The notes beneath the pieces were generated by a model. That model searched no databases, was not told the origin of the DNA, and saw nothing but the letters and a program-made list of their open reading frames with translations. Below are positions 1 to 64,000 of a stretch of DNA of 64,000 nt, in pieces. The stretch comes from Patescibacteria group bacterium (GTDB taxonomy: Bacteria; Patescibacteriota; Patescibacteriia; 2-01-FULL-39-33). Positions within the stretch are counted from its first letter, which is position 1; the number at the start of each line of letters is the position of its first letter. The stretch spans positions 6,605-70,604 of the forward strand of contig JBAZRV010000005.1 in the NCBI GenBank assembly GCA_041662745.1, given 5' to 3'. A program made the translations under genes and the position numbers.

Positions 1-542
1 ATGCCGACTTCCCTGGCCCAGGCCCTTATCTCGGCCTCTGTTGTTGGCAGACAACCCAAAAATTCAACCGGATCTTCTACCCCCAAAGCAAGTCTTTTCT
101 GGCGAATCAATATGTAGAAGGCGTCTGCGTTTTCATTGTAATCCCTCTCATGCCTCGCTTGAGCTTTTTCGGCTTTGGCTCTCTTCTCTTTATCAGTCCT
201 GGCTTCGGCTGTTAACAGGCCGCAACATGAACATTCCCGTCCATCCTGATGGGCTGACTGACCAGTGCAATCAGTATGACGGCCGGCCGAACAGGGCTTG
301 CATCTTTTGCGTTGCTTCATTTGTCTCCCCCCTTTTGGCAGTTAACCCTTATAGTTACCGTAAACAACGGTAACACTAAGTTATAATTTGGTCAAATGCC
401 AGACATTAAAAACGAAACTCAAACGGAATATTCGGGGCTTTGTTCAATAAGCCAGAAATTATTCCTCCTTGAGGAAATATAAAAATTTTTCAAAAAATAT
501 CCTCATCAAAAACCAATTTGCCAAGATCCATTAATGCGATTA

Positions 543-827
543 TTAATCTTTTAGATATTTGCCAGCGACACTCAAAGCAAACGAAGGCAAGATAATAAAA
601 ACCGTGGCGAACATAAGCCTGATAAACACTTCGCTAAGCCATGAGTCGGCCTTATCCGGCCCGGAACCGGTCAAAACGACTAACATACCCACGATGCCGA
701 AGACGATTGAGGAGTAAATAAATACCTGAGTAGCGATTTTTTGCATATTTTTTATTTTTATTGTATCACGAATATGCGCAAATCGCCACCCGTGAAGGTG
801 GCGAACAAACTTGCAAAACAAGTCCAA
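543..827 (-). CDS. small hypothetical membrane protein; true start probably internal (around 746)
   Basis: ORF with hydrophobic segments (IYSSIVFGIVGMLVVL, FATVFIILPSFALSVAG). The N-terminal ~12 codons overlap a hairpin-plus-flank repeat copy at 790-838. Confidence 0.35.
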   Translation of the reverse strand: MDLFCKFVRHLHGWRFAHIRDTIKIKNMQKIATQVFIYSSIVFGIVGMLVVLTGSGPDKADSWLSEVFIRLMFATVFIILPSFALSVAGKYLKD

Positions 828-846
828 AGCTCACATGATTATTAAT

Positions 847-1593
847 TTATTCTTTATCAGCAAATATCACCAGCCTTTTAGGGTAACTTTTGACAGATTT
901 ATTCCAAGCCCCCTCACAAGTAATCAAATTAAGATGCGCTTTGCCATCACTTGAAATAAACACCTCCGGCACATCGGCTTTAGGATCGTAACTTCGGCTT
1001 TGACGAACTATAAAAACCGTAATTCTCCCTTTCTCGTCCTCAATATATAATCTATCGCCGGCAACCAGCTTAGACAAACCGTTAAATACGGTCGGTTTGC
1101 CGTTTTTCCAAATGCCGTAATGGCCGGTTATAATAGCATTGCCGCTATCTCCGGGACGAGGACTGAATTCAAACCAAGCGGCGTTACTTGGTCCTTTCGG
1201 CACATCAACTGCTCCTTGAGGCGTCAACCCAACTCTTTCAATAACGGTATCAACTTTGATTTTGGGAATTTTCAGGCGCACCGGTACGCCTATGCCGGTT
1301 GAATCGGCAAGTAAAGCTGTCGGCAATCTTGGCGCCATGGATTCAATTAGCTTATTCAAATCACTAAACCTGTCATCCATTATGTTTTGCCCCATTTGAC
1401 TGTTAAGCTTAATGCCGGTAGCTGACGGAGTGAATTCCGCGTATGAATTCTTTATTGATAAACCCAAAAACATCATAACCGAAGATGAAATAATAGCCAA
1501 AATACTGACAACCAATAATAATTTTACATACATTTTTGAATGCATACCTTCGTAACAACTATAGCATAATGGCCTCACCTGAGGCGAGGCCAT
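847..1593 (-). CDS. sortase (cysteine transpeptidase); likely true start at 1545 or 1533
   Basis: N-terminal membrane anchor (MYVKLLLVVSILAIISSSVMMF), conserved His (ITGHYG) and the TLxTC catalytic motif (HLNLITCEG). Lies immediately downstream of an LPXTG substrate gene. Confidence 0.8.
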   Translation of the reverse strand: MASPQVRPLCYSCYEGMHSKMYVKLLLVVSILAIISSSVMMFLGLSIKNSYAEFTPSATGIKLNSQMGQNIMDDRFSDLNKLIESMAPRLPTALLADSTGIGVPVRLKIPKIKVDTVIERVGLTPQGAVDVPKGPSNAAWFEFSPRPGDSGNAIITGHYGIWKNGKPTVFNGLSKLVAGDRLYIEDEKGRITVFIVRQSRSYDPKADVPEVFISSDGKAHLNLITCEGAWNKSVKSYPKRLVIFADKE

Positions 1594-1624
1594 TGCTTAG
1601 TAAAAATAAATACTAAAATTGTAA

Positions 1625-3439
1625 CTAAAAGGCCCGTCTTTTTAAAGCCACCCATAGAGAAACCAACGACACAACAATAATCCCAGCAATCGCAACAATA
1701 CTCCATGCCATATCTCCGATTACAGATGATGCGCCGGTATTCGGCAATTTCGGAACGGCAGCGGCAGCTACAACAACAGTCGCAATAGCATAATCTTTCG
1801 CTGTTAAACCATTAGCTTCGCCGATAGCTGTAGCCGTATTAACAGTCGTTTGCGTAAGTTTTGAAACGCAAGTAAAAGTCCAAATCTCATTATTTTCCAA
1901 TAAATTATTGTTGTTCAAATCACCCGGATGTCCGATGACGCGGCCCGGCAACCCGGTACATTTATCATCAGCAACTGTGACATTGCTCAGCGGTTCCGTA
2001 CCGGGATTAGTGATGGTATAAGTATACGTGACTGTTCCGCCGCCGGCACGAAGCGTCAACGGACTGGGAACTTTCACGATATGGATCAATGGAGGAATAA
2101 TCGGCTGGCCGACAACGACTGAAGCGCTGGCGATATCCGTAGCGCTAATGCCATTGGCCCAACCGGTCGCCACTACGGTATTGGTATGAGTAACTGAAAG
2201 CGTGCGGGAACAGGTATAGACCCAGGTCTCCGCCAAATCAAGCTTGGCATCATTATTTAAGTCTCCTGATATCAAATTTATCGGACCGCAGGAATCGCCG
2301 ACCATTGTAATATTAGACACCGGAACAACGCCAATATTGCGAAGCGTGTAAGTATAAGTCACTGAACCGGGTCCGGCTGGCAAAGAGAGAGGATTGGCCG
2401 TTTTTACTATATCAATAAGGGGCGGCACGGGCGGAACAATTACCGGCGCGCCAATATCATTGTTAGTGACAATACAAAATTTATTATCACCACCAATAAG
2501 GTTAAATTGGCCGTTAGCGTCGCAATCGCCGGAAAACACCCGAGTATAATTAGGATCGGCAGTTTCAGTTACAGTAAACGCGGCCGCAGGCGCCGTAAAA
2601 CTGTTAGTTTCTCCGGATATGACTGATGTGCCATTAACAAATAAAGGGAAATCTGCTACGGTCTTGGTTCTACCGTTATCATTAACAACTGTCTTAACGA
2701 CATTGATTGTTCCCTGAGTCGGTAAACTTCCAGCTATCGGCGCTGCCACACAGGTCGGACCGGAAATAGTGCTATTAGCACCATTCATAGCAATAAAGGT
2801 TCCGGTAAGCGATATAAGTCGGCCATTAATTGTTGCTCCAGAAGCGGAAGTAATGTTGTTTTGGGCAATAAGCGTTCCGACAAAAGTACTATCGGAAGCT
2901 ATGGTTGCATCTCTAACAACCTGGAAAAATACATTACAGGCTTGAGCATTGCCAGCTAAAACGATTGAGCCGGAAAAGGTAAAATCCCTTCCGATTTGGA
3001 AAACCCAAACATCACTATAATCCCCATCTAAAGTAAGAGTACCGGAGAAAGTCTGATCAGAAGCTATAGTCCAAACGCCAGGCGCCGGACTGTTGCTGGC
3101 CCAAACTCCGCTGGTAGTCTGGCTGGCCAAATTATTAAAGGCGGCCAAAGCGGCAATCTGTGCAGAGGCAGATAACCCGCCAGTGCCGAAATAATCAGCA
3201 CCGCCGGTATGAGTCCAAGTTCCAGTTTTTGAAGCCGCCAATCCCGGACTAAGACCTAAATCGCCTGAAATCGTGGTGATGTTAGCTGAGCTCATGGCTG
3301 CAGCGCCCAAGACCGAAAAGCTGGCTGCATCACCCAGCGACGGAGCAGTGGCTGTCGCCGCGGACACAGAAATTGGCCCGACCAAACCAAATGAAATGAT
3401 AGCAGTTAAAATAACTGCTGAGATATTAAATTTTTTCAT
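1625..3439 (-). CDS. LPXTG-anchored surface protein: N-terminal ice-binding-like (DUF3494) domain plus two tandem DUF11 repeat domains
   Basis: Signal peptide (MKKFNISAVILTAIISFGLVGPISVSA). DUF3494-type opening (LGDAASFSVLGAAAMSSANITTISGDLGLSPG). Two ~110-aa repeats with the DUF11 signature (GSVTYTYTLRNIG...SNITMVGD and GTVTYTYTITNPG...SNVTVADDKC). C-terminal KLPNTG, a hydrophobic helix and a KRR tail form a sortase sorting signal. Confidence 0.8.
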   Translation of the reverse strand: MKKFNISAVILTAIISFGLVGPISVSAATATAPSLGDAASFSVLGAAAMSSANITTISGDLGLSPGLAASKTGTWTHTGGADYFGTGGLSASAQIAALAAFNNLASQTTSGVWASNSPAPGVWTIASDQTFSGTLTLDGDYSDVWVFQIGRDFTFSGSIVLAGNAQACNVFFQVVRDATIASDSTFVGTLIAQNNITSASGATINGRLISLTGTFIAMNGANSTISGPTCVAAPIAGSLPTQGTINVVKTVVNDNGRTKTVADFPLFVNGTSVISGETNSFTAPAAAFTVTETADPNYTRVFSGDCDANGQFNLIGGDNKFCIVTNNDIGAPVIVPPVPPLIDIVKTANPLSLPAGPGSVTYTYTLRNIGVVPVSNITMVGDSCGPINLISGDLNNDAKLDLAETWVYTCSRTLSVTHTNTVVATGWANGISATDIASASVVVGQPIIPPLIHIVKVPSPLTLRAGGGTVTYTYTITNPGTEPLSNVTVADDKCTGLPGRVIGHPGDLNNNNLLENNEIWTFTCVSKLTQTTVNTATAIGEANGLTAKDYAIATVVVAAAAVPKLPNTGASSVIGDMAWSIVAIAGIIVVSLVSLWVALKRRAF

Positions 3440-3795
3440 TGTTGATTACTTAATTATTAAAAGAACTTAGCTCGCGTATATTTTAAACCTCCTTCATAAT
3501 AATTATTATACCACTTTTTTTACTTTATTCATAACTCAATACCCCCCTGTGGATAAGTGAAAATAATTATACTACGAAACGTTTCTAAATATTGCTATCA
3601 ATAGATCAGTTACCGTAAATTTACATAAAAAATACTTCCCTCACCCTCTTTTGATTCAAACCAAACTTTCCCGCCCAACTTATCAACTAACGATTTCAAA
3701 AGATAAAGGCCTAAACCCGTTCCAAGCGGCTCTTTCTCAATGACTGGAGGGTTTGGGGGGTAATTTTTGCCCTACGCCTCGCCACATCATACTGT

Positions 3796-4284
3796 TTATT
3801 TTAAATAACTGTCAAAATAAATCGCATGACAGGTATAACCGCCGGGATTTTTCTGTAAATAATCCTGATGATAGTCTTCGGCGAGATAAAACTTGGTAAG
3901 CGGTTCTAATGCGGTAACAACCTGATTTTTCCAACGCTGGGATTTGTTTACAATATCTATGAAATTTTCAGCCTCCCTCCTCTCGTCATCATTGCCATAA
4001 AAAATCGCCGAGCGATAAGAAGTGCCGACATCATTGCCTTGTTGATTGAGGGTAGTTGGATCGTGAATTTGGAAAAAAAAGTCCAATAATTTTTTATAAG
4101 AAGTTTTATTTTCATCGTATTCAATCTCCACTGCCTCAGCATGACCGTCATGATTTTCATAGGTCGGATTAGCAATCTTGCCGCCGGCATATCCGACTTG
4201 GGTATTTATCACTCCGGGCTGTTTTCTAATCAGTTCCTCCAAACCCCAAAAACACCCTCCGGCTAAGACTATTTTTTTAGCCAT
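3796..4284 (-). CDS. msrA: peptide methionine (S)-sulfoxide reductase MsrA
   Basis: GCFWG active-site motif at the N-terminus ([17 protein letters not shown]); full-length similarity to MsrA. Confidence 0.9.
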
Positions 4285-4288
4285 ATAA

Positions 4289-4645
4289 TTAATCTTTTGG
4301 AATGAATTTCATGGAAATGGAATTAACGCAATATCTTTTGTCTTTCTCTGTTAATTTTTCACCTATAAACAAATGGCCCAAATGCGCTCCGCACTTGGCG
4401 CAAGTTATTTCCGTACGCCGTCCATCAGCATCAAGGCTCTTATAAACGGCGCCCGGTATTTCATCGTCAAAACTCGGCCAACCGCAATCGGATTCAAATT
4501 TATCTTTAGAATCATACAGCGGCGCTCCGCATTGCCGGCAAACGTACACGCCGGTTTCTTTATTATTCACATATTCGCCCGAAAACGGCGCTTCCGTACC
4601 CTTATCGATTATCACTCTTTTTTCTTCAGGCGTTAGTTCGTTCAT
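4289..4645 (-). CDS. msrB: peptide methionine (R)-sulfoxide reductase MsrB
   Basis: SelR/MsrB fold with two CxxC zinc pairs ([20 protein letters not shown]) and catalytic region (CGWPSF). Only 4 bp downstream of msrA. Confidence 0.9.
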
Positions 4646-4650
4646 ATTAT

Positions 4651-5613
4651 TTATTGCGAGAATTTAGAACCGTTAAGATCTCCGTTATTATTATAACCGC
4701 GGCTTTCCCAAAATCCCTTGTAATCAGTGTCGCTTGATAATTCAATTTTAGTGATCCATTTTATCCATTTATAGCCCCATTTTTGTTCGGCCGCCAATTG
4801 GAAAGGAAATCCCCTTTCCGGCGGCAAAACAACGCCATTAAGCTTATCGGCCATGATGATATTATTCTGCATGACATATTCCAGGGGAAAGGAAGTGGAA
4901 TAGCCGTCAGCCGCATAAAAAATTATGGTTTTGGCTTCCGGTTTGATTGCCGTATCTTTCAATAAATCCCTTACTAATACTCCTTCCCATAAAGCCTTAA
5001 CGCTCCAGCCCTCCACGCAATTCAACTGAATAACTTTTTGATATATTGGAAGTTTCAATATGTCGTCATATTTATATGACATCGGCGTTTCAATCAAGCC
5101 GGAGATTTCCAGCCGATAGCTATCCTTATCAACTTGCTGGGGACCTTTGATGGAATTCTCGCGAAAATCATTAATTGATCCCAATTTCTCGCCCCGATAC
5201 TCCGTTATCTCTACGCCGGAAAGCGTGATCGGTTTGCTTTTTCCGAAGTAATTGCCATTAAAATATGCAACAACGCCGGCTAAAATAATAATACCGACGG
5301 CAACCGCAGTTATGATGTAAATAATATTAGCATTTCCTTTGGTCGATTTAAATTTGCCGACGATAGCTTCTTTTAATTCCCGCCTTTTCAAAATCAAATG
5401 GATAAGGATCAATAAAAATAAAATGATTCCGCTCCAGTCGTGGATCATTGAAATTTTCGAGGCCGGCAAAAAATCATACGCCAAAAGAAAATATCTTTGC
5501 CATTCGGGGAATTTAATTATTCCCGTTCCCGCCAAGAGAATAAAATCCAGAAACATAGCAATGATAATAAAGCGTTTAAATGCAGTCATATTATTGGCTT
5601 TATTATACCACAA
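4651..5613 (-). CDS. membrane-anchored molybdopterin-binding oxidoreductase (sulfite-oxidase family, MsrP/YedY-like catalytic domain fused to an N-terminal 3-TM domain)
   Basis: Oxidored_molyb signatures ([22 protein letters not shown] and [24 protein letters not shown]). N-terminal ~110 aa carry three TM helices with conserved His ([18 protein letters not shown]), possibly a heme-binding MsrQ-like module. Confidence 0.65.
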
Positions 5614-5663
5614 CCAAGCATAAAAATCTAAAATATAATAAGGTTTTCAATTTTTAAAATAGA

Positions 5664-5729
5664 ACGACCGGCATTCATGGCGAATACCGGTCGTTTGGAA
5701 AACAAATTCAAAGCTCAGCGGACTGGATT
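5664..5729. repeat. distal copy of a 66-bp direct repeat (attR-like) carrying the displaced 3' end of tRNA-Asn
   Basis: 62/66 identity with 20881-20946. Contains the hairpin acgaccggcattcatgGcgaataccggtcgt, the flank ggaaaacaaattcaaag, and the 16-nt tRNA 3' end ctcagcggactggatt, then diverges. Confidence 0.7.
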
Positions 5730-6098
5730 TCCGTCTCATCTTTTCTTCCGAAAAGATTGCGGTGTCGCGGTCAGAGCTGAATGCTCCCAGGGTCGCATCC
5801 AGCTACGCTCAACTGCGTTTTATTTTGACAGAATTCAAAATAAAACTTGTTTCGTTCCTGCCCTGTTCGAATCCAACTAAACTGAAAATAGTTTAAAATA
5901 AAACAGGGCATAAAGCCCCGTTTTATTTTAAACAAGTCCAAAGCTCCACGCTACGGTCTGGAACCATTTTTACCAAGGGTTCTTGGGGTCTTTATGAGCG
6001 TTTTCTACCGGGAATCGGTCGGGGTAAAATGCGACAAATGCGACAGTACTTTATGCTGGTTTTATTGGACAAAATGAAGATTTGATAGTCCAATATTA

Positions 6099-6647
6099 CT
6101 ATACATTAAAATTATACCCAACGGGAGGATTATCTAATAATTCTTTGTACTCATTATTATGTCTATCTATTTCCCCTCTATCTACGGAATAGATATTTCC
6201 AAGCGTGTCTAAAATATATATATAATCACAATTAACAAGGTTAACATCAATTAATTTCTGGGTATAAATAAAACCCTCCTCATTTAATCGTACGGGAGCA
6301 TCGGATAATGGCGTATTAATTTTTATTTGACCAAAACGTCCATATATTAGTCTGCTTGCAAATATTCCATCCTTGCCAGTTTTTATTATGTTTATAAAAG
6401 AAACAACTTTATTTTTTGAAATTATATCAAAACCCAATCGTAATTTTAAATTCGCTTTTTGTCTTGAATAATCATACAACTTCCAATAAGCATTTATAAA
6501 TAAGCCACCAATTGAAAAAACAAATGCGGCGATAGAAAGTATTAATGCCATTGGAATATCCAAATATATATTAATCAAAAAAATCAGAAGCAATACTATT
6601 GTTATACTTAACAATATTAACAATATTGGCAATCGAAATTTATCCAT
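6099..6647 (-). CDS. hypothetical membrane protein (2 N-terminal TM helices); third gene of the AlbA_2 operon
   Basis: ORF in a very AT-rich block. N-terminal TM helices (LPILLILLSITIVLLLIFLINIYL, ALILSIAAFVFSIGGLFINAY). Its start lies 3 bp after the upstream gene's stop. Confidence 0.5.
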   Translation of the reverse strand: MDKFRLPILLILLSITIVLLLIFLINIYLDIPMALILSIAAFVFSIGGLFINAYWKLYDYSRQKANLKLRLGFDIISKNKVVSFINIIKTGKDGIFASRLIYGRFGQIKINTPLSDAPVRLNEEGFIYTQKLIDVNLVNCDYIYILDTLGNIYSVDRGEIDRHNNEYKELLDNPPVGYNFNV

Positions 6648-6650
6648 ATT

Positions 6651-7373
6651 TTATAATCTTCTTTCCAAAAATTTTTTCTGATCTTCGACAAAAATCTTTT
6701 TATCTACATTATCCCAATCAAATTTCTTAAAAATTTCAATGGTTGTATCAAGAGCAATCTCATTTGTCAAATTACAAATTTGATCCCGCGAATATACTTT
6801 TTTAATCAGAATTTTATCCTCCTTAAATTTACATATATATGCTCGGTTTGTTTCTCTTAAAAATATATCCCAAAAAAATAACATTCTGTTATTGACTCCC
6901 ACTAATTCAATAATAATTTCCAGTGAGTCAATATTTTCTATATTAGTTAATAATCTTTTAGAGAATTCCAAAATTTCTGTTATAGAATAAAGTGCTCCAA
7001 TAATACTTAAAAATTTATCAACTTTTACCCCGTATTCGTCTTGATATTCCTTCACTTTTTGCGGGGATAATCTCAGATCTTCCCTCATGGAAAAATAATG
7101 TACAAATTGTCCGGTATTATAAAATCTCCAATATTCATAAACTGGCCCCTCAGGCCAATCACAAAATGAGTCAACGCTGTTATTACTACTAGATATAATA
7201 CCGGTTTGACGATCTACGTGCGGGTAATCCCATCCCCGCAACGATACTCTACTTTTTTCAATAATTTTTTTACAATCAGATAGAGATTCAATTAATTTAT
7301 CATCATATTTATTTGGTCTAATAATAACCCTCCAATATCCCTTTAATTTAATTTTGTCTAATAATTCACTCAT
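6651..7373 (-). CDS. hypothetical protein; middle gene of the AlbA_2 operon
   Basis: 240-aa ORF with no recognisable motif. Its start overlaps the stop of the AlbA_2 gene by 4 bp (ATGA). Confidence 0.5.
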   Translation of the reverse strand: MSELLDKIKLKGYWRVIIRPNKYDDKLIESLSDCKKIIEKSRVSLRGWDYPHVDRQTGIISSSNNSVDSFCDWPEGPVYEYWRFYNTGQFVHYFSMREDLRLSPQKVKEYQDEYGVKVDKFLSIIGALYSITEILEFSKRLLTNIENIDSLEIIIELVGVNNRMLFFWDIFLRETNRAYICKFKEDKILIKKVYSRDQICNLTNEIALDTTIEIFKKFDWDNVDKKIFVEDQKKFLERRL

Positions 7374-8014
7374 AAATTATCTTTTATTAAATCAGTATTA
7401 AATTTATCTGAATCTGTTTCAGTGTCCACATTTAATAAGTTAACACAAGGGAGTTTTTTTAATATATCTTCTTTTTTCTTTTGAACCATCCGATCTAATA
7501 ATTCGCGCCACTCATGAATACTGGATATTTCCCTAGACTCAATCGGGGCTTTCGATCTGATATATATCGCATTCTTTCTTAACGCAATATTTTCATAATG
7601 ATTGCCCCCTTGCTTTTTAAACAGAGCAAAATCTGTACATACAGTGGGTTCAATTGATTCATGAATCTGTAAAATGATAAAGTTTTTAGATTCATCATCA
7701 ATTATTAAATTATCAGAAAAAATAGTAAACTCAATAATTGGGTCACAAAATCTTTTTATGAACCTCGCGATATCATCATAATTAAAAGATTGAAAATCGC
7801 TATCAGTCATACCCGATAAACTAACGCTTCGGTCTTTTTCTTCTTTGACACCCAAAACAATCACGCCACCCTGATCATTATTAGCCATAGCCAACATAGC
7901 TTTTAAAACGTTTATTTTCGTTTCGTAAGCATTCCAATTCAGTGATCCTTTATATTCAATGCTTTGTTCCTCATGACGACGTATTATGTAATTCGAAAAT
8001 TCTTCATTAAACAT
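7370..8014 (-). CDS. AlbA_2 (Schlafen-like) putative DNA-binding domain protein
   Basis: N-terminal region fits the AlbA_2 pattern (EQSIEYKGSLNWNAYETKINVLKAMLAMANNDQGGVIVLGVKEE). The C-terminal half is uncharacterised. Confidence 0.55.
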   Translation of the reverse strand: MFNEEFSNYIIRRHEEQSIEYKGSLNWNAYETKINVLKAMLAMANNDQGGVIVLGVKEEKDRSVSLSGMTDSDFQSFNYDDIARFIKRFCDPIIEFTIFSDNLIIDDESKNFIILQIHESIEPTVCTDFALFKKQGGNHYENIALRKNAIYIRSKAPIESREISSIHEWRELLDRMVQKKKEDILKKLPCVNLLNVDTETDSDKFNTDLIKDNL

Positions 8015-8549
8015 CTGATTAATAAATTATTATTTTAATTAAACTTACATTATCACTCTACACCCAAATTGTTATCGAATCAAGATGATTGAACAGTATT
8101 TTCCTATTGCTAACCTCGCAAAAAATATTCAAAAAACCCAGCAAAAAAGCCCTTTTGACAGCCATATAACAAAAGAGTATATTGAAAATAGGCCAGTCAT
8201 AATTCAACCAATAACAAAACCCCCCGAAAAAATTTACTTGACAAATTGGTTTTTTAGGAGTATAGTGACGAAAGGATGAGGTGAAAACCACCGCCGAAAA
8301 ATGCTATTTCAACAATTCATTAAAATGCCACCCTTAATCGGGCAACGCAAGCTCCCTTCATAGAGCCTCTAGAGTTTTAATGCGCATAGCGGTAATATTT
8401 CTAAACCGCAAACCGGAGTAATCCTCTGGTTGGTCTCAATAACATATAGTGAGAGGCCCAGAAGCAGAATTTAACCATGAAAATGGTAAAGTTTTGCGTC
8501 TGGGCCTCTCTTTTATTTTTCAAATTTTTAACAAATTAACAATAAATCT

Positions 8550-8918
8550 ATGTCAAAGACAAAATTTATCAGCACGATCGACTCCGATAATATCGAAGTC
8601 ATCGATCGCGTTCAAAAAGTGGCTGAATTCATCGAATTCGTCAATTGGTCAGCCACTCCGAGCCGATTTCGGCAGCCTAAAAACCAGAAGGATTTAGCTG
8701 CCGAAATCGGAGTGAGTATCGATTCGCTTACTGACTGGAAAAAACATCCGAGCTTCTGGCCGCTAATGCAAATTGCCTTGCGGAAATGGTGCCAAGATCA
8801 AATCCCCGACATTGTCGGCGGATTATACAGCAATGCCTGCGGCAAAGGCAAAGCGGGCGATGTCAAGATGTTCCTGCAATTAGCGGGGCTGATTGAGAAT
8901 AATAAAACTAATAAATAA
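8550..8918 (+). CDS. small HTH protein, phage terminase-small-subunit-like
   Basis: HTH segment QKDLAAEIGVSIDSLTDWKKHPSFW resembles TerS N-termini. Its stop is 8 bp before the ParB-MTase start. Preceded by a large stem-loop. Confidence 0.4.
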   Translation: MSKTKFISTIDSDNIEVIDRVQKVAEFIEFVNWSATPSRFRQPKNQKDLAAEIGVSIDSLTDWKKHPSFWPLMQIALRKWCQDQIPDIVGGLYSNACGKGKAGDVKMFLQLAGLIENNKTNK

Positions 8919-8926
8919 CGAAAAAT

Positions 8927-10276
8927 ATGAATGAAAATTCAAACCAAGCCCCAACGGGCTTAAAAATCGTGGAAGTTCCGATCACTGAGCTTCATGCTTC
9001 CGAGTATAACGCTCGGAAGCATTCCAAAGAACAGGCTAATCAGCTCAGGGAGTCGATTGAGCGATTCGGGTTAGTCGATCCGATTATCTGCAATAATGCT
9101 CCAGAAAGGCAAAATATCGTCATTGGAGGCCACTTCAGGCTTGAGGTAGCCAAAGATCTCGGCTATGCCGAAGTTCCAGTCGTCTACGTTAATATCCCCA
9201 ACATTGAGAAGGAAAAGGAATTGAATTTGCGTTTAAACAAGAACACCGGCGAATTCGATTTGGATCTGCTCGCTCAATTCGATGAATCCTTTCTGGCTGA
9301 CATCGGGTTTGATAGCGAGGAATTGGATCAAATCTTCCCGACTGAAGAAAATATTGAAATGTTCGATTTGAAGAAAGAACTGGACAAATTAGGCATTGGC
9401 GAGATTAAAGTCCAGAAAGGCGATATTTATGAGCTGAACGGTTCGAGGCTAATGTGCGGAGATTCCACTCTAGAAGCCGATGTGCTTGCGCTAATGGGCG
9501 ATGAAAAAGCCACGATGTGCCTCACAGATCCGCCGTATATTTTAGATTATTTGAAAGGCAAGACAAAAAATCAAGATGGCATTACCGAAGGCTTTGGCGC
9601 TAAGAAAAATCGAGTGTATATCGGAACCGAGGTCTTGCCCGATAATTTCACGGAATTATGGATGAATAACGTCGCAAAAATTCAAAAGCCTGATTTTTCC
9701 ATTATCGTTTTTGAGAATCCCAAAAACCTCAGGATAATCTGGAATGAACTCGAGAAGCACTGGAAATACCGCAATACGATTGTCTGGCATCTGCCGAACC
9801 GAGTCCAGGGATTTTCTTCCAAGTACAAGTTTTTCAATAAATCAGACATTGCTTTAGTCGGCACTGGCGGTGAAGTGGAATTGAATTTAGAAGACGAAAC
9901 AGAGGAATTGTTCCAGCAGGAATACGAGAATGCCATCTATGCGACCTCAGGCAAGCCTCATTGGGAATCTTACGAAGCTGGCAAGAAAATCTGTCCGACT
10001 GATTTCATTGAGTTTAAAGCGGCTGATGAGAAGTCCTCTGGGCAAGGCATCATCTTCGGCACCAAGCCGATTGAGATCCTTATTCCCTACATCAAAGTTT
10101 TGACCAAACGAGGTGATTTGATTGTTGAAGTCTATGGTGGAAGCGGCAGTACCCTTATCGCGGCCATTAAGATGAACCGTCGCTGTTACCTGATGGAGAA
10201 ACAGCCGATTTATGCCGAGGTCATCTTGAACCGCTGGGAAAGAGAAACTGGCAAGAAGCCAGTGAAGATTAACTAG
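8927..10276 (+). CDS. ParB-like nuclease domain fused to a beta-class N6-adenine/N4-cytosine DNA methyltransferase
   Basis: N-terminal ParB/Srx-like signature (IVEVPITELHASEYNARKH...GGHFRLEVAKDLGYAEVPVVYV). C-terminal catalytic motif IV (CLTDPPYILDY) and AdoMet motif (VEVYGGSGSTLIAA), in the DPPY-then-FxGxG order typical of the beta class. Confidence 0.8.
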   Translation: MNENSNQAPTGLKIVEVPITELHASEYNARKHSKEQANQLRESIERFGLVDPIICNNAPERQNIVIGGHFRLEVAKDLGYAEVPVVYVNIPNIEKEKELNLRLNKNTGEFDLDLLAQFDESFLADIGFDSEELDQIFPTEENIEMFDLKKELDKLGIGEIKVQKGDIYELNGSRLMCGDSTLEADVLALMGDEKATMCLTDPPYILDYLKGKTKNQDGITEGFGAKKNRVYIGTEVLPDNFTELWMNNVAKIQKPDFSIIVFENPKNLRIIWNELEKHWKYRNTIVWHLPNRVQGFSSKYKFFNKSDIALVGTGGEVELNLEDETEELFQQEYENAIYATSGKPHWESYEAGKKICPTDFIEFKAADEKSSGQGIIFGTKPIEILIPYIKVLTKRGDLIVEVYGGSGSTLIAAIKMNRRCYLMEKQPIYAEVILNRWERETGKKPVKIN

Positions 10277-10292
10277 CACCTTTGTTAAACGT

Positions 10293-10877
10293 ATGATTAA
10301 GAGTCCCACCAAAAAAAAGTTGCTCGCTGAATTGGAAAAAAACGGCAATGTCACCATTGCCTGTTTAAAGTCCGGAGTCAACCGAGCGACTTTCTACCGG
10401 TGGAAGCAAGAGAGTAATGAGTTCAAGGAGAGAGCGGAACAAGCTGAACTATCCGGACGAGAAAATAACTGCGATATTGCCGAACAATCTTTGATGTTGA
10501 AAATCAAAGATAAAGATTTAGGAGCGATTAAATACCTGTTAAGCCATAACTCTCCAAGATATAAAGGCAAGGAAACTAGCATGGCGGTGATTATCCACAA
10601 GAAGGAAATGCCTGAATCAGAATTTATTAGCATAGAGCAACCTGAAGTATATAATAGAGTTTGTCATGAATATGCAATTGAGCTTCAAGAAAAATATAAG
10701 TATTTGGGAGAAAAATTACCAAACAAACCCAATGGATTACCGATAGAACTTGATGAACTGCCTCTTTATGAAACATACATTGAAGATTGGAAAGAAGAAA
10801 GAAGAAAGGAAAGGGTCGCAGCAGGACTGGAGCATGAACGACAGGTTATGCCATGGATCGCGCAGAAGGAAGATTAA
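10293..10877 (+). CDS. HTH-domain protein, terminase small subunit-like or excisionase-like
   Basis: N-terminal HTH (NVTIACLKSGVNRATFYRWKQE). Lies 16 bp after the ParB-MTase gene. The charged C-terminal half is uncharacterised. Confidence 0.4.
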   Translation: MIKSPTKKKLLAELEKNGNVTIACLKSGVNRATFYRWKQESNEFKERAEQAELSGRENNCDIAEQSLMLKIKDKDLGAIKYLLSHNSPRYKGKETSMAVIIHKKEMPESEFISIEQPEVYNRVCHEYAIELQEKYKYLGEKLPNKPNGLPIELDELPLYETYIEDWKEERRKERVAAGLEHERQVMPWIAQKED

Positions 10878-10880
10878 TGA

Positions 10881-11963
10881 TTATTCCAAATGGGTGCTGG
10901 CTTTTATAACCAGCAATATGTCATCGTAATTTTGCAAAAATTCCTGCGGTTCTATTTTGTAAGTATTTTCCAATAATTCATCTGCTGTCGGTTTAAGCTT
11001 TGATTTGGATATTTCGTTATAAAAAGCATTGAAATATTTGTCAAACACTTCTTTATCGGTATGATTCTTGAGCCAGCCGAATTTAATCAAAAATGTGCCG
11101 TCGGAATAGATTGAGAATGGCGAAATAGTCGAACTAAGCTTTTTGATTATTGGCGCAAACGAACCATTGGCATTACCAGTACCCCATTTTATCTTGTCAG
11201 TATTCGCTTTGAGATATTCATAAAGCTTAAATACTTTCTCTGCTTCCGCACCTAATTTTTCTTTCGCTTGAATAAAAAAACTTTCTTCATCCCAGATTCT
11301 CCTTTGGTTAATAGTAGAAACAGACATGCCCTTTTTTACCTCTACGCCAAACAACTTGGGAATCATTATCTCGTACTGCTCGTACTTGTAATATTCCATT
11401 TGAACGGCATAGATATCGAAATGGCTATTCTGGTTGATATAGACAATCAGGTCTTTCAACCTGTCTTCAATCGAATCCATCAGAATAACGAATTTGATAT
11501 TGCCTTGCTGGAGGTTATTTTTAATGGCTTCCAGCATGTCAACTACCTGCTCATCGTCAATATTAAAAAATGCCTTGGCTTTCTCTTCAAAACTGACTTT
11601 AAATTTATTACTAACCTCACTATTTATCTTAGCGATGAATTCGCTAAAGTCGCTATGGCGCCAAAGCGAAGCTCCGTAATCAAGGGCTTGGGCCACGACT
11701 GTTCTTTTGTCGGGATTCTTGTAAAGCTTAGTTTCCACGACATAGATGTCGCCATCCTTGTCGATAGCCAAAGCATCGATGGGGCCAGACTCGGTCGAGA
11801 ATTCCCTGGCGACAACAAATAGCTTCTTGTCTTCTTCGATTTCATAGACAGGAATGGACTCGGGGTTCTCATGGATATAATTCTGCAAATAGCCTTCTTT
11901 CTCAAAGATAGACTTATCAATCCTCTGAGCCTTTTTGCCGTCTTGAGAAATAATTATGGACAT
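10881..11963 (-). CDS. hypothetical protein with putative N-terminal PD-(D/E)xK nuclease-like motif (NucS/DUF91-like)
   Basis: D-x(n)-E-x-K arrangement (GPIDALAIDKDGDIYVVETKLYK) resembling the NucS/DUF91 endonuclease core. The rest is uncharacterised. Confidence 0.35.
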   Translation of the reverse strand: MSIIISQDGKKAQRIDKSIFEKEGYLQNYIHENPESIPVYEIEEDKKLFVVAREFSTESGPIDALAIDKDGDIYVVETKLYKNPDKRTVVAQALDYGASLWRHSDFSEFIAKINSEVSNKFKVSFEEKAKAFFNIDDEQVVDMLEAIKNNLQQGNIKFVILMDSIEDRLKDLIVYINQNSHFDIYAVQMEYYKYEQYEIMIPKLFGVEVKKGMSVSTINQRRIWDEESFFIQAKEKLGAEAEKVFKLYEYLKANTDKIKWGTGNANGSFAPIIKKLSSTISPFSIYSDGTFLIKFGWLKNHTDKEVFDKYFNAFYNEISKSKLKPTADELLENTYKIEPQEFLQNYDDILLVIKASTHLE

Positions 11964-11967
11964 AGGA

Positions 11968-12297
11968 TTATGATTGGCCTACCTTAATACGGGATTGGAT
12001 AAAGTCGCTATATAGCTTTTGACCCTCAGGATCGCCTGAAGCGACTACCCCGTCTTTGTTAAGTAGGATGGTTAAATTCAGTGTCTTGGCCGGCTTATTG
12101 GCAAAATACAGATAAAGGATGCCGGGGATAATAGCGCAACATAATAGCAATAAGGCTAAGAGGCAGCTGCCTTTCTTGGCAGGAATCTGCTTCTGGTAAT
12201 TGACCACTTTGTCAGAGTGGCTGATTAGAAGCCAGCCTGAGCCGTTAACGGCCATATAGTCGATGAAGTCATTTAATACTTCGTTTGATTCGCTCAT
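11968..12297 (-). CDS. small membrane protein
   Basis: One TM helix (CLLALLLLCCAIIPGILYLYF). Its stop is 4 bp upstream of the 10881-11963 gene. Confidence 0.4.
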   Translation of the reverse strand: MSESNEVLNDFIDYMAVNGSGWLLISHSDKVVNYQKQIPAKKGSCLLALLLLCCAIIPGILYLYFANKPAKTLNLTILLNKDGVVASGDPEGQKLYSDFIQSRIKVGQS

Positions 12298-12682
12298 AGA
12301 GTTTTTGGGTTAATAATAAAGCCAGCTAAGTGGTTTTAGCTGGCTTGAGAGAATTTGCATAAACACAAAGCCCCACGCCAGCTGAGCCTTACGGCCCCAT
12401 ACCCGTTTCCAGGCATGACCCAACAAAGAGTCGCTGATCGTGGGGATCAGTATCTTTGTTGGGTATTTTGAGCCATGCCCGCCAAATGACGGGTTTAGGC
12501 TCTGCTTTCGCTATAAATTGTACTTTTATTGTACTATAAAAGGTTCGACTTTGTCCACCATACTAGCTTAAATAACAGAATCCGCGAAGTCGAGTTATCA
12601 ACAGGTTGCCTACTGCCGGGGTCTGGACTCCCAGCCGCCAGTCCGGCATCATGTCCCTTACATAAGAAATAACTTCAAATTT

Positions 12683-14008
12683 ATGGGACTAATAAGTGAC
12701 AAGGAAATGGCGGTTTTAGGGCATACCAGGACGTTTGAGGCGGTCTTACCGGTAAAGTACTGTCTTTATGCGAGAAAGTCGACCGAGGACGACGAGAGGC
12801 AGGCTTTGAGCATCGAATCTCAGGTTAAAGAGATGCTGGAGCAAGCCCAAAAAGACAAACTGAATATTGCGGAAATAAAGAGAGAATCCCACTCAGCCAA
12901 AGACTCAGGTGAAAGGCCAGTATTCAATAAACTGATGAGGGAGATTAAGGAGGGAAAATTCGACGGCATCCTGACCTGGGCTCCAGATAGATTGAGCCGT
13001 AACGCTGGCGACTTGGGCAGTATCGTCGATTTGATGGACAGAGGCATGATCAAGGAGATAAGAACGCACGGCCAAACATTCATCAACTCCCCTAATGAGA
13101 AATTCCTGCTGATGATTCTGTGTTCCCAAGCCAAATTAGAAAATGATAATAAGGGCGAGAATGTTAAAAGAGGATTGAGAGCCAAAGTGGAAATGGGCTG
13201 GAGGCCGGGCATGCCACCGCTCGGTTATCTTCACGACAAGAATGGCGACAAAGGCAAAAGAAGAGCTTTTACTGATCCCAAAAGAGCGCCGATCATGAAG
13301 CAATTGTTTGATAAAGTTGCCTATGAGGGCTGGAGCGGTCGAGCCATATTCAAATGGCTCGATGAAATGGATTTCAGAACTAGATCGGGCAAGAAGATGA
13401 CCTTAAGCTCAATCTACCTCGTACTCAAAAATACTTACTACTATGGCTACTTTGAATATCCAGTGGGCAGCGGCAATTGGTATAAAGGCGGACACGAGCC
13501 GATTATAACAAAAGAAACTTTCGATGAAGCTCAAATACAACTCACGGTAGCGCCAAAATCCAAACCAGGCACCAAAGAATTCAGCTTCACTAAAATGATA
13601 AAATGCGGAGCTTGCGGATCAGGTGTAACGGCAGAAGAGAAATACAAAAAACTGAGCGATGGCTCAGTCAAAAAATATATCTATTACCACTGCAGCAGAT
13701 TCAATGATCTTAAATGCAAAGAATCCTACATCAGGGAAGAAAACTTAACTATTCAGCTAGTCAAATTAATAGATAAAATCGACATTAATCTTTTGAAAAC
13801 CCAAAAGAGAATTAAGGATGAGATAGACCGCTATCAAAAATTCACTAAAAATATCCTAGGTGTAGATAACAAAATAAAGATGCCGGAGATAAATATGAAA
13901 GACTATGCCAGATATGTTTTGACGGATGGCACTAGAGAAGAAAAAAGAGAACTGCTTAATTGCCTGGATTCTGAATTAAAATTGATGGGGCAGAAGATTT
14001 ATATTTAA
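12683..14008 (+). CDS. large serine recombinase (resolvase/invertase catalytic domain, recombinase domain and zinc ribbon)
   Basis: N-terminal catalytic domain with the nucleophile-Ser context (YCLYARKSTEDDERQALSIESQ) and resolvase motifs (GILTWAPDRLSRN). Central recombinase domain, then C-terminal Cys cluster (CGACGSG...YYHCSRF). Confidence 0.85.
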   Translation: MGLISDKEMAVLGHTRTFEAVLPVKYCLYARKSTEDDERQALSIESQVKEMLEQAQKDKLNIAEIKRESHSAKDSGERPVFNKLMREIKEGKFDGILTWAPDRLSRNAGDLGSIVDLMDRGMIKEIRTHGQTFINSPNEKFLLMILCSQAKLENDNKGENVKRGLRAKVEMGWRPGMPPLGYLHDKNGDKGKRRAFTDPKRAPIMKQLFDKVAYEGWSGRAIFKWLDEMDFRTRSGKKMTLSSIYLVLKNTYYYGYFEYPVGSGNWYKGGHEPIITKETFDEAQIQLTVAPKSKPGTKEFSFTKMIKCGACGSGVTAEEKYKKLSDGSVKKYIYYHCSRFNDLKCKESYIREENLTIQLVKLIDKIDINLLKTQKRIKDEIDRYQKFTKNILGVDNKIKMPEINMKDYARYVLTDGTREEKRELLNCLDSELKLMGQKIYI

Positions 14009-14095
14009 CGCATAATTGCAATATCTCATTCCAATTAATAATACATCTGGTTAATATATTGCCACAGGTAGCGCTGAAAATCTTAAAAAGCTAAA

Positions 14096-15565
14096 TTATG
14101 ACGCTTTTAAAAAAATATATGTATTCCTCAATGCAGGAAAAATTCTTAACAGCTTATTAGAATTTTTGTCAAAATCAGGCAAATTTTTAATTGCAATCAA
14201 AAAATACCTAGCAATTTTCTCTTCGTTAGAGAATAATTGATAAAAATCATTTTTTATGGACATCTTTGAACCATAAGAGCCAAACTTAGCAATAAAAATT
14301 AAATAATATCCAATAAACATAAAATTAGATGTGCCATAAACCTTTTCCTTTTCTAATGACAAAACTAATTCCATGTCAATTTCATTTGCTTTTAATAATG
14401 CTCTTAAAATAAAAATTTTCTGGTATAAGTAAGGCGACGATTTCAGAACGCTTATTAATAATCGTTGAATATCAACCCTATCTATGTAATCCTCTAGATA
14501 ATAACAAATTTCTTTTGAGTAGCATGGATCGAAAAGATTATTTTTTAAAATGCTTTCCAACGGGTGGCTTAAATGTAATCTTTTGAATTTATAGATGCAA
14601 AACTTAAAAACGGTCTTATTAATTTTGTCAACTGCTCTATTTATTACAGCATCGTCCCACATTTCTTTCAGTTGATCATCAACGAAATCGCAATTATCAT
14701 CATCAAAATCGGACATTAAATAATTAACAAAATCCATAGTGTCAGAATAATTATTTTTATTGGTTGTATGTTTCGAATAATTAATTATCTCAGTTTTACC
14801 GCCATTGAGATGCAGATTTAATGGCCTCAGTAATTCCGTCAATTTGCTTAATGCCCTTCTAACGCCGATTTCATCATCCGAAAATACCCTTATATCATCC
14901 ACAAATCTATAATAATTAAATCCAGACTCGATCATGGACTGATCAACCTCGTATAAATATACATTTGCCAAAAATGAAGCACAATCATTGCCCTGGCATA
15001 ATCCAATCTCATCTTCACACCAAGTATTTAAAAGATGGCTTAACTTATCTGAGATTTCTTTTTCTGTTCCTAAATATTTTAATATCTCGATGATTTTTTT
15101 GATTTTGATATGTTCAAAAAATGCGTTGATATCGGTTTTTAAAAGAAACCCATTCGGATTATTAATAAAATTATCATTTGATTTCTTTATAAAACTTTTC
15201 CAACTTTCAATATTTTCATTCCTATTCAAAAAATAATTTTTCTTTTTTGATATCCTATAACCGAAACTGATTTGGCTTGAAACTAGCAACTTATCAATAT
15301 CTTTGCTAAATCTGTTTAGTATTAATTGAAAATACAACCTATCTAGGATAGAAATGAAATATCCTGGCCTCAATATTAAATTCGGCTTCGGTATGTCTAA
15401 TATCAATAAGCTATGAGGAGTATAATTATCAAAATCAATTTCATAAAAAATTGATGGATTATTAATATAATCACGATAATTAATGACATCAGGCCAAAAA
15501 TCATCGTTTTCATCCTTACTGATATTGCTTACGGCTACATTAATTTCTTCCCTAGTGAAATTCAT
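14096..15565 (-). CDS. reverse transcriptase (standalone, defence/Abi-like) with alpha-helical C-terminal domain
   Basis: RT motifs: TDINAFFEHI (motif 2-like), GLCQGNDCASFLANVYLYEVD (motif 4/QG), YYRFVDDIRVF (YxDD catalytic motif), LHLNGGKTEI (motif 6-like). The ~200-aa C-terminal region has no identifiable domain. The gene is very AT-rich. Confidence 0.8.
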   Translation of the reverse strand: MNFTREEINVAVSNISKDENDDFWPDVINYRDYINNPSIFYEIDFDNYTPHSLLILDIPKPNLILRPGYFISILDRLYFQLILNRFSKDIDKLLVSSQISFGYRISKKKNYFLNRNENIESWKSFIKKSNDNFINNPNGFLLKTDINAFFEHIKIKKIIEILKYLGTEKEISDKLSHLLNTWCEDEIGLCQGNDCASFLANVYLYEVDQSMIESGFNYYRFVDDIRVFSDDEIGVRRALSKLTELLRPLNLHLNGGKTEIINYSKHTTNKNNYSDTMDFVNYLMSDFDDDNCDFVDDQLKEMWDDAVINRAVDKINKTVFKFCIYKFKRLHLSHPLESILKNNLFDPCYSKEICYYLEDYIDRVDIQRLLISVLKSSPYLYQKIFILRALLKANEIDMELVLSLEKEKVYGTSNFMFIGYYLIFIAKFGSYGSKMSIKNDFYQLFSNEEKIARYFLIAIKNLPDFDKNSNKLLRIFPALRNTYIFLKAS

Positions 15566-15630
15566 ATAAACATATTCATTAAAACTGACTAATCCTTATG
15601 ATTATTCATCTTAAATTTTCGAACATACAA

Positions 15631-16047
15631 TTACAATTTCGATACTAGCTTATTTTCGATTTTAGACATAGACTTATTAAAATTTCTTTGAGTTAATTGG
15701 TGTTCCCAAATCCTCAGAACCTTCCATCCCATTCTTTTTAATTTTCTTCTATTCTTAACATCCCGATGAATATTAGCTTCAATTTTAGCGCGCCAATACT
15801 TCTTTGGCAAGCGTTTTTTCGTATTGCTAAAATTGTAACCGTGCCAAAAATCGCCATCAATAAACACGGCGATTTTTTTGCGTGGCAGGGCGATATCCGG
15901 CTTGCCCGGCGCCCTTTTATAATGCTTTTGGAAATATACGCCTCTTTTCCTTAATTCACCGAAAACTAAAAGCTCCACTTTGGTGTTCTTGCCCCTGATC
16001 TTAGACATTATCTCGCTTCTTTTCTCTTTTGAAAACACGTCTGCCAT
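15631..16047 (-). CDS. vsr: very-short-patch-repair endonuclease Vsr
   Basis: Close match to E. coli Vsr along its length (MADV...KRSEIMSKIRGKNTKVE...PGKPDIAL...IAVFIDGDFWHG...GWKVLRIWEHQL). Confidence 0.85.
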   Translation of the reverse strand: MADVFSKEKRSEIMSKIRGKNTKVELLVFGELRKRGVYFQKHYKRAPGKPDIALPRKKIAVFIDGDFWHGYNFSNTKKRLPKKYWRAKIEANIHRDVKNRRKLKRMGWKVLRIWEHQLTQRNFNKSMSKIENKLVSKL

Positions 16048-16085
16048 AATTCACTGTTGGGATTATTTTCTATTCATTTTCTAAT

Positions 16086-16125
16086 ATGATATAATATTGT
16101 CATACATGTGGATAACTCCACAGGA
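16086..16125 (+). promoter_or_regulatory. putative promoter plus palindromic operator upstream of the LexA-Dcm gene
   Basis: Extended -10 (tgatataat) at 16086-16094, followed by a perfect 16-bp palindrome TGTGGATAACTCCACA (16107-16122) ~23 bp upstream of the ATG. Read directly from the sequence. Confidence 0.4.
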
Positions 16126-16145
16126 ATAAAAAATAACTAGAAAAT

Positions 16146-17696
16146 ATGCCCACACTTACTAAGAAACAAAAAAACGTTCTTGATTTTATTGAGGGCTATC
16201 GCGATAGGAAGCACTATTCCCCCTCCCATGAAGAGATCAAGAATCACTTCAAGCTATCTTCCGTTTCAACTGCGCATCATTATATCTCCAAGTTGCAGAA
16301 GGCCGGATATCTGAAAAAAGAAGATAACCAGCCGAGATCAATAAACCTCTGCTTCGAACCGGTAATCCAGATTGATCTATTGGGCAATATTACTGCCGGC
16401 CAGCCAATCGAAGCGATTGAATTAGGCAAGGAAACAATCGCTATTCCTAGCTATGGACTTAATAGGAATAGTAGCTATTACGCTCTCAAAGTCAAGGGCG
16501 ACAGCATGATCGATGAAGGGATATTCGACGGCAGCATCGTAGTCATCAAGAAGCAATCAACTGCTGAAAACGGCCAGACCGTAGTCGCCGTGATAGATGA
16601 TAACGAGGCAACACTGAAAATGATATACCGCGAAAAGAATAAATTCCGCTTGCAGCCAGCCAACCAAAGCATGCTTCCCTTTTACCGCAAAGAAGTGGAA
16701 ATCCGCGGGGTAGTGATAAAAATCATCAGGGATTTATATAAAGAAGAGCAGAAATTCAGAACTCTTGATCTATTCGCAGGCGTAGGTGGCATCAGGCTGG
16801 GATTTGAAAAAGCCGGTTTCGAGACCGTATTCGCTAATGACTTTGAAAAAGCCTGCGCAGATACTTATAACAAGAACTTCAAGACTTCAAAATTAGTAGT
16901 AGAGGATATTAGGAGAATCGGAATCGATGATCTGCCTGAATTCGACTTCCTGCTCGGCGGCTTTCCTTGCCAGGCATTCTCAATAGCTGGCTACCGCAAA
17001 GGATTCGAAGATGACAAAGGGCGGGGCAACCTATTCTTTGATGTCGCAAGGATAATAGAAACCAGAAGGCCGACAGGATTCCTAATGGAAAACGTCAAGA
17101 ACCTTAAAAGCCATGATAACGGACGGACATTCAAAATCATCAAAGAAACCCTGGAAAACCTCGGCTATCATATCAAAGCCAGGGTTTTGAATAGCGTGGA
17201 GTACGGCAATATCCCCCAGAACCGTGAAAGGATTTACATCGCCGGATTCAGGGACAAAAGGCATTGCGATAATTTCGAATTCCCAAAGCCGGTGAAACTG
17301 ACAAACAAGGTTGCAGATCTTCTCGAAAAAAAAGTTGATGAAAAATATTATTACAATGGAAAGCCTCTTTACCAAAAGCTTAAGGATTTCGTGAAAGAAA
17401 AAAATAAAGTCTACCAATGGCGCCGCCAATACGTCCGTGAAAATAAAAAAGGCGTCTGTCCGACGCTGACTGCGAATATGGGGATGGGCGGCCATAATGT
17501 TCCGATTATCAAGGATGACAAAGGCATTAGGAAGCTTACGCCGTTAGAATGTTTTAGGCTCCAGGGATTTCCAAAGAGCTTCGAGCTTCCAGCTAATTTG
17601 GCTGATTCAGCTCTTTACAAGCAGGCCGGCAATTCAGTTACAGTTACAGTATTGGAAGCGGTAGGCAAGCAAATGATGCAGGCTGTCAGCGACTAA
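16146..17696 (+). CDS. fusion protein: full-length LexA-type repressor (wHTH plus S24 autopeptidase) fused to a C5-cytosine DNA methyltransferase (Dcm-type)
   Basis: aa 1-~195 align with LexA: wHTH (LTKKQKNVLDFIEGY...SKLQKAGYL), Ala-Gly cleavage site (ITAGQP), Ser nucleophile (KVKGDSMIDEG) and Lys (EATLKMI). aa ~200-516 carry C5-MTase motifs I (LDLFAGVGGIRLGF), IV (GGFPCQAFSIAG), VI (ENVKNL), VIII (QNRERIYIAGF) and X (RKLTPLECFRLQGFP). Confidence 0.85.
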   Translation: MPTLTKKQKNVLDFIEGYRDRKHYSPSHEEIKNHFKLSSVSTAHHYISKLQKAGYLKKEDNQPRSINLCFEPVIQIDLLGNITAGQPIEAIELGKETIAIPSYGLNRNSSYYALKVKGDSMIDEGIFDGSIVVIKKQSTAENGQTVVAVIDDNEATLKMIYREKNKFRLQPANQSMLPFYRKEVEIRGVVIKIIRDLYKEEQKFRTLDLFAGVGGIRLGFEKAGFETVFANDFEKACADTYNKNFKTSKLVVEDIRRIGIDDLPEFDFLLGGFPCQAFSIAGYRKGFEDDKGRGNLFFDVARIIETRRPTGFLMENVKNLKSHDNGRTFKIIKETLENLGYHIKARVLNSVEYGNIPQNRERIYIAGFRDKRHCDNFEFPKPVKLTNKVADLLEKKVDEKYYYNGKPLYQKLKDFVKEKNKVYQWRRQYVRENKKGVCPTLTANMGMGGHNVPIIKDDKGIRKLTPLECFRLQGFPKSFELPANLADSALYKQAGNSVTVTVLEAVGKQMMQAVSD

Positions 17697-18877
17697 TCAT
17701 CCTCGGATTCCCCAGACCTATCTTCCTTTACCTCCCCCGCAAATTCTTCATAAGATCCGACTTTAGTGAAGTCAATGTCATATTTTCCTTCTCCAATTTT
17801 GTATATTACGACTGAGTCCAAGCCGATCTCCTCTAATTTGCCATAAGTCAAAAGATCTCTTTCTTTCAGATCCAGTATGTCTCGAAGAAGCCACTGGCCC
17901 AGTGCCGAATTAGGATTGCTCATCAACGCCTTTGATCCGTCCTGGCATACCTTGGCTGACATTTCAGCGCCATTCGGCAGGAGCAGGGTGAATGAAGTGT
18001 CGCGCGGAGGGAAAAATCCCGGATATTCAGAATGTATCAATGCCGGGATCGGAATATACACTTCATCAGGATTTCTCGGCCTGCCTAAGGCATTCCATTG
18101 ATTGAGTCCGCTCCTGGCCGGCACTTCTTTAATTCCTTTTTTTGATGAATAAAGCGGAAGAAAAACATGAGTAAGAGCCTTAATGGGCGCAAAAACAACT
18201 TCCCGTTCAACTTTCCTGAAAACATTTTCAAGCGCATCAAAGGGATTCTCCAGTATTTTTACCGGAAAATCCAATAATGCATCGGATAAATTAAACCTTT
18301 TGTATAATGTGCTCTTGGTCACATTGAAGGAGTACTCATTGCTGCCGTCGCTGAATGAAATCGCATTCGCATTCTTTCCTGATTTGATATTCCTTATTTT
18401 TGATAAATTTACCAGATCCATTCCTGATTCATAAACCAAAATACCGCCCTTTTTCCGAGTAACGCAGTGATACATCATTTTTTCCAAACCGAATATTCTT
18501 TTTGTCGCGTTAATCCGCTCATTCCTCAGCCCGGCTATCTTAATGACTTTTCCCTTATCATCCAAATTTCGGAATAAATTATGCTCGCTATTGAATTCAG
18601 CGATCTTCTGCATAGTCGCTCCATTGCCTTCAAGGAAAGTTTTGATTCCGATTCCAACTTTATTCTTAGCCGCATCAGCTGAACAGTCGGTTCTGGATAA
18701 ATTGTCGGCATTAAAAGACTTGCAAAATAAATTTTCTGCAATCCTGTATTGGATATACGGCTCCTGGCTTTCTGAAAACAAACGGGACAACGATCCGATC
18801 GTACGGAGCATCTCCTGATAATATGATATGCTTTTCTTGTCCTGCTTATTCAGAAACATATAATGATATTTTCTCAC
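17693..18877 (-). CDS. putative type II restriction endonuclease, cognate to the adjacent C5-MTase (function inferred from context)
   Basis: 394-aa ORF convergent with the MTase gene, 3' ends overlapping by 4 bp. No known motif recognised; the call rests on the dcm-vsr neighbourhood. Confidence 0.35.
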   Translation of the reverse strand: MRKYHYMFLNKQDKKSISYYQEMLRTIGSLSRLFSESQEPYIQYRIAENLFCKSFNADNLSRTDCSADAAKNKVGIGIKTFLEGNGATMQKIAEFNSEHNLFRNLDDKGKVIKIAGLRNERINATKRIFGLEKMMYHCVTRKKGGILVYESGMDLVNLSKIRNIKSGKNANAISFSDGSNEYSFNVTKSTLYKRFNLSDALLDFPVKILENPFDALENVFRKVEREVVFAPIKALTHVFLPLYSSKKGIKEVPARSGLNQWNALGRPRNPDEVYIPIPALIHSEYPGFFPPRDTSFTLLLPNGAEMSAKVCQDGSKALMSNPNSALGQWLLRDILDLKERDLLTYGKLEEIGLDSVVIYKIGEGKYDIDFTKVGSYEEFAGEVKEDRSGESEDD

Positions 18878-18920
18878 TTTACCGCTATTGTGTCAATTCG
18901 AATATAAACTGCCGAAAGCC

Positions 18921-18985
18921 AGTCTAGAACCAAAACGACCGGTTCGCCAGTGGCGGATCGGTCGCGCAGGAAAACAAGTTCTTGG
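18921..18985. repeat. third copy of the hairpin-plus-flank repeat (lacks the tRNA segment)
   Basis: gtctagaaccaaaacgaccgg is identical to 20869-20889. Followed by a different hairpin (ttcgccagtggcggat...cggtcg) and ggaaaacaagttc. Confidence 0.55.
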
Positions 18986-19018
18986 TTTTTATATTTGGAT
19001 ATAATAATGAAATTTAAT

Positions 19019-20050
19019 TTAGGTGGTAATCTCACCAACAATACTAGTATTAATCGCTCGTGATAAAGCTTTCGCTGATTTTAGTCCTTGTGCCAAAACC
19101 CACATAAATTTAACTTGAGCCATAACATCAGTTAAATCGCCAGCTGGAATAGCCCCCGCATCCAATGCTAATTTTCCTGGTTCATAAATATCCATATGGG
19201 TTTGACCGCCGACAAATTTAGTCGAAACAATAACTGGAATTTTAAGAACATTGACGGATTCACTGATAACTGGAAGAAGTGAGTACTCATTTTCACTCGG
19301 AACATTACCTGCACCCAATGATTTTAGTAACAAACCTTCGACCCCCCCCAATCGCAAAATTTTCGTAAGAATTTTTGGCTCTAGCCCTGGCACTAAATCA
19401 ATTGCAAGAATTCCTCGCTGGAATTCTGCATTAACTTTTAATGGTGTTTTTCTTTCCACCCTGAATGCTTCTGGAATAAAATGAACACCTACGGCGTCTA
19501 TCCTGGCTAAATGTGGAAAGGCTGGCGAATCAAATGCAGGGAATCTTGCTTCGCTGGTTTTTATAGCTCTGACGGCTCGCAGGACGCTATCGCTAAAACA
19601 AATCATTACTTCCGCAATTTTCTCATCGCAAGCTTGAAGAGCTGTCTTCATTGAATTTTCTAAATTGAAGCGTGCGTCTGTACCATAGGCAACTAAGGGA
19701 AGTTGTGAGCCCGTAAAGACAATAGGAATTTTTAACCCTCTACCAAGCGCAAGAGCAACACCGCCAGCTGTATATGTCATAGTGTCAGTACCATGCGTAA
19801 TAATAATAGCGTCCGCTTGATTATGGATTTCTTTGATTTTAAGGGCTAATTTTTTCCAATGGGTCGGGTTAATATTTGTGCTATCCAGACGTTCAAGCTC
19901 TAAGAAAGAAACATCTGCCATTTCTTGTAATGATGGAACTATAGCAAGAATCTCCTTTATGCTTTTAGCGGGCTTCAAAACTCCCGATGGGTCTGGAACC
20001 ATTGCAATAGTTCCGCCAAATCCTAGTATTACAATTTTTCGTTTCTTCAT
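19019..20050 (-). CDS. ansA: L-asparaginase, type I family
   Basis: Asparaginase signatures (ILGFGGTIAM and ITHGTDTMTYTAGGVALAL); full-length match of ~340 aa. Confidence 0.8.
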   Translation of the reverse strand: MKKRKIVILGFGGTIAMVPDPSGVLKPAKSIKEILAIVPSLQEMADVSFLELERLDSTNINPTHWKKLALKIKEIHNQADAIIITHGTDTMTYTAGGVALALGRGLKIPIVFTGSQLPLVAYGTDARFNLENSMKTALQACDEKIAEVMICFSDSVLRAVRAIKTSEARFPAFDSPAFPHLARIDAVGVHFIPEAFRVERKTPLKVNAEFQRGILAIDLVPGLEPKILTKILRLGGVEGLLLKSLGAGNVPSENEYSLLPVISESVNVLKIPVIVSTKFVGGQTHMDIYEPGKLALDAGAIPAGDLTDVMAQVKFMWVLAQGLKSAKALSRAINTSIVGEITT

Positions 20051-20053
20051 AAG

Positions 20054-20569
20054 TTATTTTTCGTTTATTTCTTTTGAGGCAATTATCTCACCGTCTTTTC
20101 TTTCATCAATAGTATAACCGACTTTGGCATGCCCTTGTTTTAATAATTCAGTTTCTGCTGGTTCTTCAGCGATTAATTTGCCAAAAACTAAGCTGCAATC
20201 ATTTGCCCGAGCGACAGAGTCAGCGATTCCAAGCAGCTGCTCGCCGATTTTTTTACCTCGCAAATCAGGCCTGACGTATCTATCCGCAATATACAAATAA
20301 TTAGCCGAACTGCCATCTTTTTTATTATAAATTTTAAACAGTTTTAGATTTATAAAATAACGTTGATCTTCGCCTGTAAGATTGATTCTGTAGGCGGTCG
20401 ATTTCGCTAAATCAACATCCAATAACTTTACGCCAACGGTTATAAGTTCGGAATAATTGTTTATCTTGCCTAATCTGGTTTCCAGAGCTTGAATTTGGCC
20501 ATCGACTCTGATTCGATATTCATCATCAACAATTAAGCTGTAATCCCTAGTTACGGCAGAATCATACAA
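20054..20569 (-). CDS. putative GNAT-family N-acetyltransferase
   Basis: Acetyl-CoA-binding motif-A-like segment (YVRPDLRGKKIGEQLLGIA). Its stop is 4 bp upstream of ansA. Confidence 0.4.
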   Translation of the reverse strand: MYDSAVTRDYSLIVDDEYRIRVDGQIQALETRLGKINNYSELITVGVKLLDVDLAKSTAYRINLTGEDQRYFINLKLFKIYNKKDGSSANYLYIADRYVRPDLRGKKIGEQLLGIADSVARANDCSLVFGKLIAEEPAETELLKQGHAKVGYTIDERKDGEIIASKEINEK

Positions 20570-20880
20570 GGTGCTGTCTTTAGCCGCCTGGATAAATTTA
20601 ATATATATTTGTTTAGTGGCTCCAATAGTTTATCGCGCCATGCCTTCAGCCGATGACAAAAGACGTTCTCTTTCAGCCAAAGACAACTCGGACAACCTTT
20701 CTGGATTGTGCAAATAATCGGCTAATTGGGGCTCGCCTTCATACTGTTCCCGATCCTCGTAACGTCCAAATTTTTCCATAAATATCATTCATTTATATGT
20801 GTATTATACACTATTTTAACTAAAAACAAAAGTCGAACGAACTAACTTCGAACTTTGCCCCCAATCGGTCTAGAACCAAA

Positions 20881-20946
20881 ACGACCGGCATTCATGACGA
20901 ATGTCGGTCGTTTGGAAAACAAGTTCAAAGCTCAGCGGACTGGATT
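20881..20946. repeat. proximal copy of the 66-bp direct repeat (attL-like), overlapping the 3' end of tRNA-Asn
   Basis: Matches 5664-5729 at 62/66 positions. Positions 20931-20946 are the tRNA 3' end. Confidence 0.7.
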
Positions 20947-21002
20947 CGAACCAGTAACCTACCGGTTAACAGCCGGTTGCTCTACCATTGAGCTACCGCT
21001 GA
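20931..21002 (-). tRNA. tRNA-Asn (anticodon GTT)
   Basis: Manual fold: TCAGCGG/CCGCTGA acceptor stem, GCTC-AATGGTA-GAGC D arm, ACCGG-CTGTTAA-CCGGT anticodon arm (GTT), ACTGG-TTCGAAT-CCAGT T arm, discriminator G. CCA is not encoded. Confidence 0.85.
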
Positions 21003-21039
21003 ACCTTGAACTTGTTTTATTTTTTTAAGTTCATCCAAT

Positions 21040-21215
21040 TTAACAGCCGGCGAGCCGGTTGCTCTTCCTGGGCAGCGCTGAACGCTCCCATTGGTCGCGT
21101 TCATCGACACTCGACTTCGCCTTGAGGCTCGTCTTGTTTCTGCCCGTCCATCCGCTAAAGCGGATCGGACCCATTTCGCTACCGCTGAACCTTGGACTTG
21201 TTTTATCGATCAAAA
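21040..21215 (-). other. tRNA-like structured leader or pseudo-tRNA fragment between the promoter and tRNA-Asn
   Basis: Repeats the tRNA 5' end plus 17-nt upstream flank (ataaaacaagtccaaggttcagcggtagc, 28/29 identical) and an anticodon-arm-like element (gagcaaccggctCGCCGGctgttaa). No T arm. GC-rich with several hairpins. Confidence 0.5.
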
Positions 21216-21225
21216 ATAACTTAAT

Positions 21226-21254
21226 TATATTAGCAAAAAAATCGCCGTTTGTCA
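21226..21254 (-). promoter_or_regulatory. sigma-70-type promoter driving the leader and tRNA-Asn
   Basis: On the minus strand: TTGACA, a 17-nt spacer, TAATAT, immediately upstream of the tRNA-like leader. Confidence 0.55.
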
Positions 21255-21277
21255 ATAATTTACCGGCTGTGGAAAAC

Positions 21278-22537
21278 TTAGTAATCCCTTAATTTTTCTA
21301 TTCCTTGGATTTTTTCAATCTTCTCCAGCGCCTTGGCTTCAATCTGGCGGATGCGCTCGCGGGTAACGTCAAACTCCTTGCCCACCTCTTCCAGCGTATG
21401 CGCCACGCCGTCGCGCAGACCGAAACGCATTTCCAACACCTTTTGTTCGCGCGGCGTCAACTCGCTGATCACCTGCCGGACATAATCGCTCAAGATGCGC
21501 AAAGCGGCGGCGCGATCCGGCGTCAGCGTCTTCTGGTCTTCAATAAAATCCTCCAGCACCGAATCTTCACTGTCGTCGCCCACGGGCGTGCCCAGCGATA
21601 TCGTCTCTTGCGAAATCTTTAAAATATGCAAAACCTTTTCCAGCTCCTCGCCCATTTCCGCGGCGATCTCTTCGGGCATGGGTTCGCGCCCCAGATCCTG
21701 CACCAAGCGCCGTTCCACTTGCTGAAAACGATTGATGTTCTCCACCATATGGACGGGAATGCGGATAGTGCGCGACTGATCGGCCAGCGACCGGGTAATG
21801 GCCTGGCGAATCCACCAAGTGGCGTAAGTGGAAAACTTATAGCCCTTATGATAGTCAAACTTTTCTACGGCGCGGAACAAGCCGATGTTGCCTTCCTGAA
21901 TCAGATCCAACAGCGACAGATTCTTGCCGGTGAACTTTTTGGCAATGGAAACCACCAGGCGCAGATTGGCCTTGATCAGTTTTTGTTTGGCTTCCACATC
22001 GCCCCGTTCAATCCGTTTGGCCAAAGAGATTTCTTCTTCGGTGTGCAACAAGGGCACCTTGCCGATTTCGCGCAGATACATCTGAATGGAATCGGCGGAA
22101 ATGTCGCCCAAATCAATATTCTCCCCCAAAGTAATCTTGGCGGCTTTCTTTTCCTTGGCGGTCAGTGGCGGTGGCGGTACGCCGGTCGGCGGTTTGCCCA
22201 GCAAGGACGGCGTTTCCACGACGGCGATATTGGCATAATCCAAATCATCCAGTATGCCTTCGTACTGGTCAACGTATTCCTCTATCTCCGGGTAGAGCAA
22301 CGCCAATTCCTGCTCGGTTACAAAACCGCGGATCCTGCCCTTCTTCATTACCGCTTCAATCTCCAGCGGATTGGGCAGAACTGCCTGATGCGCCGTTTCT
22401 TTGGCTCGCGCTTTGGCCTGGTGCGGTTTCTTGCCCCTGGCCGGCTTGCGCGCTTTGCTCGGCTTGCGCGCCGGCTTCTTCTTGGCCTTGGCTTTGACCG
22501 GCTTCTTGGCCGGTTTTTTCTTTTTTATTTTTGGCAT
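21278..22537 (-). CDS. rpoD: RNA polymerase sigma factor RpoD (sigma-70) with lysine-rich N-terminal extension
   Basis: Regions 2-4 conserved ([32 protein letters not shown]; region 4.2 [24 protein letters not shown]). N-terminal ~50 aa are K/A/P-rich. Confidence 0.9.
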
Positions 22538-22561
22538 GACGAATTGTTTTTAGAATAAAAA

Positions 22562-24487
22562 CTAAACCGCTGATTTCTTTTTGATCAGCTCGGACAGCTC
22601 CAAATAAATATTCTCGGCTGACGCAGTGTCGCCGGTTTTCTCCGCTTCATCCAACTTTAGCTTGAGGCGGGAAATCATGACGTTAAAATAGTTGCTTTTA
22701 AGCAACCTGATAAGGGTATCAAGTTCATTTTTCGCTTCTTTGGCGTCCAGACCGGCAAAATCCTTCTGCGCCAAAAGATACGATTGTTCGAGTGTTTTAA
22801 GCGCCAGCTCGCTCACGGCTTGGGTTTTGACCCAGTCATAAAACAGGTCAAATATGGTTTGTTCCTCCCGTTCGGCGGCGCTGATGGAAAACAGTTCGTT
22901 ATTTACAGTATAAAATAAAATAATTTTTTTGTAAAGATCTTCGGCCAACGGATCAATCCAAAGTTCCGGTTCAAGGTAATCGCCCAATTTGGCCAAAAAG
23001 TCGGGAAACATCCAAATTAACGCCAAAACCCTCATAAACATCAACAAATCCCGGTCATTTATCGTATTCTGAGGCGCGGCTTGCCTAACGGCATCCTGGG
23101 GCCTGACAGGGGCCTTGGACGGGGCTTTTTGGACATTCTTAAGCTGGGAAACGCGATCCCGAAAATCATCCTCCCGAATGTTGAGCCGATTGCCGATTTC
23201 ATGGATCCAGTAGCCTCTTTCAACGGGGTCATCAATTTTGGCTATCTTTTCGCCGAGAAAAGAAGCGATTTGTTTTTTTACCGCCAGATCATTCGGGTCT
23301 TTGTCCTTGACCGTTGACTGCCAAAAATATTCCAGCGCCGGTTGCGCTTTATTAATCGCCTCCGCCCAATCCGCCGGATTATTCTTCAGGCACTCATCGG
23401 GATCTTTGCCGCTGGGAATGGTAATGACTTTGGAATTATAATTCAGGGCCGGATCAATGAACTGCGACAGCTTGCCGTGCCTGTCAAGGGAACTGACAAT
23501 CCTGTCTTCCTTCTCAATATCCCGAACCAGCTCTTCGCCGCGATCGGTGGCTTTCTGGCCGGCCGAATCGGCGTCCAAAGCGAAATAAATATTATTAGTG
23601 TAACGCTTGAGCAATTGCAACTGATCTTTGGTCAAAGCCGTACCCGAAGAAGCGACCGTGTTTTTGAAACCGTATTGATGGCAACTGACCGCATCCATTT
23701 GGCCCTCCACCACCACGGCGCAGTCCTGTTTTCTGATTTCATTCTTGGCTTGATACAAGGCAAAGACGATGGCGCTTTTGTTGTAAATATCGGTCTGAGG
23801 CGTATTGACGTATTTGGCCGGCTCGTCTTTGGACAATGTCCGGCCGGTGAAACCGCAGACTCGGCCGTTGTGGTCAACGATGGGAAACATGATGCGATTC
23901 CGGAAACGGTCATAATACCCGCTTCCCCGATCCTTCCTGATGGTAAACCCGGCGGAAAATATTTCCTGTTCGGCGAACCCCCGCTTCCTCAAAAACTCAA
24001 ACAGATTGCTCCAGTCGTCAATGGCATAACCGATTTTAAAATTCTCCATCGTTTCTTCACTGACGCTCCGGCCGGCCAGATAATCGCGCGCCGTTTGCGC
24101 CCGCGGAGATTCTTGCAACACTTTCTGCCAATACCGGGCGGCCAAATCGCAAACATCGTACAGATTGTTTTTTCTGCTGGCGATTTCCGGCCGATGGCGC
24201 GACAAAGTAACGCCGGCTTTCTGCGCTAAGATTTTCAAGGCTTCGGGAAAATCCATGTTTTCCAGCTTCATCAGGAATTCAAAAATATCTCCGCCCGCAC
24301 CGCAACCGAAGCAATGCCAACTGCCCCGGGCCGGCGAGACCATTAGCGACGGCGTCTTCTCATTATGGAAGGGGCAGAGCGCTTTGTACGCTCCCGCGCC
24401 GGCCGGCACCAATTTCAAGTATTCGCCGAGGAGCTCGGCGACGTCAATCTTGGCTTTGATTTGTTCTATTTCGGGACTGGAAGACAT
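22562..24487 (-). CDS. dnaG: DNA primase DnaG
   Basis: Zinc-ribbon (CPFHNEKTPSLMVSPARGSWHCFGCGAGGD), TOPRIM region (VVVEGQMDAV, DADSAGQKA). The dnaG-rpoD arrangement is typical. Confidence 0.9.
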   Translation of the reverse strand: MSSSPEIEQIKAKIDVAELLGEYLKLVPAGAGAYKALCPFHNEKTPSLMVSPARGSWHCFGCGAGGDIFEFLMKLENMDFPEALKILAQKAGVTLSRHRPEIASRKNNLYDVCDLAARYWQKVLQESPRAQTARDYLAGRSVSEETMENFKIGYAIDDWSNLFEFLRKRGFAEQEIFSAGFTIRKDRGSGYYDRFRNRIMFPIVDHNGRVCGFTGRTLSKDEPAKYVNTPQTDIYNKSAIVFALYQAKNEIRKQDCAVVVEGQMDAVSCHQYGFKNTVASSGTALTKDQLQLLKRYTNNIYFALDADSAGQKATDRGEELVRDIEKEDRIVSSLDRHGKLSQFIDPALNYNSKVITIPSGKDPDECLKNNPADWAEAINKAQPALEYFWQSTVKDKDPNDLAVKKQIASFLGEKIAKIDDPVERGYWIHEIGNRLNIREDDFRDRVSQLKNVQKAPSKAPVRPQDAVRQAAPQNTINDRDLLMFMRVLALIWMFPDFLAKLGDYLEPELWIDPLAEDLYKKIILFYTVNNELFSISAAEREEQTIFDLFYDWVKTQAVSELALKTLEQSYLLAQKDFAGLDAKEAKNELDTLIRLLKSNYFNVMISRLKLKLDEAEKTGDTASAENIYLELSELIKKKSAV

Positions 24488-24636
24488 ATTATTACTTAGA
24501 TATCATACAATAAATACGCCGGTTTAAGCAATATTGACAAGAGGCGCTTAAAAATGATAATATCCGACATTAGAGTTCTTTACAACTGAACAGAAAAACA
24601 TAAACAAAACCGCCCACGGGCAAGAAGGAGAAAAAC

Positions 24637-25203
24637 ATGGATTTAATGTGTAACGACGCAATCAGGGCGACGCTTGGGTCTTTTGCGGATGTGAGATATA
24701 AATATTTGGACTGGGGCTTGTTCCTTATCAGTGGTCCAAACAGTGCTGAAAGAGCTGAGATTCTGGCCAAGATAAAACGCCAGCTTCAATTTAATTTGGA
24801 TCAAACCTTGATAATTACCGCCATGACGCAATTTTCAAACGGTCAACTGTTAGTCAATTTTGATTCTGTTACCGCTCCAGCCAACCCCTCCATCAATCTT
24901 TCTGCCGATCCTCCGGCCGGTCCTTCCGTTGATCTTCCCGCCTGTCCTTCCACCAATCTTCCCGCCGAAAATAAAAAAAGGATTTTTCTTTACCACGCCT
25001 ATGATAGCAGTGGCAGAAAACCGGAACAAGGGACGATAATGGTTATCGCTACCGATGTAAACGCGGCTGATGAAACTTTAGCCGCCGCCGGGAAAAAATT
25101 AGCACTCTCTACGAATAGTATCTGCTGGGGTTGCGAGCTTAATGGCGTTGCCCTGCAAGAAACAAACGGCAATATCATCGCCTTGTTACCGCCATCGTAT
25201 TAA
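24637..25203 (+). CDS. hypothetical protein (proline-rich central repeat)
   Basis: RBS gaaggag 7 nt before the ATG. Internal repeat PANPSINLSADPPAGPSVDLPACPSTNLPA. No known domain. Confidence 0.45.
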   Translation: MDLMCNDAIRATLGSFADVRYKYLDWGLFLISGPNSAERAEILAKIKRQLQFNLDQTLIITAMTQFSNGQLLVNFDSVTAPANPSINLSADPPAGPSVDLPACPSTNLPAENKKRIFLYHAYDSSGRKPEQGTIMVIATDVNAADETLAAAGKKLALSTNSICWGCELNGVALQETNGNIIALLPPSY

Positions 25204-25233
25204 GTTGAGGCAAAAAAACGAAGGGAGGAAGAA

Positions 25234-25689
25234 ATGAAAAACCATACAAGCGAAGCCAAGGATGAGCAGGGTACTCTCGGACAATTGTTGCGGGAAAAAG
25301 TCAAAGCCGGCAAACAAGCAAGGGAAGCTAAGGAACAAGAAGAACAACGCAAACGACTGGAACCGTTTATTAGCCGAGCTAACGATCTGATCAAGGAATT
25401 GCCCCGGATACTGGCAGAACGGGCGGATGAAGGAGCAACCAGTCACAACTTTCAATTCATTATCTTGCGTGATTTATTAAAAGATGAAATTAGCAGACTC
25501 GGCGATGAACGCCACCAACCGCCCATAGATCAACGAATTATTGATTTATTCCGAAATGCTTATCTAACGCGATTTGTGCCTACTGCCGGAAAATTGCTTG
25601 GGGATTTCTGCAAGGATAATGATTTGGAGTACGATGATACATTACAAGAAACCCTCGGTCAAATCAGCGTTATCATCAGTTGGAAATAA
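25234..25689 (+). CDS. hypothetical protein
   Basis: RBS gggaggaag before the ATG; charged helical protein; no known domain. Confidence 0.45.
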   Translation: MKNHTSEAKDEQGTLGQLLREKVKAGKQAREAKEQEEQRKRLEPFISRANDLIKELPRILAERADEGATSHNFQFIILRDLLKDEISRLGDERHQPPIDQRIIDLFRNAYLTRFVPTAGKLLGDFCKDNDLEYDDTLQETLGQISVIISWK

Positions 25690-25719
25690 AAACCCGCCAA
25701 AGCGGCAGGAGAATAAACT

Positions 25720-26328
25720 ATGCCTGAAGAAACGCCGAAGAACAAGCTTTATGAATTCCGTTGCTTCAGCCAAGTAACGGCCACCCAGGTAATAGCAATT
25801 GTGGCCGTTAATCTACAAACAGCTGTGGCAACCATGCTGAAGCACGGCTACCAAGTCGGTGGCGCTGACTTCTGGCTGGAACGAATCTATGACAAGGTTT
25901 TTGATCAAATCATCGTTACCGCTGAATCGGCGGAGTTATCCCCCGAGGACGCGGGATTGTCATCGCGGATTGAAAAAAACATCATCGAGCGATTGGAAGA
26001 ATACCAAATAGAAAATCTAAAAAAAGAATTGCAAGCGCAGACGCTTAAACAGTTCGCCGATTTCTTGGCTGGCGCGAAAAACAAAACACTGAAATGCCAT
26101 CCAGGGCTTTTGATGTTTGTCAGCCATCTAAAAACAAAGTCTGCTAATTGTTTCCCCGTCACCCTGGAACAAGTGCTGGCCTTGCCCCAATACAAAGAAC
26201 TTGATTCGTTTTGCCAAAATAACGGCTATCGGTTAGAGGTTGATTTAAGGAATGAGCCGCTGATTAACGAGGGATTGGATTTTCAAATTCTCTATGTTGG
26301 CGTAAAACGGAAAACACTGATAGACTAA
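25720..26328 (+). CDS. hypothetical protein
   Basis: RBS ggcaggag before the ATG; followed by a terminator hairpin; no known domain. Confidence 0.45.
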   Translation: MPEETPKNKLYEFRCFSQVTATQVIAIVAVNLQTAVATMLKHGYQVGGADFWLERIYDKVFDQIIVTAESAELSPEDAGLSSRIEKNIIERLEEYQIENLKKELQAQTLKQFADFLAGAKNKTLKCHPGLLMFVSHLKTKSANCFPVTLEQVLALPQYKELDSFCQNNGYRLEVDLRNEPLINEGLDFQILYVGVKRKTLID

Positions 26329-26356
26329 AAAAAATCTTTGTTAGCACCTTAAACAA

Positions 26357-26390
26357 AACCGCCACCCGGAAAGGGAGGCGGTGTTTTTAT
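26357..26390. terminator. bidirectional rho-independent terminator
   Basis: Hairpin ccgccacccggaaagggaggcgg followed by tgttttta. Lies between the 3' ends of the 25720-26328 (+) and dfx (-) genes. Confidence 0.65.
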
Positions 26391-26409
26391 TATTTTGCGC
26401 GACAGGAAA

Positions 26410-26811
26410 TCATTTCTTCCACAAGCCGTGCAGATTGCAATAAGCGCGGGCGGTAATGTTTTCTCCGCTACGATTGAACTCCGCTTCGGGAGCATCGCCC
26501 GGCTTCAAATACCGGCGATCAACCCGACCACCTGCCTGCGCTGAAGCTCCGGTAGGCGGGTCAACAATAATCTCAATCCACTCAATATAGTGAACTTCTT
26601 CCATGGGGTGGAGCGTGGCGCCGATTTTGACTTTTACTCCTGTTTCGGTTTTTTCAATCACCGGCACATGTTTCTCCAAGGAAGCATCAACCGAGTTTTC
26701 CGTTTGCAAAATCATGTCTTGGCCGCAACAGACCAATACTCCTCCGCCGACATGAACGACTTCCACGATATTGCCGCAAACCGAACATTTATAAATTTCG
26801 TTTAGTTTCAT
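26410..26811 (-). CDS. dfx: desulfoferrodoxin (2Fe superoxide reductase)
   Basis: N-terminal desulforedoxin Cys4 (CSVCGNIV...VCCGQDM) and C-terminal neelaredoxin centre ([26 protein letters not shown]). Confidence 0.85.
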
Positions 26812-26860
26812 AGTTGTTAGTAATTAGTTATTAGTTGATAGTTTTGAAGTCATTTATTAA

Positions 26861-27445
26861 CTAGTAACTTTCGCACTTTAATTGATAAAACGCTTGAGCG
26901 TGGTTGCAGGATGGACATTCCTTAGGCGCTTCTTTGCCGAAATGCACATAACCGCATTCGCGGCATACCCACCAAACATCTACGTCTTTCTTGAATATGG
27001 CGCCATCTTCCACCTGTTTTAACAATTTAATATACCTTTCTTCGTGATGCTCTTCGGCCCTGGCTATGGCTTTAAGCCGCGTGGCAATCTTATCATAACC
27101 CTCTTCCTCGGCTTTGGCGGCAAACTCGGGATACATGGTAACATGCTCCCAATTCTCGCCGGCAATGGCCGCCTTAAGATTGTCCGCGGTCGCACCGTAA
27201 GCCGTCGGCGCCTCGGCTTCAACTTTAATCGCCGCCAAATCCTCTTTGGAATGCTTTTTCAGCTTTTGGATTTCCTCAAACAGCTTGGCGGCATGCTCGC
27301 GTTCATTGTCCGCCGTAATCAAGAATATTTCAGCGATCTGCTCAAAACCCTCCTTTTTGGCGACTTTGCTATACATGGTATAGCGGTTTCTGGCCTGCGA
27401 TTCGCCGATGAACGCTTTGGCCAGATTCTTAATGGTTTCCGACAT
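26861..27445 (-). CDS. rbr: rubrerythrin
   Basis: Ferritin-like diiron domain with ExxH motifs (ADNEREHAAK, RAEEHHEERY) plus C-terminal rubredoxin (WVCRECGY...CPSCNH). Confidence 0.9.
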   Translation of the reverse strand: MSETIKNLAKAFIGESQARNRYTMYSKVAKKEGFEQIAEIFLITADNEREHAAKLFEEIQKLKKHSKEDLAAIKVEAEAPTAYGATADNLKAAIAGENWEHVTMYPEFAAKAEEEGYDKIATRLKAIARAEEHHEERYIKLLKQVEDGAIFKKDVDVWWVCRECGYVHFGKEAPKECPSCNHAQAFYQLKCESY

Positions 27446-27492
27446 AAAATTTAGCTTATGGCTTATAGCATATAGCTTATAGCCGATTAAAA

Positions 27493-29535
27493 TTATCTGC
27501 TTTGCCTTATACTCATAATATCTTCCACCTCTTCATCAGCCGGCGGATTGTCCGGCAGAGCGGCAGAAAGAGTGTCCAATCCCCCACTTAAATCCGGCGG
27601 CGGAATCAATGGCTGGCGCGGTTCCAGTGATGACAAACTCAAAGGCGGGACGCTATCGTCCTCGTGGCGCACCAATTGCTCCAGCATCCTAATCGCCGGT
27701 TCGCGCGCCGGCGCCGGCTTGCGTCGTTCGTCTTTGACTTTCTTAAAACAATCATTGCAATATACCGGCCGGCCCTTTTCCGGCTGAAAATTCAACTTGA
27801 ACATCTTGCCGCACATGGAGCATTTGGCGTCAAACTTGCCGAACTCGCGACGTTCTCCCTGATCTTTTCTGGCGGGCGGGTCAGCAGCATACCGCGGCTC
27901 ATCAACGCGCCTGTCATCCCGGCGTTCCGCCCTGCTTTCTGTACCGGCGGATCCGGCATCATCGCGCAGATCGCGATCGTCGCGTCGGGGCGGCCGGTCA
28001 TCGCGTCGGGGCGGGCGGCTGTCCGGCCGGTCATCGCGACTGAAAGAACGGCTTTCGCGTCGGGGCGGTCGATCATCGCGCTTGGGCCAAACCATCGGCC
28101 GAGGCGGGGTCGGCAGCAAAGTGCCGGTGCCCAAAGCCGACAAAGAAATGGTCGGGCCGGCTACCGGCTCTTTCATCGGCACCACTTCACCCATTCTTAA
28201 TTCGCCCTTTTCAGCATGAGCGGCGATATCGCCCATGCGCGTACTTAAATCAGCGGAGCTCCAACGATTGATCTTGTCTTCCACCACGGCGCGCGGATTG
28301 GCGTATCTCTCGCGGGAAACATAAGTTACTTTTTCGCTGTTGTTAGTGCGGTATTCTTCAAATAACGGTGGCAGAGTGGCGGCGGAAAAAGGATCGGAAG
28401 AAACGCCGTCAATCATCAGTTTAAGGTAAACGGCAAAGGCCGGCAAGTTGACCAGATCTTCTTCGGTAAAAAACGGCGCGAATTCCAAAACCAGTTTCTC
28501 GGCATCAGCGGCGCCGACACGGAAACAAATCAATGTGCCGACGTTGCCGAATACGGCTGCCGCTACCTCTTCCGGCAACTGTTCAATATATTGATGCGCC
28601 ACAATCAGATTGAGACGGTATTTTCTGGCTTCGGACAGGATATTGGCAAAACTTTCCGTAGCGAAGTTCTGAAATTCATCCACATAAAGATAAAAATCGG
28701 GGCGGTCTTTCTCTAATATGTCCACCCGGCTCATGGCCGCCAAGTACAGCTTGGTCACGATCATGGAACCCAAAAGCTTCATGGTATCTTCGCCGATCTT
28801 GCCTTTGGCCAAATTCAAAATCAAAATCTTCTTGTTATCCATGATTTCCCGCAAATCAATGGTGGAAGTCACCTGGCCGACGATATTGCGGATCAGAAAA
28901 TTAGACAAGAATTGGCCGACTTTATTCTGGATGGGCGAAATGACTTCTTGCAAGGTCTTTTCATTCCATTTGGAATATTCATTAACCCAAAAACTGCGCA
29001 CCACCGGGTCCTTGATTTTGGCCACGACTTTTTCGCGATAGTCCTTTTCCACCAGAATGCGCATGATGCCCAAAAGCGTGGAGCCGGGATAATCCAACAA
29101 CGACAAGATCGTATTGCGTAAAATATATTCCAAACGCGGGCCCCAGGAATCGGCCCAAAGTTTTTTGAAAACGGAAATAAGGCCGGAAGCGACGAAATTC
29201 TTGTTGATTTCATCCACCGCTTCCAAAACGTTAAAGGCGATGGGAAACTCGGCATCGGCCGGATTAAGGTAAATCACGTCATTAATGCGGTGAGGCGGAA
29301 TAAAGTCCAGCAATTTTTCGGCCGTATCGCCGTGCGGATCAATATAGCAACAGCCTTCGCCGTTTAAAATATCAGAAATAATAAGATTTTCCAGCAGGGT
29401 GGTTTTTCCCATGCCGGTTTTACCGATGACATACATGTGGCGGCGACGATCATCGCGCTTAATGCCAAAAGACCTGCGCGCATTGCGGTAGTTGGTTTCG
29501 CCAAAGATTGTTACGTTATTGTTTGGTTCGGGCAT
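27493..29535 (-). CDS. TraD/VirD4-like (type IV coupling-protein-like) P-loop ATPase with Arg/Asp-rich low-complexity region and C-terminal zinc ribbon
   Basis: Walker A (YVIGKTGMGKTTLLENLI), Walker-B/DE box (FYLYVDEFQNF), TraD/TraG-like architecture. Repeats RDDRPPRRDDRDLRDD. C-terminal CSMCGK...YCNDCF. Confidence 0.55.
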   Translation of the reverse strand: MPEPNNNVTIFGETNYRNARRSFGIKRDDRRRHMYVIGKTGMGKTTLLENLIISDILNGEGCCYIDPHGDTAEKLLDFIPPHRINDVIYLNPADAEFPIAFNVLEAVDEINKNFVASGLISVFKKLWADSWGPRLEYILRNTILSLLDYPGSTLLGIMRILVEKDYREKVVAKIKDPVVRSFWVNEYSKWNEKTLQEVISPIQNKVGQFLSNFLIRNIVGQVTSTIDLREIMDNKKILILNLAKGKIGEDTMKLLGSMIVTKLYLAAMSRVDILEKDRPDFYLYVDEFQNFATESFANILSEARKYRLNLIVAHQYIEQLPEEVAAAVFGNVGTLICFRVGAADAEKLVLEFAPFFTEEDLVNLPAFAVYLKLMIDGVSSDPFSAATLPPLFEEYRTNNSEKVTYVSRERYANPRAVVEDKINRWSSADLSTRMGDIAAHAEKGELRMGEVVPMKEPVAGPTISLSALGTGTLLPTPPRPMVWPKRDDRPPRRESRSFSRDDRPDSRPPRRDDRPPRRDDRDLRDDAGSAGTESRAERRDDRRVDEPRYAADPPARKDQGERREFGKFDAKCSMCGKMFKLNFQPEKGRPVYCNDCFKKVKDERRKPAPAREPAIRMLEQLVRHEDDSVPPLSLSSLEPRQPLIPPPDLSGGLDTLSAALPDNPPADEEVEDIMSIRQSR

Positions 29536-29540
29536 ATGGA

Positions 29541-31316
29541 TTAAGCGAAAGGCAAATTGGGCGGCGGAGCGCCTTTTCTTGAGGGCACAGTTCCTGGGCC
29601 CGAATTATCGGGTGGCGCATAAGCCGGCTGGGACGGCGGGTATTGCGATGGCGGCCGATAAGCGGGTTCTGCCGGCAATGAAGAAGGCATTGCCATATCA
29701 GGCAAAGGCGGAGCCAGCGGAGGCACGCCTGTCGCCGGTTCATAAGACGGTTCTTCAATAGGTGATTGATAAGCGGGCATTACAGGCGGAGGAGCGAACA
29801 TTTGATCGGGAGAAACCGGAGCGGCGGGAGCAATGGGACGGCTATAAACCGAACGATCTTCTCTTTTAGCCGGACCGACACGCTGTTCATAGGGCAGGCG
29901 CGTGGGCGGAGCCGCTTTTTTGCTTTGAATCATGCCGACTTCCGTCGCCTTAACCGTCATTACCGGGAAGTGCCAAATAGTGGCCAACTCTTCGGGATTA
30001 AGATAGGTGATCTTTTCGTTCACATTGCTCTCGCCGTACCAGGCATGGCGTTTGGAAAACCAACGCAGGATGCGATTCTGCTTCTCAGCGATGCGATGAT
30101 TGACAAAAAAATAATCAGCGGCGGTTTTGGTGTAAGAACCGGGCTTGAAACCGTTGGCATTTGTGGTATTGAATTGGTTAATGGCGCCAGTGATGCCGGT
30201 AACGCCGCGGCCCTTGGCAAAAACTTCCTTCTTGGCCAGATAAATCATGCGATACTTGACCTTGAATTGATGCTTGGAAAGTTTCTTTTCCACCATTTCC
30301 AGAACCGTACGCTCGCCGGGCGACATCTTGAACATTTTCCATTGGTCTTCTTCCTTCTTCTTATCGGCGACCGCGCCAAGTTCCAAACCGATGGCGTGCC
30401 CGACTAAGCCCATGCCCCAATCAAGAGCGCCACCCAAGGGCTTGTTGATGATGTCGGCGGGATTAAAGCTTTCCGGCGCTTTATAAACCTCTTTCTTAAG
30501 TTCGGTCAAAACCTTTTTCACCGTTTCCGATTTCCAATAAGGAGCACCCTGCGGTTGGACAATGACCTGAATCCAAGTCTGTTCGCCCGGGCCAAGCCGG
30601 CTCATATTCTCTAACAGATTGGACATCGGATCCAAAAAGGCCTGGCTCAAACGATGTTCAAATTCTTCATAAGTTTTAATGGGGAAAGGATACTTTCTGG
30701 TCAAAACAAATTCCGCGCCCCACATGTTATACAGCTTATTGGGAAAATGCAATTTTGAAAACGGGATGGGCTGACCGGTTTTGGGATCAACATCTTCCGA
30801 ATCGTAATTGGTGTAATCGTCAACCTCGGTGATTTCCGCGTCCGGATACTGGGAATAAAGCGCGGCTTGGATAAAATCAAGAAAATGCGCCGGGGTGCGG
30901 ATAAAAAATCTAGTGTGGCCCTCAATGGACACCAATTCAAACGAAAAGCTCTCGGTCACCTTACCGTTCCAATACTTGTCAACTAAATTGGAGGAAGTAA
31001 AAACACCGGCTAAAGCGGCAAAAATATTCTCCACGGCTTTGGGCGTTTGTTCGTTGTTCTTGGGGATGTCTATCGCCAGAAAACGCCATTTCCATTTGCT
31101 CTGGAACCGGCCGGACTGATTCTCCAAAAAAATATCCTTGTAAGAACGCCACATGAACATCAAAACAAAAAGCACCCAGCCACCGTGCCAGAAGAAATAC
31201 CAGCCGATTTGCGCCGGATCCATTTGGCTGAATTGCAAAAACCAAGCTAAAAACCCCTCCCACAGATTGTTGTTGGCCAAGGAATACAAAATATTGTCGT
31301 AAATGTTCGGTTGCAT
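29541..31316 (-). CDS. hypothetical membrane protein with proline-rich C-terminus (partner of the TraD-like ATPase)
   Basis: N-terminal TM helices (WYFFWHGGWVLFVLMFMW). C-terminal ~120 aa are Pro-rich low complexity. Its stop is 5 bp upstream of the ATPase start. Confidence 0.5.
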   Translation of the reverse strand: MQPNIYDNILYSLANNNLWEGFLAWFLQFSQMDPAQIGWYFFWHGGWVLFVLMFMWRSYKDIFLENQSGRFQSKWKWRFLAIDIPKNNEQTPKAVENIFAALAGVFTSSNLVDKYWNGKVTESFSFELVSIEGHTRFFIRTPAHFLDFIQAALYSQYPDAEITEVDDYTNYDSEDVDPKTGQPIPFSKLHFPNKLYNMWGAEFVLTRKYPFPIKTYEEFEHRLSQAFLDPMSNLLENMSRLGPGEQTWIQVIVQPQGAPYWKSETVKKVLTELKKEVYKAPESFNPADIINKPLGGALDWGMGLVGHAIGLELGAVADKKKEEDQWKMFKMSPGERTVLEMVEKKLSKHQFKVKYRMIYLAKKEVFAKGRGVTGITGAINQFNTTNANGFKPGSYTKTAADYFFVNHRIAEKQNRILRWFSKRHAWYGESNVNEKITYLNPEELATIWHFPVMTVKATEVGMIQSKKAAPPTRLPYEQRVGPAKREDRSVYSRPIAPAAPVSPDQMFAPPPVMPAYQSPIEEPSYEPATGVPPLAPPLPDMAMPSSLPAEPAYRPPSQYPPSQPAYAPPDNSGPGTVPSRKGAPPPNLPFA

Positions 31317-31394
31317 GTTGTTGTCTGTCCGATTATGGCAATCGGATATGAATTAATTATAACATAATTCAGTCGGCGGCGCCAAATCAAAAAA

Positions 31395-31432
31395 AATAAA
31401 TACCCGCCCTAAGCAGGTATTTATTTAATGGA
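31395..31432 (-). terminator. rho-independent terminator after the HARE-HTH gene
   Basis: Minus-strand hairpin (aaatacctgcttagggcgggtattt) followed by a T-run. Confidence 0.5.
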
Positions 31433-31525
31433 TAATTTCCTTATCCCGTCATTCTCGAAAATTCGCAACGAGCAAATGCGAGCTGGAATTTATCGGGAAT
31501 CACACGCCTGAATTGTAATTAATGT

Positions 31526-32758
31526 TTATTCCGCGTCAGCCACTTTTTCCAGAATCTCTTCGGCCTTGGCTTCAACAGCGCTTCCATCGGCCAAGAAATA
31601 CTTGCCCTTGTCGTTGCGCTTGATATTGTCATGATTCATTAAGGCCAAATAAACGGTGGAGCGTTTGACATTGCGGCGTTCCAAAACCTTATCAATGACT
31701 TGATCCTTGGCCAGGGGGCCTTCTTCTTTTAAAATATCAATAATAACGTCAGCTACATTGCCCGGGCGGTAACCCCATTCAGACAGGGCATAAATGCCGC
31801 GGCCGACCAAAACGTATTTCGGATCAAGGATTAATTCATTGTGAACGGTCGGAGCGTAAGCGATTTTGCCGTCAAAAGCATTCTTGTTTATTTCTGAAGC
31901 GATTTCAGTGAAATGCATAGGACGACCGGCCTTCTTCAGGGTCAAATAAATCTTATCGTTGATCTTCTTCGGCTTGACAATGCCCCAAGAGATCAAGCCC
32001 CAATTGTCAAAAATATCCTGTTGGATTTTTCTGGAAGCGCGCAAATAGCTTTCCAAAATCTTGTCAATATCCTCATCGGTAGCCTCTAACATGGTAGTCA
32101 AAGACAAAATCCGATCCTTGTTTTCATTATAGAAGCCGGAGTTCTTAAAACGATTCAAGAGTTCGATCAAACTGACGGGTTCTCCGTTTTTCTCAATAAT
32201 GCCGACCAGCTCGCTGATAACGCGTTTTAAAAAGTCGGTATCGGCAGAGCCTAAACGCCATAAATGATTGAATTCTTTATCCTGACCGACTTTATTAATG
32301 CGATCGGAAAAGATATGTTCAGCCAAAAACAACAAAGAATTCTCACTCTCCGGATGGGCGTTTAAATAATTAAGGACGTTTTCCAAGAAAAAAGCTTCTT
32401 CCATGACACCGCCGTATTGTTCCAAAAGCTGGGAAACTACGCCTTCGGCCTCGCGAATCTCATCCTTAAGATCGCGCAAATCCTTGAGCTTTTTGATAGA
32501 CAGGTTTTCAATCTGTCTGACGCGCTCGCGGGTAATGCCGTAAACCTGGCCGATTTCTTCCAGGGTATGCTTTTTATCAACGCCTAAGCCAAAGCGCTTT
32601 CTAACAACGTCCCGTTCCTTTTCGGACAGGTTATTGAATAAGGTGTTGATCACATCGACCGGATTAAAGGCGGATAAACCGTCCTTAAACTTGTTTTTTC
32701 TGACTTGATCCAAGATGGACATATGATAATTAATATTGAATATTAAACTAATCGCCAA
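31526..32758 (-). CDS. sigma-70 region-4-like HTH protein with C-terminal HARE-HTH domain; start may be the internal Met at 32722
   Basis: N-terminal region 4.2-like HTH (TLEEIGQVYGITRERVRQIENLSIKKL). C-terminal HARE-HTH pattern (MHFTEIASEI...VLVGRGIYALSEWGY). Confidence 0.55.
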   Translation of the reverse strand: MAISLIFNINYHMSILDQVRKNKFKDGLSAFNPVDVINTLFNNLSEKERDVVRKRFGLGVDKKHTLEEIGQVYGITRERVRQIENLSIKKLKDLRDLKDEIREAEGVVSQLLEQYGGVMEEAFFLENVLNYLNAHPESENSLLFLAEHIFSDRINKVGQDKEFNHLWRLGSADTDFLKRVISELVGIIEKNGEPVSLIELLNRFKNSGFYNENKDRILSLTTMLEATDEDIDKILESYLRASRKIQQDIFDNWGLISWGIVKPKKINDKIYLTLKKAGRPMHFTEIASEINKNAFDGKIAYAPTVHNELILDPKYVLVGRGIYALSEWGYRPGNVADVIIDILKEEGPLAKDQVIDKVLERRNVKRSTVYLALMNHDNIKRNDKGKYFLADGSAVEAKAEEILEKVADAE

Positions 32759-32958
32759 TTATTGTCAATGGGAGTAATTTGATTAATTACTTTATTTTAG
32801 CGAAAATTCAATCATTTGTTTTTACCTAAAATTAGCTAAAATTTGACTATAACTGATTCTTATGCCTTAATTATATCAAAAATATTGGTAATTGTCAATA
32901 GTGTAAAAAAATAAACCCCGAAAACCAACTTCGGGGTTTATATCCAGCTCTCTTCCGC

Positions 32959-33957
32959 TTAATTCTCCAAATACTTGACAATATTCTGCTGATGCTCGGC
33001 GTAAGTCCGGCCGAAATGCGCGCGACCTTCGCTGTCAGTCAAAAAATAATAGTACTGATTGGGTTGGGAATAAATCACGGCGTTAAGAGAAGCCAAACCG
33101 GGATTAGAAATCGGTCCGGGCGGCAAACCGCGGTACTTATACGTATTATAAGGGCTGTTGATTTGCAAATCGGCGTAAGTCGGGCGCGGAGATTTTTTGC
33201 CGGTAGCGTAATTAACGGTGGCGTCAGACTGCAAACCGATTCCCTGTTTCAAACGATTAAGAAAGATCGCGGCAATAACCCGGCGATCATCGTCAAACAA
33301 CGCTTCACGCTCCACAATTGATGCCAAAATCAAAGCGTCATAAAAACTGGCATTATCCTTGGGCGCGTCAAAGCGCATCTGCGCCGTGACCTGGCGGTCA
33401 AAGTTATCCAGCATTTTCTTAATGGCATCTTCCGGCTTGGCATCGCTAAAAATCCGATAAGTATCGGGAAACAAAAATCCTTCCAACGACTTGATGCGCT
33501 TATCCTGCAGAAAAACATATTGGTCGCGCCAATTGTCTATGGCGCTGGCAGAAGCAAACGCCTGTTCATCGGCGATCCCCCGCTCCTTAAAATAGGCGGC
33601 GATGTCCTTAATTTTCCAACCCTCAATAATGGTAATGGTAAGTTCGCGGTCAATATTAGTGTTACTGGTCAATTGGCGAATAATGGATTTGATGGAGGAA
33701 TGCGCTTCAACTTGATGCGTGCCGGCCACCAAACGGCTGTCCGCTTTGGTCAACTTGGCATACAGCCTAAAAGTAAAAATGCTGGCTATCAATCCCCGAC
33801 TCCGAAGCGTTTGAGCGATTTCACCAGCGCCGACGCCGGATTCAATTTTAACGGTCGTTGCCTGCGCCAAGTCATTATGACGGCTAAAGGAATAGAAAAA
33901 CCATGAAACCGTTAAGACAATAACAACCAAAAAAGCAACGATTGCCTTCTTTAACAT
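32959..33957 (-). CDS. mltG: endolytic murein transglycosylase MltG (YceG family)
   Basis: N-terminal TM anchor. YceG signatures (FLFPDTYRI, LILASIVEREA, LQSDATVNYA, YNTYKYRGLPPGPISNPG). Confidence 0.85.
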   Translation of the reverse strand: MLKKAIVAFLVVIVLTVSWFFYSFSRHNDLAQATTVKIESGVGAGEIAQTLRSRGLIASIFTFRLYAKLTKADSRLVAGTHQVEAHSSIKSIIRQLTSNTNIDRELTITIIEGWKIKDIAAYFKERGIADEQAFASASAIDNWRDQYVFLQDKRIKSLEGFLFPDTYRIFSDAKPEDAIKKMLDNFDRQVTAQMRFDAPKDNASFYDALILASIVEREALFDDDRRVIAAIFLNRLKQGIGLQSDATVNYATGKKSPRPTYADLQINSPYNTYKYRGLPPGPISNPGLASLNAVIYSQPNQYYYFLTDSEGRAHFGRTYAEHQQNIVKYLEN

Positions 33958-34056
33958 AATAAATAATTGATTAATAATATTTGATATTGTAACAAAAACA
34001 ACGGCTTAAGTCCATGCCTTTAGTCTTGAACCGGCAATTATGATATAATTATCTTA

Positions 34057-34944
34057 ATGAAGGCGAACAAAAAACAATTAATCTTGCTTGGAGCGGCGAT
34101 AGCTATCGGCGTCGGTTATTTGGCTTTAAGCGGCGTCATGCGGCTGGGCAAAGCCGTCCAGGCCGAAGAAAACCCGGCGGCGGCCCAAGAGATAGTCCAG
34201 CTGACCAATACTTATCGCCAGAGCTTGGAGCTTAACGATCTCAGCGTCAATCCCCGCTTGACCCAAGCGGCCATTGATCGCGCCAAAGACATTCTGGCCA
34301 AACAATACTTCGGCCATATTTCGCCGGACGGAAAAAAATTCTCCGATTGGGTCAAGGATACGGGCTACAAATATTTTTATGTCGGTGAAAACTTAGCGAT
34401 TGACTTCAATAACAGCCAGGAGGTGTTTGAAGCTTGGCTCAAAAGCGACGGCCATCGCCAGAATCTGGAACGCGGAGAATACCAAGAAATCGGAGTGGCC
34501 AGCCTGCGGGGCGAGTTCAAGAACCAACCGACCTCGGTAGTCGTTCAGCTGTTCGGTTCGCGCGTGCTGGGAGCTAATGAACTGAATTTGCCCAATACTG
34601 CCGGCGCGGACAATTATTTTCCCGTAGCGCGCAGCTGGTCCATTGAACGGGTCCTGATGGCGATTGATTTTTTCCGCTGGTGGCTTAACTGCCTGATTGT
34701 CATTATTGTTTTATTGTTGCTTTTGACTTTTTTGCAAACTCCGCCAAAAGACAAAAAAATTATTCAAAAAAAGATTATCCAAAAACCCTCGGCCAACTTG
34801 GATCGGCCGAAGGCGAGAATAATCAAGGCCAAAAAAATTACGGCTAAAAAACCAGCCAAAGCAAAATCAAACCGGCCAAAATCACCCGGTACCAAGCGAA
34901 AACACCAAGCGAATGGTCAAGCAGATACTTCAATAAGAATTTAA
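34057..34944 (+). CDS. secreted/membrane CAP-domain (SCP/PR-1, YkwD-like) protein with Lys-rich tail
   Basis: CAP motifs (GHISPDG..., YVGENLA, HRQNLERGEYQEIGVA). Signal/TM at the N-terminus, TM helix near the C-terminus, K-rich tail. The 3' end overlaps uppP convergently by ~100 bp. Confidence 0.65.
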   Translation: MKANKKQLILLGAAIAIGVGYLALSGVMRLGKAVQAEENPAAAQEIVQLTNTYRQSLELNDLSVNPRLTQAAIDRAKDILAKQYFGHISPDGKKFSDWVKDTGYKYFYVGENLAIDFNNSQEVFEAWLKSDGHRQNLERGEYQEIGVASLRGEFKNQPTSVVVQLFGSRVLGANELNLPNTAGADNYFPVARSWSIERVLMAIDFFRWWLNCLIVIIVLLLLLTFLQTPPKDKKIIQKKIIQKPSANLDRPKARIIKAKKITAKKPAKAKSNRPKSPGTKRKHQANGQADTSIRI

Positions 34945-35662
34945 CGGCAAAATAACCGCTAACGGCGGCGGTAACAAATCCGACGGCCAGCAAGGGCCAC
35001 TCCGCAACAGTCAATGATTCAATTTGTAACAATGATTTGACGCCGGCGCCCAAAACTACGGGCAAAGACAACAAAAAAGAAAATTTCGCCGCCTGTTCCC
35101 GGGTTAACTTCAACATCAGACCGGCGCAGATGGTAATGCCTGAGCGGGAAGTGCCGGGGATCAAAGCTGTGGCCTGAGCCGCGCCGATAATCAATGACTC
35201 CCACCACTTTAGCGACTCAGCCGCCCGCAAGCGTTTGGCGTATTTCTCCAGCAACCAAAACAAAACAGCGACGACTATCAGCATAATAGCCACGACTAAG
35301 GCGGCGGATCTGCCCTCATGAAACACTTGCTCAATAAAATCATTAAAAAAATAACCGGCCAGCACGGCGGGAATCGTACCGATGATAATCAACCAAGCTA
35401 AGCGCTGATTGCTGTCGCCGTTTAAATTCCATTTAACCAAGCTGGAGAAAAACCCCTTGATCAAGCGAATGATATCGCGCCAAAAAAATACCAACAGCGA
35501 CGAAAATGTTCCCAAATGAAGCACGACGTCAAAAGTCAGATTGTCCGGCAGATTAAACCGCAAAATTTCATGCAGTAAAACCAAGTGGCCGGAACTGGAA
35601 ATGGGCAAAAATTCCGCCACGCCCTGAATCAAGCCGGCCAAAATCGCTAATAAATAATTCAT
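34844..35662 (-). CDS. uppP: undecaprenyl-diphosphatase UppP (BacA)
   Basis: Conserved N-terminus (LLAILAGLIQGVAEFLPISSSGHLVL) and PGxSRSG motif (LIPGTSRSGITI). Confidence 0.9.
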   Translation of the reverse strand: MNYLLAILAGLIQGVAEFLPISSSGHLVLLHEILRFNLPDNLTFDVVLHLGTFSSLLVFFWRDIIRLIKGFFSSLVKWNLNGDSNQRLAWLIIIGTIPAVLAGYFFNDFIEQVFHEGRSAALVVAIMLIVVAVLFWLLEKYAKRLRAAESLKWWESLIIGAAQATALIPGTSRSGITICAGLMLKLTREQAAKFSFLLSLPVVLGAGVKSLLQIESLTVAEWPLLAVGFVTAAVSGYFAVKFLLKYLLDHSLGVFAWYRVILAGLILLWLVF

Positions 35663-35702
35663 AAAACAAAAAACCTAATAATAATTTATTAATAATAATT
35701 TT

Positions 35703-36134
35703 ATGTACCTGCTAATCATTATCCCCGTACTGGCCGCGCTTATCGCCCAAGTTGTCAAATTAAGCATTGACGGCATCAACCGCAATCTTAATTGGCGCCA
35801 CATGTTTGCCGATTACGGCGGTATGCCCTCTTCCCATGCGGCTTTTGTTTCCGCCCTGGCTACGGTGATAGCGCTTCGCGAGGGTTTGGATTCCGCCGTT
35901 TTTGCCGTGGCTCTGGTTTTAACGGTTATAGTATTGCGCGATGCCATCGGCTTTAGGCGGGAAATCGGCAAAAACGCCACCCTGACCAACACCATCGCCA
36001 AAGAAATTTTTCCGGAAAATCCGGAAGTGCTGATACGTGAACGCATCGGCCATACCGCACTGGAAGCGGCTGTCGGTCTGATTTTCGGCGTTATCTTGGC
36101 GCTGATTCTTTATGCTCTTCTCGCTACGGCTTAA
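35703..36134 (+). CDS. divergent PAP2-family membrane protein (DUF212)
   Basis: PSSHAAF motif and a 4-TM profile typical of DUF212 acid-phosphatase-related proteins. Confidence 0.65.
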   Translation: MYLLIIIPVLAALIAQVVKLSIDGINRNLNWRHMFADYGGMPSSHAAFVSALATVIALREGLDSAVFAVALVLTVIVLRDAIGFRREIGKNATLTNTIAKEIFPENPEVLIRERIGHTALEAAVGLIFGVILALILYALLATA

Positions 36135-36235
36135 TTTCGTCGCGCCAGCTTGACATTATTAAAATACCATATTAATATGAGTCGAGCAAACCGCCGGAAC
36201 ATTCAAACTTAAAAAACCAAACAGGAGGACAAATC

Positions 36236-36520
36236 ATGGCTTTAGTGCGAGAGTGCAGTTTCTGCAATATGGATAAGGTGATTATGGATCATGAACTGAA
36301 CCTTTGCAGTGCTTGCTGTGAGCTGGTAAGCAAACGAAAGAAAGCTGAACTGGCAGTATATCTATATTGTTTTTGCCGTCTCTGCAGAAAATCCATCACC
36401 AAGGAGGACAAGCACTTCGCTGTTTGCAAGTCCTGCGCCAAAAAAATCAGAAAAAACCGGAAAAAGATATTGCGCCGGGCAGCTAAAGACAAAAAACAAG
36501 GTAGAATGAGATTCGCCTAA
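36236..36520 (+). CDS. small Cys-rich (zinc-ribbon-like) basic protein
   Basis: RBS aggagga before the ATG. Multiple CxxC pairs (CSFC, CSACC, CRLC, CKSC); K/R-rich tail. Confidence 0.45.
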   Translation: MALVRECSFCNMDKVIMDHELNLCSACCELVSKRKKAELAVYLYCFCRLCRKSITKEDKHFAVCKSCAKKIRKNRKKILRRAAKDKKQGRMRFA

Positions 36521-36641
36521 AACAAAAACTTGAAACGGGAAGAAGGCCCGGAGATGAGTAAAGAAAAATACGTTCAGCCGGAACAACCCCCGATCAATAA
36601 CACACACCATCGCACCTTTACACATCCTGACGGGATGTGTT

Positions 36642-37502
36642 TTATTTTTGGCAACCGGGGCAGAAATGCGTGCCGCGGCCGCCCAACCTAATCTTATGAA
36701 CCGTTCCGCCGCAACGCCGGCATTTCTTCCCGGCTCGCCCGTAAACTTTCAAAAACTTCATCATGCCACCCTCTGCGCCGGAAGTCGTCACGTAAGTATC
36801 GGCAGAAGTGCCCTTTTTACTAATGGATAATTTGAGGATGCGGGGTATGGCCTTAAATAAATCCTTGATTTCTTTTTCCGTCAATTTGTTGGCCGGACGA
36901 GTCGGCAACACCTTAGCCGCAAAACACACTTCATCAGCATAAATATTGCCTATGCCGGCAATAAGCGCCTGATCCATCAGCAATTGTTTGATTTTGCGAT
37001 TAGGATAACGTTTTAGTTTTTCCTTAAAAGCCGAGAAAGTAAAATCCTTAGACAACGGTTCCAGTCCATACTTGCCTGTTTCACTTTCATACAATTTTTT
37101 GTCAGCAAACTTAATCCAGCCGAAGCGACGGATATCATTAAAAAACAAATGGCTTTTATCGGTGAACTCAAACATCGCCCGGGTAAACTTGGTAGGCAAT
37201 TCGCCCCGAAAAGCAATGGGATGACCGCCGGCCAAACCCTTGCCGCGACGATCGCGAAACACCAGTTGTCCGGTCATCTTAAGATGGATCAGCAGATGCT
37301 TATCGCCGCTAAGATTGATGATGATCATTTTGGCGCGGCGAGCCACGCCTAAAATTTTCTTGCCTTTAACCGACTGAACAAATTTTTTGTTCATCGGCCG
37401 GACCGACTTGTATTTAAACACTTGGACGCTTTTAATCGTCTTGCGTTTTATCTTCTCATTCAGTTCGCTGACAATGGTTTGCACCTCGGGCAATTCGGGC
37501 AT
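36642..37502 (-). CDS. mutM: formamidopyrimidine-DNA glycosylase Fpg/MutM
   Basis: N-terminal MPELPEV, H2TH region, C-terminal zinc finger (CRRCGG...FCPGCQ). Confidence 0.9.
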   Translation of the reverse strand: MPELPEVQTIVSELNEKIKRKTIKSVQVFKYKSVRPMNKKFVQSVKGKKILGVARRAKMIIINLSGDKHLLIHLKMTGQLVFRDRRGKGLAGGHPIAFRGELPTKFTRAMFEFTDKSHLFFNDIRRFGWIKFADKKLYESETGKYGLEPLSKDFTFSAFKEKLKRYPNRKIKQLLMDQALIAGIGNIYADEVCFAAKVLPTRPANKLTEKEIKDLFKAIPRILKLSISKKGTSADTYVTTSGAEGGMMKFLKVYGRAGKKCRRCGGTVHKIRLGGRGTHFCPGCQK

Positions 37503-37592
37503 AAAATTATTTTATATCGTCAGTTTAACATTTTTCAACTAAAAACAAAAGTCGCTTGCTACTGTGGAAGCGACTGTATTGTACGATTATTT

Positions 37593-38069
37593 CTAACTCA
37601 GCAACCTGCGTTGCCAGACTTCCTGAAGGCACTCCGCCTCATCCGGCACCAAGTCGGAACGCTTCAAGGCATCTGCTACCGGCAGCCAACGCCACTCCGT
37701 ATGTTCGCGTTGATTAAGCAGTGGAAGCGGAGATTCCTGATCCTTGGGCCATTCGGCAGAAAACGTAAAATACAAAAAATCATAATCCGGATACCGGACG
37801 AAACGCGGTCCCAAGCAATACATCCGACTGCTTATGTCCGCTGGAAGAACTATGCCGGTCTCTTCTGCCAATTCCCGATTAAGCGCTTGAATAATGCTTT
37901 CACCGGAATCCATCTTGCCGCCGGGCACGCACCACAAACCTCCATAAGGTTTAAGGGGGTGGCGTTTAAGCATCAAGACAAGCTTGCCATAAAACAAATA
38001 ACAACCGACGACTGCGAACTTGGGCTTGAAATTGAAAAGATCTTCCAAGGACTTAATAATCATGGACAC
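37593..38069 (-). CDS. NUDIX hydrolase
   Basis: Nudix box (GGKMDSGESIIQALNRELAEETGI). Confidence 0.8.
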   Translation of the reverse strand: MSMIIKSLEDLFNFKPKFAVVGCYLFYGKLVLMLKRHPLKPYGGLWCVPGGKMDSGESIIQALNRELAEETGIVLPADISSRMYCLGPRFVRYPDYDFLYFTFSAEWPKDQESPLPLLNQREHTEWRWLPVADALKRSDLVPDEAECLQEVWQRRLLS

Positions 38070-38281
38070 TCTCCTTCTTGCCTTATTGCTATATTTAAAA
38101 TCCTATTAGTTTTAATACCTTAATCAAATCTCGGCCGGATGTCAACAAAATTAAGCTATAATTGCAATTACATTTTATTTATTGACAAAAGTCTTACGGC
38201 ATGCTATAATACTATGAATAGTTTAATACCAAATGCAGAATATGGCAGAATTAGCTGAAAAATGAACAAAAGGAGAAAGCG

Positions 38282-38782
38282 ATGCTCTTTAAAATCGACC
38301 AGTGGCTATTAGGACTCTTTGAACGCAACAGTAATGCCCTAACCCGATTAACGGGGAAAAATAATTACTTCTGGGCGCGGGTCGTGCTATTTTTATCGAC
38401 CGTAATGGTCTTTTTCGCTGTCAATAACAGCGACTACGAGAAATTCTCGTTAATTTTTATTGTATCTTTTTCCGCATCAATAATTGAGATTTATTGGCTA
38501 GAGCGGATAGCCTTGAGTAAGATTTCACCGAATATTGCCAACCCCCTAAAGATCGGCGACTTTGCCTGCTTAAGGATTGTGGCCGGATTGTTATTACTAT
38601 TGACGCTGTTTATGGCTCTAGTGGAGATGTCGTCAACTAACCGTTTGGATGACCCGATACTAACCTGCGGTCTTTGGCTGTTTCTATGCTCTCTGTGGGT
38701 TTTTCTCTACCTCGTTTCCTGCGACTGCGACGCCGCAGTAAGCGCCATTTCCCCCGAATCCGAACAAACGGAAAGGAAATAA
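38282..38782 (+). CDS. hypothetical membrane protein
   Basis: Four predicted TM helices; no known domain. Confidence 0.4.
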   Translation: MLFKIDQWLLGLFERNSNALTRLTGKNNYFWARVVLFLSTVMVFFAVNNSDYEKFSLIFIVSFSASIIEIYWLERIALSKISPNIANPLKIGDFACLRIVAGLLLLLTLFMALVEMSSTNRLDDPILTCGLWLFLCSLWVFLYLVSCDCDAAVSAISPESEQTERK

Positions 38783-38796
38783 CAGTTATGAAAAAT

Positions 38797-39045
38797 CGGC
38801 TGGTAATTTGGCTGGGTGTGTGGATCGCGTTCATGGTCTTGTTGTTTACAATCATGAAATTGGATCTTTGGTCCAATCCTTGGCTCTACGAGATAGTAGA
38901 TCAATGGAAGTGGTATAATTTTATTACTTCGCACCACGGCCTAACAGCGCTTTATATCCAGCACAATTCAGTCTGGCTGGTAGTGTTCCCTGCATCAACA
39001 CTGCTATTCTCGGGACTGGCAATACTGGATTGCCAGAGAAAATAA
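38797..39045 (+). CDS. small hypothetical membrane protein (start chosen at internal Met with RBS)
   Basis: ggaaagga RBS before ATG 38797. Two TM helices. Followed by a hairpin and T-run near 39066-39100. Confidence 0.35.
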   Translation, partial: RLVIWLGVWIAFMVLLFTIMKLDLWSNPWLYEIVDQWKWYNFITSHHGLTALYIQHNSVWLVVFPASTLLFSGLAILDCQRK

Positions 39046-39172
39046 ACGCACAAACAAACAAACAACCGCCCGGCTTAAGGCCGTGGCGGTTTTCATTTTC
39101 CATACAATTTCTTCGTTACTGGGACATCCCAATCAGACTTTTTAAAATTTTTGAAAAAATATTGTATCCGCA

Positions 39173-41914
39173 TTATTTACCGTGGCAGTCCTTATACTTC
39201 TTTGGCTTGCCATCCGGATAGGTTGCGCCGCAAGGACAAGGATCATTACGGCCGATTTTATCGCCGTTATAATGCGCGCTGTCTTTTAGTATTTTATCAA
39301 CTTGGCGTTCGGTCAATCCGGAATCTGATTCCATGGGCGACTTCAAAGACGATTGATCGCTGGCGCCCTTAAGCTGAATATTTTTCGGTTTATTTCCCGC
39401 CTGGTCCATTTCTTCCGGCGACACAAAACCGATTTTATAAATACTGTAAGCCAGCTGATGATCAATCATTGCCACCAGCTCCTTAAACATGCGCAGGGAT
39501 TCTTTTTTGTATTCCACTAACGGATCGCGTTGGCCATAGCCGCGCAAACCGATGCCGGTGCGCAGGTACTGCATCGTATCCAAGTGTTCAATCCATAAAG
39601 TGTCAATGACGCGCAGAAACATGCCGCGTTCCACTTGGCGCATGGCCGGCAACCGGCCTTCATCCGTCGGCAACATGTTTATCTTAGCCTCCAATTCATT
39701 ATATTCTTCCACGGCGAGCTTTTTCAGATAACCGGAAATCATTTCGCGCGACATCTGATCTTCCTGATTATTCCCCGCCTCTTGCCTTAATTCTTCCAAA
39801 GTCTTGCGCGCTTCCGGCTTAATCCGGAAAATCAAACTGACTGCCTCATAAATTTCTTCCAGTTTCCACTGGCTTTCGTCATTATCCTGAGTCGCCAGCA
39901 TTACGGCTGCATCAACCTCTTTTTCAATGGCGCCAAGGGCCGACTCCTTGGTTCCTTCACCGGCCAAAATCTGCCGGCGTTTGCGATAAATCGTTTCGCG
40001 CTGTTTATTCATGACATCGTCATATTCCACTAAATGCTTGCGTATATCAAAATTGTGAGTTTCCACTTTTTTCTGCGCCTGTTCAATAGACTTGCTGATC
40101 ATGCCGTTTTCAATCGGCATATCATCCGGTACGCCCAAAGTCGTCATCATTTTCTTCATTCGTTCCGACCCGAAAATACGCATCAAATCGTCGTCCATGG
40201 AAATAAAAAACAACGATGAGCCGGGATCACCTTGGCGTCCGGCGCGGCCGCGCAACTGATTATCAATACGGCGGGACTCATGGCGCTCCGTACCGATCAC
40301 GCATAAGCCTCCGGCGGCAACCACCTTTTCATACTCTTCTTGATTAAACGGATAACCGCCCAAAATAATATCCACGCCGCGGCCGGCCATATTGGTGGCA
40401 ATGGTCACGGCGCCGACTCGGCCGGCCTGCGCGATAATATGCGCTTCCTTTTCATGATGTTTGGCATTCAAAATTTGGCACGGGATGCCGGCGCGATCAA
40501 ACAATTCGGACAGCAGTTCGTTCTTTTCAATGGAGACGGTGCCGATTAAAACCGGTTGGCCGTTTTTGTACCTAACCCTGACTTCCTCAATCAAAGCGTT
40601 GTACTTGCCCTGCTCGTTTTTATAAATGCGATCATTCAAATCCTTCCTGACCATCGGCCGATTAGTCGGTATGGTGGTAACTTCTAAACTGTAAATCTTG
40701 GAAAATTCTTCGGCTTCAGTGGCGGCCGTACCGGTCATACCGGATAACTTGGCATACAAACGGAAATAATTCTGAAAGGAAATCGTGGCCAGCGTAACGC
40801 TTTCCTTTTGAACCTTAACGCCTTCCTTGGCTTCAATAGCTTGATGCAAACCTTCGCTGTAACGACGGCCGAACATCATGCGGCCGGTAAATTCATCAAT
40901 AATAATGATCTCGCCATCCTTAACCACGTAGTCCTTATCGCGTTTGAACAACGCCTGGGCTTTCAAGGCCTGTTCAATATGATGGACATCGGCAATGCCG
41001 CGGTCAGTATAAATATTTTCCACGCCCAGCGCCTTCTCCACTTTAGCGATGCCCGCCTCGGTCAAGGTGGCGGCGCGTTGTTTCTCATCAATAGTGTAAT
41101 CATCAGTCTCCGCCAGCGTCTTAACGATTTGCGAAAATTGGAAATACTTGTCTGTCGATTCCATATCCGGCGCGGAGATAATCAACGGCGTTCTGGCTTC
41201 ATCAATCAAAATGGAATCAACCTCATCCACGATAGCATAAAACAAATCGCGTTGAACCATGTCTTCCGCCCGCGTCACCATGTTATCGCGCAAGTAATCA
41301 AAACCGAATTCATTATTTGTGCCGTACAGAATATCGCAAGCATAAGCCTCGCGGCGAGTGCAAGGAATCAGATTCTGCACGTCCAAAACCGGATCGCCTT
41401 CTTGGCGCTGATGTTGCTTATCAAATTTATAAGAGGTGTTCTGTTGCTGGATGCAACTGACCGAGAGTCCCAAAAAATCATAAATCTGCCCCATCCAATC
41501 GGCGTGAATGCGCGCCAAATAATCGTTAACGGTAACCAAGTGCGCGCCCCGGCCGGCTAAAGCGTTCAAATACATCGGCGCAGTGGCAGTCAAAGTTTTG
41601 CCTTCACCGGTCCGCATTTCCGCGATATGCCCCTGATGGAGGGCAATGCCGCCCATCAATTGAACGTCAAAATGCCGCTGGCCGATGACGCGTTTGGCCG
41701 CTTCGCGAATAGTGGCGAACGCTTCAGGCAGAATATCGTCCAAAGTTTTATCCTTAGCCAGTTCGGCTTTCAGTTTGGCGGTCTGGGCCTTTAAATCCTC
41801 ATCGGATAAGGCCGAGATCTTCGGCTCAAAAGCGTTGATGGCATCAATTGTTTGTTGGAATCCGGCTAATACTTTTTTATTGGGATCGCCGAATATTTTG
41901 GTAAAAAATGACAT
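39173..41914 (-). CDS. secA: preprotein translocase ATPase SecA
   Basis: Full-length 913-aa match with DEAD-motor motifs and the C-terminal zinc-binding tail (CPCGATYPDGKPKKYKDCHGK). Confidence 0.95.
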   Translation of the reverse strand: MSFFTKIFGDPNKKVLAGFQQTIDAINAFEPKISALSDEDLKAQTAKLKAELAKDKTLDDILPEAFATIREAAKRVIGQRHFDVQLMGGIALHQGHIAEMRTGEGKTLTATAPMYLNALAGRGAHLVTVNDYLARIHADWMGQIYDFLGLSVSCIQQQNTSYKFDKQHQRQEGDPVLDVQNLIPCTRREAYACDILYGTNNEFGFDYLRDNMVTRAEDMVQRDLFYAIVDEVDSILIDEARTPLIISAPDMESTDKYFQFSQIVKTLAETDDYTIDEKQRAATLTEAGIAKVEKALGVENIYTDRGIADVHHIEQALKAQALFKRDKDYVVKDGEIIIIDEFTGRMMFGRRYSEGLHQAIEAKEGVKVQKESVTLATISFQNYFRLYAKLSGMTGTAATEAEEFSKIYSLEVTTIPTNRPMVRKDLNDRIYKNEQGKYNALIEEVRVRYKNGQPVLIGTVSIEKNELLSELFDRAGIPCQILNAKHHEKEAHIIAQAGRVGAVTIATNMAGRGVDIILGGYPFNQEEYEKVVAAGGLCVIGTERHESRRIDNQLRGRAGRQGDPGSSLFFISMDDDLMRIFGSERMKKMMTTLGVPDDMPIENGMISKSIEQAQKKVETHNFDIRKHLVEYDDVMNKQRETIYRKRRQILAGEGTKESALGAIEKEVDAAVMLATQDNDESQWKLEEIYEAVSLIFRIKPEARKTLEELRQEAGNNQEDQMSREMISGYLKKLAVEEYNELEAKINMLPTDEGRLPAMRQVERGMFLRVIDTLWIEHLDTMQYLRTGIGLRGYGQRDPLVEYKKESLRMFKELVAMIDHQLAYSIYKIGFVSPEEMDQAGNKPKNIQLKGASDQSSLKSPMESDSGLTERQVDKILKDSAHYNGDKIGRNDPCPCGATYPDGKPKKYKDCHGK

Positions 41915-42018
41915 AAGTTATAGTTTAAATCAAGATTGGATTAGTTTACAGTATTTTATGGTTTTTGGCAATCCGCCATCAATCAGCCGGCGGATCAAAC
42001 CAATCCTGCAATATTCAG

Positions 42019-42321
42019 CTAATCACGCAGGGTTTCTTTGTATTTCATGATTTCCACTTTCATTTTATCCTTGGCTTCATTAATTGATTTGTATAAATCA
42101 TCAGACTCGGCCTCGGCGCGAATGACTTTCTTCGGCACCTCCAAATTTACCTCGGCCCGAAAAATGTCGCCTTTATGGTGATGCTCGGTGGTTTTGGCCA
42201 CTTCCACCTCGCAACCGATAATATTATCAAAATATTTGGACAAGCCGCCGATTTTTTCATTAATTGCCGCTTCAATGCCCGGCGTAAGTTCGATTTTGGT
42301 TCCCTTGATTGAGATGTTCAT
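42019..42321 (-). CDS. hpf: ribosome hibernation promoting factor (HPF/RaiA family)
   Basis: Typical start (MNISIKGTKIELTPGIEAAINEKIGGLSKYF) and size (100 aa). Confidence 0.8.
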   Translation of the reverse strand: MNISIKGTKIELTPGIEAAINEKIGGLSKYFDNIIGCEVEVAKTTEHHHKGDIFRAEVNLEVPKKVIRAEAESDDLYKSINEAKDKMKVEIMKYKETLRD

Positions 42322-42491
42322 AAATTATAATTTAGATAATAACAATATCCTGTTATTCCTGAAAATTTGCAGCGAGCCTTAGCGGGCTAAAATTTATCAG
42401 GAAACCAGGTTAATTAATAATTATAAAATAACAAAATAAATATAACTGCCACACCTGGATTCCTGCTTTCGCAGGAATGACAAAACAAAAA

Positions 42492-43460
42492 TTAAAATCC
42501 CAAATATTGGACTTCCTCCATTAATTGCAAGCTGAATTTGCTTCTGACCTTCTGCTTGATTGCTGATGCTAACATTAGCACATCGCTGGCCGTCGCGCCA
42601 CCGGCATTGATGATTATTCCGGCGTGCCGGTCGCTGACTTTGGCGCCGCCGATCTGCCGGCCGCGCAAACCGCATTCATCAATCAGCCAGGCGGCGGGAA
42701 TTTTCTGCCAAGCGATGAATTGTTCGGGGATTTCCGGCTGCCGGCTTTTAAGTTCCGCGGTCTCTGCCGACGTTAACGCGATATTGCGAAAAAAACTGCC
42801 GGCGGACGGCCCCTCGCTGAATTTAACGCCGCGCTCCGCCGTAATCTTTGCTATTTTTTCTTTGGCCGCGGCAATTTCTTCCGGCGTACCAATTTTCAAT
42901 TTCAAGGCAACCGACAAAATAATATCCTTATTGCCGTCTTTTTTAAACCGACTCTTGCGATAGCCGAAATCGCAAGCGCTGCTCGGTAATTCAATAACGG
43001 CATTTTGCTTCAAAATTTTTACGCTGGACACGTTTTGAGACATCTCTCCGCCGTAAGCGCCGGCATTGCCGCAAACGGCTCCGCCAATCGTCCCGGGTAT
43101 GCCCATGGCCCACTCCAAACCAATTAACCCGGCTTTCAATGATTGCGCCAGCGTCAAAGCCAAGGAAGCGCCGGCATCAACAATCAACTGATCGCCGTTG
43201 ATTTTTATTTCGCCACCGTTTATTTTTATCACCAGACCATCAAAACCGTCATCGCTGGCCAAAATATTACTGCCTCCGCCCAGCACCGCATAATCAATGC
43301 TCTCCGCTTGCGCTTCAGCAATCAGTTGTTTTATTTCCTCGGCGTCTTTGGCCAAAGCTAAAAACCTGGCCGGACCGCCGATCCGCAAGGTGGTATGATT
43401 AGCCAATGACTCATTTTCCTTGAACCTTTTACCGAGATTTTTTCTGGCTTGCTCTAACAT
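42492..43460 (-). CDS. murB: UDP-N-acetylenolpyruvoylglucosamine reductase MurB
   Basis: FAD-binding N-terminus (NHTTLRIGGPARF), conserved (LGGGSNIL), C-terminal MurB domain. Confidence 0.9.
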   Translation of the reverse strand: MLEQARKNLGKRFKENESLANHTTLRIGGPARFLALAKDAEEIKQLIAEAQAESIDYAVLGGGSNILASDDGFDGLVIKINGGEIKINGDQLIVDAGASLALTLAQSLKAGLIGLEWAMGIPGTIGGAVCGNAGAYGGEMSQNVSSVKILKQNAVIELPSSACDFGYRKSRFKKDGNKDIILSVALKLKIGTPEEIAAAKEKIAKITAERGVKFSEGPSAGSFFRNIALTSAETAELKSRQPEIPEQFIAWQKIPAAWLIDECGLRGRQIGGAKVSDRHAGIIINAGGATASDVLMLASAIKQKVRSKFSLQLMEEVQYLGF

Positions 43461-43685
43461 AATATTTGCTTAATTCTAAAGCTTTCTTTTGCGCCGCAAA
43501 ACCGGGTGTCTTTTTAACCCTTTTCCGCTTGCGCGGCTGTTCGGCTTTTTGTTGAATTTTATATAAATCTACCGGCATATTGACAAGGCTGATTAGCTGT
43601 GATATGTTAATAAATCAATTAAGTTCTTTTAACAACCAGATGTTTTAGTAAATCAATATTCAACCAAGAAAGAAAGGGAAAGGCA

Positions 43686-43904
43686 ATGAAATACTGGTTT
43701 GTTTCTTACGCTATATTCCGGGAACATTTTGACCAAGACTTCAATAACACATTTCTGGCATCTGAAAAAGAATACTTTCCAATAGTTGAAGCAACAAGGG
43801 AAATCGGTAACTCTCATAATGGCGGCATACGTAATAACAGCACGCGGATAGTTATTTTGTTTTTTCAGGAAATATCTGAAGAAAGCTTTAAGGAGGGATT
43901 ATAA
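43686..43904 (+). CDS. small hypothetical protein
   Basis: RBS aaagggaaagg before the ATG. Its stop overlaps the next gene's start. Confidence 0.3.
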   Translation: MKYWFVSYAIFREHFDQDFNNTFLASEKEYFPIVEATREIGNSHNGGIRNNSTRIVILFFQEISEESFKEGL

Positions 43905-44354
43905 ATGTCTAAACCAGTACAATTTCCTGATGGTTCAAAAGAACCTAAAACGACAAAGAAGCAAGCGATGACTGAATACAAGTGCCCCTTAACGGCCGAG
44001 CAATATGAAGCAGCCATGAAGCCCTTTCCCTACGAGTCACTCCAGCGGTTAACAGAGTTAGTGCTTAATCTGCGCGCCGCAATGAGAGAATCGGGCGATC
44101 TAATGACTACCCTTATGGCAGTCTTGTGGGGCAGCAACTCCGCATACGAAGAACATAAAACCCTCTCCGCTCCCCGACTGCCGGAAATTGTCGCAGAAAT
44201 CCGTTCCCTGCTTTGGCTGGAAGTTAACCATAGCGCTCCTCCGACAAATAAAAGCGAGATCAAGAATAAGATTCAATTCCTTTATGAATATCTGGAACAT
44301 CCCGAACGATTTTCTTTTGCATGTAACGTCGCAATCGGCAGGAAACCTTCCTGA
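43905..44354 (+). CDS. hypothetical protein
   Basis: Strong RBS aaggaggg before the ATG; no known domain. Inserted between murB and murC. Confidence 0.45.
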   Translation: MSKPVQFPDGSKEPKTTKKQAMTEYKCPLTAEQYEAAMKPFPYESLQRLTELVLNLRAAMRESGDLMTTLMAVLWGSNSAYEEHKTLSAPRLPEIVAEIRSLLWLEVNHSAPPTNKSEIKNKIQFLYEYLEHPERFSFACNVAIGRKPS

Positions 44355-44403
44355 TTTATGATTTTAAAAGTTCTTTACCAACACCGGCAATTCGTCGGTG
44401 TTT

Positions 44404-45849
44404 TCATTTCACTAAATTTTTCGCCAATTCATAAACATCACCGGCACCCAATATCAGAATCACATCAAAATCATCAGCTAACATTCTTATCAATTTTTCA
44501 CTCTCCGCCAGCGAACCGCCATAGAGCGTCCTAACTCCCTGAGCTGCAATCGCTTCAGCCAGTATCTTGGAGTCAACAGCAAAATCCTCGGGCTTCTCCC
44601 GGCCGGCGACATAAAAGATATCGGGAATGATCACCTGCTCCGCCGAGCCGAAGGCCGTCACAAACTTATTGAACAAATTTTTTGTTCGGGAGTATTGATG
44701 CGGTTGAAACACGATCAAGATCTTTTTACCCGGATAGAATTCCTTAGTCGCGCTGATAACTTGAGCGACGGCATCAGGCGTATGGGCGTAATCGGCAATG
44801 ACTTCGGCTTGGCCCAGTCGGCCGAGCCGTTCAAAACGACGCCAGGTGCCGGTAAAGCCGGCCAAAGACTGTCGAATAATTTCGACATCAATTCCCAAGG
44901 TACGGCAAACGGCAATAGCGCATAGGGCGTTATAGACATTATAACGGCCGGGCAGAAGCAAAGAGAATTGACCTAAACTCCGGCCTCGTTCAGTAACGGA
45001 AAAAGTTTGCCTGTTTTTGTCATCCTGAGGCAGAGCCGAAGGATCTAAAGTTAAAACTTGAGATTCTTCACTACGTCCGTCAGTCAGCGGACTTCCGTTC
45101 AGAATGACAGCTTTATAGTCAGCTTCTCCGGTAATGCCGAAAGTTACTTTGTTCGCCTTAAGCTTCGGCGCGAGTTCCATTGAATTGGGATCGTCGGCAT
45201 TAAGCACCGCATACCCTTCCGCCGGCACATGCGACAAATAATTGCCAAAGGCCGATTTGATTTCGGCCAAATCTTTATAATAATCTAAGTGGTCCTCACC
45301 GATGTAGGTGACGGCGGCAATCTGCGGGTAATAATTATCAAAAGCTCGGCGATACTCGTCGCTCTCAAAAACAAAATATTCGCCCCGGCCGGATCGGGCG
45401 TTACCGGACAAAAAATCAGCTTTAGCGCCCAAAACCACGCTTGGATCCTTATCCGCATCAATTAGAATCTTGGCGATCATGGCCGTAGTGGTAGTCTTGC
45501 CATTAGTGCCGGACACGCTGATGCCGAATTTATCAGCCAGCAATAATTGCAAAAACTGCGGGTAGGTCATCTGCTCTATGCCCAATTCCTTTACGCGCAT
45601 CCGCTCCGGGTTAGCCTCCGGCGCGGCCACGGTATAGACCGCCAGATCAGCGTCAGTCGGCACGTTTTCCGCCCGTTGAGGCACTTTGACATCCAGACCC
45701 AGCGACCGCAAATCATCAACCACTTCACTGATCTGCGCATCACTGCCGGAAACGATTATCCCCCGATCCCGCGCCAAGCGAGCTGTGGCCGAAATGCCGA
45801 TGCCGCCGATGCCGATAAAATGGATTTTTTTTATTTCCAGTAAATTCAT
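44404..45849 (-). CDS. murC: UDP-N-acetylmuramate--L-alanine ligase MurC
   Basis: N-terminal Rossmann motif (IHFIGIGGIGISA), Mur ligase P-loop (GTNGKTTTT), full length. Confidence 0.9.
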   Translation of the reverse strand: MNLLEIKKIHFIGIGGIGISATARLARDRGIIVSGSDAQISEVVDDLRSLGLDVKVPQRAENVPTDADLAVYTVAAPEANPERMRVKELGIEQMTYPQFLQLLLADKFGISVSGTNGKTTTTAMIAKILIDADKDPSVVLGAKADFLSGNARSGRGEYFVFESDEYRRAFDNYYPQIAAVTYIGEDHLDYYKDLAEIKSAFGNYLSHVPAEGYAVLNADDPNSMELAPKLKANKVTFGITGEADYKAVILNGSPLTDGRSEESQVLTLDPSALPQDDKNRQTFSVTERGRSLGQFSLLLPGRYNVYNALCAIAVCRTLGIDVEIIRQSLAGFTGTWRRFERLGRLGQAEVIADYAHTPDAVAQVISATKEFYPGKKILIVFQPHQYSRTKNLFNKFVTAFGSAEQVIIPDIFYVAGREKPEDFAVDSKILAEAIAAQGVRTLYGGSLAESEKLIRMLADDFDVILILGAGDVYELAKNLVK

Positions 45850-46919
45850 TTTTTCTTTTTAATTAATTGCAAAATAATATCCGCCACTGCTCCAGCGCCG
45901 TTTTGCGGCATCATTTTTCTAATATTCTTTGACAGCTTATCAAGTTTGTCGTCGCTTTTGATCAATTCGCTAATAACGTCGGCCAACATCTTTTTATTCA
46001 ACGAGACTTCGGATAAAACCACGGCGGCGTTATGCTTCTGGAAATAATTGGCGTTGTCCTCTTGGTGCGTCCGATACATCGGAATAATGATTGACGGTTT
46101 GCCACAGTAAGATAACTCCGACAAAGTGGACAGTCCGGCACGCGTTACCACCAAATCGGCTACGCACAAGGCCTCGGGCATCTCATGGGTTATGAATTCA
46201 AATTGGCGGTAATTATCAGCGGAAAAATTTATCTTTTTGCCCTTGCCGGTAACATGAATCACTTGGATGAATTTCATCAGGTCAGGCAGAGCTTGATCCA
46301 GTATTTTATTGACCGTGGCCGCGCCCGTACCGCCTCCGGTAAAAAACACTATTGGCACGTCCTTCTTCAGACCGAATAATTCACGGCTTTTCTCCTTATC
46401 GCAATGGCTGAATTCTTCCCGAATGGGATTGCCGGTTAGAGTTGCTCGGCCGCGCTTGAAATCGCGCAGAGAAATATCAAAGGATACGGTGATTTTTCTG
46501 GCCACCGGCGACATTAAACGATTGGCCAAGCCGACTTCAATATCTTGCTGATGGATTAGGATGGGAATGCGCAACAGCCCTGCCGCCCAAGCTAAAGGCA
46601 CACCAACATAAGCGCCGGCCACCATCACTAACTGTGGACGAAAAGCAAGCAAGATTTTCAGGGATTGCAAAAATCCCCAGATAATTTTAAACGGATCAAT
46701 AAAGTTCTGCCAAGAAAAATAACGGCGGAACTTTCCTGAAGTAACGGCTAAGAAGGGTATCTTATAGCTTTCCACCGCTGATCGTTCCGGACCGTTAGCG
46801 GTGCCGACAAACAAAAACTCCGCTTCGGACTGACGTTTTTTGATTTCCTGATAAACGGCGATAAGCGGACTGACCGAACCCATGGTACCGCCGCCGGATA
46901 ATAATATTTTATATTTCAT
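45846..46919 (-). CDS. murG: UDP-N-acetylglucosamine--N-acetylmuramyl-(pentapeptide) pyrophosphoryl-undecaprenol N-acetylglucosamine transferase MurG
   Basis: GT28 N-terminus (LLSGGGTMGSVSPLIAV). Overlaps the murC start by 4 bp. Confidence 0.9.
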   Translation of the reverse strand: MKYKILLSGGGTMGSVSPLIAVYQEIKKRQSEAEFLFVGTANGPERSAVESYKIPFLAVTSGKFRRYFSWQNFIDPFKIIWGFLQSLKILLAFRPQLVMVAGAYVGVPLAWAAGLLRIPILIHQQDIEVGLANRLMSPVARKITVSFDISLRDFKRGRATLTGNPIREEFSHCDKEKSRELFGLKKDVPIVFFTGGGTGAATVNKILDQALPDLMKFIQVIHVTGKGKKINFSADNYRQFEFITHEMPEALCVADLVVTRAGLSTLSELSYCGKPSIIIPMYRTHQEDNANYFQKHNAAVVLSEVSLNKKMLADVISELIKSDDKLDKLSKNIRKMMPQNGAGAVADIILQLIKKKK

Positions 46920-48003
46920 AACTTATTCCTGCTGCTTGATTTAACTTATCCGCCGCCTCTGTTAAAGTCAGCGAATCCAGCAAAATACCGGTTGTTCGGG
47001 CAAAACCGATGGTTTTTTCCGCCTCATCCAATACCGCCAAAAAATCCTTAACAGTTTTCTTGGCTTCTTCTGCATCAGCTACTTTATATTTTTTTAAGTA
47101 ACCTTTTATATGATCATTAATGAACTCCCGGAATCTGTCACGCAGTTTTTTTCTGTTTTTCGGCAAATCCATTTGGCCGTCAAAACGAAAAGCAATGACT
47201 TCCGTCAAGATAGAATCAACGCCGCGCCGTTTGGATTTTAAAAAATCAATTTGATGGATGACTTCGTGTCTGCTGGAATTTGTTATGTCCTTTTTAGTCC
47301 TTTCCAAAAAGTAGCTTAAGCCCAAATAATGCAAGGGGTTATTTTCTCCCTGAAAGTACTCCTTATATATACTGGATCCTGTCATCAGCATACAAAAACT
47401 TTCTCCGGCTTCATCAAAACCCTCCTCCTTCCAATCAGGATTCATTCTAGACCAAGCTTCTTCGCTGAAAACAAAAGCGCCGGAGAGCATCGCCGGCACG
47501 CCCAGCTCTTCCGCCTTCCAATATTTATTCTCCTCCCCCGCCTCGGGTCTGGACTGCCGTAAAAAATACATTTCATCGAATTCATTGACTACGGCTGAGG
47601 AGTCCGTGCCGACAGACTCCAGGCAATGCATCAAATAATTTTTAGCAATTTGCAATTGCCTGATTTGCTCTAACTCTTTCGGCTTAATGTGACACTCTCG
47701 ACTGATTTCTTCCATCTCAGCCAAAGGATGCGATCGGAGATACTCGCTAATGCGATTAACAAAATTTTTCAGCCGCCGGCGATAAGCGGGATCGGCGCGG
47801 GGATGGTCGGGAGTATCAATCAGCGGTTCAATTTTTTCCAATAAAAACTTTTCCGCCGCCAAGGCGTTTTTCAGCGCCAACCAGTACTCCGGCCGGACAA
47901 TATCGGGGTAAGCTGATTTCAATTTTTCTATCTTAGCGGCAATCTCTTGATCAGATCGGCTTTCTTGATTATCCGGTATGATATTTGCTTCGCGTTTATT
48001 CAT
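46909..48003 (-). CDS. hypothetical soluble protein embedded in the dcw cluster between ftsW and murG
   Basis: 364-aa ORF overlapping murG by 11 bp and separated from ftsW by 3 bp. No TM helices and no recognisable motif. Confidence 0.5.
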   Translation of the reverse strand: MNKREANIIPDNQESRSDQEIAAKIEKLKSAYPDIVRPEYWLALKNALAAEKFLLEKIEPLIDTPDHPRADPAYRRRLKNFVNRISEYLRSHPLAEMEEISRECHIKPKELEQIRQLQIAKNYLMHCLESVGTDSSAVVNEFDEMYFLRQSRPEAGEENKYWKAEELGVPAMLSGAFVFSEEAWSRMNPDWKEEGFDEAGESFCMLMTGSSIYKEYFQGENNPLHYLGLSYFLERTKKDITNSSRHEVIHQIDFLKSKRRGVDSILTEVIAFRFDGQMDLPKNRKKLRDRFREFINDHIKGYLKKYKVADAEEAKKTVKDFLAVLDEAEKTIGFARTTGILLDSLTLTEAADKLNQAAGISYEI

Positions 48004-48006
48004 AAA

Positions 48007-49131
48007 TTAATTATTAACCTGTTTGGAAATATTAGCCAGAATGCCGGCCGCCGCCAGCGACATCATCAGCGCCGTACCGCCGTAAGAAATGAAAGGCAAA
48101 GGAATGCCGGTTAAAGGCATGACGCCGAGCATAGCGCCGATATTTACAAAAGCCTGGGTGATAAACCAAGTAATAATGCCGACAACCAATAAGCGACCGA
48201 AGGCATCCGGACATTTGGCGGCCAGCTTGAAACCGCGCACGGCGATAAAAATATAAACGGCGACAATGGCTACGGTCAAAATAAATCCTAACTCTTCAGC
48301 GACAACGGCAAAAATAGAATCGCCGGTAACTTCGGGCAGATAAGCAAACTTCTGCCGGCTATGGTTATAACCTCGGCCGAATAAACCGCCGGAACCGATT
48401 GCTAAAAGCGCTTGGTTGGCTTGATAGCCGATACCCTGAGGATCGAGCTCGGGATGCAGGAAAGTAGTAAAGCGAGCGGCGCGATAAGGAGAAACTTTTA
48501 CGATCGCCCAAAGGCCGGCTAAACCGGCGGCAGTCAGCCAACTCAGATGCAACCATCGGCCACCGGCCGTAAAATATACGGCCAAGGACATGACTACAAT
48601 AATAATCATCGTACCCGTATCCGGCTCTAAAACCAACAAGGCGGTAATAACGGCCAGAATAAAAACAAAAGGCAAAAAACCGGCGGATAAATCCTGCAAA
48701 TGATGATCCTCCTTGGAGGACAGCCAGGCAGCCAAGTAAATCAAAAAAGTCAATTTGACTATTTCCGACGGCTGAAGCGAATAGCCGAAAATATTAATCC
48801 AGCTGTGGCTGGTGCCCCAGGCCGCGCCGATGCCGGGAATAAATACCAGCACTAAAAGCAAAATGGAAATAAACAGCAGGGGTGCGGCGTATTTTTCCCA
48901 GCGATGATAATCAATTTTAGCCAGAATCAAAAACAGTATGCCACCGGGCAGAACGCCGAATAACAGCTGATGCTTCAAATGCCAATAAACATCCTGATAC
49001 TTCTGCCAGCCGATAGCCACGCCGGCGGAAGAAACCATCACCAAGCCGAAAATCACCAGCAACCAGATGGCGCCGATCAAATACCAATCAATGCCGGCTG
49101 ACTCTTTGTATTTTTTGGGCGATTGATTCAT
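48007..49131 (-). CDS. ftsW: SEDS-family peptidoglycan polymerase FtsW/RodA
   Basis: 10-TM profile and conserved SEDS C-terminal region (PEVTGDSIFAVVAEELGF, PLPFISYGGT). Confidence 0.9.
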   Translation of the reverse strand: MNQSPKKYKESAGIDWYLIGAIWLLVIFGLVMVSSAGVAIGWQKYQDVYWHLKHQLLFGVLPGGILFLILAKIDYHRWEKYAAPLLFISILLLVLVFIPGIGAAWGTSHSWINIFGYSLQPSEIVKLTFLIYLAAWLSSKEDHHLQDLSAGFLPFVFILAVITALLVLEPDTGTMIIIVVMSLAVYFTAGGRWLHLSWLTAAGLAGLWAIVKVSPYRAARFTTFLHPELDPQGIGYQANQALLAIGSGGLFGRGYNHSRQKFAYLPEVTGDSIFAVVAEELGFILTVAIVAVYIFIAVRGFKLAAKCPDAFGRLLVVGIITWFITQAFVNIGAMLGVMPLTGIPLPFISYGGTALMMSLAAAGILANISKQVNN

Positions 49132-49134
49132 GGC

Positions 49135-50517
49135 TTATTTTATTTTTTTAACCAATTGGCGAAACTGCTTGCCACGATCAAATTCATTGACGAACAGGCC
49201 AAAGGAAGCGCAGGCCGGAGACAATAAAACCATATCGCCTGTCTTAGCGAATGATTTGGCCACGCCAACGGCATCAGGCAAAGACCCGACAACGGTTAAA
49301 TCCTCAATTAATTTTTTTAATCTGTCCGTTCCCGTGCCCGGCAATAACACTACTGCTCGGCAATGCTTTTTTATTTCCTTCGCCAGCTCCTTAAAATCCA
49401 ATCCCTTATCCGAACCGCCGGCGATCAATACTATATTCTTTTTACCGCTCAGCGCTTTTAGCGCGGCAATCGTCGCTTCCGGCGTGGTGGAAGTGGTATC
49501 GTTATAGTATTTTACTCCCCTGACCTCCTTTAATAATTCCAAACGATCGGGTATGCCATAAAAATGGCTTAGCACGAGCTTAACTTTTTGAGGATTAAGG
49601 CCGATAATTCCCGCCACGGCAATCGCCGCCAGAACATTAGACAGATTGTGTTCGCCTAAAAGCTTAACCTCCTTGATTGAACACATTATTTGTTCAACGC
49701 CGTTTTGGCGAAAAACAATCTTGCCGTTTTTGACAAAAGCGCCATTCTCTTCGCTAAAAAGCTTGAGAGAAAACCAATACCTCTGAGCCTTGACTTCCCG
49801 GCCGGCAAGCAGGGTTTTTTTATTGTCACGATTCAGGACCGCATAGTCTTGCGGCATTTGGAATTTAAAAATATTTTTCTTGGCTTCAATATAATCGGCC
49901 ATGGTTTTGTAAGTGTTCAAATGATCGGGGTAAATATTGGTAAGGACGGCGATATGCGGCGACTCCTTGATATCAGCCAAACTTTCCGTCATCCAAGACG
50001 ATAATTCTAAAATTACTCGGCCGCCCCGATTCACTAACGGCATCTGCGCCAAAGGAGATTTAGTGATATTGCCGGCCAGAACCGCTGACCTATCCAAAGT
50101 CTTTAGCAATTCGTAAATCAGGGTAGCGGTGGTGCTTTTGCCGCGCGTGCCGGTAACGCCCACCAAACGCTGGCGATCAATCAACTGAAAAAATAAAGAG
50201 ACATCGGTATAAATCGGGATCTTATTGGCGCGAGCGATTTTCAAAAAACGCGAAGACTGAGGCACGCCGGGGTTTCTTAGGATCAAGTCCTGACGCTTGA
50301 AATCCTGCTCGCGGTGCCGGCCCAAAACCCATTCTATTTTCTCAGCTGATTGTCCCAAACGTTTTATTTGATCATTGAGTTGTTTTCTGGTTTTTAAATC
50401 CGTTACCGTGACCTTGGCGCCATGGGATAACAAAAACTTGGTAGCGGCTATTCCGCTGCCATCCTCATATAATCCCAAACCCATCACTAGGGCTTTTTTG
50501 TTTTTTAAATTAAGCAT
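49135..50517 (-). CDS. murD: UDP-N-acetylmuramoylalanine--D-glutamate ligase MurD
   Basis: Mur ligase P-loop (GVTGTRGKSTT) and N-terminal MurD Rossmann domain. Confidence 0.9.
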   Translation of the reverse strand: MLNLKNKKALVMGLGLYEDGSGIAATKFLLSHGAKVTVTDLKTRKQLNDQIKRLGQSAEKIEWVLGRHREQDFKRQDLILRNPGVPQSSRFLKIARANKIPIYTDVSLFFQLIDRQRLVGVTGTRGKSTTATLIYELLKTLDRSAVLAGNITKSPLAQMPLVNRGGRVILELSSWMTESLADIKESPHIAVLTNIYPDHLNTYKTMADYIEAKKNIFKFQMPQDYAVLNRDNKKTLLAGREVKAQRYWFSLKLFSEENGAFVKNGKIVFRQNGVEQIMCSIKEVKLLGEHNLSNVLAAIAVAGIIGLNPQKVKLVLSHFYGIPDRLELLKEVRGVKYYNDTTSTTPEATIAALKALSGKKNIVLIAGGSDKGLDFKELAKEIKKHCRAVVLLPGTGTDRLKKLIEDLTVVGSLPDAVGVAKSFAKTGDMVLLSPACASFGLFVNEFDRGKQFRQLVKKIK

Positions 50518-50545
50518 CGCTGTTTTTTATAAACAATGATTTCGT

Positions 50546-51598
50546 TTAATGCCAGGCGCCTTTATCCAATAAAAATAAAACCAATCCAATGATGGCAAAA
50601 ACGCCGGAGATCACCCAAAACCTCATCACCACCTTAGCTTCCGGCCAGCCCTTGGCTTCAAAATGATGATGGATGGGCGCGGATAAAAAAACTTTCTTGC
50701 CTCGTAATTTTTTAGATAAAACTTGGATGATAACCGATAGAGCTTCAATCACGAACAAACAACCGATGATCGGTAATAATAAAACGGATTTGGTCAAAAT
50801 GGAAATAACCGCCAAAGTAACGCCTAACGACATGGCGCCGGTATCGCCCATAAAAAACCTTGCCGGCGTAATATTGAACCACAAAAAAGCGGTCAAAGCG
50901 CCGACGATCACGCCGCAAAAGGCCGCCAAATCGTATTTGCCCTGGGCAAAAGCAATAACGCCGAAAGCCGTATAAGCAATCAATAGCGTACCGCCGGCCA
51001 AACCGTCCAAACCGTCAATCTCATTAACCGAGAAGGCCGTACCGACAATTACAAAAATGACCAAGGGTATGAACCACCAGCCCAAATTGAAATTACCCAT
51101 GAAGGGTACGCGGATTAAATCCCAATCAAGACGGAAATAAAACCAGAAAGCGGCCGCCATGGCAATTAGGGTATAAACCGCTAAACGATGCTTAACTGAC
51201 AATCCGCCGCCGTAAGGGCCGATTTTTCTGACATTCAGATAATCATCAAGCAATCCCACCAAGGCGGCCGACACCAAACATCCCAAAGGCAAAAGAGTTT
51301 GCGGCCGGGTTAAAAAATTCAAAAATGAAAAAAAACTGTCAAACCATAATGACAGATAAAAGATTATCAGGGATAAGACCAAAACCGTCATCCAAACCAA
51401 GATCCCGCCCATGGTCGGCGTACCGGATTTCTTCTGGTGCAAAGCGGAAAAAATCGGCGCTTCGGAACTGCTTCTGATTTGCTTGCCTAATTTATATTTG
51501 TATAAAAAATGCGTCAGTAGCGGCGTCCAGGCCATAGCCAAAGCAAAGGAAATAAAGGTGAGGGAGAAAATCTTAACGACGATAAAATCAAAACTCAT
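50546..51598 (-). CDS. mraY: phospho-N-acetylmuramoyl-pentapeptide transferase MraY
   Basis: Conserved motifs (GLLDDY, NEIDGLDGLA, PIHHHFE) with a 10-TM profile. Confidence 0.9.
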   Translation of the reverse strand: MSFDFIVVKIFSLTFISFALAMAWTPLLTHFLYKYKLGKQIRSSSEAPIFSALHQKKSGTPTMGGILVWMTVLVLSLIIFYLSLWFDSFFSFLNFLTRPQTLLPLGCLVSAALVGLLDDYLNVRKIGPYGGGLSVKHRLAVYTLIAMAAAFWFYFRLDWDLIRVPFMGNFNLGWWFIPLVIFVIVGTAFSVNEIDGLDGLAGGTLLIAYTAFGVIAFAQGKYDLAAFCGVIVGALTAFLWFNITPARFFMGDTGAMSLGVTLAVISILTKSVLLLPIIGCLFVIEALSVIIQVLSKKLRGKKVFLSAPIHHHFEAKGWPEAKVVMRFWVISGVFAIIGLVLFLLDKGAWH

Positions 51599-51699
51599 AA
51601 TTTATAAAGCTTATTTTTATTTTTACTGTCTTGAGATTTTTAAAAAATCTAAAAACTTATAATCAATTTACGCCAATCGACGCGTTTCGAAATGATCAT

Positions 51700-52080
51700 C
51701 TATAAATTCATATAGACCAATAATCCGATCTGCGCAGCGATAATCAAAGCCGAGGCCAAGGCGGCAAAGGATAGAAAATAACTTAGATTCCTATCGCGCA
51801 AGTAAACCTTGAATGCCAACAGAAAATTCACCAGGCAAATCAGCCAGCCCGCTAACGGCAAAAGCAATAAATATTGCCAAGGACCGAAGGAAGAAATACC
51901 AAAATAAATATTGTATTGCAAAACCACAAACTCTTGAAAATGCCAAAAATACAAAAGCACGGCCGCCAAAGCCAGCAAATCAAAAAGCGCAGCCGCTGAG
52001 AATACGCCGGAAATCAGACGATCCCTTTTGGCCGGGCTTTCTTCAATCAATTGCCGTAATTTCAAAAAAATGATATTCAT
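51700..52080 (-). CDS. hypothetical membrane protein
   Basis: Four TM helices; no known domain. Confidence 0.35.
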   Translation of the reverse strand: MNIIFLKLRQLIEESPAKRDRLISGVFSAAALFDLLALAAVLLYFWHFQEFVVLQYNIYFGISSFGPWQYLLLLPLAGWLICLVNFLLAFKVYLRDRNLSYFLSFAALASALIIAAQIGLLVYMNL

Positions 52081-52291
52081 TAAAAAATATCAAGGTATGT
52101 AAATTATCCCCAATAAGTGCTAACTTAATTATAGCGGTTATGGCGCTTAAAGTCCATGTTGCCAAAACATAAACAATCTGTCATTGTCAATCTGCAAAAA
52201 TCGTTTGCTATTGACAAATTATTGACTAAGTGATATAATTAGATATTAACCAAAAGTAATTACCAAAAATTATCCAATTTTAGCAAAAATT

Positions 52292-53113
52292 ATGTCTAAT
52301 TACAAGCTTTTACAGCTGAAAAACATTTTAACCGTCGGTTTGCTGGCTGTTTTAGCCGGCCTAATCGCCTTTTCGGTCAGCATTTGGACTACACCCAGAT
52401 ATAAATCAACTTTTAAATTGCTGACTGTTTTTAATCAAGCCAATATTGATACCTACACTGCCAGCAAGACTGCCAATTATATCACCGGCATTATGGGCGA
52501 AGTCATCTATTCCGATTCTTTTATTGGCACTGTTTATGTTTCTTCGGGCATCAAGGATGATCTGGGTTATGGCAGTGAAAACCGTTCACATCAATGGCAA
52601 AAGACCGTCAAGACCAAAGTCTTGGATAATAAGGGCATGATGATTATTGATGTCTACGGCAACGATAAAATAAAAACCAATGCCTTGGCCAATGCTATTG
52701 CTGCGGTAATTATCAACAACCATAGCAACTACGACGGTTCCGCTGACCGCGCCATCATTAAGATGATTGACCAGCCGGCTATTTTTGAAAGCTGGTCTTT
52801 AACTAAAATCATTGAAGATTCCATTTTGGGAATTATTGTCGGCTTACTTTTGGGTTTTACTTTCATTGTTATTTTCCCCAATCACCGTTTATTTGAAGCT
52901 GCCCCAAAGAAAAAGTATTCCTACTCTCCGGCCACCGAACCGGTTAATGCGGCGCAACCGTTAGTCACGCCGAAAGAAAGACCCTTGCCGCCGACAATAG
53001 AACCGGCCAAAGAACAAGGGAACGATTTGCCGCAACGAGCCGAAAATTCTTTTACTCCTCCCGCCACCAATAACGAATGGCTGAAGGATTACTACCATAA
53101 CAATCAATTATAA
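52292..53113 (+). CDS. Wzz-like polysaccharide chain-length determinant (two TM helices flanking a periplasmic domain)
   Basis: N-terminal TM (ILTVGLLAVLAGLIAFSV) and C-terminal TM (ILGIIVGLLLGFTFIVIF), a Wzz/PCP-like topology. Lies beside an O-antigen ligase-like gene. Confidence 0.45.
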   Translation: MSNYKLLQLKNILTVGLLAVLAGLIAFSVSIWTTPRYKSTFKLLTVFNQANIDTYTASKTANYITGIMGEVIYSDSFIGTVYVSSGIKDDLGYGSENRSHQWQKTVKTKVLDNKGMMIIDVYGNDKIKTNALANAIAAVIINNHSNYDGSADRAIIKMIDQPAIFESWSLTKIIEDSILGIIVGLLLGFTFIVIFPNHRLFEAAPKKKYSYSPATEPVNAAQPLVTPKERPLPPTIEPAKEQGNDLPQRAENSFTPPATNNEWLKDYYHNNQL

Positions 53114-53157
53114 CATTAAGGCCGTTTACTTTTGGTAAGCGGCCTTTTGCCAGTATC

Positions 53158-54654
53158 ATGATTAAAGATAAAATCAAAAACCAAATTGGCAAATACTCGC
53201 AAACCAGAAAATCAGCGATTAATCTTCTGGCGTATATTTATTTGGGCGCGCTGATTGTCGCCATTATCGTCTACGGCCCTGCGCCCTTGTTTTATCTGCT
53301 GTTCGCCGTTGTCGCAACGCTTTTTATCCTGCCCAACCATTACTTTCTAGGCTTCTGCTTGCTTATTACTTTGACCATGTTGTTTGAGCGCTTCTTTACC
53401 CTGACCGGACTGGTTATTGATCGCGATGTCTATAAATTTTACTTGTTAGACATTGTCATAGTATTATCTTTCGCCGCCCTGGCCGTCCGGCATTTTATCC
53501 TGCAAAAAAAGCGCCAATTGATCTGGGGCTGGCCGGAGACTATTCTCGCCTGCTTTATGCTATTAGTCGCGATCTATCTCTTCCGCTCATTGTTTGATAT
53601 TAACGCAAAATTTGAAGTGGCTTTCAGTTCGTTTAAGAATTATTTTTTCTATCCCTTATTATATTTTTTCACTGTCTTAGTGGTACAGTCGCCCAAAAGA
53701 TTAAAACAAGTCAGCCAACTGATAATGCTTAACGGCGTTTTCCTGATCGCTTTCTTATTGATCGGTTTTGTCCGTGGTGCTGGCCTATGGACCGAATTCA
53801 CTCCTCTGTCTACGGCCGGCGTACGCTACTTAGCCGGCACTCACGCCTTCTATCTGTTAATCGCTATAATGATCGGCGTACCGCTTTTAGCCTTTAACCG
53901 CTTGCGCAACCAGGGATTGGGGCTTTTGGTTTTCGCCTTATGGTCTCTGGGCGTGACAGTTTCCTTGATGCGCCATTTATGGCTGGCTGCAGTTATCGGC
54001 ATCGCCGCCTTATTCATCTTAATGCCTTACCAAAACAAAAAATTCATTTCCCGCCAAGCGGTCAAAGCCGGATTATTAGTGGTGTCGCTGGCTTTAGTCG
54101 CCATATTGGCGGCCAATCTCGCTTACTTTAATCCGGCCACAGAAACCGCCGCCGACAACGTTCGCCATGTCAGCGAAAGGCTGCTGTCGTTGGGAAACCT
54201 AAGTGAGGACACTTCTGCTTCTTGGCGTTTGGATCTCTGGAACGACGCCCGACAAGTCTGGCAAGCCAATCCGGTTGGGGGTATTGGTTTCGGCCACACG
54301 ATCTTAATCGACATCGGCGACTATCAAAATTTTGAAGAAATCAGAAATATCCATAATTCGCCCCTGGCCATTATGGTGCAAATGGGCCTAGCGGGTCTGA
54401 TTGTTTTTGTCCTGTTTATTGTGGCGGTTTTCAGTTCTGCTTGGCGTCCGGTTTACGCCAATTTCGATCTGATTCCCTACTATTTGGGCATTGCCGTCGC
54501 CGCTTTGATTTTTCTTTTCGCCAGCTGTTTTCAACCATACCTGGAAACCAACTTGATGGGTATTTGGTTTTGGATATTATTAGGTTTATTGCGTTCCGCG
54601 GCAATCATCAATAAGCCATTCAAGCACTCCGAACAAACAGTAACCGCCAAATAA
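53158..54654 (+). CDS. O-antigen ligase / Wzy-like polymerase family membrane protein
   Basis: ~12 TM helices. Wzy_C-like region (HNSPLAIMVQMGLAGLIVFVLFIV) near the C-terminus. Confidence 0.6.
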   Translation: MIKDKIKNQIGKYSQTRKSAINLLAYIYLGALIVAIIVYGPAPLFYLLFAVVATLFILPNHYFLGFCLLITLTMLFERFFTLTGLVIDRDVYKFYLLDIVIVLSFAALAVRHFILQKKRQLIWGWPETILACFMLLVAIYLFRSLFDINAKFEVAFSSFKNYFFYPLLYFFTVLVVQSPKRLKQVSQLIMLNGVFLIAFLLIGFVRGAGLWTEFTPLSTAGVRYLAGTHAFYLLIAIMIGVPLLAFNRLRNQGLGLLVFALWSLGVTVSLMRHLWLAAVIGIAALFILMPYQNKKFISRQAVKAGLLVVSLALVAILAANLAYFNPATETAADNVRHVSERLLSLGNLSEDTSASWRLDLWNDARQVWQANPVGGIGFGHTILIDIGDYQNFEEIRNIHNSPLAIMVQMGLAGLIVFVLFIVAVFSSAWRPVYANFDLIPYYLGIAVAALIFLFASCFQPYLETNLMGIWFWILLGLLRSAAIINKPFKHSEQTVTAK

Positions 54655-57600
54655 TGACTATGAAAATCCTGCAAGTCAATAAATTCTTATATCCCAAAGG
54701 CGGAGCGGAGACCTATCTTTTCGCCCTGTCCAACTTACTGATGGCTAATGGCCATGAGGTGATTTATTTTTCCCAAAAAAATCCTAAGAATATTAAAAAC
54801 GATCAAGAAAAATATTTTGTCACTGATCTGGATCTGGGCCGATTCAATTTTAAGGCCCTGATGCTGATTTTCAGGATTTTCTGGTCTCCGCTGTCCCGCT
54901 ACAAAATAAAAAAACTGATCAAAAAAGAACGGCCGGAATTAGCTCATATCCATAATATCTACCATCAATTATCGCCGGCTGTTTTAACCGGCCTTAAAGA
55001 ATACGGCCTGCCGACGGTGATGACCGTGCATGATTTCAAGCTGGTAACCCCGGGCTATACCTTGCGAGCCGACGGCATCAAAAAACGCCATAAAGATTCG
55101 TTTATTATTGACTGGCTGTTAAAACTGGAATTCGCTTTTCACCGCCTGATCAAAGTTTATGACCGGTGCATTGATATCTTTATCGCTCCCTCGCAGTTCG
55201 TCAAAAATGAACTGGTCAAGGCCGGCTATAAAACGGAAAAAATAGTCGTTATCCCCCACTTCATCAAAATGAACACTTTTAGTGTTCAGAGAAACACTGG
55301 CAAATATTTTTTTACTTTCGGCCGGCTGGATGAAAGCAAGGGCCTGGATGATATCATTCGCGCTTTTGCCGCCCTGCCGGAAAACGGTTTAAAACTGAAA
55401 ATCGCCGGCACCGGTCCGGAAGAAGAAAACTTGCGCCGATTGATTAAAGAATTCAAGGCGGAAAACCGCATTGAACTGCTGGGATTCAAGCAGGGGCAGG
55501 AATTATTGGATTTAATCGGCAACTCCTTAGCCGTGGTTTTTGCTTCCCGCGTCCATGAAACTTTCGGCCTGACCGTATTGGAGTCACTGGCGCTGGGCAA
55601 AGCCGTCATCGCTGCCAAAGTCGGAGCGATTCCTGAATTGATAAAAGACGGCCAAACCGGCTTACTGTTTGCCGTGGCTGATATCGGCGAGCTTAAAGAA
55701 AAAATGTCGCTAGTTCTAAATGACGACCAGTTGCGCCAAAAACTGGAGCGGGCGGGCCAAGCCCAAGCCAAGGAGTATTCGCCGGAAAGACACTACGAAC
55801 AATTGGCTGAGATTTATGACCGCTTAACCGCGCCGGGCAGCGCCGCCAAACGTAAAATCAAAAAAATCGCCCTCTCGATAATTCTGGCTATTTGCGCCCT
55901 GCTGATTATCTGGCCGATTTACTACATCGATGTCAATCGCAGTCGGGCTTTTATTGCGCCTCAACATGATTATCCCCGTCTGGCTAACCTATACTGGAAG
56001 AATCCGATTACTCTGGATGACGCCAAACAATTGGCCAAGTGGGACATAATCGTTTTGGACATGCAAACGCAAACCAACAGCGCCTCGGCGATCAAAGAAA
56101 TCAAACGACTCAATCCTAAAGCGGTCATACTGGCTTACACCACAGCCAATGAAATGCCGGTGGAACGATTAAACCAGGTAGAGCCGTCAGGCTCGGGCCT
56201 ATGGCACGAACTGACTCAAGGCGATAAATCAGCCTGGCGACTTAAAACCATATCCGGCGATAGCCTTGTTTTTTGGCCGGGCAATGTCATGATGAACTTA
56301 GGCGCTAAAGATGAGACCGGCAAAACTTACGCCGATTTCCTGGCTGATTTCTATCAGAATAAAGTCCTGTCCACCGGCCTCTGGGATGGCCTTTTCTTTG
56401 ATAACGTCTGGCAAAATGTGACTTGGTTCAATAAAAACGTTGATATTGATAATAACGGCCGGCAACGGCCGGCGGCGGAAATAGATTGGCAATGGCAAAA
56501 CTACTATCGGGACTTTTTCCAAAAATTACGCGACCGCTTCGGTTCGCAATATTTAATCATCGGCAACGGCGACGGCGCTTACCACCAAGCAATCAACGGC
56601 CGAATGTTTGAGTCATTTCCCGATTACTGGCAGGGTGGCTGGTCCGGCTCGCTTAAGAGCTATAACGAAACTAACGATAACGGCTACGCTCCTCGCCTGA
56701 ACATTATTGAATCCAATACGGCTAACACCGGCAACCGCTACGATTACCAATCCCTGCGTTACGGCTTGACCTCAACTTTAATGTTTGACGGCTACTACGC
56801 CTTCGGCTACGGCACCAATCTGCGCGAACAACTGTGGTGGTACGATGAATATGATGCCCAAATCGGCCAGCCCGTTTCCGATTCCTACAATCTGTTGGAT
56901 CGCGATTCCAAACAATGGAAAACCGGCGTCTGGCAGAGAGATTTTGAATTCGGCACGGTAGTCGTTAATTCTACGGACCGACCGCAAACAATCTCATTTG
57001 AAGGCGAATATGAAAAACTGCGAGGCACTCAAGACAAGCAGATTAATGACGGCGCCATCATTAACCGTCTGACCTTGGCCGCCAATGACGGCATAATTAT
57101 GATGCGACCGCTTAACACTATCGCCGATGCCGCGTATATCAACGGCTCGTTCGCCAGAATCTTTGACGGGCAAGGGAAAATAAAACGTAACGGCTTCTTC
57201 TCTTATGACAGTAATTTCAAGGGCAGCAATAAAATCCTTAAACTGGATATAAATAATGACGGTGAAAGGGAAACCGTGGTTGCCGGACTGAATTCCATTA
57301 CTTTATATGACAAGCACGGATTGGGAGTCAAGACTGTTTATCCCTACGGCGATCGCTTTGTCGGCGGACTAAGCCTGGCGCCGATTAAAATGGAAGATAA
57401 TAAATTTTGGCTGGCGGTCAGCCCGGAAAAAGGGGGCTCTAACTTGATTAAAATCTATGATTGGAATTTAGGCGATGCGGGCAAATCGTTCAACGCCTAC
57501 GGCAGCCGGTGGCCCGCTTTAGGCGCCAATGTGGCGTCCGGCGATATTGACGGCGATGGCCGCAGCGAACTAATTGTCGGCGCCGGATTCGGCGGCGGAC

Positions 57601-57914
57601 CGCACGTCAAAATATTTGATCTAAACGGCAACCTGAAAAGTGAATTCTTCGCCTATGCCAATAATTTCAGGGGCGGCGTCAATGTGGCCGCCGGAGACAC
57701 TAATGGCGACGGCCAAGATGAAATCATTACCGGCGCCGGGCAAACCGGCGGACCGCACATCAGAGTCTGGAATAATAATAAACTCATTGGCCAATGGTTC
57801 GGTTTTGACTCAAATAAACGCACCGGCGTCAAAGTAACCGCCACCGATGTTGACGGCGACGGCCGGGATGAGGTCATCGCCCTAACCACTAACGTATTCA
57901 TGACTAATAAATAA
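54654..57914 (+). CDS. multidomain protein: N-terminal GT4 glycosyltransferase, a TM helix, a TIM-barrel glycoside-hydrolase-like domain and C-terminal FG-GAP/VCBS repeats
   Basis: GT4 motifs (FGRLDESKGLDD, ETFGLTVLESLALGKAVIA). TM at ~aa 405-425. The middle region (KWDIIVLDMQTQ..., GLWDGLFFDNV) resembles polysaccharide-hydrolase GH-like TIM-barrel domains. Repeats DIDGDGRSELIVGAGFGGGPHVKIF, GDTNGDGQDEIITGAGQTGGPHIRVW, DVDGDGRDEVIAL. Confidence 0.7.
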   Translation: MTMKILQVNKFLYPKGGAETYLFALSNLLMANGHEVIYFSQKNPKNIKNDQEKYFVTDLDLGRFNFKALMLIFRIFWSPLSRYKIKKLIKKERPELAHIHNIYHQLSPAVLTGLKEYGLPTVMTVHDFKLVTPGYTLRADGIKKRHKDSFIIDWLLKLEFAFHRLIKVYDRCIDIFIAPSQFVKNELVKAGYKTEKIVVIPHFIKMNTFSVQRNTGKYFFTFGRLDESKGLDDIIRAFAALPENGLKLKIAGTGPEEENLRRLIKEFKAENRIELLGFKQGQELLDLIGNSLAVVFASRVHETFGLTVLESLALGKAVIAAKVGAIPELIKDGQTGLLFAVADIGELKEKMSLVLNDDQLRQKLERAGQAQAKEYSPERHYEQLAEIYDRLTAPGSAAKRKIKKIALSIILAICALLIIWPIYYIDVNRSRAFIAPQHDYPRLANLYWKNPITLDDAKQLAKWDIIVLDMQTQTNSASAIKEIKRLNPKAVILAYTTANEMPVERLNQVEPSGSGLWHELTQGDKSAWRLKTISGDSLVFWPGNVMMNLGAKDETGKTYADFLADFYQNKVLSTGLWDGLFFDNVWQNVTWFNKNVDIDNNGRQRPAAEIDWQWQNYYRDFFQKLRDRFGSQYLIIGNGDGAYHQAINGRMFESFPDYWQGGWSGSLKSYNETNDNGYAPRLNIIESNTANTGNRYDYQSLRYGLTSTLMFDGYYAFGYGTNLREQLWWYDEYDAQIGQPVSDSYNLLDRDSKQWKTGVWQRDFEFGTVVVNSTDRPQTISFEGEYEKLRGTQDKQINDGAIINRLTLAANDGIIMMRPLNTIADAAYINGSFARIFDGQGKIKRNGFFSYDSNFKGSNKILKLDINNDGERETVVAGLNSITLYDKHGLGVKTVYPYGDRFVGGLSLAPIKMEDNKFWLAVSPEKGGSNLIKIYDWNLGDAGKSFNAYGSRWPALGANVASGDIDGDGRSELIVGAGFGGGPHVKIFDLNGNLKSEFFAYANNFRGGVNVAAGDTNGDGQDEIITGAGQTGGPHIRVWNNNKLIGQWFGFDSNKRTGVKVTATDVDGDGRDEVIALTTNVFMTNK

Positions 57915-57915
57915 T

Positions 57916-59067
57916 ATGCCAGAAGAAATAATCAAAGTTGAACCAAAGCCGATTGAAAAGAACCGCCGGCCGATCGCCCGAATCACTATCGGCACGCTTA
58001 ATATCTTCCTGGTGCCGGCCAAAAAAAGATTCCATAAATTTTACCATCCGCAAAAAAACAGCAACTGGCTCTGGCATATTGCCGTAGACGGCTTGTTAGC
58101 TTTAGCGATCATTCTTATCACTGTCTTTAATATTTATATCTGGCTTAATCCGCCCCGATATGCCAATGATATTTCCAGTCTTCTGACTGCGGCTTTCTCT
58201 CAGCCGAGATTAGCGGTCGCCTTAAAAACCGGTGACAGCATTGTCAGCCCCGGCGGAAAACTGGTTTATCGCATTAAAGTCAAAAACGTCGGCCGCGCCT
58301 CCGCCAAAGATGTTACCGTCAATCTGCATATTGACAGCGAACTTTATGGCGGCGATAAAAAAATCATTTTTACCTCCGAGCAGGCTCCGGCTTTAGCAGA
58401 ATTAAAACCTAACGCCGAACAGGAAGTCACTTACTCTTTCACGCTGAACAAAAATTTTGTTCAGCAAACCTCCGATCAAACCCAACCGGTTATTGTCTCC
58501 TATACTGAAGTATTATTTTACCCTGAGAACAATCTCAAAAAGCAGGTTATCGTCAGCGAGAAGTCAATCCAAAAAATCAGAAGCGTTATCGGACTGGAAG
58601 CTTTTAGCCGCTATCAATCTGCCGAGGGCGAACAGCTTGGCATCGGACCGAATCCTCCGCTGGCCGGATCAGCCACCCGCTATTGGATCTTCTTCGTTGC
58701 TAATACTAATTATAATGACGCTGAAAATTTCATAGCTACCGGCCATCTGCCGGATAATGTCCGCTTTACCGGACGCTCCAGCGCCTTAAGCGAAGAAGGC
58801 ATCAGCTACAATCCTAACAATAGGATGATTGCTTGGCGACTTGATCGCGTAACCGCGCCCACTGATTTTTATTCAATTGTCGGCGCTTCATTAGAGGTGG
58901 AAATCATTCCCTGGCAAAGCCAATCCGGCCAAACAGCAACCCTGATTGATAACATAAAACTGACTGCTACCGATTCATTCACGGGAGAAGGGATAGAAAA
59001 AACCATAAAAGACATCACCACGGCCACTGCCGAGGAACCCGACGGCGGTCTGGTAAAAAGCAAGTAA
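57916..59067 (+). CDS. membrane-anchored protein with DUF11/CARDB-like extracellular domain
   Basis: Start is 2 bp after the previous stop. TM helix (LLALAIILITVFNIYIWL). DUF11-like segment (GGKLVYRIKVKNVGRASAKDVTVNLHID). Confidence 0.45.
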   Translation: MPEEIIKVEPKPIEKNRRPIARITIGTLNIFLVPAKKRFHKFYHPQKNSNWLWHIAVDGLLALAIILITVFNIYIWLNPPRYANDISSLLTAAFSQPRLAVALKTGDSIVSPGGKLVYRIKVKNVGRASAKDVTVNLHIDSELYGGDKKIIFTSEQAPALAELKPNAEQEVTYSFTLNKNFVQQTSDQTQPVIVSYTEVLFYPENNLKKQVIVSEKSIQKIRSVIGLEAFSRYQSAEGEQLGIGPNPPLAGSATRYWIFFVANTNYNDAENFIATGHLPDNVRFTGRSSALSEEGISYNPNNRMIAWRLDRVTAPTDFYSIVGASLEVEIIPWQSQSGQTATLIDNIKLTATDSFTGEGIEKTIKDITTATAEEPDGGLVKSK

Positions 59068-59091
59068 ATTCCGATGTTTTAGACCAAACTA

Positions 59092-59120
59092 TTGACATTT
59101 GTACCATTGTTTGCTATACT
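59092..59120 (+). promoter_or_regulatory. sigma-70-type promoter preceding a ~170-nt structured 5' UTR
   Basis: TTGACA, a 17-nt spacer, TATACT. Downstream hairpins (gttgggatgttcccaac; ggcggc...gccgcc) precede the RBS aaggag of the 59295 gene. Confidence 0.45.
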
Positions 59121-59294
59121 GATATATCAAGTTGGGATGTTCCCAACTGATGATAAGAACATTAAAAAAAGCTTAAAAAGGAGGAAGCGGCGCTGTGTGC
59201 CGCCAACTCAGGATGGGTAAGCGGCAATGTTGTCGCCCCCAATTTTAGGGCAAATTCGTACCGCTAAGGCGGGAAAACAAAAGGAGTTAAGCCC

Positions 59295-60656
59295 ATGCGT
59301 AAGGTATCGTTGTTGCTGGTTGGTTTGCTGGCCCTGTCGGCCATCGGTCTTGTCGGTTGCATGCCGGAGAAATTTATCGTTTCCGGCGACTTCTACGTCC
59401 AAGCGGATGATCCGCGGGACGATGACTACTACCTGGGATCCGTTGACTTGACTGATGAGGCCAATATGCCCGTCGATTATTCGGACGCGGATTACGTCGT
59501 GTGGAACGTGGACACCGTTTTTAGTAGCGGTCGAACCATTCCGTTCGATTGGACAATTAGCAAGACCGGCGCCGATCCCGAAACTTCGGCCCCGCGAATC
59601 TGGCAAAAGGGTTCCAATCGCGCCGGCGTTAAAATGTCCCTGGACGGATCACGCTTCGGCCTGATCTTTGATGCCGCTGTCGGCTACAGCAATAGCGAGG
59701 GCGTCGGCATCACTACCTGGACGGCGCAAAAGTCCTGCCTGATGGCAACCGATTGGTCCGGCGAAGGCGAGGGTGAAGGTGAAGCGGTTCCCGTTATCAC
59801 CAATCAGCCCGATTCTTTGACGGCTAACGTCGGCCAGCAAGTACAATTCACGGTCGGCGCCACCGGCGGCAACCTGAAATACTGTTGGCAGGACAACGGC
59901 ATTGACATTACGCCCAATCAGTATTCGGGCGGAGTCAATTCGGCAACCCTCACGATTTACTCCATTGGAGAGATCAATGAGGGCGCCTATCGTTGTCGGG
60001 TCTGGAATAGCCAGGGATCGGTTTACTCCGATCCGGCCATTCTAACCATTACCAATGGTTCAACCGGTGATACTACTCCGCCGGTCATTACGCTTAACGG
60101 CGCCTCCACGATTTATCTGTCAGTCGGCGGTTCCTGGGTTGACCCGGGCGCCACAGCCACAGATAATGTGGATGGCAATTTGACGTCAAAGATCAATGTG
60201 ACTGGCACCGTCAACACGGCAATCGCCGGAACATACCACCTAACCTACACAGCCAGCGACAACAGTGGCAATCAGGCCTCGGTAACGCGGACAGTCATCG
60301 TTGGCAGTATCGCTCCCACGAGTGATCTGACGATCGCGTTGACATGGAACGGCAGTTACTTGTACCTTTCGGCCACGAACGCGCCGGCCAGCGGGATTAT
60401 TGGACTGGAACTATACCAGCCCAGCTACCCGTGGATTGAACGGGAAACCTACAATGTCTCGTCCGCCGGACTAGCTAATGGAACTGTCACCAAGTTCCGC
60501 TTCAATGTCAGCCGAACGATACGGTTCTCGGTGGTTACCAACGCCTCCAGCGGCGGTTATGTCGCCAATGATGCGGTAACGATTACCTTGAACGGAGCGA
60601 CCGTACCGCTCGTCAATGACGGCAATGGTAACTGGGCCTTCCAAGCCGCCGTCTAA
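59295..60656 (+). CDS. lipoprotein with Ig-like (I-set-like) and DUF5011-type Ig domains
   Basis: Lipobox (LVGC). Ig-like segment (GAYRCRVWNSQGSVYSDPAILTI). DUF5011-like segment (TTPPVITLNGAST...ATDNVDGNLTSKINVTG...GTYHLTYTASDNSGNQASVTRTVIV). The gene is GC-richer than its neighbours. Confidence 0.6.
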   Translation: MRKVSLLLVGLLALSAIGLVGCMPEKFIVSGDFYVQADDPRDDDYYLGSVDLTDEANMPVDYSDADYVVWNVDTVFSSGRTIPFDWTISKTGADPETSAPRIWQKGSNRAGVKMSLDGSRFGLIFDAAVGYSNSEGVGITTWTAQKSCLMATDWSGEGEGEGEAVPVITNQPDSLTANVGQQVQFTVGATGGNLKYCWQDNGIDITPNQYSGGVNSATLTIYSIGEINEGAYRCRVWNSQGSVYSDPAILTITNGSTGDTTPPVITLNGASTIYLSVGGSWVDPGATATDNVDGNLTSKINVTGTVNTAIAGTYHLTYTASDNSGNQASVTRTVIVGSIAPTSDLTIALTWNGSYLYLSATNAPASGIIGLELYQPSYPWIERETYNVSSAGLANGTVTKFRFNVSRTIRFSVVTNASSGGYVANDAVTITLNGATVPLVNDGNGNWAFQAAV

Positions 60657-60803
60657 AAGTAAATAGCACTTTCCACCGTAGAGTGGCGACGATTAAACCC
60701 GTTGCCACTCTTTTTTAATTTAAAATTAGATAAAACTATTATTATTCACGGCTATTGACAAAAAACTTTATATTTGATATAATGACATATCCTAAAGAAA
60801 CTT

Positions 60804-61964
60804 ATGCGCATAGCGTTTATCGGCCAAAAAGGCATTCCTACTAGCCAGGGCGGAATCGAAAAACACGTTGAGGAACTCTCCACCAGACTGGTTGAGCAGG
60901 GTTTTGACGTTACCGTTTATGGCCGGCCGAATTATACCGGCGACAGTCGCAAAGAATATGAGTACCGCGGAGTCAAAATCATCCAACTCCCCTCTTTGGC
61001 GACCAAGCATTTAGACGCCATCACCCACACCTTTGTTGCTACCATCCACGCCTTATTCCAAAATTATGACATCATCCATTACCATGGCGTCGGCCCCTCG
61101 CTTTTATCTTTCATCCCGCGCTTATTAAAACCGCACGCCAAAGTAGTCGTCACCTTCCATTGCATTGACCGCACCCATCAGAAATGGGGTCGCTTTGCCC
61201 GTTTGGCTTTAGCTATCGGCGAATGGACTGCTGTTACCTTCCCTCATGAAACCATTGTCATTTCCAATATTTTAAAAAAGTACTGCCTTTACCGTTTTGA
61301 CAAGGAATGCCGATACATTCCCAACGGCGTAGCCGTAAACCAGTCGGAAGAGGAGGAATACAGCCTAATCAAAAACGGTTTAATCGCCGGCGAATATATT
61401 ATTGCCGTTTCTCGCTTAGTGCCGCACAAGGGTATCCATACCCTGATCAAAGCTTACAGCTCTATCGCGACTGACAAAAAATTAGTCATTATCGGCGACG
61501 GCGCCAACACTGACGCTTATGTGGCTCAAATTAAAAGCTTGGCCAAGAGTAACCCCAGTATTATTTTAGCCGGACTGAAATCGGGTAACGAATTAGCGGC
61601 CCTATTTAAAAATGCCTACTTATTCGTTCAACCTTCGGAAGCCGAGGGCTTGTCTATCGCCTTACTGGAAGCCATGGCTTATGGCGTTCCGGCTATTATC
61701 TCCAATATTGAAGAGAACCAAGAACCGGCCGAGGGTTTGGCCTTGGAGTTCATTAATAAATCCTGGGAGAGCTTGGCTAAAAAAATAGAATTCGCTTTAG
61801 CTAACTCAGTAGAAATAAAACGCTTGGCTGACTTGGCCCAAAAACGCGTGGCCACCGAATACGATTGGCAAGACATCGCGCAACAAACTTCCGCTCTGTA
61901 TCGCGAACTGACCAAAGAAAAACAACTTGGAGTATTAACTGCCAAATATAAGCATAACGGCTAA
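60804..61964 (+). CDS. GT4-family glycosyltransferase
   Basis: GT4 motifs (RLVPHKGIHTLI, SEAEGLSIALLEAMAYGVPAIIS). Confidence 0.8.
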   Translation: MRIAFIGQKGIPTSQGGIEKHVEELSTRLVEQGFDVTVYGRPNYTGDSRKEYEYRGVKIIQLPSLATKHLDAITHTFVATIHALFQNYDIIHYHGVGPSLLSFIPRLLKPHAKVVVTFHCIDRTHQKWGRFARLALAIGEWTAVTFPHETIVISNILKKYCLYRFDKECRYIPNGVAVNQSEEEEYSLIKNGLIAGEYIIAVSRLVPHKGIHTLIKAYSSIATDKKLVIIGDGANTDAYVAQIKSLAKSNPSIILAGLKSGNELAALFKNAYLFVQPSEAEGLSIALLEAMAYGVPAIISNIEENQEPAEGLALEFINKSWESLAKKIEFALANSVEIKRLADLAQKRVATEYDWQDIAQQTSALYRELTKEKQLGVLTAKYKHNG

Positions 61965-61991
61965 AACCAAAGTCGTTCTGTTTGTTTTGAG

Positions 61992-62447
61992 ATGGATAAT
62001 CTAAGTTTTCGGACATTACAATGCAATCAAACCGTCTACGCCAAAAACATGGCGAGACAAAAAGGAGAAAACATGCATATTTTACTTAGTTGGTTTATTG
62101 GATTATCGCTTTTAGGCACAGCAATCGGATGTGTTTATATGAAAAAATATAAAAGCAGGTTTTATATCATAACGCTCATAATATTGACGGCGTTTGTTTT
62201 CTTTGCTATCGGCTTAATGACTTTTATCGGCAATCCAGTATCATTATCTAAGCTTAAAACCGATACCGTCTATCAGGTTGTAGGCCAGCATCGCGACGCG
62301 GATAACGGCTTTATTACTACAGTCAAAGCGCCGAATGGCGCTTTCAGATTGATTAAATGCAAAGAACAAGTACCTGAATTGTTCATTGTCAAGCACTCGT
62401 TTTGGGATGGCAAGATAACGATCGAAGAGTTTATGATAAAGCACTAA
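61992..62447 (+). CDS. small hypothetical membrane protein (possible start at 62077)
   Basis: Two TM helices (ILLSWFIGLSLLGTAIGCVY, ITLIILTAFVFFAIGLMTFI). Confidence 0.35.
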   Translation: MDNLSFRTLQCNQTVYAKNMARQKGENMHILLSWFIGLSLLGTAIGCVYMKKYKSRFYIITLIILTAFVFFAIGLMTFIGNPVSLSKLKTDTVYQVVGQHRDADNGFITTVKAPNGAFRLIKCKEQVPELFIVKHSFWDGKITIEEFMIKH

Positions 62448-62568
62448 TCCACAATCAAGAACCTTATCCGCCCCGCGCAGCGATTTGCTGACGCGGGGTT
62501 TTATTTTGTTCTTCTCCTGTTTTTGTGTTATAATAATATCAATTAATCCACCCGGAAGGTGACAAACT

Positions 62569-64000
62569 ATGCTTAACCAAAAAGATTTGGAAGAGATTTT
62601 GCTCCAAAGCAAAATTTTAGAAACCAAACAAATCAAAGAATACTCCGACAAGGCCCGTCAGGCCAATAAAAAGCTGGAGGATTTTTTGGTTGACAAAAAA
62701 ATCATCGCCCCCAATTTGCTGTACGAATCGGCGGCCAAATATTACGATCTGCCCTATATTGATCTCAAAAATCAAACTATCCGCAAGGATATCCTATTCA
62801 CCATCCCCGAAGTAACGGCCAGCGCCCACAAAACCATAGCTTTTGACAAAACCACCAAGGAACTCAAAGTCGCCACACTGGATATCTCCAATATTGAACT
62901 GTTTGATTTCTTAGCCAAAAAAACCGGCTTAGAGGTCCTGCTTCATTTGACTTCTCCGGATAATATCAAAGACGCGCTCAAACAATATCATAAAGGATTG
63001 TCAGCCGACATCAAAACGATTGAAGAAGAAGAGAGCGAAGAAAAACCGGAAAACCTCAAATCCCTGGCTCAAGATCTGCCGGTGGTGCGCATCGTGGACA
63101 CCCTGTTAGAGTACGCCATTCTGGAAAAGGCCTCGGACATCCATATTGAGCCCTCCGACCAGGACGTAGCCGTACGCTACCGTATTGACGGCATGTTGCG
63201 TAAAGTCATGACTCTGCCCAAAACCGCTCATGCCGGCATTATCGCCAGAATCAAAATCCTGTCTAACTTAAAATTAGACGAACACCGCCTGCCCCAAGAC
63301 GGGCGCTTCAAAATAAAAAGCCAAGACTACCAGGTCTCTTTTCGCGTTTCCATCATCCCGACTTTTGACGGCGAGAAAGCGGTTTTGCGCCTTCTGCCCG
63401 ATACGGCCCAACAAATGACTTTGGAACAACTGGGCTTTCAACCTCAGGCGCTGGACGTGGTTAAACGCAACATCGTCAAGCCGCACGGCATGATTCTGGT
63501 TACCGGTCCGACCGGCTCCGGCAAAACCACCACCCTGTACACCATGTTGCAAGTCCTTAACAAACCGGAAGTAAATATTTCCACGGTTGAAGATCCGATT
63601 GAATACAAAATGCCCGGCATCAACCAATGCCAAGTCCAACCGAAAATAGGCTTTACTTTTGCCGCGGCCCTGCGCTCCTTTTTGCGCCAAGATCCCAACA
63701 TTATCCTGGTCGGAGAAATCCGCGACAATGAAACCGCCGACATTGCCATAAACGCCGCCATGACCGGCCACTTGGTCTTATCCACCTTGCACACTAACGA
63801 CGCGGCCACCTCCATCCCCCGTTTGACCGACATGAATGTGCCGACTTTCTTAATCTCCTCAACCCTTAACTTGATTATCGCCCAACGCTTGGTCAGGAAA
63901 ATCTGCAAAAATTGCATTGAAAGTTATAATCTAGACAAAAAGGGCGTCATGGAATTGGAAAAAGAATTCAACCTAAGCGCGGTAGAAAAAAGCCTGTCAG
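62569..64000 (+). CDS. pilB: type IV pilus assembly / type II secretion ATPase PilB/GspE (3' end truncated by the window edge)
   Basis: Own translation from ATG 62569 (RBS ggaaggtga): GspE N-terminal region (LPVVRIVDTLLEYAILEKASDIHIEP...AVRYRIDGML), Walker A (LVTGPTGSGKTTTL), Asp/His boxes, zinc CxxC (CKNC). The ORF track misses it because there is no stop inside the window. Confidence 0.85.
   Translation, partial: MLNQKDLEEILLQSKILETKQIKEYSDKARQANKKLEDFLVDKKIIAPNLLYESAAKYYDLPYIDLKNQTIRKDILFTIPEVTASAHKTIAFDKTTKELKVATLDISNIELFDFLAKKTGLEVLLHLTSPDNIKDALKQYHKGLSADIKTIEEEESEEKPENLKSLAQDLPVVRIVDTLLEYAILEKASDIHIEPSDQDVAVRYRIDGMLRKVMTLPKTAHAGIIARIKILSNLKLDEHRLPQDGRFKIKSQDYQVSFRVSIIPTFDGEKAVLRLLPDTAQQMTLEQLGFQPQALDVVKRNIVKPHGMILVTGPTGSGKTTTLYTMLQVLNKPEVNISTVEDPIEYKMPGINQCQVQPKIGFTFAAALRSFLRQDPNIILVGEIRDNETADIAINAAMTGHLVLSTLHTNDAATSIPRLTDMNVPTFLISSTLNLIIAQRLVRKICKNCIESYNLDKKGVMELEKEFNLSAVEKSLS

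Follow-up and report, generated by a model that had tools for sequence, protein, structure and literature searches.

Why does one 18-nt motif recur beside a hairpin throughout the first 21 kb of a 64-kb stretch of Patescibacteria DNA (hereafter the window, meaning the whole stretch analysed), and what does its distribution say about the genes in between? The earlier note counted five copies of this hairpin-plus-motif unit, all of which we found in the sequence, and took them for a possible tandem array of islands serially integrated at tRNA-Asn. That reading is supported overall, with the restriction that a recombinase is present in the middle block only. When AAAACAAGTYCAAAGCTC was searched with up to 3 mismatches, we obtained 6 matches in the window against 0.13 expected, and none of 100 shuffles contained 6. 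Four matches are on the plus strand (815, 5699, 5929 and 20916) and two, which the earlier note did not include, on the minus strand (21001-21018 and 21187-21204). All six are pieces of a tRNA-Asn leader or trailer, and the remaining 43 kb of the window (21.3-64 kb) contain no match.

Looking at the tRNA-Asn gene itself, the 18-nt motif is its 3' trailer, that is, the trailer strand of a leader-trailer helix in which both strands pair and lengthen the acceptor stem by ~16 bp. Among six relatives the helix comprises 23 pairs with 95.7% of cells paired, both sides having changed in 10 pairs; 0 of 500 shuffles reached the observed pairing, and slid controls did not exceed 54%. The repeated units copy the end of this gene: its 3' part, the trailer and the intrinsic terminator. 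The locus has the following parts:

21227-21255, minus strand: sigma-70-like promoter of the tRNA-Asn locus (TTGACA, 17 nt, TAATAT), as read from the sequence
21004-21018, minus strand: leader-T (AAAACAAGTTCAAGG), 5' strand of the functional tRNA's leader-trailer helix (inverted repeat)
20930-21002, minus strand: intact tRNA-Asn(GUU) without encoded CCA (ARAGORN; Rfam tRNA, 75.7 bits)
543-746, minus strand: conserved 67-aa membrane-protein gene, native downstream neighbour of tRNA-Asn (homologs in the related loci L086 and L003)

Homologous promoters are present in L002, L091 and L092, and that of the window is native. The membrane-protein gene shows 76% nucleotide identity to L086 and 80% amino acid identity to L003.

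Five att-like junction copies, T0, D, B1, B2 and E, lie in one orientation (that of the tRNA strand) downstream of this single target gene:

20858-20946, minus strand: T0, tRNA nt 58-73, trailer-T (20916-20929), CC, terminator hairpin (20879-20913), then TTGGTTCTAGACCGATTGGGGG; tRNA-proximal, attL-like junction
18921-18985, minus strand: D, partial trailer (GAACTTGTTTTCC), terminator hairpin and TTTTGGTTCTAGAC
5897-5966, minus strand: B1, TGGTTCCAGACCG, 7 nt, GAGC, trailer (TTTGGACTTGTTTA) and a distinct terminator hairpin; probably a scrambled relic junction
5663-5729, minus strand: B2, displaced tRNA nt 58-73, trailer, CC and T0-type terminator; candidate attR-like partner of T0
784-833, minus strand: E, TGAGC, trailer-C and native terminator hairpin CGCCACC-TTCAC-GGGTGGCG; outermost junction

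The longest repeat, described before as a 66-bp pair, is indeed present and measures 67 nt with 94% identity (5663-5729 against 20880-20946). It holds about the last 17 nt of tRNA-Asn (nt 58-73), the identity between B2 and the tRNA beginning in the T-loop. The leftmost copy also exists, with its hairpin at 784-803 instead of a start at 790; both arms of this hairpin recur without change in the terminator 3' of the tRNA-Asn trailer in L086. The 21-nt identity reported between D and the tRNA-adjacent copy was recovered (GTCTAGAACCAAAACGACCGG is common to both), both also carry GGAAAACAAGTTC, and the loop of the D terminator resembles that of L003. The supposed tRNA-3'-like stretch cacgctacggtctggaacc (5947-5966) did not hold up: it matches the tRNA 3' end poorly (14/23 by eye) and is better explained as a duplicate of the GGTTCTAGACCG block found 3' of the terminator at 20866-20877 and 18921-18931. 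Since the tRNA part is absent from D and reduced to TGAGC in E, the junctions have no single crossover point in common. Candidate crossover cores picked by eye are the T-loop (AA) and GGTTC-TA-GACC, for which this inspection established no consistent half-site symmetry.

The site is empty in the related metagenome contig L086, where tRNA-Asn, trailer and CGCCACC hairpin are followed, after 260 nt, by the small membrane-protein gene. The window orthologs of this hairpin and gene are at 784-833 and 543-746, meaning that ~20 kb has been inserted, and the evidence supports the view that ~20 kb of probably foreign DNA piled up 3' of tRNA-Asn in this Patescibacteria (CPR) bacterium. Only ~2 kb separates the two genes in L003. 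L087/L108, a co-occurring variant from the same sample, carries a 98%-identical tRNA and T0, then a set of other defence genes (N6 methylase, type III-like helicase, SduA_C) and, beyond this variable cargo, a 94%-identical recombinase, LOOT and PDC-S11. Conserved synteny of the modules in all relatives, which would have spoken against an array, is therefore not what we see. No relative compared had one block and not the others; L086 lacks all of the 20 kb, and the recombinase-island cargo differs in L087. The 8 metagenome matches and the same-strain contigs included no excised circle, attP junction or same-strain empty site, all same-strain contigs having an arrangement identical to that of the window. 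A T0-type unit lies 3' of tRNA-Asn in L090 as well as in L091 and L003, neither of which shows an obvious island, and this unit may be native to the clade, not element-borne. A purD-like ORF was read in L091.

The internal trailer/terminator copies (B2, B1 and D) divide the insert into three blocks, which contain:

18986-20857, minus strand: Block 3, with T0 and D at its ends; GNAT acetyltransferase (20054-20569) and asparaginase (19019-20050), by Pfam
5967-18920: Block 2, defence island (Pfam, PADLOC, PHROGs)
17693-18877: Block 2, NgoFVII-like restriction enzyme
16146-17696: Block 2, LexA-S24-Dcm methylase fusion
15631-16047: Block 2, Vsr
14096-15565: Block 2, DRT-type reverse transcriptase
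12683-14008, plus strand: large serine recombinase, convergent with the tRNA (Resolvase PF00239, Recombinase PF07508, Zn_ribbon_recom PF13408)
12384-12501, minus strand: LOOT RNA (Rfam RF03000, 90.9 bits, gathering threshold 46.4, model positions 1-121)
10881-11963: Block 2, PDC-S11
10293-10877: Block 2, HTH protein
8927-10276: Block 2, ParB-methylase
7370-8014: Block 2, SLFN/AlbA_2 protein
6099-7373: Block 2, two low-GC unknown ORFs
834-5662, minus strand: Block 1 (Pfam)
4651-5613: Block 1, molybdopterin oxidoreductase with cytochrome b-like domain
4289-4645: Block 1, MsrB
3796-4284: Block 1, MsrA
1625-3439: Block 1, 604-aa protein with ice-binding-like and DUF7507 domains
847-1593: Block 1, sortase

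From the tRNA outwards, the order is tRNA, T0, GNAT-ansA, D, the probably recombinase-driven defence island, B1 with the X(B) element described below, B2, Msr-sortase, E and native flank. GC content is lower and patchy in the left part of the window (~0.40 against ~0.46 on the right, as averages), with patches of 0.28-0.32 in Block 2. LOOT RNA lies divergently to the recombinase gene, ahead of a 109-aa ORF, and it is also found in the related islands L108, L111 and L113. A homologous core of Block 2 exists in L087/L108 and L010, and Block 1 is missing between tRNA-Asn and the small membrane-protein gene in both L086 and L003. Blocks 1 and 3 both sit between att-like repeats, and neither contains a recombinase.

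The recombinase of Block 2 matches the phrog_95 integrase (1.6e-68) and keeps its catalytic motif YARKST, with the catalytic serine, intact. More than 8000 homologs exist, and those with names are from Patescibacteria. Homologs lie 0.1-3 kb downstream of tRNA-Asn and convergent with it in L005, L008, L010, L017, L029, L033, L092 and L111, and others adjoin tRNA-Gln (L113) and tRNA-Ser (L118). The arrangement recurs in at least 10 loci; 3 of 7 sampled homologs had no tRNA within 10 kb. Repeats were also seen at some of these sites: in L029 the tRNA-Asn terminator recurs as a 41-nt direct repeat (90% identity) on either side of a 6.3-kb recombinase element, and L118 has a 24-nt repeat of the tRNA 3' end beginning at the T-loop. 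As indicated by the annotated ORFs of at least 60 aa between 1 and 21 kb, there is no other recombinase or phage-integrase domain, and no tyrosine-integrase Pfam family occurs among the called genes of those related loci that had annotation.

Taken together, these results make it probable that foreign DNA entered repeatedly at the tRNA-Asn 3' end and left a tandem array with scars made of tRNA end, trailer and terminator. The native locus would have consisted of rpoD, promoter, leader, tRNA-Asn, trailer, CGCCACC terminator and the small membrane-protein gene. Each entering element would have brought its own tRNA 3' end, trailer and terminator, rebuilding the tRNA gene and displacing the resident copy outward as a direct-repeat scar. 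Most likely, the recombinase inserts its own element at the tRNA 3' end. The T-loop, where the identity between B2 and the tRNA begins, may be the point of entry, and T0 and B2 would then be the attL and attR of this enzyme. By the same reasoning Block 2 would be mobilised by its own recombinase, whereas the blocks devoid of one may be older or captured elements (CIME-like), with D and B1 as relic sites. The repeat pattern suggests separate insertion of the ansA/GNAT and Msr/sortase blocks, each perhaps mobile independently. Alternatively, D and B1 may be relics within a single 15-kb element bounded by the 67-bp pair. The exact crossover points, the order of events and the attribution of all junctions to one recombinase are those that the copies suggest to us. 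Against this scheme stand the negative search for excision products, the lack of a common crossover point, the T0-type units with no evident island and the sampled homologs with no tRNA nearby. In addition, 4.9-6.9 kb lie between the recombinase and the proximal junctions, neither of which it adjoins, and because large serine recombinases usually leave a shared core of 2 bp only, a repeat of 67 bp requires an attP imitating attB.

Two further elements complicate the picture:

21040-21204, minus strand: X(A), pseudo-tRNA on the 5' side of tRNA-Asn (direct repeat; leader homology)
5730-5896, minus strand: X(B), diverged relative of the X(A) insert (sequence and fold)

X(A) starts with the native leader-C (21190-21204), to which trailer-C of E is complementary, and tRNA nt 1-18 (21171-21188), continues in the D-loop with a 105-nt GC-rich structured insert (21066-21170), and ends with nt 21-33, an 8-nt insert and GTTAA (21040-21044), being truncated in the anticodon loop. 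Homologs of its leader precede tRNA-Asn in L002, L091 and L092, and X(A) matched no Rfam family. X(B), on the inner side of B2, shares ~76% identity with X(A) (5768-5817 against 21069-21119), one stem being kept through a compensatory change, and each element folds with z = -3.3. X(B) also includes the inverted T-arm 11-mer GTTCGAATCCA that had been noticed before; the exact 11-mer is present, at 5865-5875 and not at 5843-5853, with an estimated ~0.03 expected by chance, and a 1-mismatch test was not significant. We regard two linked ideas as unlikely: that the tRNA-Asn 3' end, trailer and terminator serve specifically as the landing site of a family of defence islands in Patescibacteria, very large and so far undescribed, and that X(A) and X(B) are functional RNAs and not debris. 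The recurring parts of such a family would be the large serine recombinase and, in many members, the ParB-methylase and/or LOOT RNA, and the two RNAs could act, for example, in site choice, target immunity to re-cutting or pre-tRNA processing.

The likeness of X(B) to X(A) is not predicted by a simple attP model, and it agrees with homologous recombination or with the capture of DNA from the flank. A related-strain donor, circular or linear, carrying X-tRNA-Asn-trailer-terminator could have recombined at the resident locus with no site-specific integration, its distal tRNA duplicates then decaying to the B2, B1 and E fragments. X(B) stands beside B2 as X(A) stands upstream of the tRNA, so that the repeat would reach, in degraded form, past the 67 bp. 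L111 natively has tandem full, pseudo and intron-bearing tRNA-Asn copies and L008 a 5' pseudo-copy, and the lack of a common crossover point points the same way. We nevertheless consider such a segmental duplication rather unlikely, because members of the recombinase family repeatedly occupy tRNA 3' ends and are in every case convergent with the tRNA, and because a 67-bp block at 94% identity next to X elements at ~76% or less is unexpected from one duplication. Moreover, the identity blocks of B2 and L118 begin at the T-loop or inside it, which is also the case for the ssrA islands, themselves recombinase-driven (PMC3146451).

The scars might instead stem from classical tyrosine integrases that the islands no longer encode, with the large serine recombinase as cargo or in another role such as inversion or resolution. 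An identity block running from the T-loop past the tRNA 3' end is typical of tyrosine-integrase islands, two of the three blocks lack any recombinase, and the L017 recombinase lies between ~200-bp inverted repeats as an invertase might. Tyrosine integrases are also reported to be the usual catalysts of integration at tRNA and tmRNA genes (PMC4383910). Given the absence of their domains from the ORFs and annotated loci cited above, and the recurrence of the recombinase-tRNA arrangement, we find this explanation improbable. It is very hard to believe, finally, that motif and hairpin are a generic repeat (REP- or MITE-like, or a common terminator) placed here by coincidence. Every copy does end in a terminator-like hairpin with a T-run, and the CPR loci that were read also have repeated GC-rich palindromic hairpins; however, the hairpin sequence differs between copies while the trailer is conserved. 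The earlier note had asked whether the motif is frequent elsewhere: the first 80 related loci gave one match, the tRNA-Asn leader of L002, so that every copy in these loci and the window is a leader or trailer piece. A metagenome scan with tRNA end plus trailer returned 8 stretches only, all tRNA-Asn loci or the window's own B2.

Serial integration at tRNA-Asn gives an architecture of a known kind in a little-studied lineage. Streptococcal ICE/IME/CIME arrays at tRNA genes likewise consist of tandem elements that share att sites, some without integration genes, but they mostly use tyrosine integrases and are tied to conjugation, whereas no conjugation or relaxase genes were seen in the window islands. 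The closest precedent that we found is the tandem ssrA islands of Dehalococcoides (McMurdie et al. 2011, PMC3146451). There too, several islands lie in tandem 3' of one tRNA-like gene, a direct repeat of the gene's 3' end bounds each island, the insertion point is inferred in the T-loop, a large serine recombinase is encoded on the strand opposite the target gene, and a ParB-domain gene is within the module (PMC3146451). Blocks devoid of a recombinase were read there, much as they might be here, as cis-mobilisable elements joined by accretion (PMC3146451). The window differs in its host, one of the Patescibacteria, in its target (tRNA-Asn instead of tmRNA), in its longer repeats (up to 67 bp, with trailer and terminator), in having one recombinase and no second small DsiA-like one, and in its cargo, which is anti-phage defence and not dehalogenases. 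Moreover, the Dehalococcoides recombinase abuts attL, whereas ~5-7 kb of variable defence cargo lie between the proximal junction and the recombinase of the window. As in Islander/TIGER tRNA-gene islands, an intact tRNA gene, restored by the island, is at one end, a displaced 3' fragment at the other and an integrase gene inside, with an empty site in a relative; unlike the classical ones, the window has extra internal scars, a 5' pseudo-tRNA and no tyrosine integrase that we could find. SCCmec and other SCC elements integrate at the 3' end of their target gene and form tandem composite arrays bounded by direct repeats; their CcrAB large serine recombinases differ from the window system in having a protein-coding target and in being needed as a pair. 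The family closest in homology to the Dehalococcoides integrase is that of CcrB, and SCC integrates at a single-copy essential gene (PMC3146451).

The only tRNA gene of the window, a minus-strand tRNA-Asn(GUU), occupies 20930-21002. Read along the tRNA strand, the order is AAAACAAGTTCAAGG-T-[tRNA]-C-TTTGAACTTGTTTT; because this order places after the tRNA the motif that the earlier note had described next to repeated hairpins, the motif is the 3' trailer of tRNA-Asn, which pairs with the 5' leader. The pairing (inverted repeat I20; 20916-20929 with 21004-21018) adds about 16 bp to the acceptor stem. In a six-sequence alignment of spliced pre-tRNAs, from the window and the related loci L001, L002, L003, L091 and L092, the helix of 23 pairs covaried strongly: it was 95.7% paired, with both sides changed in 10 pairs, and none of 500 shuffles reached the observed level (slid controls, at most 54%). 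CCA is not encoded in the tRNA-Asn of the window and of the aligned close relatives. In more distant Patescibacteria it is encoded and the leader-trailer helix is missing; the helix is confined to the clade with tRNA-Asn without encoded CCA. In several close relatives, group I introns split the tRNA-Asn anticodon between nt 35 and 36 (L001 11236-11783, inside which an ORF with HNH-like motifs is read; L002 11835-12106; L092 2411-2636; L086 1-37; L111 11393-11614), and the window gene is intronless.

When up to three mismatches were allowed, AAAACAAGTYCAAAGCTC matched six times in the window against 0.13 expected, with four copies on the plus strand (815, 5699, 5929 and 20916) and two on the minus strand (21001-21018 and 21187-21204). 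All five hairpin-plus-motif copies of the earlier note read as described, although the two minus-strand motifs had been missed. Its leftmost hairpin lies at 784-803 rather than starting at 790, and the inverted T-arm 11-mer that it had placed at 5843-5853 is present at 5865-5875. The longest repeat, 67 nt and 94% identical, joins 5663-5729 and 20880-20946. The copies of the trailer/terminator unit and the blocks between them are as follows.

Trailer/terminator units (all on the tRNA strand) and intervening blocks, in outward order from the tRNA
20858-20946: T0, the tRNA-proximal unit
GNAT and asparaginase genes
18921-18985: D
Defence island: restriction-modification pair with Vsr, DRT-type reverse transcriptase, large serine recombinase, LOOT RNA, PDC-S11, HTH protein, ParB-methylase, SLFN/AlbA_2 protein and low-GC unknowns
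5897-5966: B1
5730-5896: X(B), a diverged relative of the insert in the 5' pseudo-tRNA X(A)
5663-5729: B2
Msr operon, 604-aa protein with ice-binding-like and DUF7507 domains, sortase
784-833: E, the outermost unit

In T0, CC separates the trailer from an intrinsic terminator hairpin, behind which comes the block TTTTGGTTCTAGACCGATTGGGGG; a T0-type unit also lies 3' of tRNA-Asn in L091 and L003, with no obvious island there. The D hairpin resembles that of L003. In B1 a GGTTCCAGACCG block is joined to GAGC, the trailer and a third terminator type; a stretch of this copy had been taken for a degenerate tRNA 3' end, a reading that we dropped since a copied post-terminator block fits it better.

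The native side of the locus is formed by RpoD (21278-22537) and DnaG, which adjoin tRNA-Asn. The best matches of RpoD were Patescibacteria metagenome-assembled genomes (at most 81% identity), among which the rpoD-tRNA-Asn linkage is common, and the promoter and leader (21255-21190) are homologous in L002, L091 and L092. On the island side the GC content is lower and patchy. With the 3' end of the tRNA plus its trailer as query, a metagenome scan gave eight stretches, of which L086 was the most informative: its tRNA-Asn is followed by the trailer, 11 nt, the hairpin CGCCACC-TGCAA-GGGTGGCG, 260 nt and a gene for a 67-aa membrane protein. The window counterpart of this gene lies at 543-746 (76% nucleotide identity), and just upstream of it copy E reads TGAGC, trailer, 11 nt, CGCCACC-TTCAC-GGGTGGCG (compared locally, since the 260-nt spacer of L086 misaligns a global alignment). 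Because L086 has the same trailer, hairpin and small gene directly behind its tRNA-Asn, E is the native trailer and terminator, and about 20 kb has been inserted between it and the tRNA. Exact-protein look-ups (RpoD, AnsA and the 67-aa protein) led to same-strain contigs only, all with the same arrangement, and several same-strain assemblies end inside the 67-bp repeat. Independent assemblies (L081/L089, L083/L084, L087/L108 and L085) also break in or beside tRNA-Asn repeats. Such breaks fit fragmentation at a hotspot, induced either by repeats or by strain variation.

The large serine recombinase (12683-14008), in which all three domains are present and the catalytic motif reads YARKST, is the only recombinase found on the island side and belongs to a family of at least 8000 homologs. 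In L087/L108, one co-occurring variant from the same sample, the tRNA and T0 are 98% identical to those of the window; the cargo after T0 differs (N6 methylase, type III-like helicase, SduA_C protein), and beyond it a recombinase of 94% identity is followed by LOOT and PDC-S11. Homologs lie immediately 3' of tRNA-Asn, convergent with it, in L005, L008, L010, L017, L029, L033, L092 and L111, and homologs of about 60% identity adjoin tRNA-Gln (L113) and tRNA-Ser (L118); three sampled homologs had no tRNA within 10 kb. In L029 the tRNA-Asn terminator recurs as a direct repeat (41 nt, 90%) on the two sides of a 6.3-kb recombinase element, and in L118 24 nt of the tRNA 3' end, beginning at the T-loop, are repeated. 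Likewise, the identity of B2 with the tRNA starts in the T-loop, at nt 58. Distal tRNA 3'-end repeats were sought in L010, L029, L005, L008, L017, L033, L111 and L113, and none was found within the fetched flanks apart from a tandem tRNA copy in L111 and, beyond these loci, the repeat in L118.

Taken together, these data point to a tandem island array at the tRNA gene, driven by the large serine recombinase, as the most likely explanation. They bear out the main claim of the earlier note, with an empty site in L086 and a cargo swap in L087/L108. Its modules are not conserved in relatives: besides L086, which is without the 20 kb, L003 has only about 2 kb in the corresponding interval and L087 has other cargo. 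A 15-kb recombinase element would run from T0, its attL-like end, to B2, its attR-like end, and its inner arm would restore the 3' end of the tRNA together with trailer and terminator. An older Msr/sortase element would span B2 to E, and D and B1 would be relic sites subdividing the 15-kb element. When a single crossover core was sought in T0, D, B1, B2, L087, L091 and L003, the junctions had no common point, and the crossover may lie in the T-loop or in GGTTCTAGAC; no excision product was seen. A viral-contig scan with the recombinase found relatives of at most 29% identity only and thus gave no evidence for the island as a prophage. The closest published parallel that we found is that of the Dehalococcoides ssrA islands, which are tandem, bounded by 3'-end repeats and inserted at the T-loop, with a reverse-strand large serine recombinase, a ParB-domain gene and accreted recombinase-less blocks (PMC3146451).

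On the 5' side of tRNA-Asn, between the promoter and the functional gene, lies the pseudo-tRNA X(A) (21040-21204; fold z = -3.3). It comprises a C-variant of the native leader, tRNA nt 1-18, a 105-nt GC-rich D-loop insert, nt 21-33, an 8-nt insert and the anticodon GTTAA, where it ends; a T-variant leader and the intact tRNA-Asn follow 21 nt further on. The G-variant trailers of E and B1 complement the C-variant leader, and the A-variant trailer of T0 complements the T-variant leader. We infer that the leader variant may be a compensatory change following trailer replacement. A 50-nt piece of X(A) is 76% identical to X(B), which adjoins B2, and a compensatory change keeps one stem. Neither X(A) nor X(B) matched an Rfam family, even at permissive E-values (over 20800-21300 and 5600-6100), and BLAST of both against the window and L001-L080 found the 105-nt insert nowhere else. 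In L008 (11707-12020) and L111 (11955-12270) as well, a similar truncated pseudo-tRNA-Asn with GC-rich hairpin inserts lies on the 5' side of the real gene; a small GIY-YIG ORF follows it there, whereas in the window the structured insert of 105 nt is present and an ORF is lacking.

Patescibacterial genomes are small, and a limited literature search found nothing on how they acquire or exchange genes. The locus provides a concrete route of gene acquisition: a hotspot behind tRNA-Asn where recombinase-driven islands import and swap anti-phage systems, namely restriction-modification, a defence reverse transcriptase, Shedu-like genes and PDC-S11 genes. Current concepts are unchanged, a known architecture being extended to a new lineage; the natural tRNA-flank targets of such recombinases could make them useful for site-specific integration.

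Several features of the cargo and of related loci were also observed. The reverse transcriptase (14096-15565, 489 aa) lies between the genes for the recombinase and Vsr, in a patch of 29-31% GC; among defence classes it matches UG21 and UG32 (E about 1e-60). At 16146-17696, LexA DNA-binding and S24 peptidase domains are fused to a Dcm-type methylase, and in L115 (11434-12861) LexA-S24 is fused to an N6/N4-type methylase, both in islands of the same recombinase family; the fusion hints at damage-responsive control of restriction-modification. In L111 (GCA_028688055.1), bAvd and reverse transcriptase genes on the cargo side of the tRNA-Asn island (1082-2535) look like a diversity-generating retroelement. 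In L017, inverted repeats of about 200 bp (13355-13560 and 15240-15440) surround a related recombinase and hold the tRNA-Asn trailer, terminators and four copies of CACCACCACCACGTTTT, an arrangement that looks invertible or transposon-like.

LOOT RNA (Rfam RF03000) recurs in Patescibacteria islands with this recombinase, and this orphan RNA thereby gains a defined genetic context. Literature searches, on LOOT RNA as well as on CPR islands, brought up nothing specific.

LOOT RNA, always on the strand opposite the recombinase
Window 12384-12501
L108 2652-2766
L111 863-980
L113 5064-5184

At all of these loci it lies directly upstream of a same-strand ORF that differs by locus (109 aa, DUF4352, 186 aa, 851 aa). 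Finally, an inverted repeat at 8451-8510 (28-nt arms, 86% complementary, 4-nt loop) lies directly upstream of the 122-aa ORF preceding the ParB-methylase, and a GC-rich tandem repeat with a period of 21 nt (CGGTCATCGCGTCGGGGCGGNCG-like, about six copies) occupies 27953-28092.

Follow-up and report, generated by a model that had tools for sequence, protein, structure and literature searches.

How did 15.2 kb of foreign-looking DNA come to lie just after a tRNA-Asn gene, between long direct repeats, when the only recombinase it encodes is a large serine recombinase (LSR)? LSRs, among them the phiC31, Bxb1, and mycobacteriophage integrases, normally leave just a 2-bp crossover. The island belongs to an uncultured Candidatus Buchananbacteria member of the Patescibacteria (CPR), a group with tiny genomes whose mobile elements are little known. 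It sits between tRNA-Asn and a molybdopterin-oxidoreductase/msrB/msrA operon in the 64-kb window, by which we mean the whole stretch of DNA analysed.

The border repeat and the tRNA-Asn locus

A first-pass annotation had reported a 66-bp border repeat with 62 identical positions, made up of a terminator-like hairpin, a flank, and the last 16 nt of tRNA-Asn. The repeat is real and one base longer (67 nt, 63/67 identical, at 5663-5729 and 20880-20946). Its make-up was borne out by folding and by the ARAGORN and Rfam placements of tRNA-Asn, which put the last 16-17 nt of the tRNA, from the T-loop on, within each copy, followed by 15 nt of flank and then a strong terminator hairpin. The locus contains the following features:

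5663-5729, minus strand: distal repeat copy (T1), with the last 17 nt of tRNA-Asn (5729-5713, tRNA sense), the flank CTTTGAATTTGTTTT, and the terminator hairpin
5730-6010, minus strand: degenerate second copy of the X module, at the inner left end of the island
18922-18985, minus strand: third, partial copy (T2), with flank, hairpin, and tail and without any tRNA part
20880-20946, minus strand: proximal repeat copy (T3), with the 3' end of the intact tRNA-Asn, flank, and terminator hairpin
20930-21002, minus strand: intact tRNA-Asn(GTT), by ARAGORN (Rfam, 20931-21002)
21003-21206, minus strand: X, a promoter-proximal pseudo-tRNA-Asn 5' fragment with an insert and an anticodon-arm-like stretch

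T3 continues into an element-specific tail, TTTTGGTTCTAGACCGATTGG, reaching ~20859. T2, located between the asparaginase/GNAT block and the restriction-modification (R-M) block, has three parts in common with T3: GAACTTGTTTTCC as flank, CGACCG/CGGTCG as outer stem, and TTTTGGTTCTAGAC as tail. Folding energies of the hairpins are -23.0 (T1, left), -20.8 (T3, right), and -18.8 kcal/mol (T2), and a U-rich tail follows each hairpin. A degenerate 48-nt pattern derived from the repeat matches the two border sites alone in 64 kb and appears in 0 of 100 shuffles.

These observations bear on a reading in which nothing was inserted: the content would be ancestral and the repeat a chance duplication or a dispersed REP-like or terminator element; ancestral content and a REP-like repeat had both been raised in the first-pass annotation. 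Terminator-like repeats do flank gene blocks in two other loci (L039 and L066). However, the hairpin with its flank occurs just three times in the 64 kb, as T1, T2, and T3, all at the island locus and with 0.03 matches expected by chance, and is thus not REP-like. Further, the repeat contains tRNA sequence, the composition is unlike that of both flanks, and the site is occupied by other content in a sister species and in a co-occurring strain. Within the 64-kb window this reading is largely refuted, and we regard it as very improbable.

Indeed, both GC content and tetranucleotide usage set the island apart, as had been anticipated. Its GC content is 38.3%, compared with 42.4% and 46.6% in the flanks, and the mean tetranucleotide distance of its windows exceeds that of background windows overall (0.363 versus 0.211; Mann-Whitney p = 2e-7). 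The island is itself a mosaic (28-42% GC). Its earlier description as markedly AT-rich holds for two sub-blocks, 5730-8450 at 32% and the reverse transcriptase (RT) region at 28%, but not for the rest, at 40-42%.

The duplication extends beyond the repeat. X consists of the 5' flank and ~12-19 nt of the tRNA, a ~135-nt insert, and the anticodon-arm-like stretch; its edges carry a 36-nt direct repeat common to the real tRNA 5' end (20985-21020 versus 21171-21206, 92%), and a promoter lies upstream (21255-21227). The module is absent from the sister species L002. The 15-nt flanks of tRNA-Asn pair and lengthen the acceptor stem, with a compensatory change in L002. The degenerate copy of X contains a terminator (5891-5933) and a tRNA-3'-end-like stretch with flank (5930-5953), the latter showing complementarity to the X 5' flank. 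In addition, a 50-nt block (~5769-5818 versus ~21070-21120) is 72% identical, with a score of 38, compared with 17 ± 2.4 and a maximum of 28 for shuffles. Past the repeat the distal copy diverges, as first described, with this homology continuing at lower identity. T2, the homology past the repeat, and the duplicated 5' flank and 5' end of the tRNA had been overlooked. Judged by these alignments, the tRNA-Asn locus underwent a longer duplication, now degenerate, of which the 67-nt repeat is the best-preserved stretch. Because of this longer duplication and the third partial copy, the simple attL/attR pair from one event that was originally proposed does not fit.

Such a duplication could arise by Campbell-type homologous insertion. 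A circular element with a captured X/tRNA-Asn/terminator locus from a related host (taken up, for example, through imprecise excision) would have recombined with the resident locus in a RecA-dependent manner and with no site-specific enzyme, leaving the repeat as the best-conserved tail. The ~72% homology past 67 nt, the degenerate copy of the whole X module with its complementary flank at the left end, and the two-tiered identity (94% versus ~70%) are consistent with this mechanism, as are the lack of long repeats in other family members and the imperfect tRNA-downstream repeats that bracket recombinase-free blocks both here (T2/T3) and in L066 (89 nt, 80% identity). However, the high identity available for recombination covers 67 nt only, and the left copy lacks tRNA nt 1-56, so that a later deletion must be assumed. 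Homologous insertion also leaves the family's placement at tRNA 3' ends unexplained and therefore still needs the LSR for that. We consider it a credible but rather unlikely origin.

Gene content and exchange of cargo

The genes and other elements enclosed by the repeats are as follows:

6099-8291, minus strand: AT-rich module (32% GC) with a 182-aa membrane protein, a 240-aa unknown, a 214-aa Schlafen/AlbA_2 protein, and a 77-aa ORF
8451-8510, plus strand: leader hairpin with 28-nt arms, upstream of the TerS-like/ParB-methylase operon
8550-10877, plus strand: TerS-like protein (122 aa), ParB_N-N6/N4 DNA methylase (449 aa), and TerS-like HTH protein (194 aa)
10881-12297, minus strand: PDC-S11-like PD-(D/E)xK nuclease (360 aa) and a 109-aa unknown
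12384-12501, minus strand: LOOT RNA (RF03000), with its own promoter-like site (12557-12528) and terminator (12346-12319)
12683-14008, plus strand: LSR, 441 aa, with Resolvase, Recombinase, and Zn-ribbon domains
14096-15565, minus strand: defence-type RT, 489 aa, 28% GC, best matches RT_UG21, UG32, and UG9
15631-18877, mixed strands: type II R-M block, comprising the next three genes
15631-16047, minus strand: Vsr
16146-17696, plus strand: LexA-DBD/S24 peptidase/C5-methylase fusion
17693-18877, minus strand: NgoFVII-like REase
19019-20569, minus strand: asparaginase (343 aa) and GNAT acetyltransferase (171 aa)

Pfam and PADLOC recovered the gene classes listed previously (recombinase, RT, R-M, methyltransferase, and terminase-like HTH), and their matches make the island a cluster of several defence systems, as in a defence hotspot. 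No virion structural, replication, lysis, or satellite-hijacking genes were recognised in the island, just the TerS-like proteins and the ParB-methylase. This TerS-like/ParB-methylase module is the conserved phage-derived core of the element family; it adjoins the LSR in L061, L065, L066, L073, L076, and L079, and a TerL-like gene is added in some relatives. L061, L065, and L073 have leader hairpins comparable to that at 8451-8510 and in the equivalent position, and a comparable SLFN_AlbA_2 module adjoins the LSR in L066. The LOOT RNA matches the model over its full extent (positions 1-121) at 90.9 bits (Rfam threshold, 46.4), and its stems show compensatory changes across three copies. An integron cassette array was rejected: there is no IntI, and the hairpins number three in all, not one per gene.

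The content of the site varies among relatives. A strain variant in metagenome 3300014208 (L036) has a tRNA and junction identical to those of the window but for one SNP, and another contig from that metagenome (L038) ends exactly at this SNP. In L036, the tRNA and junction are followed by type III R-M and Shedu, then by the LSR-LOOT module (87% identity to the window), and then by the nuclease/HTH/ParB-methylase module (82%), with a DUF4352 protein in place of the 109-aa ORF beside the PD-(D/E)xK nuclease. The cargo between the tRNA junction and the LSR stop thus differs between the two, a hotspot exchange, and the 1.95-kb asparaginase/GNAT block, which has T2 and T3 on either side, is absent from L036. 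The sister species L002 shares synteny with the window on the rpoD/dnaG side and differs in what follows tRNA-Asn; in L039/L040, tRNA-Asn and oxidoreductase-msrB-msrA come in the same order as here, separated by 6.7 kb of unrelated genes. Two forms to which the first-pass annotation had pointed were not found: an empty tRNA-Asn site, among the relatives compared, and an excised circle with its attP or attB junction reads, the metagenome scan giving integrated junctions only. The composition, the defence and mobile genes, the L036 cargo, and the content of L002 and L039 nevertheless support the original view of the island as horizontally acquired DNA inserted at the 3' end of tRNA-Asn.

The recombinase and its relatives at tRNA genes

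Insertion at a tRNA 3' end with a distal repeat, divergent composition, and variable content are all traits of classical tRNA islands; the tyrosine integrase of such islands, usually encoded beside the tRNA, is lacking here. Pfam scans of all 16 island ORFs of at least 70 aa revealed no Phage_integrase (PF00589) domain, and the largest intergenic gap is 385 nt, leaving no room for a tyrosine-integrase remnant. The LSR is present as one intact copy with the domains and YARKST catalytic motif of an LSR element and is under strong purifying selection (dN/dS 0.035 against L036). An initial caveat, that the LSR is the sole recombinase and mismatched with a long repeat, was well placed: the borders share 67 nt, not the ~2-bp att core typical of LSRs.

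The LSR has more than 8000 homologues (~60% identity), whose source names span several CPR lineages. Among 69 IMG/VR loci with LSR relatives, 18 have a downstream tRNA, and the nearest tRNA is convergent on the LSR 3' end in all 18. Around the LSR in these loci we counted 2 tRNAs in ~0.5 Mb upstream and at least 23 in <0.3 Mb downstream; if IMG/VR sets provirus edges at tRNAs, the number of contigs ending at a tRNA could be inflated, but orientation would be unaffected. The convergent tRNA is Asn in L063 (60 nt away), Gln in L061 and L066, and Asp in L076 (143 nt), and the types seen with the family are Asn, Gln, Ser, Glu, Asp, Arg, and Trp. Outside the IMG/VR scan, three of eight loci have no tRNA within 8-10 kb. 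The cargo directly after the LSR stop is different in every relative (e.g., L070 versus L066), and no PF00589 family member is recorded in any annotated relative. Consistent with the 2-bp norm, the 2-10 kb of sequence available for each of ~20 other family members shows no distal tRNA-end copy, so LSR catalysis alone does not account for the 67-nt repeat.

A classical tyrosine-integrase island, its integrase lost or supplied in trans as in a CIME-like remnant, would account for the repeat differently. A T-loop-targeting enzyme would have made the 67-nt block, tandem accretion would have left the internal copy, and the LSR would derive from a nested or unrelated element. An identity block from the T-loop through the tRNA 3' end is reportedly the classical pattern of tRNA-targeting tyrosine integrases. 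T2 fits accretion, and in L081 the intact tRNA-Ser gene is followed, ~50 nt on, by a partial copy that runs from the T-loop to the 3' end. However, neither the island's ORFs nor its short gaps hold such an integrase, and none is recorded in annotated relatives at tRNA 3' ends, so that independent loss would be required in every lineage. Because these relatives carry the LSR alone and also sit at tRNA 3' ends, a lost tyrosine integrase, an option raised at the outset, is not the most economical reading, and we judge it unlikely.

Proposed assembly of the island

We favour, with slightly less than even confidence, a mosaic LSR-family integrative defence island of a CPR-wide type, placed at tRNA-Asn by the LSR and bearing its own copy of the tRNA end. 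Members of the family combine a phage-derived core (ParB-methylase, TerS-like, sometimes TerL-like, and sometimes LOOT RNA), a single LSR gene whose 3' end points at the tRNA 3' end, and fast-changing defence cargo between the LSR stop codon and the tRNA. The LSR would be the family's integrase, placing the element at or just after the tRNA gene. Here, the incoming element would have brought its own tRNA-Asn 3' end, processing flank, and terminator, probably as the end of a more extensive tRNA-Asn locus copy that it had captured. Once the two had joined, an intact tRNA with its terminator would mark the proximal junction, and the copy displaced from the host site would persist at the distal one, giving the 67-nt repeat; later exchange or addition of cargo at the tRNA-proximal end may have left T2. 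The putative attP would then comprise a left-end arm, the 67 nt, and TTTTGGTTCTAGAC..., and the putative attB tRNA-Asn, the terminator, and CTATTTTAAAA.... We infer LSR catalysis of this insertion, the crossover position, and the order of events. Several observations count against the LSR-island reading: neither an empty site nor a circle was found in the relatives and metagenome scanned, the LSR and the proximal junction are 6.9 kb apart, the repeat, like tyrosine-integrase att sites, has its start in the T-loop, and three of the eight loci noted above have no nearby tRNA.

The locus exemplifies an element type, recurrent and recognisable, by which anti-phage systems are delivered to tRNA genes and swapped there, apparently through a serine and not a tyrosine recombinase. 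It is conceivable, though we hold this quite tentatively, that the LSR clade found across the CPR consists of serine integrases dedicated to tRNA 3' ends, which anchor phage-derived elements beside tRNA genes and maintain a defence hotspot from the LSR stop codon to the tRNA; that the LOOT RNA, so far an orphan metagenomic motif, is among the element's own small RNAs; and that in members such as this one a tRNA-end/terminator mimic lets a serine recombinase produce an att repeat of the long, tyrosine-like kind. Should the LSR-tRNA link be real, the family would offer a large natural set of serine integrases with attB predictable from tRNA ends, a simple rule to locate defence hotspots in CPR genomes, and a genomic home and testable context for the LOOT RNA and the LexA-fused R-M methylases.

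Tyrosine-integrase (P4/lambda-type) tRNA islands and prophages share with this island the tRNA 3'-end site, a repeat that starts in the T-loop and restores the tRNA, foreign composition, and variable content. In contrast, the island has no tyrosine integrase, its tRNA-adjacent gene is cargo, and its repeat runs 50 nt past the tRNA and then into degenerate homology. LSR elements such as phiC31/Bxb1-type prophages, SCCmec with Ccr, and SPbeta with SprA likewise have a single Resolvase/Recombinase/Zn-ribbon LSR near one element end. Their targets are mostly ORFs or intergenic sites and the repeats left are very short; SCCmec lies at the 3' end of a conserved gene with flanking direct repeats of ~15-27 bp. 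The CPR family, unlike these, is found at tRNA 3' ends, and its member in the window has the 67-nt repeat.

P2 prophages and P4 satellites are said to hold defence hotspots with exchanged cargo near the integrase/att end. Conserved flanks around swapped cargo are found here as well, with RT and R-M in the window and type III R-M and Shedu in the variant, whereas the element family, recombinase class, and host phylum differ and no structural or replication genes were recognised in the island. CIMEs and accretion in the Streptococcus thermophilus ICESt1/3 family involve tyrosine-integrase elements and the island is without conjugation genes, but an internal att-like remnant between modules (T2) and recombinase-free, repeat-bracketed blocks are common to both.

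Border repeat and the tRNA-Asn locus

The first-pass annotation had described a 66-bp direct repeat carrying the 3' end of tRNA-Asn at the borders of the island. Self-comparison of the window recovers this repeat at 67 nt, with 63/67 identity between 5663-5729 (T1, the distal copy) and 20880-20946 (T3, the proximal copy). Read in the sense of the tRNA, each copy takes in the final 16-17 nt of the tRNA, beginning in the T-loop, then a 15-nt flank and lastly a strong hairpin ending in a U-rich tail; folding energies of the T1 and T3 hairpins are -23 and -20.8 kcal/mol. A degenerate pattern derived from the repeat matches only T1 and T3 in the window and none of 100 shuffles. Pattern scans for copies of the hairpin and flank likewise led us to reject a REP-like repeat within the window, where such an element, or ancestral synteny, is essentially excluded as an explanation. 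The first reading had missed a third, partial copy of the repeat (T2), a pseudo-tRNA-Asn module (X) with its 36-nt repeat, and a degenerate copy of X at the inner left end of the island.

Features of the tRNA-Asn locus and its copies
5730-6010, minus strand: degenerate copy of X, inner left end of the island
18922-18985: T2, comprising flank, outer stem and tail TTTTGGTTCTAGAC, without the tRNA part
20930-21002, minus strand: tRNA-Asn(GTT)
21003-21206, minus strand: X, a pseudo-tRNA insert of roughly 190 nt between the promoter and tRNA-Asn

The 15-nt flanks on either side of tRNA-Asn (20916-20930 and 21003-21017) are complementary and lengthen its acceptor stem by 15 bp. The same pairing occurs in L002, a metagenome-assembled genome of a sister species (13925-13939 and 14012-14026), where it is kept via a compensatory A/T to G/C change, and the paired flanks probably form a pre-tRNA processing stem. 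X is bordered by a 36-nt repeat of the tRNA-Asn 5' flank and 5' end. It consists of a pseudo-tRNA-Asn 5' fragment holding an insert of roughly 135 nt, is transcribed from the tRNA promoter and is missing in the sister species; it may be what an earlier D-loop insertion left behind. The degenerate copy shares with X a 50-nt block at 72% identity (score 38 versus 17 +/- 2.4 for shuffles) and also holds a flank able to pair with the 5' flank of X, indicating that the 67 nt are the well-kept tail of a longer, decayed duplication of X, tRNA-Asn and terminator. Neither X nor the left-end region matched any Rfam family, even at E <= 1.

The island is flanked on the right by rpoD and dnaG and on the left by genes for a molybdopterin oxidoreductase, msrB and msrA. 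The window DnaG is 84% identical to that of L002 (Candidatus Buchananbacteria), in which synteny is kept on the rpoD side and broken at tRNA-Asn, with other genes following, including a different LexA-methylase fusion. In a more distant relative (L039/L040), 6.7 kb of unrelated genes separate tRNA-Asn from the oxidoreductase-msrB-msrA operon, which lies downstream of the tRNA and has the same orientation. The interval after tRNA-Asn is thus variable. An empty tRNA-Asn site in relatives, suggested earlier as a check, was not found in clean form: the DnaG genome scan gave one close relative (L002) with different post-tRNA content, searching metagenomes for the att core recovered integrated junctions only, viral scans gave no matches, and left-flank oxidoreductase homologues gave island-free contexts with no clean attB.

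Composition, genes and variants of the island

Comparison of GC and k-mer composition with the flanks, also proposed in the first-pass annotation, sets the island apart. Its GC content is 38.3% versus 42.4% and 46.6% in the flanks, in a mosaic of 28-42% blocks, and tetranucleotide distances are higher overall for island windows than for background windows (mean 0.363 versus 0.211; Mann-Whitney p = 2e-7).

Gene order from the left border
1: three AT-rich genes, including one for a Schlafen/AlbA_2 protein, then a leader hairpin
2: TerS-like protein, ParB-N6/N4 methylase, second TerS-like HTH protein
3: PDC-S11-like PD-(D/E)xK nuclease, 109-aa ORF
4: LOOT RNA, which has a promoter-like site and a terminator of its own, then the 441-aa large serine recombinase (LSR)
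5: UG21/UG32-like reverse transcriptase, Vsr, LexA-S24-C5-methylase fusion, NgoFVII-like REase
6: asparaginase and GNAT acetyltransferase, between T2 and T3

The palindrome at 8451-8510 and its half-copies were considered as LSR att sites and rejected; comparable hairpins precede the ParB-methylase operon in relatives, identifying the palindrome as a leader structure. These hairpins lie directly 5' of the operon (window 8451-8510; L065 4354-4417; L073 7912-7973; L061 3431-3493), with 20-29-nt arms and many G-U pairs on the plus strand. L065 and L073 have an overlapping alternative pairing after the hairpin. The hairpin may be an attenuator-type leader.

Searching with the att-core pattern brought up three contigs, each of them from JGI metagenome 3300014208. 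The left junction is represented by L037, at 99.9% identity to the window. L038 spans rpoD, X and the tRNA and breaks off within the hairpin. L036 begins at the tRNA and follows the window over the repeat plus 21 nt of the tail, apart from a single SNP in the hairpin; it then carries a type III R-M system and a Shedu gene in place of 6.8 kb of the window. It comes back into register exactly at the LSR stop codon, with 87% identity over LSR and LOOT, a DUF4352 gene where the window has the 109-aa ORF, and 82% identity across the nuclease, HTH gene and ParB-methylase. The last base of L038 is the exact base that distinguishes the two variants, as expected of an assembly-graph bubble. This suggests that, within one community, the same rpoD-tRNA segment is followed by either of two alleles of the island. 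The LSR genes of L036 and the window differ with a dS of 0.88 and a dN/dS of 0.035; the LSR gene is functional, and the alleles are old compared with the junction they share.

Recombinase family and proposed route of integration

The LSR has more than 8000 homologues that share about 60% identity with it, and their source names come from several CPR lineages. Where a contig provides gene context, the LSR adjoins ParB-methylase, TerS-like and in some cases TerL-like genes, and its stop codon is invariably followed by defence genes.

tRNA genes convergent on the LSR 3' end
L063: tRNA-Asn after rpoD, 60 nt from the LSR stop
L061 and L066: tRNA-Gln, with intervening cargo
L076: tRNA-Asp, 143 nt from the LSR stop

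Scanning IMG/VR with a profile yielded 69 further LSR loci. A downstream tRNA is present in 18 of them, the nearest one being convergent in all 18, and the loci hold 2 tRNAs in about 0.5 Mb upstream of the LSR versus at least 23 in less than 0.3 Mb downstream. No conserved att motif is visible across relatives between the LSR stop and the tRNA. An HTH_17 protein present in L075 is a candidate directionality factor.

The first-pass annotation had noted that the LSR was the only recombinase, and had posed either a lost tyrosine integrase or another origin of the repeat. The island indeed contains no tyrosine recombinase and no intergenic gap big enough for a remnant, and none of the 182-, 240- and 360-aa unknowns, considered as hidden integrases, is a recombinase. 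A lost integrase is not needed: no Phage_integrase family member is recorded in any annotated relative, so the LSR is likely the integrase of the element family. A tyrosine integrase, lost or acting in trans, would fit the start of the identity block in the T-loop but would require repeated loss across the family, and we judge it improbable.

We tentatively read the locus, with somewhat less than even confidence, as an integrative defence island of the LSR family that was placed at tRNA-Asn. The element would have arrived with a tRNA end and terminator resembling those of the host, thereby restoring the tRNA-Asn gene and its terminator, and the displaced host copy would persist as the repeat at the distal border. 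The reconstructed attB would be tRNA-Asn, the T hairpin and CTATTTTAAAAATTG; the reconstructed attP would be …GAAAAGATGAGACGGA, the 67 nt and TTTTGGTTCTAGACCG. In about 20 relatives, the available sequence holds no distal copy of the tRNA end, indicating that long repeats are not a general product of this recombinase. The main rival involves the same element, with the final joining made by homologous recombination between a captured copy of the locus and the resident one. It accounts for the two-tier identity and for the family members without a long repeat; we consider it unlikely, if a serious contender.

The locus works like tRNA-linked genomic islands, except that it has no tyrosine integrase, and like the P2 and P4 defence hotspots; unlike classical LSR elements, it does not have a short core. 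The literature searched, which excluded subscription journals, yielded nothing on LSR-carrying elements or prophages in CPR and no tRNA-linked, LSR-only CPR defence element family. Taken alone, the island is ordinary biology; what merits following is the LSR-tRNA geometry across the family, the LOOT placement and the LexA-methylase fusions.

RNA elements, fusions and repeat-bracketed blocks

LOOT RNA (RF03000) occurs at 76-91 bits in three CPR LSR/ParB-methylase elements (window 12384-12501, minus strand; L036 7311-7425; L061 3064-3184), with compensatory changes in its long stem. It is not always beside the LSR: in L061 it is found beyond the ParB-methylase, and L063, L065, L066, L073 and L075 lack it. 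A LOOT-pattern scan of viral contigs gave three matches, none confirmed by Rfam; no account of LOOT function or host was found in the literature.

A whole LexA module (DNA-binding domain, Ala-Gly cleavage site and S24 Ser/Lys residues) is fused N-terminally to R-M methylases of two unrelated classes: C5 in the window (16146-17696, plus strand) and N6/N4 in L002 (15841-17334, minus strand) and L073 (11434-12861, plus strand). The LexA parts are 49% identical. The fusions suggest DNA-damage-responsive or autoregulating R-M control in CPR elements. No description of a LexA-R-M methylase fusion was found.

Small recombinase-free blocks adjoining tRNAs are bracketed by imperfect tRNA-downstream repeats in L066 (14812-14900 and 15699-15787; 89 nt, 80% identity) and L083 (10609-10632 and 12068-12091; 24 nt), comparable to T2 and T3 around the asparaginase and GNAT genes. 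This hints at a recurrent route for cargo addition at the tRNA-proximal end. Six viral-labelled IMG/VR contigs (3300042286_000458, 3300000970_000154, 3300032737_000190, 3300014205_009253, 3300014208_000734 and 3300009873_002614) each carry two paralogous family LSR genes 10-40 kb apart, and may represent tandem or nested elements.

Beside its LSR, L063 has a second tRNA-Asn copy (9352-9649, minus strand) whose anticodon loop is split by a 221-nt insert, preceded by U, ending in G and including GTAGAGACTAGA. The insert resembles a tRNA intron of group I (IC3 type), with no Rfam call at the gathering threshold. Next to the split tRNA lie a GIY-YIG ORF and another 5' fragment of a tRNA. About 7 kb from the same LSR, the stretch 200-1188 holds a bAvd gene and two copies of a 125-nt repeat (577-701 and 1064-1188; 86% identity), which look like the template repeat and variable repeat of a diversity-generating retroelement. 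L073 carries a SAM riboswitch (15537-15643, minus strand; 64 bits) after the R-M cargo of its LSR element, upstream of a 145-aa ORF.

Follow-up and report, generated by a model that had tools for sequence, protein, structure and literature searches.

A compact Class 1 UG/Abi-type reverse transcriptase from a mainly patescibacterial branch, a probable single-gene anti-phage polymerase carried beside a restriction-modification cassette

Introduction

A reverse transcriptase (RT) gene that directly follows a nuclease gene raises the question of whether the two form one system or are neighbours by accident of cargo. The window analysed here, a 64,000-nucleotide stretch from a Patescibacteria group bacterium, carries such an RT gene immediately downstream of vsr. 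A preliminary description likened the enzyme to the Abi, DRT or UG class of defence RTs and proposed that Vsr could be its partner. We considered which class of RT the protein belongs to, whether it travels with a conserved gene or RNA, and what it would be expected to do.

Results

The RT gene and its domains

The RT gene and the parts of its product are placed as follows.

14096..15565, minus strand: RT gene, ATG start, 489 aa plus stop; an apparently single-gene Class 1 UG/Abi-type polymerase (ORF, RVT_1, PADLOC, family alignment and AF2 model)
14756..15565, minus strand: N-terminal extension and fingers/palm RT domain, aa 1-270 (invariant alignment columns and residue mapping)
15131-15133, minus strand: RT motif A, D145
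14894..14905, minus strand: RT catalytic motif C, F221-V-D223-D224
14099..14755, minus strand: predicted C-terminal alpha-solenoid (alphaRep/HEAT-like) domain in the thumb position, aa 271-489 (AF2 model and fold search)
14720..14722, minus strand: codon of Tyr282, a candidate protein-priming residue

The protein matches Pfam RVT_1 (E=1.3e-14), and the YRFVDD string that had been singled out among its RT motifs lies at aa 219-224. The position of the canonical YxDD tyrosine is occupied by F221, giving F-V-D-D. Four residues, D145, D223, D224 and K257, are invariant across an alignment of 22 family members, as is an acidic motif at aa 18-26 (D18..DDFW..D26) in the N-terminal extension/RT domain part, and motif B (QGNDCASFLANVYL) and motif D/E (NLHLNGGKT) are likewise found within aa 1-270. 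All RT catalytic motifs are present, and the full-length 489-aa ORF retains every residue that is invariant in the family.

The AF2 model of the protein (pLDDT 90, pTM 0.86) is all-helical over the C-terminal ~215 aa (274-489), and in a fold search this domain also matches HEAT/alphaRep proteins, among them IntS4, CpcE/F and an artificial alphaRep. A C-terminal alphaRep/HEAT-like domain fused to the RT is the class-defining feature of Class 1 UG/Abi RTs (Mestre et al., 2022; PMC9226505). As modelled, the C-terminus is this same HEAT-like alphaRep solenoid; the helical region of ~200 aa described earlier is thus real, but it no longer merits the term uncharacterised that was applied to it. UG32 proteins carry a fused helix-turn-helix (HTH) domain; Pfam returned no HTH match in the protein here, and the UG32 profile finds no counterpart in it for positions 1-31.

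Fold and family placement

Full-length fold matches to the model, extending over 360-420 residues, are confined to DRT6, DRT4, AbiA, AbiK and Abi-P2, whereas the other RTs (group II intron, DGR and retron) align with the RT core only, over 180-290 residues. A PDB search by sequence reached RT cores alone, and the full-length relationship was seen by fold search. The profile evidence is of the same kind. The best PADLOC profiles are RT_UG21 (4.7e-61, 205 bits) and RT_UG32 (4.1e-60, 202 bits), with UG23 at 171 bits, and the top matches (UG21, UG32, UG9, UG23, UG19, UG20 and Drt8) are all Class 1 groups matched near full length; at least the top eight profiles in the ranking are Class 1 UG/Abi groups.

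The relatives of the protein form a small monophyletic clade, found mostly in Patescibacteria; clustering at 50% identity gives ~10 clusters out of 1.84 billion representatives. Among full-length matches a gap in score, from 467 down to 312 bits, sets the clade off from all else; a 277-aa fragment, left aside here, scores 313.5 bits. In a rough neighbour-joining tree the family lies amid UG21-, UG23- and UG32-like sequences, and its immediate sister consists of two unlabelled proteins. When genome contigs were scanned with the single RT protein no relatives were recovered; with the 22-sequence alignment as the query, 14 loci were found.

Membership of UG21 or UG32 was considered and rejected. 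Calibration with genuine members gives 400-427 bits for UG23 and 394 for a UG9_small member, in every case more than 115 bits ahead of the next profile; the RT here scores about half as high as genuine members of these calibrated groups. Family members do not agree on the best profile, which is UG21 for some and UG32 for others by margins of 0.4 to 29 bits, and the strongest UG21-like sequences found (303-344 bits) fall outside the family. The clade, as judged from its sequences, appears to lie near UG21, UG32 and UG23. Because the scores are low and UG21 and UG32 are tied, no PADLOC group can be given as its own.

The characterised relatives are distant in sequence. DRT6 (UG12) and DRT4 (UG15) (PDB 9wy8, 9vdo, 9l9s) are single-gene Class 1 UG/Abi defence RTs that match over the full-length fold, but they share just 14-16% identity with the RT here, their PADLOC profiles are absent from its top matches, and its clade differs from them in having mainly patescibacterial hosts. 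AbiK, Abi-P2 and AbiA (PDB 7r06, 7r08, 8oz7) share the fold at 14-17% identity; AbiK and AbiA are ~600 aa in length compared with 489 aa, and AbiA-large has a HEPN domain that this RT lacks. The nearest profiles, UG21, UG32 and UG23, represent uncharacterised Class 1 groups with HEAT-like C-termini (Mestre et al., 2022), and the NUDIX or SLATT partner of UG23 is absent here. By fold and profile, the RT belongs to the AbiK/DRT4/DRT6 type already known within Class 1 UG/Abi, where it represents a small, unclassified branch that occurs mainly in Patescibacteria.

The flanks of the RT gene

Retrons combine an RT of ~300-350 aa with an adjoining msr/msd ncRNA and an effector. No msr/msd Rfam match lies beside the RT gene, and retron RTs align with its core only. 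A group II intron RT or maturase, whose ORF is surrounded by intron ribozyme RNA and which has thumb/X and DNA-binding domains, is equally rejected: no intron Rfam match occurs in the window, intron RTs align with the core over 245-270 aa, and the alphaRep domain replaces the thumb. At both the gathering and the E<=1 thresholds, Rfam gave no retron, group II intron or other family flanking the gene, and no CRISPR-like repeat array was found in the window. The absence of such neighbours noted in the preliminary description therefore holds, as does its choice of an Abi/DRT/UG-class defence RT over a retron, group II intron or CRISPR RT, which agrees with the profile matches, the fold matches and the defence-gene neighbourhoods of homologues.

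An RT that copies an unrecognised ncRNA, with the Class 2-like logic of DRT2, DRT9 and DRT10, would also require an intact active site, which this protein has. Some RT loci leave 135-520 bp of non-coding flank, and the PDB sequence search also matches DRT9 (9ioa) and DRT2, at the level of the RT core. However, the fold is that of Class 1, with alphaRep in place of the thumb, and DRT9 and DRT2 align over just ~265-270 aa. Several homologues are preceded by only 0-46 bp or overlap with the gene that follows, and four (L016, L020, L022 and L054) have essentially no intergenic space on one or both sides. The search for a conserved ncRNA that had been proposed for the 300-nt flanks, run on 12 RT loci, yielded only chance 11-17-mers as shared nucleotide motifs, and the 65- and 87-nt flanks of the RT in the window fold into weak hairpins (-10.6 and -11.4 kcal/mol). 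We consider an RNA-templated enzyme very unlikely.

Vsr and the restriction-modification module

The genes upstream of the RT are the following.

15566..15630, minus strand: vsr-RT spacer of exactly 65 bp
15631-16047, minus strand: vsr (Pfam Vsr PF03852, 6e-23)
16146-17696, plus strand: LexA-S24-Dcm fusion (Pfam and PADLOC)
17693-18877, minus strand: NgoFVII-like restriction endonuclease (REase; Pfam and PADLOC)
15631..18877: conserved restriction-modification (R-M) module of Vsr, LexA-S24-Dcm and REase, which is context outside the RT system

The RT ORF of 489 aa is co-oriented with vsr and 65 bp downstream of it, just as first described. As the spacer contains no terminator-like site, the RT may be transcribed by read-through from vsr; a promoter and terminator scan of 13800-16300 gave a count of sites no higher than in shuffled controls. 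This arrangement would suit a two-gene system in which the PD-(D/E)xK enzyme Vsr serves the RT as its effector or as a primer-generating partner, and there is precedent for such a pairing in DRT8 (UG7), a Class 1 RT of which one variant adjoins a PD-(D/E)XK-superfamily gene much as the RT here adjoins vsr; a PD-(D/E)XK-like gene accompanies ~40% of UG7 RTs. The vsr-RT pair also recurs on three independent contigs from three samples, but at 100% protein identity, and these therefore represent one strain.

Vsr itself aligns with E. coli Vsr (1cw0) at 2.5e-15 and keeps the catalytic PD (Asp51) and FWH (His69) residues, although the Zn ligands are not conserved; it is the canonical very-short-patch endonuclease of the Dcm cassette. 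Its homologues at 69-76% identity have a C5 methylase (Dcm) adjacent in all seven loci with visible flank and an RT adjacent in none of eight. A 3.2-kb DNA module 68% identical to window positions 15687-18861 occurs in L043, L044 and L046 without an RT, and the homology of the R-M-Vsr module ends inside the 3′ end of vsr, ~55 nt before the stop. Base composition differs between RT and module (GC of 0.283 for RT compared with 0.379 for Vsr, 0.439 for Dcm and 0.414 for REase; GC3 of 0.28 for RT vs 0.44 for Vsr), and more than 2,700 relatives were found for Vsr vs 26 for RT. When the linkage was sought in other genomes, as had been suggested, it was absent from homologous loci, with no Vsr match in 39 scanned RT loci and neither Vsr nor another conserved neighbour on three further contigs looked up.

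The comparative data largely refute the two-gene system, which we regard as extremely improbable, and the earlier idea of Vsr as a possible partner for the RT does not survive them: Vsr belongs to the adjacent R-M cassette and is not a partner of the RT. Assignment to DRT8/UG7 with its nuclease partner was rejected as well. The Drt8 profile matches over its full length (1.2e-39, 135 bits) but ranks only eighth, and the nuclease next door, a canonical Vsr of a Dcm cassette, is conserved at none of the homologous RT loci. Adjacency to vsr is not evidence of a nuclease partner. The occupants of this slot in related loci are Mrr, an AAA_13 ATPase, GmrSD, a CD-NTase with Cap15, DUF4238 with HEPN_AbiV, and a set of AlbA_2 genes; the cassette thus appears to collect different defence genes immediately 3′ of vsr.

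The island

Three further features define the setting.

5663..20946: island of 15.2 kb between 67-nt direct repeats (94% identical) at 5663-5729 and 20880-20946
20930-21002, minus strand: tRNA-Asn, its 3′ end overlapped by the right repeat copy
12683-14008: serine recombinase, convergent with RT

The island location proposed earlier is confirmed by these repeats, which bracket the RT at tRNA-Asn together with R-M, PDC-S11 and AlbA_2 genes; in the syntenic locus L046, tRNA-Asn stands beside the same R-M module. In the window and in all homologous loci that were examined, the RT has a lower GC content than its flanks. The RT is horizontally acquired, low-GC cargo in a variable slot directly 3′ of vsr, in the type II m5C R-M cassette of a tRNA-Asn island. 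The serine recombinase was considered as a mobility gene for the RT and rejected, because no recombinase accompanies the RT at any of the 39 scanned loci.

Neighbourhoods of the homologues

No co-occurring partner emerged when Vsr, LexA-Dcm, REase, the serine recombinase, the PDC-S11 protein and orf109 from the window were compared by tblastn with 39 RT loci; the only match was a free-standing LexA in L001. All-against-all blastp of the 12 closest RT loci revealed no recurrent neighbour family. By these comparisons the gene is single-gene cargo without a conserved partner gene.

Besides the window, five loci have RT homologues in or beside defence genes, which are either TIR genes or R-M genes of type I, II or III. 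Two are nested in type I operons (hsdM-RT-hsdS in L020 and hsdS-RT-Fic-hsdR in L054), one comes right behind a type III res gene (L053), one overlaps an EcoRI-like (type II) methylase gene (L022), and one adjoins TIR and PDC-S65 genes (L015). Five other loci have a lone RT between housekeeping genes, and about a third of homologous RT loci have no defence neighbours.

A transferred gene that is non-defensive, or selfish and decaying, and without current function in its host could have a GC content as low relative to that host as the RT has. One homologue (L021) is truncated at its C-terminus, and defence enrichment for the neighbouring groups UG21, UG32 and UG23 was rated inconclusive (Mestre et al.; PMC9226505). 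Set against this, the full-length ORF has lost none of the residues invariant in the family, identical copies occur in three samples, and the neighbourhoods in the window and in five homologous loci are rich in defence genes; we find such a functionless gene distinctly unlikely.

PrrC, which is tied to the EcoprrI restriction system, is the model for a second-line defence coupled to R-M. By analogy, the RT could be an abortive module that is latent while its R-M system works and is released when a phage blocks restriction. In 5 of 15 informative loci, a raw count, the RT immediately follows R-M genes in the same orientation, with spacing from overlap to 65 bp. The adjacent systems are of type I in L020 and L054, where the RT is nested in the operon, of type II in the window and L022, and of type III in L053. 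But these types and subunits all differ, and therefore no specific R-M protein partner is conserved; moreover, the RT stands alone between housekeeping genes in five loci, defence islands often bring R-M genes next to other genes, and unrelated genes are commonly embedded in type I operons, as are Fic and RhuM in L054. We judge R-M coupling unlikely. A bolder form, for which we hold out little hope, would have the whole clade serve as a restriction-linked second line, silenced by the adjacent R-M system or sensing its failure, and turning to untemplated synthesis once a phage disables restriction. The arrangements behind it are hsdM-RT-hsdS, hsdS-RT-Fic-hsdR, res-RT, MTase-RT and vsr-RT.

Discussion

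We consider it probable that the RT is a self-sufficient, single-gene anti-phage polymerase of Class 1 UG/Abi type, which would likely carry out protein-primed, untemplated synthesis of single-stranded DNA leading to abortive infection. By analogy with AbiK, Abi-P2, AbiA, DRT4 and DRT6, the protein would most likely assemble as a trimer or hexamer, prime on a tyrosine of its own and make single-stranded DNA without a template; on phage infection this DNA would accumulate or be stabilized, with abortive infection as the presumed outcome. There are precedents for such a mechanism (PMC9508834, PMC12783706, PMC13213688).

The best candidate for the priming residue is Tyr282, which is invariant in 22 of 22 family members and sits at the RT/alphaRep junction, the least confident segment of the model (block pLDDT 62-72). 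AbiA primes from Tyr298 or Tyr303, in a linker equivalent to the Tyr282 region (PMC12783706). Because priming positions vary among Class 1 enzymes (PMC12783706), Tyr282 is only a guess. Tyr30, in the N-terminal loop at an AbiK-like position, would be the alternative, and is F in one family member. Inspection by eye, without an alignment, showed no conserved Tyr in the pre-palm region (aa 100-135), where an equivalent of the DRT4 priming residue Tyr125 might be expected.

Several points weigh against this explanation. The products of Class 1 enzymes differ, being random ssDNA in AbiK and DRT4 and protein-templated repeats in Drt3b and DRT7; the clade cannot be matched to any characterised DRT; and, as noted above, the defence enrichment of UG21, UG32 and UG23 is inconclusive.

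Patescibacteria have very small genomes. To our knowledge, they carry few known defences beyond R-M. The RT described here belongs to a clade of compact, apparently self-sufficient Class 1 UG/Abi polymerases, 489 aa in this representative, that is centred on these bacteria. As the clade fits none of the UG groups of the PADLOC v2 scheme, the UG/Abi space may be more continuous than that scheme suggests, and the protein is a small, well-predicted candidate for the biochemistry of protein-primed, untemplated DNA synthesis.

The reverse transcriptase gene and its predicted fold

The preliminary description of this region had placed a gene for a standalone reverse transcriptase (RT) next to a gene for a Vsr-family nuclease, and both were recovered:

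14096-15565, minus strand: RT open reading frame, ATG start, 489 aa
15631-16047, minus strand: vsr, 138 aa (PF03852, 6e-23), 65 bp upstream of the RT gene and co-oriented with it

The coordinates, strand and length of the RT proved exact, and the protein matches the Pfam family RVT_1 (E = 1.3e-14); the position and orientation of vsr were borne out by ORF coordinates and Pfam. The sequence YRFVDD occupies aa 219-224, and because F221 takes the position of the canonical YxDD tyrosine, motif C reads F-V-D-D. All 22 sequences of a family alignment share the catalytic residues D145, D223, D224 and K257. As described previously, typical partner elements are absent: no Rfam family (retron, group II intron or other) was found beside the RT gene, and no CRISPR-like array within the window.

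The suggested resemblance to Abi, DRT or UG-class defence RTs is supported and can be sharpened to Class 1. PADLOC UG/Abi 'DRT' profiles cover nearly the whole protein (RT_UG21 4.7e-61, RT_UG32 4.1e-60, UG9_small 3e-53, UG23 1e-50), with further matches to UG19, UG20 and Drt8 (1e-39). All of these profiles represent Class 1 UG/Abi groups, a class defined by an RT domain with a fused C-terminal alphaRep (HEAT-like) domain, and HEAT-like similarity was first seen in UG20, UG21 and UG23 (Mestre et al., 2022, PMC9226505). A confident AlphaFold2 model built from the 22-sequence family alignment (pLDDT 90, pTM 0.86) is wholly helical over residues 274-489. In Foldseek searches of the PDB it matches DRT4/UG15, AbiK and DRT6 over the full length (TM about 0.6, 510-527 columns), whereas alignments with DGR, group II intron, retron, LINE and telomerase RTs are limited to the polymerase core (180-290 residues), and the C-terminal half separately matches HEAT/alphaRep proteins. 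These two sets of fold matches indicate that the C-terminus is the hallmark alphaRep domain, which is predicted to stand in for the thumb, as in Abi and Class 1 polymerases (PMC9508834, PMC12783706). The helical C-terminus of ~200 aa noted earlier is thus upheld by the model, and the term 'uncharacterised' no longer applies to it.

Relatives of this RT are few. A word-indexed search returned only 26, the best at 48% identity, and those with a named source are Patescibacteria (Pacebacteria, Falkowbacteria, 'Patescibacteria group'). Across 1.84 billion cluster representatives, an exhaustive profile search gave about ten family clusters at 467-738 bits; the next full-length protein scored 312 bits and a 277-aa fragment 313.5 bits, followed by a continuum of other UG-like RTs. 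Family members reach merely 205-245 bits on their best PADLOC profile, which alternates between UG21 and UG32 from one member to another, whereas genuine UG23 and UG9_small members among the same hits score 394-427 bits with margins of >115 bits. In a rough neighbour-joining tree the 25 family sequences are monophyletic, their immediate sister is a pair of unlabelled proteins, and UG21-, UG23- and UG32-like sequences are among the 32 neighbours that follow. From the low scores, the alternating profile and the tree we conclude that the family probably represents a new, small Class 1 clade close to UG21/UG32. The suggested UG/DRT/Abi kinship is supported at the level of Class 1, and membership of any named group is not demonstrable.

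Vsr belongs to a restriction-modification module

Beyond vsr lie two further genes of a restriction-modification (R-M) module:

16146-17696, plus strand: C5 cytosine methylase with an N-terminal LexA DNA-binding domain and S24 self-cleaving peptidase (LexA-S24-Dcm fusion), 516 aa
17693-18877, minus strand: NgoFVII-like REase

The preliminary description had raised the possibility that Vsr is a partner of the RT. Collection scans fetched 39 loci with RT homologues, of which 12 are close (35-46% identity). None of the 39 has a Vsr match, three further RT-homologue contigs also carry none, and no family of neighbouring genes appears repeatedly at the 12 close loci. With >2,700 relatives, many at 70-81% identity, the Vsr protein is common and unremarkable among Patescibacteria. 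It can be aligned with E. coli Vsr (1cw0) at 2.5e-15 and retains the catalytic Asp and His elements. Among eight loci with close Vsr homologues, a C5 methylase adjoins the gene wherever the flank is visible (7/7) and an RT in none, so that the pairing was not found to be conserved in other genomes. Three contigs do hold identical RT and vsr genes, and since all three come from one strain they add no independent support.

The NgoFVII-like REase is present in the same geometry in three of four distinct loci with the fusion, the fourth having a Bsp6I-like REase. DNA homology of the module (67-68% over 3.2 kb) runs from within the 3′ end of vsr (15679-15687) to 18861, and the conserved module therefore stops at vsr. 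GC and GC3 are 0.283/0.280 for the RT gene, 0.379/0.439 for vsr, 0.439/0.505 for the methylase gene and 0.414/0.443 for the REase gene. Given the lack of co-occurrence, the differing abundance and composition, and the methylase linkage of Vsr itself, a Vsr-RT pair is essentially refuted.

The LexA-S24-Dcm fusion occurs in at least five other Patescibacteria loci (L043, L044, L046, L048 and L049, four distinct ones plus a duplicate contig), always divergent from vsr. Here the 98-bp divergent spacer (16048-16145) contains the palindrome TGTGGA-TAAC-TCCACA. A literature search found no description of a LexA-C5 methylase fusion; the fusion could make expression of the methylase or the R-M system responsive to DNA damage, or serve as a built-in controller.

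A variable slot behind vsr

In each related locus the gene directly after vsr is co-oriented, separated by 1-106 bp, and a different one. Those in L043 and L045-L049 are an Mrr-like REase, an AAA_13 ATPase, GmrSD, CD-NTase with Cap15, DUF4238 with HEPN_AbiV, and an AlbA_2 gene set. L046 shows synteny to the window (RpoD, tRNA-Asn, R-M module) and has the AAA_13 gene at the place of the RT. This position looks like a recurrent defence cargo slot behind an R-M-Vsr cassette. The RT gene lies within an island with the following features:

5663-5729 and 20880-20946: direct repeat, 67 nt, 94% identical, bracketing the 15.2-kb island
6099-8014, minus strand: three-gene set, GC 0.28-0.32, whose first gene (7370-8014) encodes a Schlafen/AlbA_2-domain protein
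8927-10276, plus strand: ParB-N domain fused to an N6/N4 DNA methylase, 449 aa (Pfam)
10293-10877: HTH protein, following the ParB-N/methylase gene
12384-12501, minus strand: LOOT RNA (RF03000), a strong Rfam match (90.9 bits versus a gathering score of 46.4)
12683-14008: large serine recombinase, the sole recombinase of the island
20930-21002, minus strand: tRNA-Asn, its 3′ end within the right repeat copy

From the differing genes after vsr, the synteny of L046 and the bracketed island it follows that the slot is a variable one for defence genes, with the RT as one among several alternative cargoes. Because no terminator was found in the 65-bp vsr-RT spacer, the RT may be transcribed by read-through from vsr.

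Other parts of the island deserve mention. A large serine recombinase sits oddly with a long repeat at a tRNA end. The right copy of the hairpin-bearing repeat region spans 20868-20946, and a third, partial copy of the hairpin (AACGACCGG...CCGGTCG then GGAAAACAAGTTC) at 18922-18990, between the REase and asparaginase genes, suggests stepwise accretion. The 385-bp spacer that separates orf109 from the serine recombinase gene holds the LOOT RNA, which is 87 nt upstream of and co-oriented with an orf109/PDC-S11-like nuclease operon (11968-12297 and 10881-11963). In L049 (5512-6943), homologues of the first two genes of the AlbA_2 set (34% and 46% identity) directly follow vsr, and the pair may be a conserved two-gene defence module. 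ParB-N/methylase genes paired with a gene for an HTH protein are typically carried by phages or mobile elements, and here the pair may point to a remnant element inside the island.

Neighbourhoods of RT homologues

Two RT homologues are nested in type I R-M operons, as hsdR-hsdM-RT-hsdS with overlapping stops and starts (L020, 4580-8612) and as hsdM...hsdS-RT-Fic-hsdR (L054, 712-11793; RhuM and three small ORFs separate hsdM from hsdS). Another follows a type III res gene at a distance of 35 nt (L053), one overlaps the end of an EcoRI-like methylase gene (L022), and one adjoins TIR (ThsB-like) and PDC-S65 genes (L015). Tight, co-oriented R-M adjacency, seen in 5 of 15 loci and spanning three R-M types, suggests that the RT is functionally coupled to adjacent R-M systems. 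However, conservation does not extend to any particular partner, defence islands commonly contain R-M genes, and five loci have no R-M neighbours, which makes such coupling unlikely. At those five the homologue stands alone among housekeeping genes (SmpB and DinB; NUDIX and DHH; a diphthamide-synthase-like gene; glycosyltransferase and AMIN; GyrA and a DAHP-synthase-like match under the Pfam cutoff). The neighbourhoods fit a defence module that consists of this one gene, acts on its own and travels as a passenger in defence loci.

At every locus examined the RT gene is lower in GC than its flanks, for example 0.30 versus 0.43-0.60 in an Acidobacteriaceae contig and 0.39 versus 0.54-0.63 in L021, and this composition points to horizontal transfer. 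That the RT is a functionless transferred gene is unlikely. Across L003 (Acidobacteriaceae MAG), L004 (Limisphaerales MAG) and L021, homologues have a GC of 0.27-0.39 and flanking genes 0.32-0.63. The L003 and L004 contigs are attributed to non-Patescibacteria phyla, and the low-GC homologues at the three loci indicate either recent cross-phylum transfer or mis-binning. The L021 copy is C-terminally truncated (367 aa).

Consistent with the earlier remark that there is no space for a retron ncRNA, the 300-nt flanks of 12 RT loci share nothing beyond chance 11-17-mers. Several homologues have just 0-46 bp upstream, 0-75 bp downstream, or both, and the flanks in the window (65 and 87 bp) have weak predicted structure. 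An RNA embedded in the RT coding sequence is possible, and a cryptic RNA-templated mechanism is very unlikely.

Proposed mechanism

The Class 1 enzymes studied by experiment (AbiK, Abi-P2, AbiA, DRT4 and DRT6) assemble into trimers or hexamers; each uses a tyrosine of its own as primer, and DNA synthesis needs no nucleic-acid template. In the case of DRT4 and DRT6, a DNA-binding protein of the phage shields the product from host exonucleases, and the outcome is accumulation of ssDNA and cell death (PMC9508834, PMC12783706, PMC13213688). By analogy with these Class 1 enzymes, the RT would prime from its own tyrosine and synthesise DNA template-free, and phage infection would lead by the same logic to ssDNA accumulation and cell death. 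Alternatively, its product could be patterned, as for Drt3b and DRT7. Priming positions vary among fingers loop (AbiK, Abi-P2), RT-alphaRep linker (AbiA) and palm (DRT4) (PMC12783706). Our guess for the first candidate is Tyr282, which is invariant in the family and falls where the RT and alphaRep domains meet; model confidence is lowest in that segment (block pLDDT 62-72). Tyr30 lies in an N-terminal loop after the invariant DDFWPD motif and is Phe in one family member.

The main value of this RT is as a compact, Patescibacteria-centred representative of Class 1 for biochemistry, and its locus illustrates a variable slot for defence genes behind vsr.
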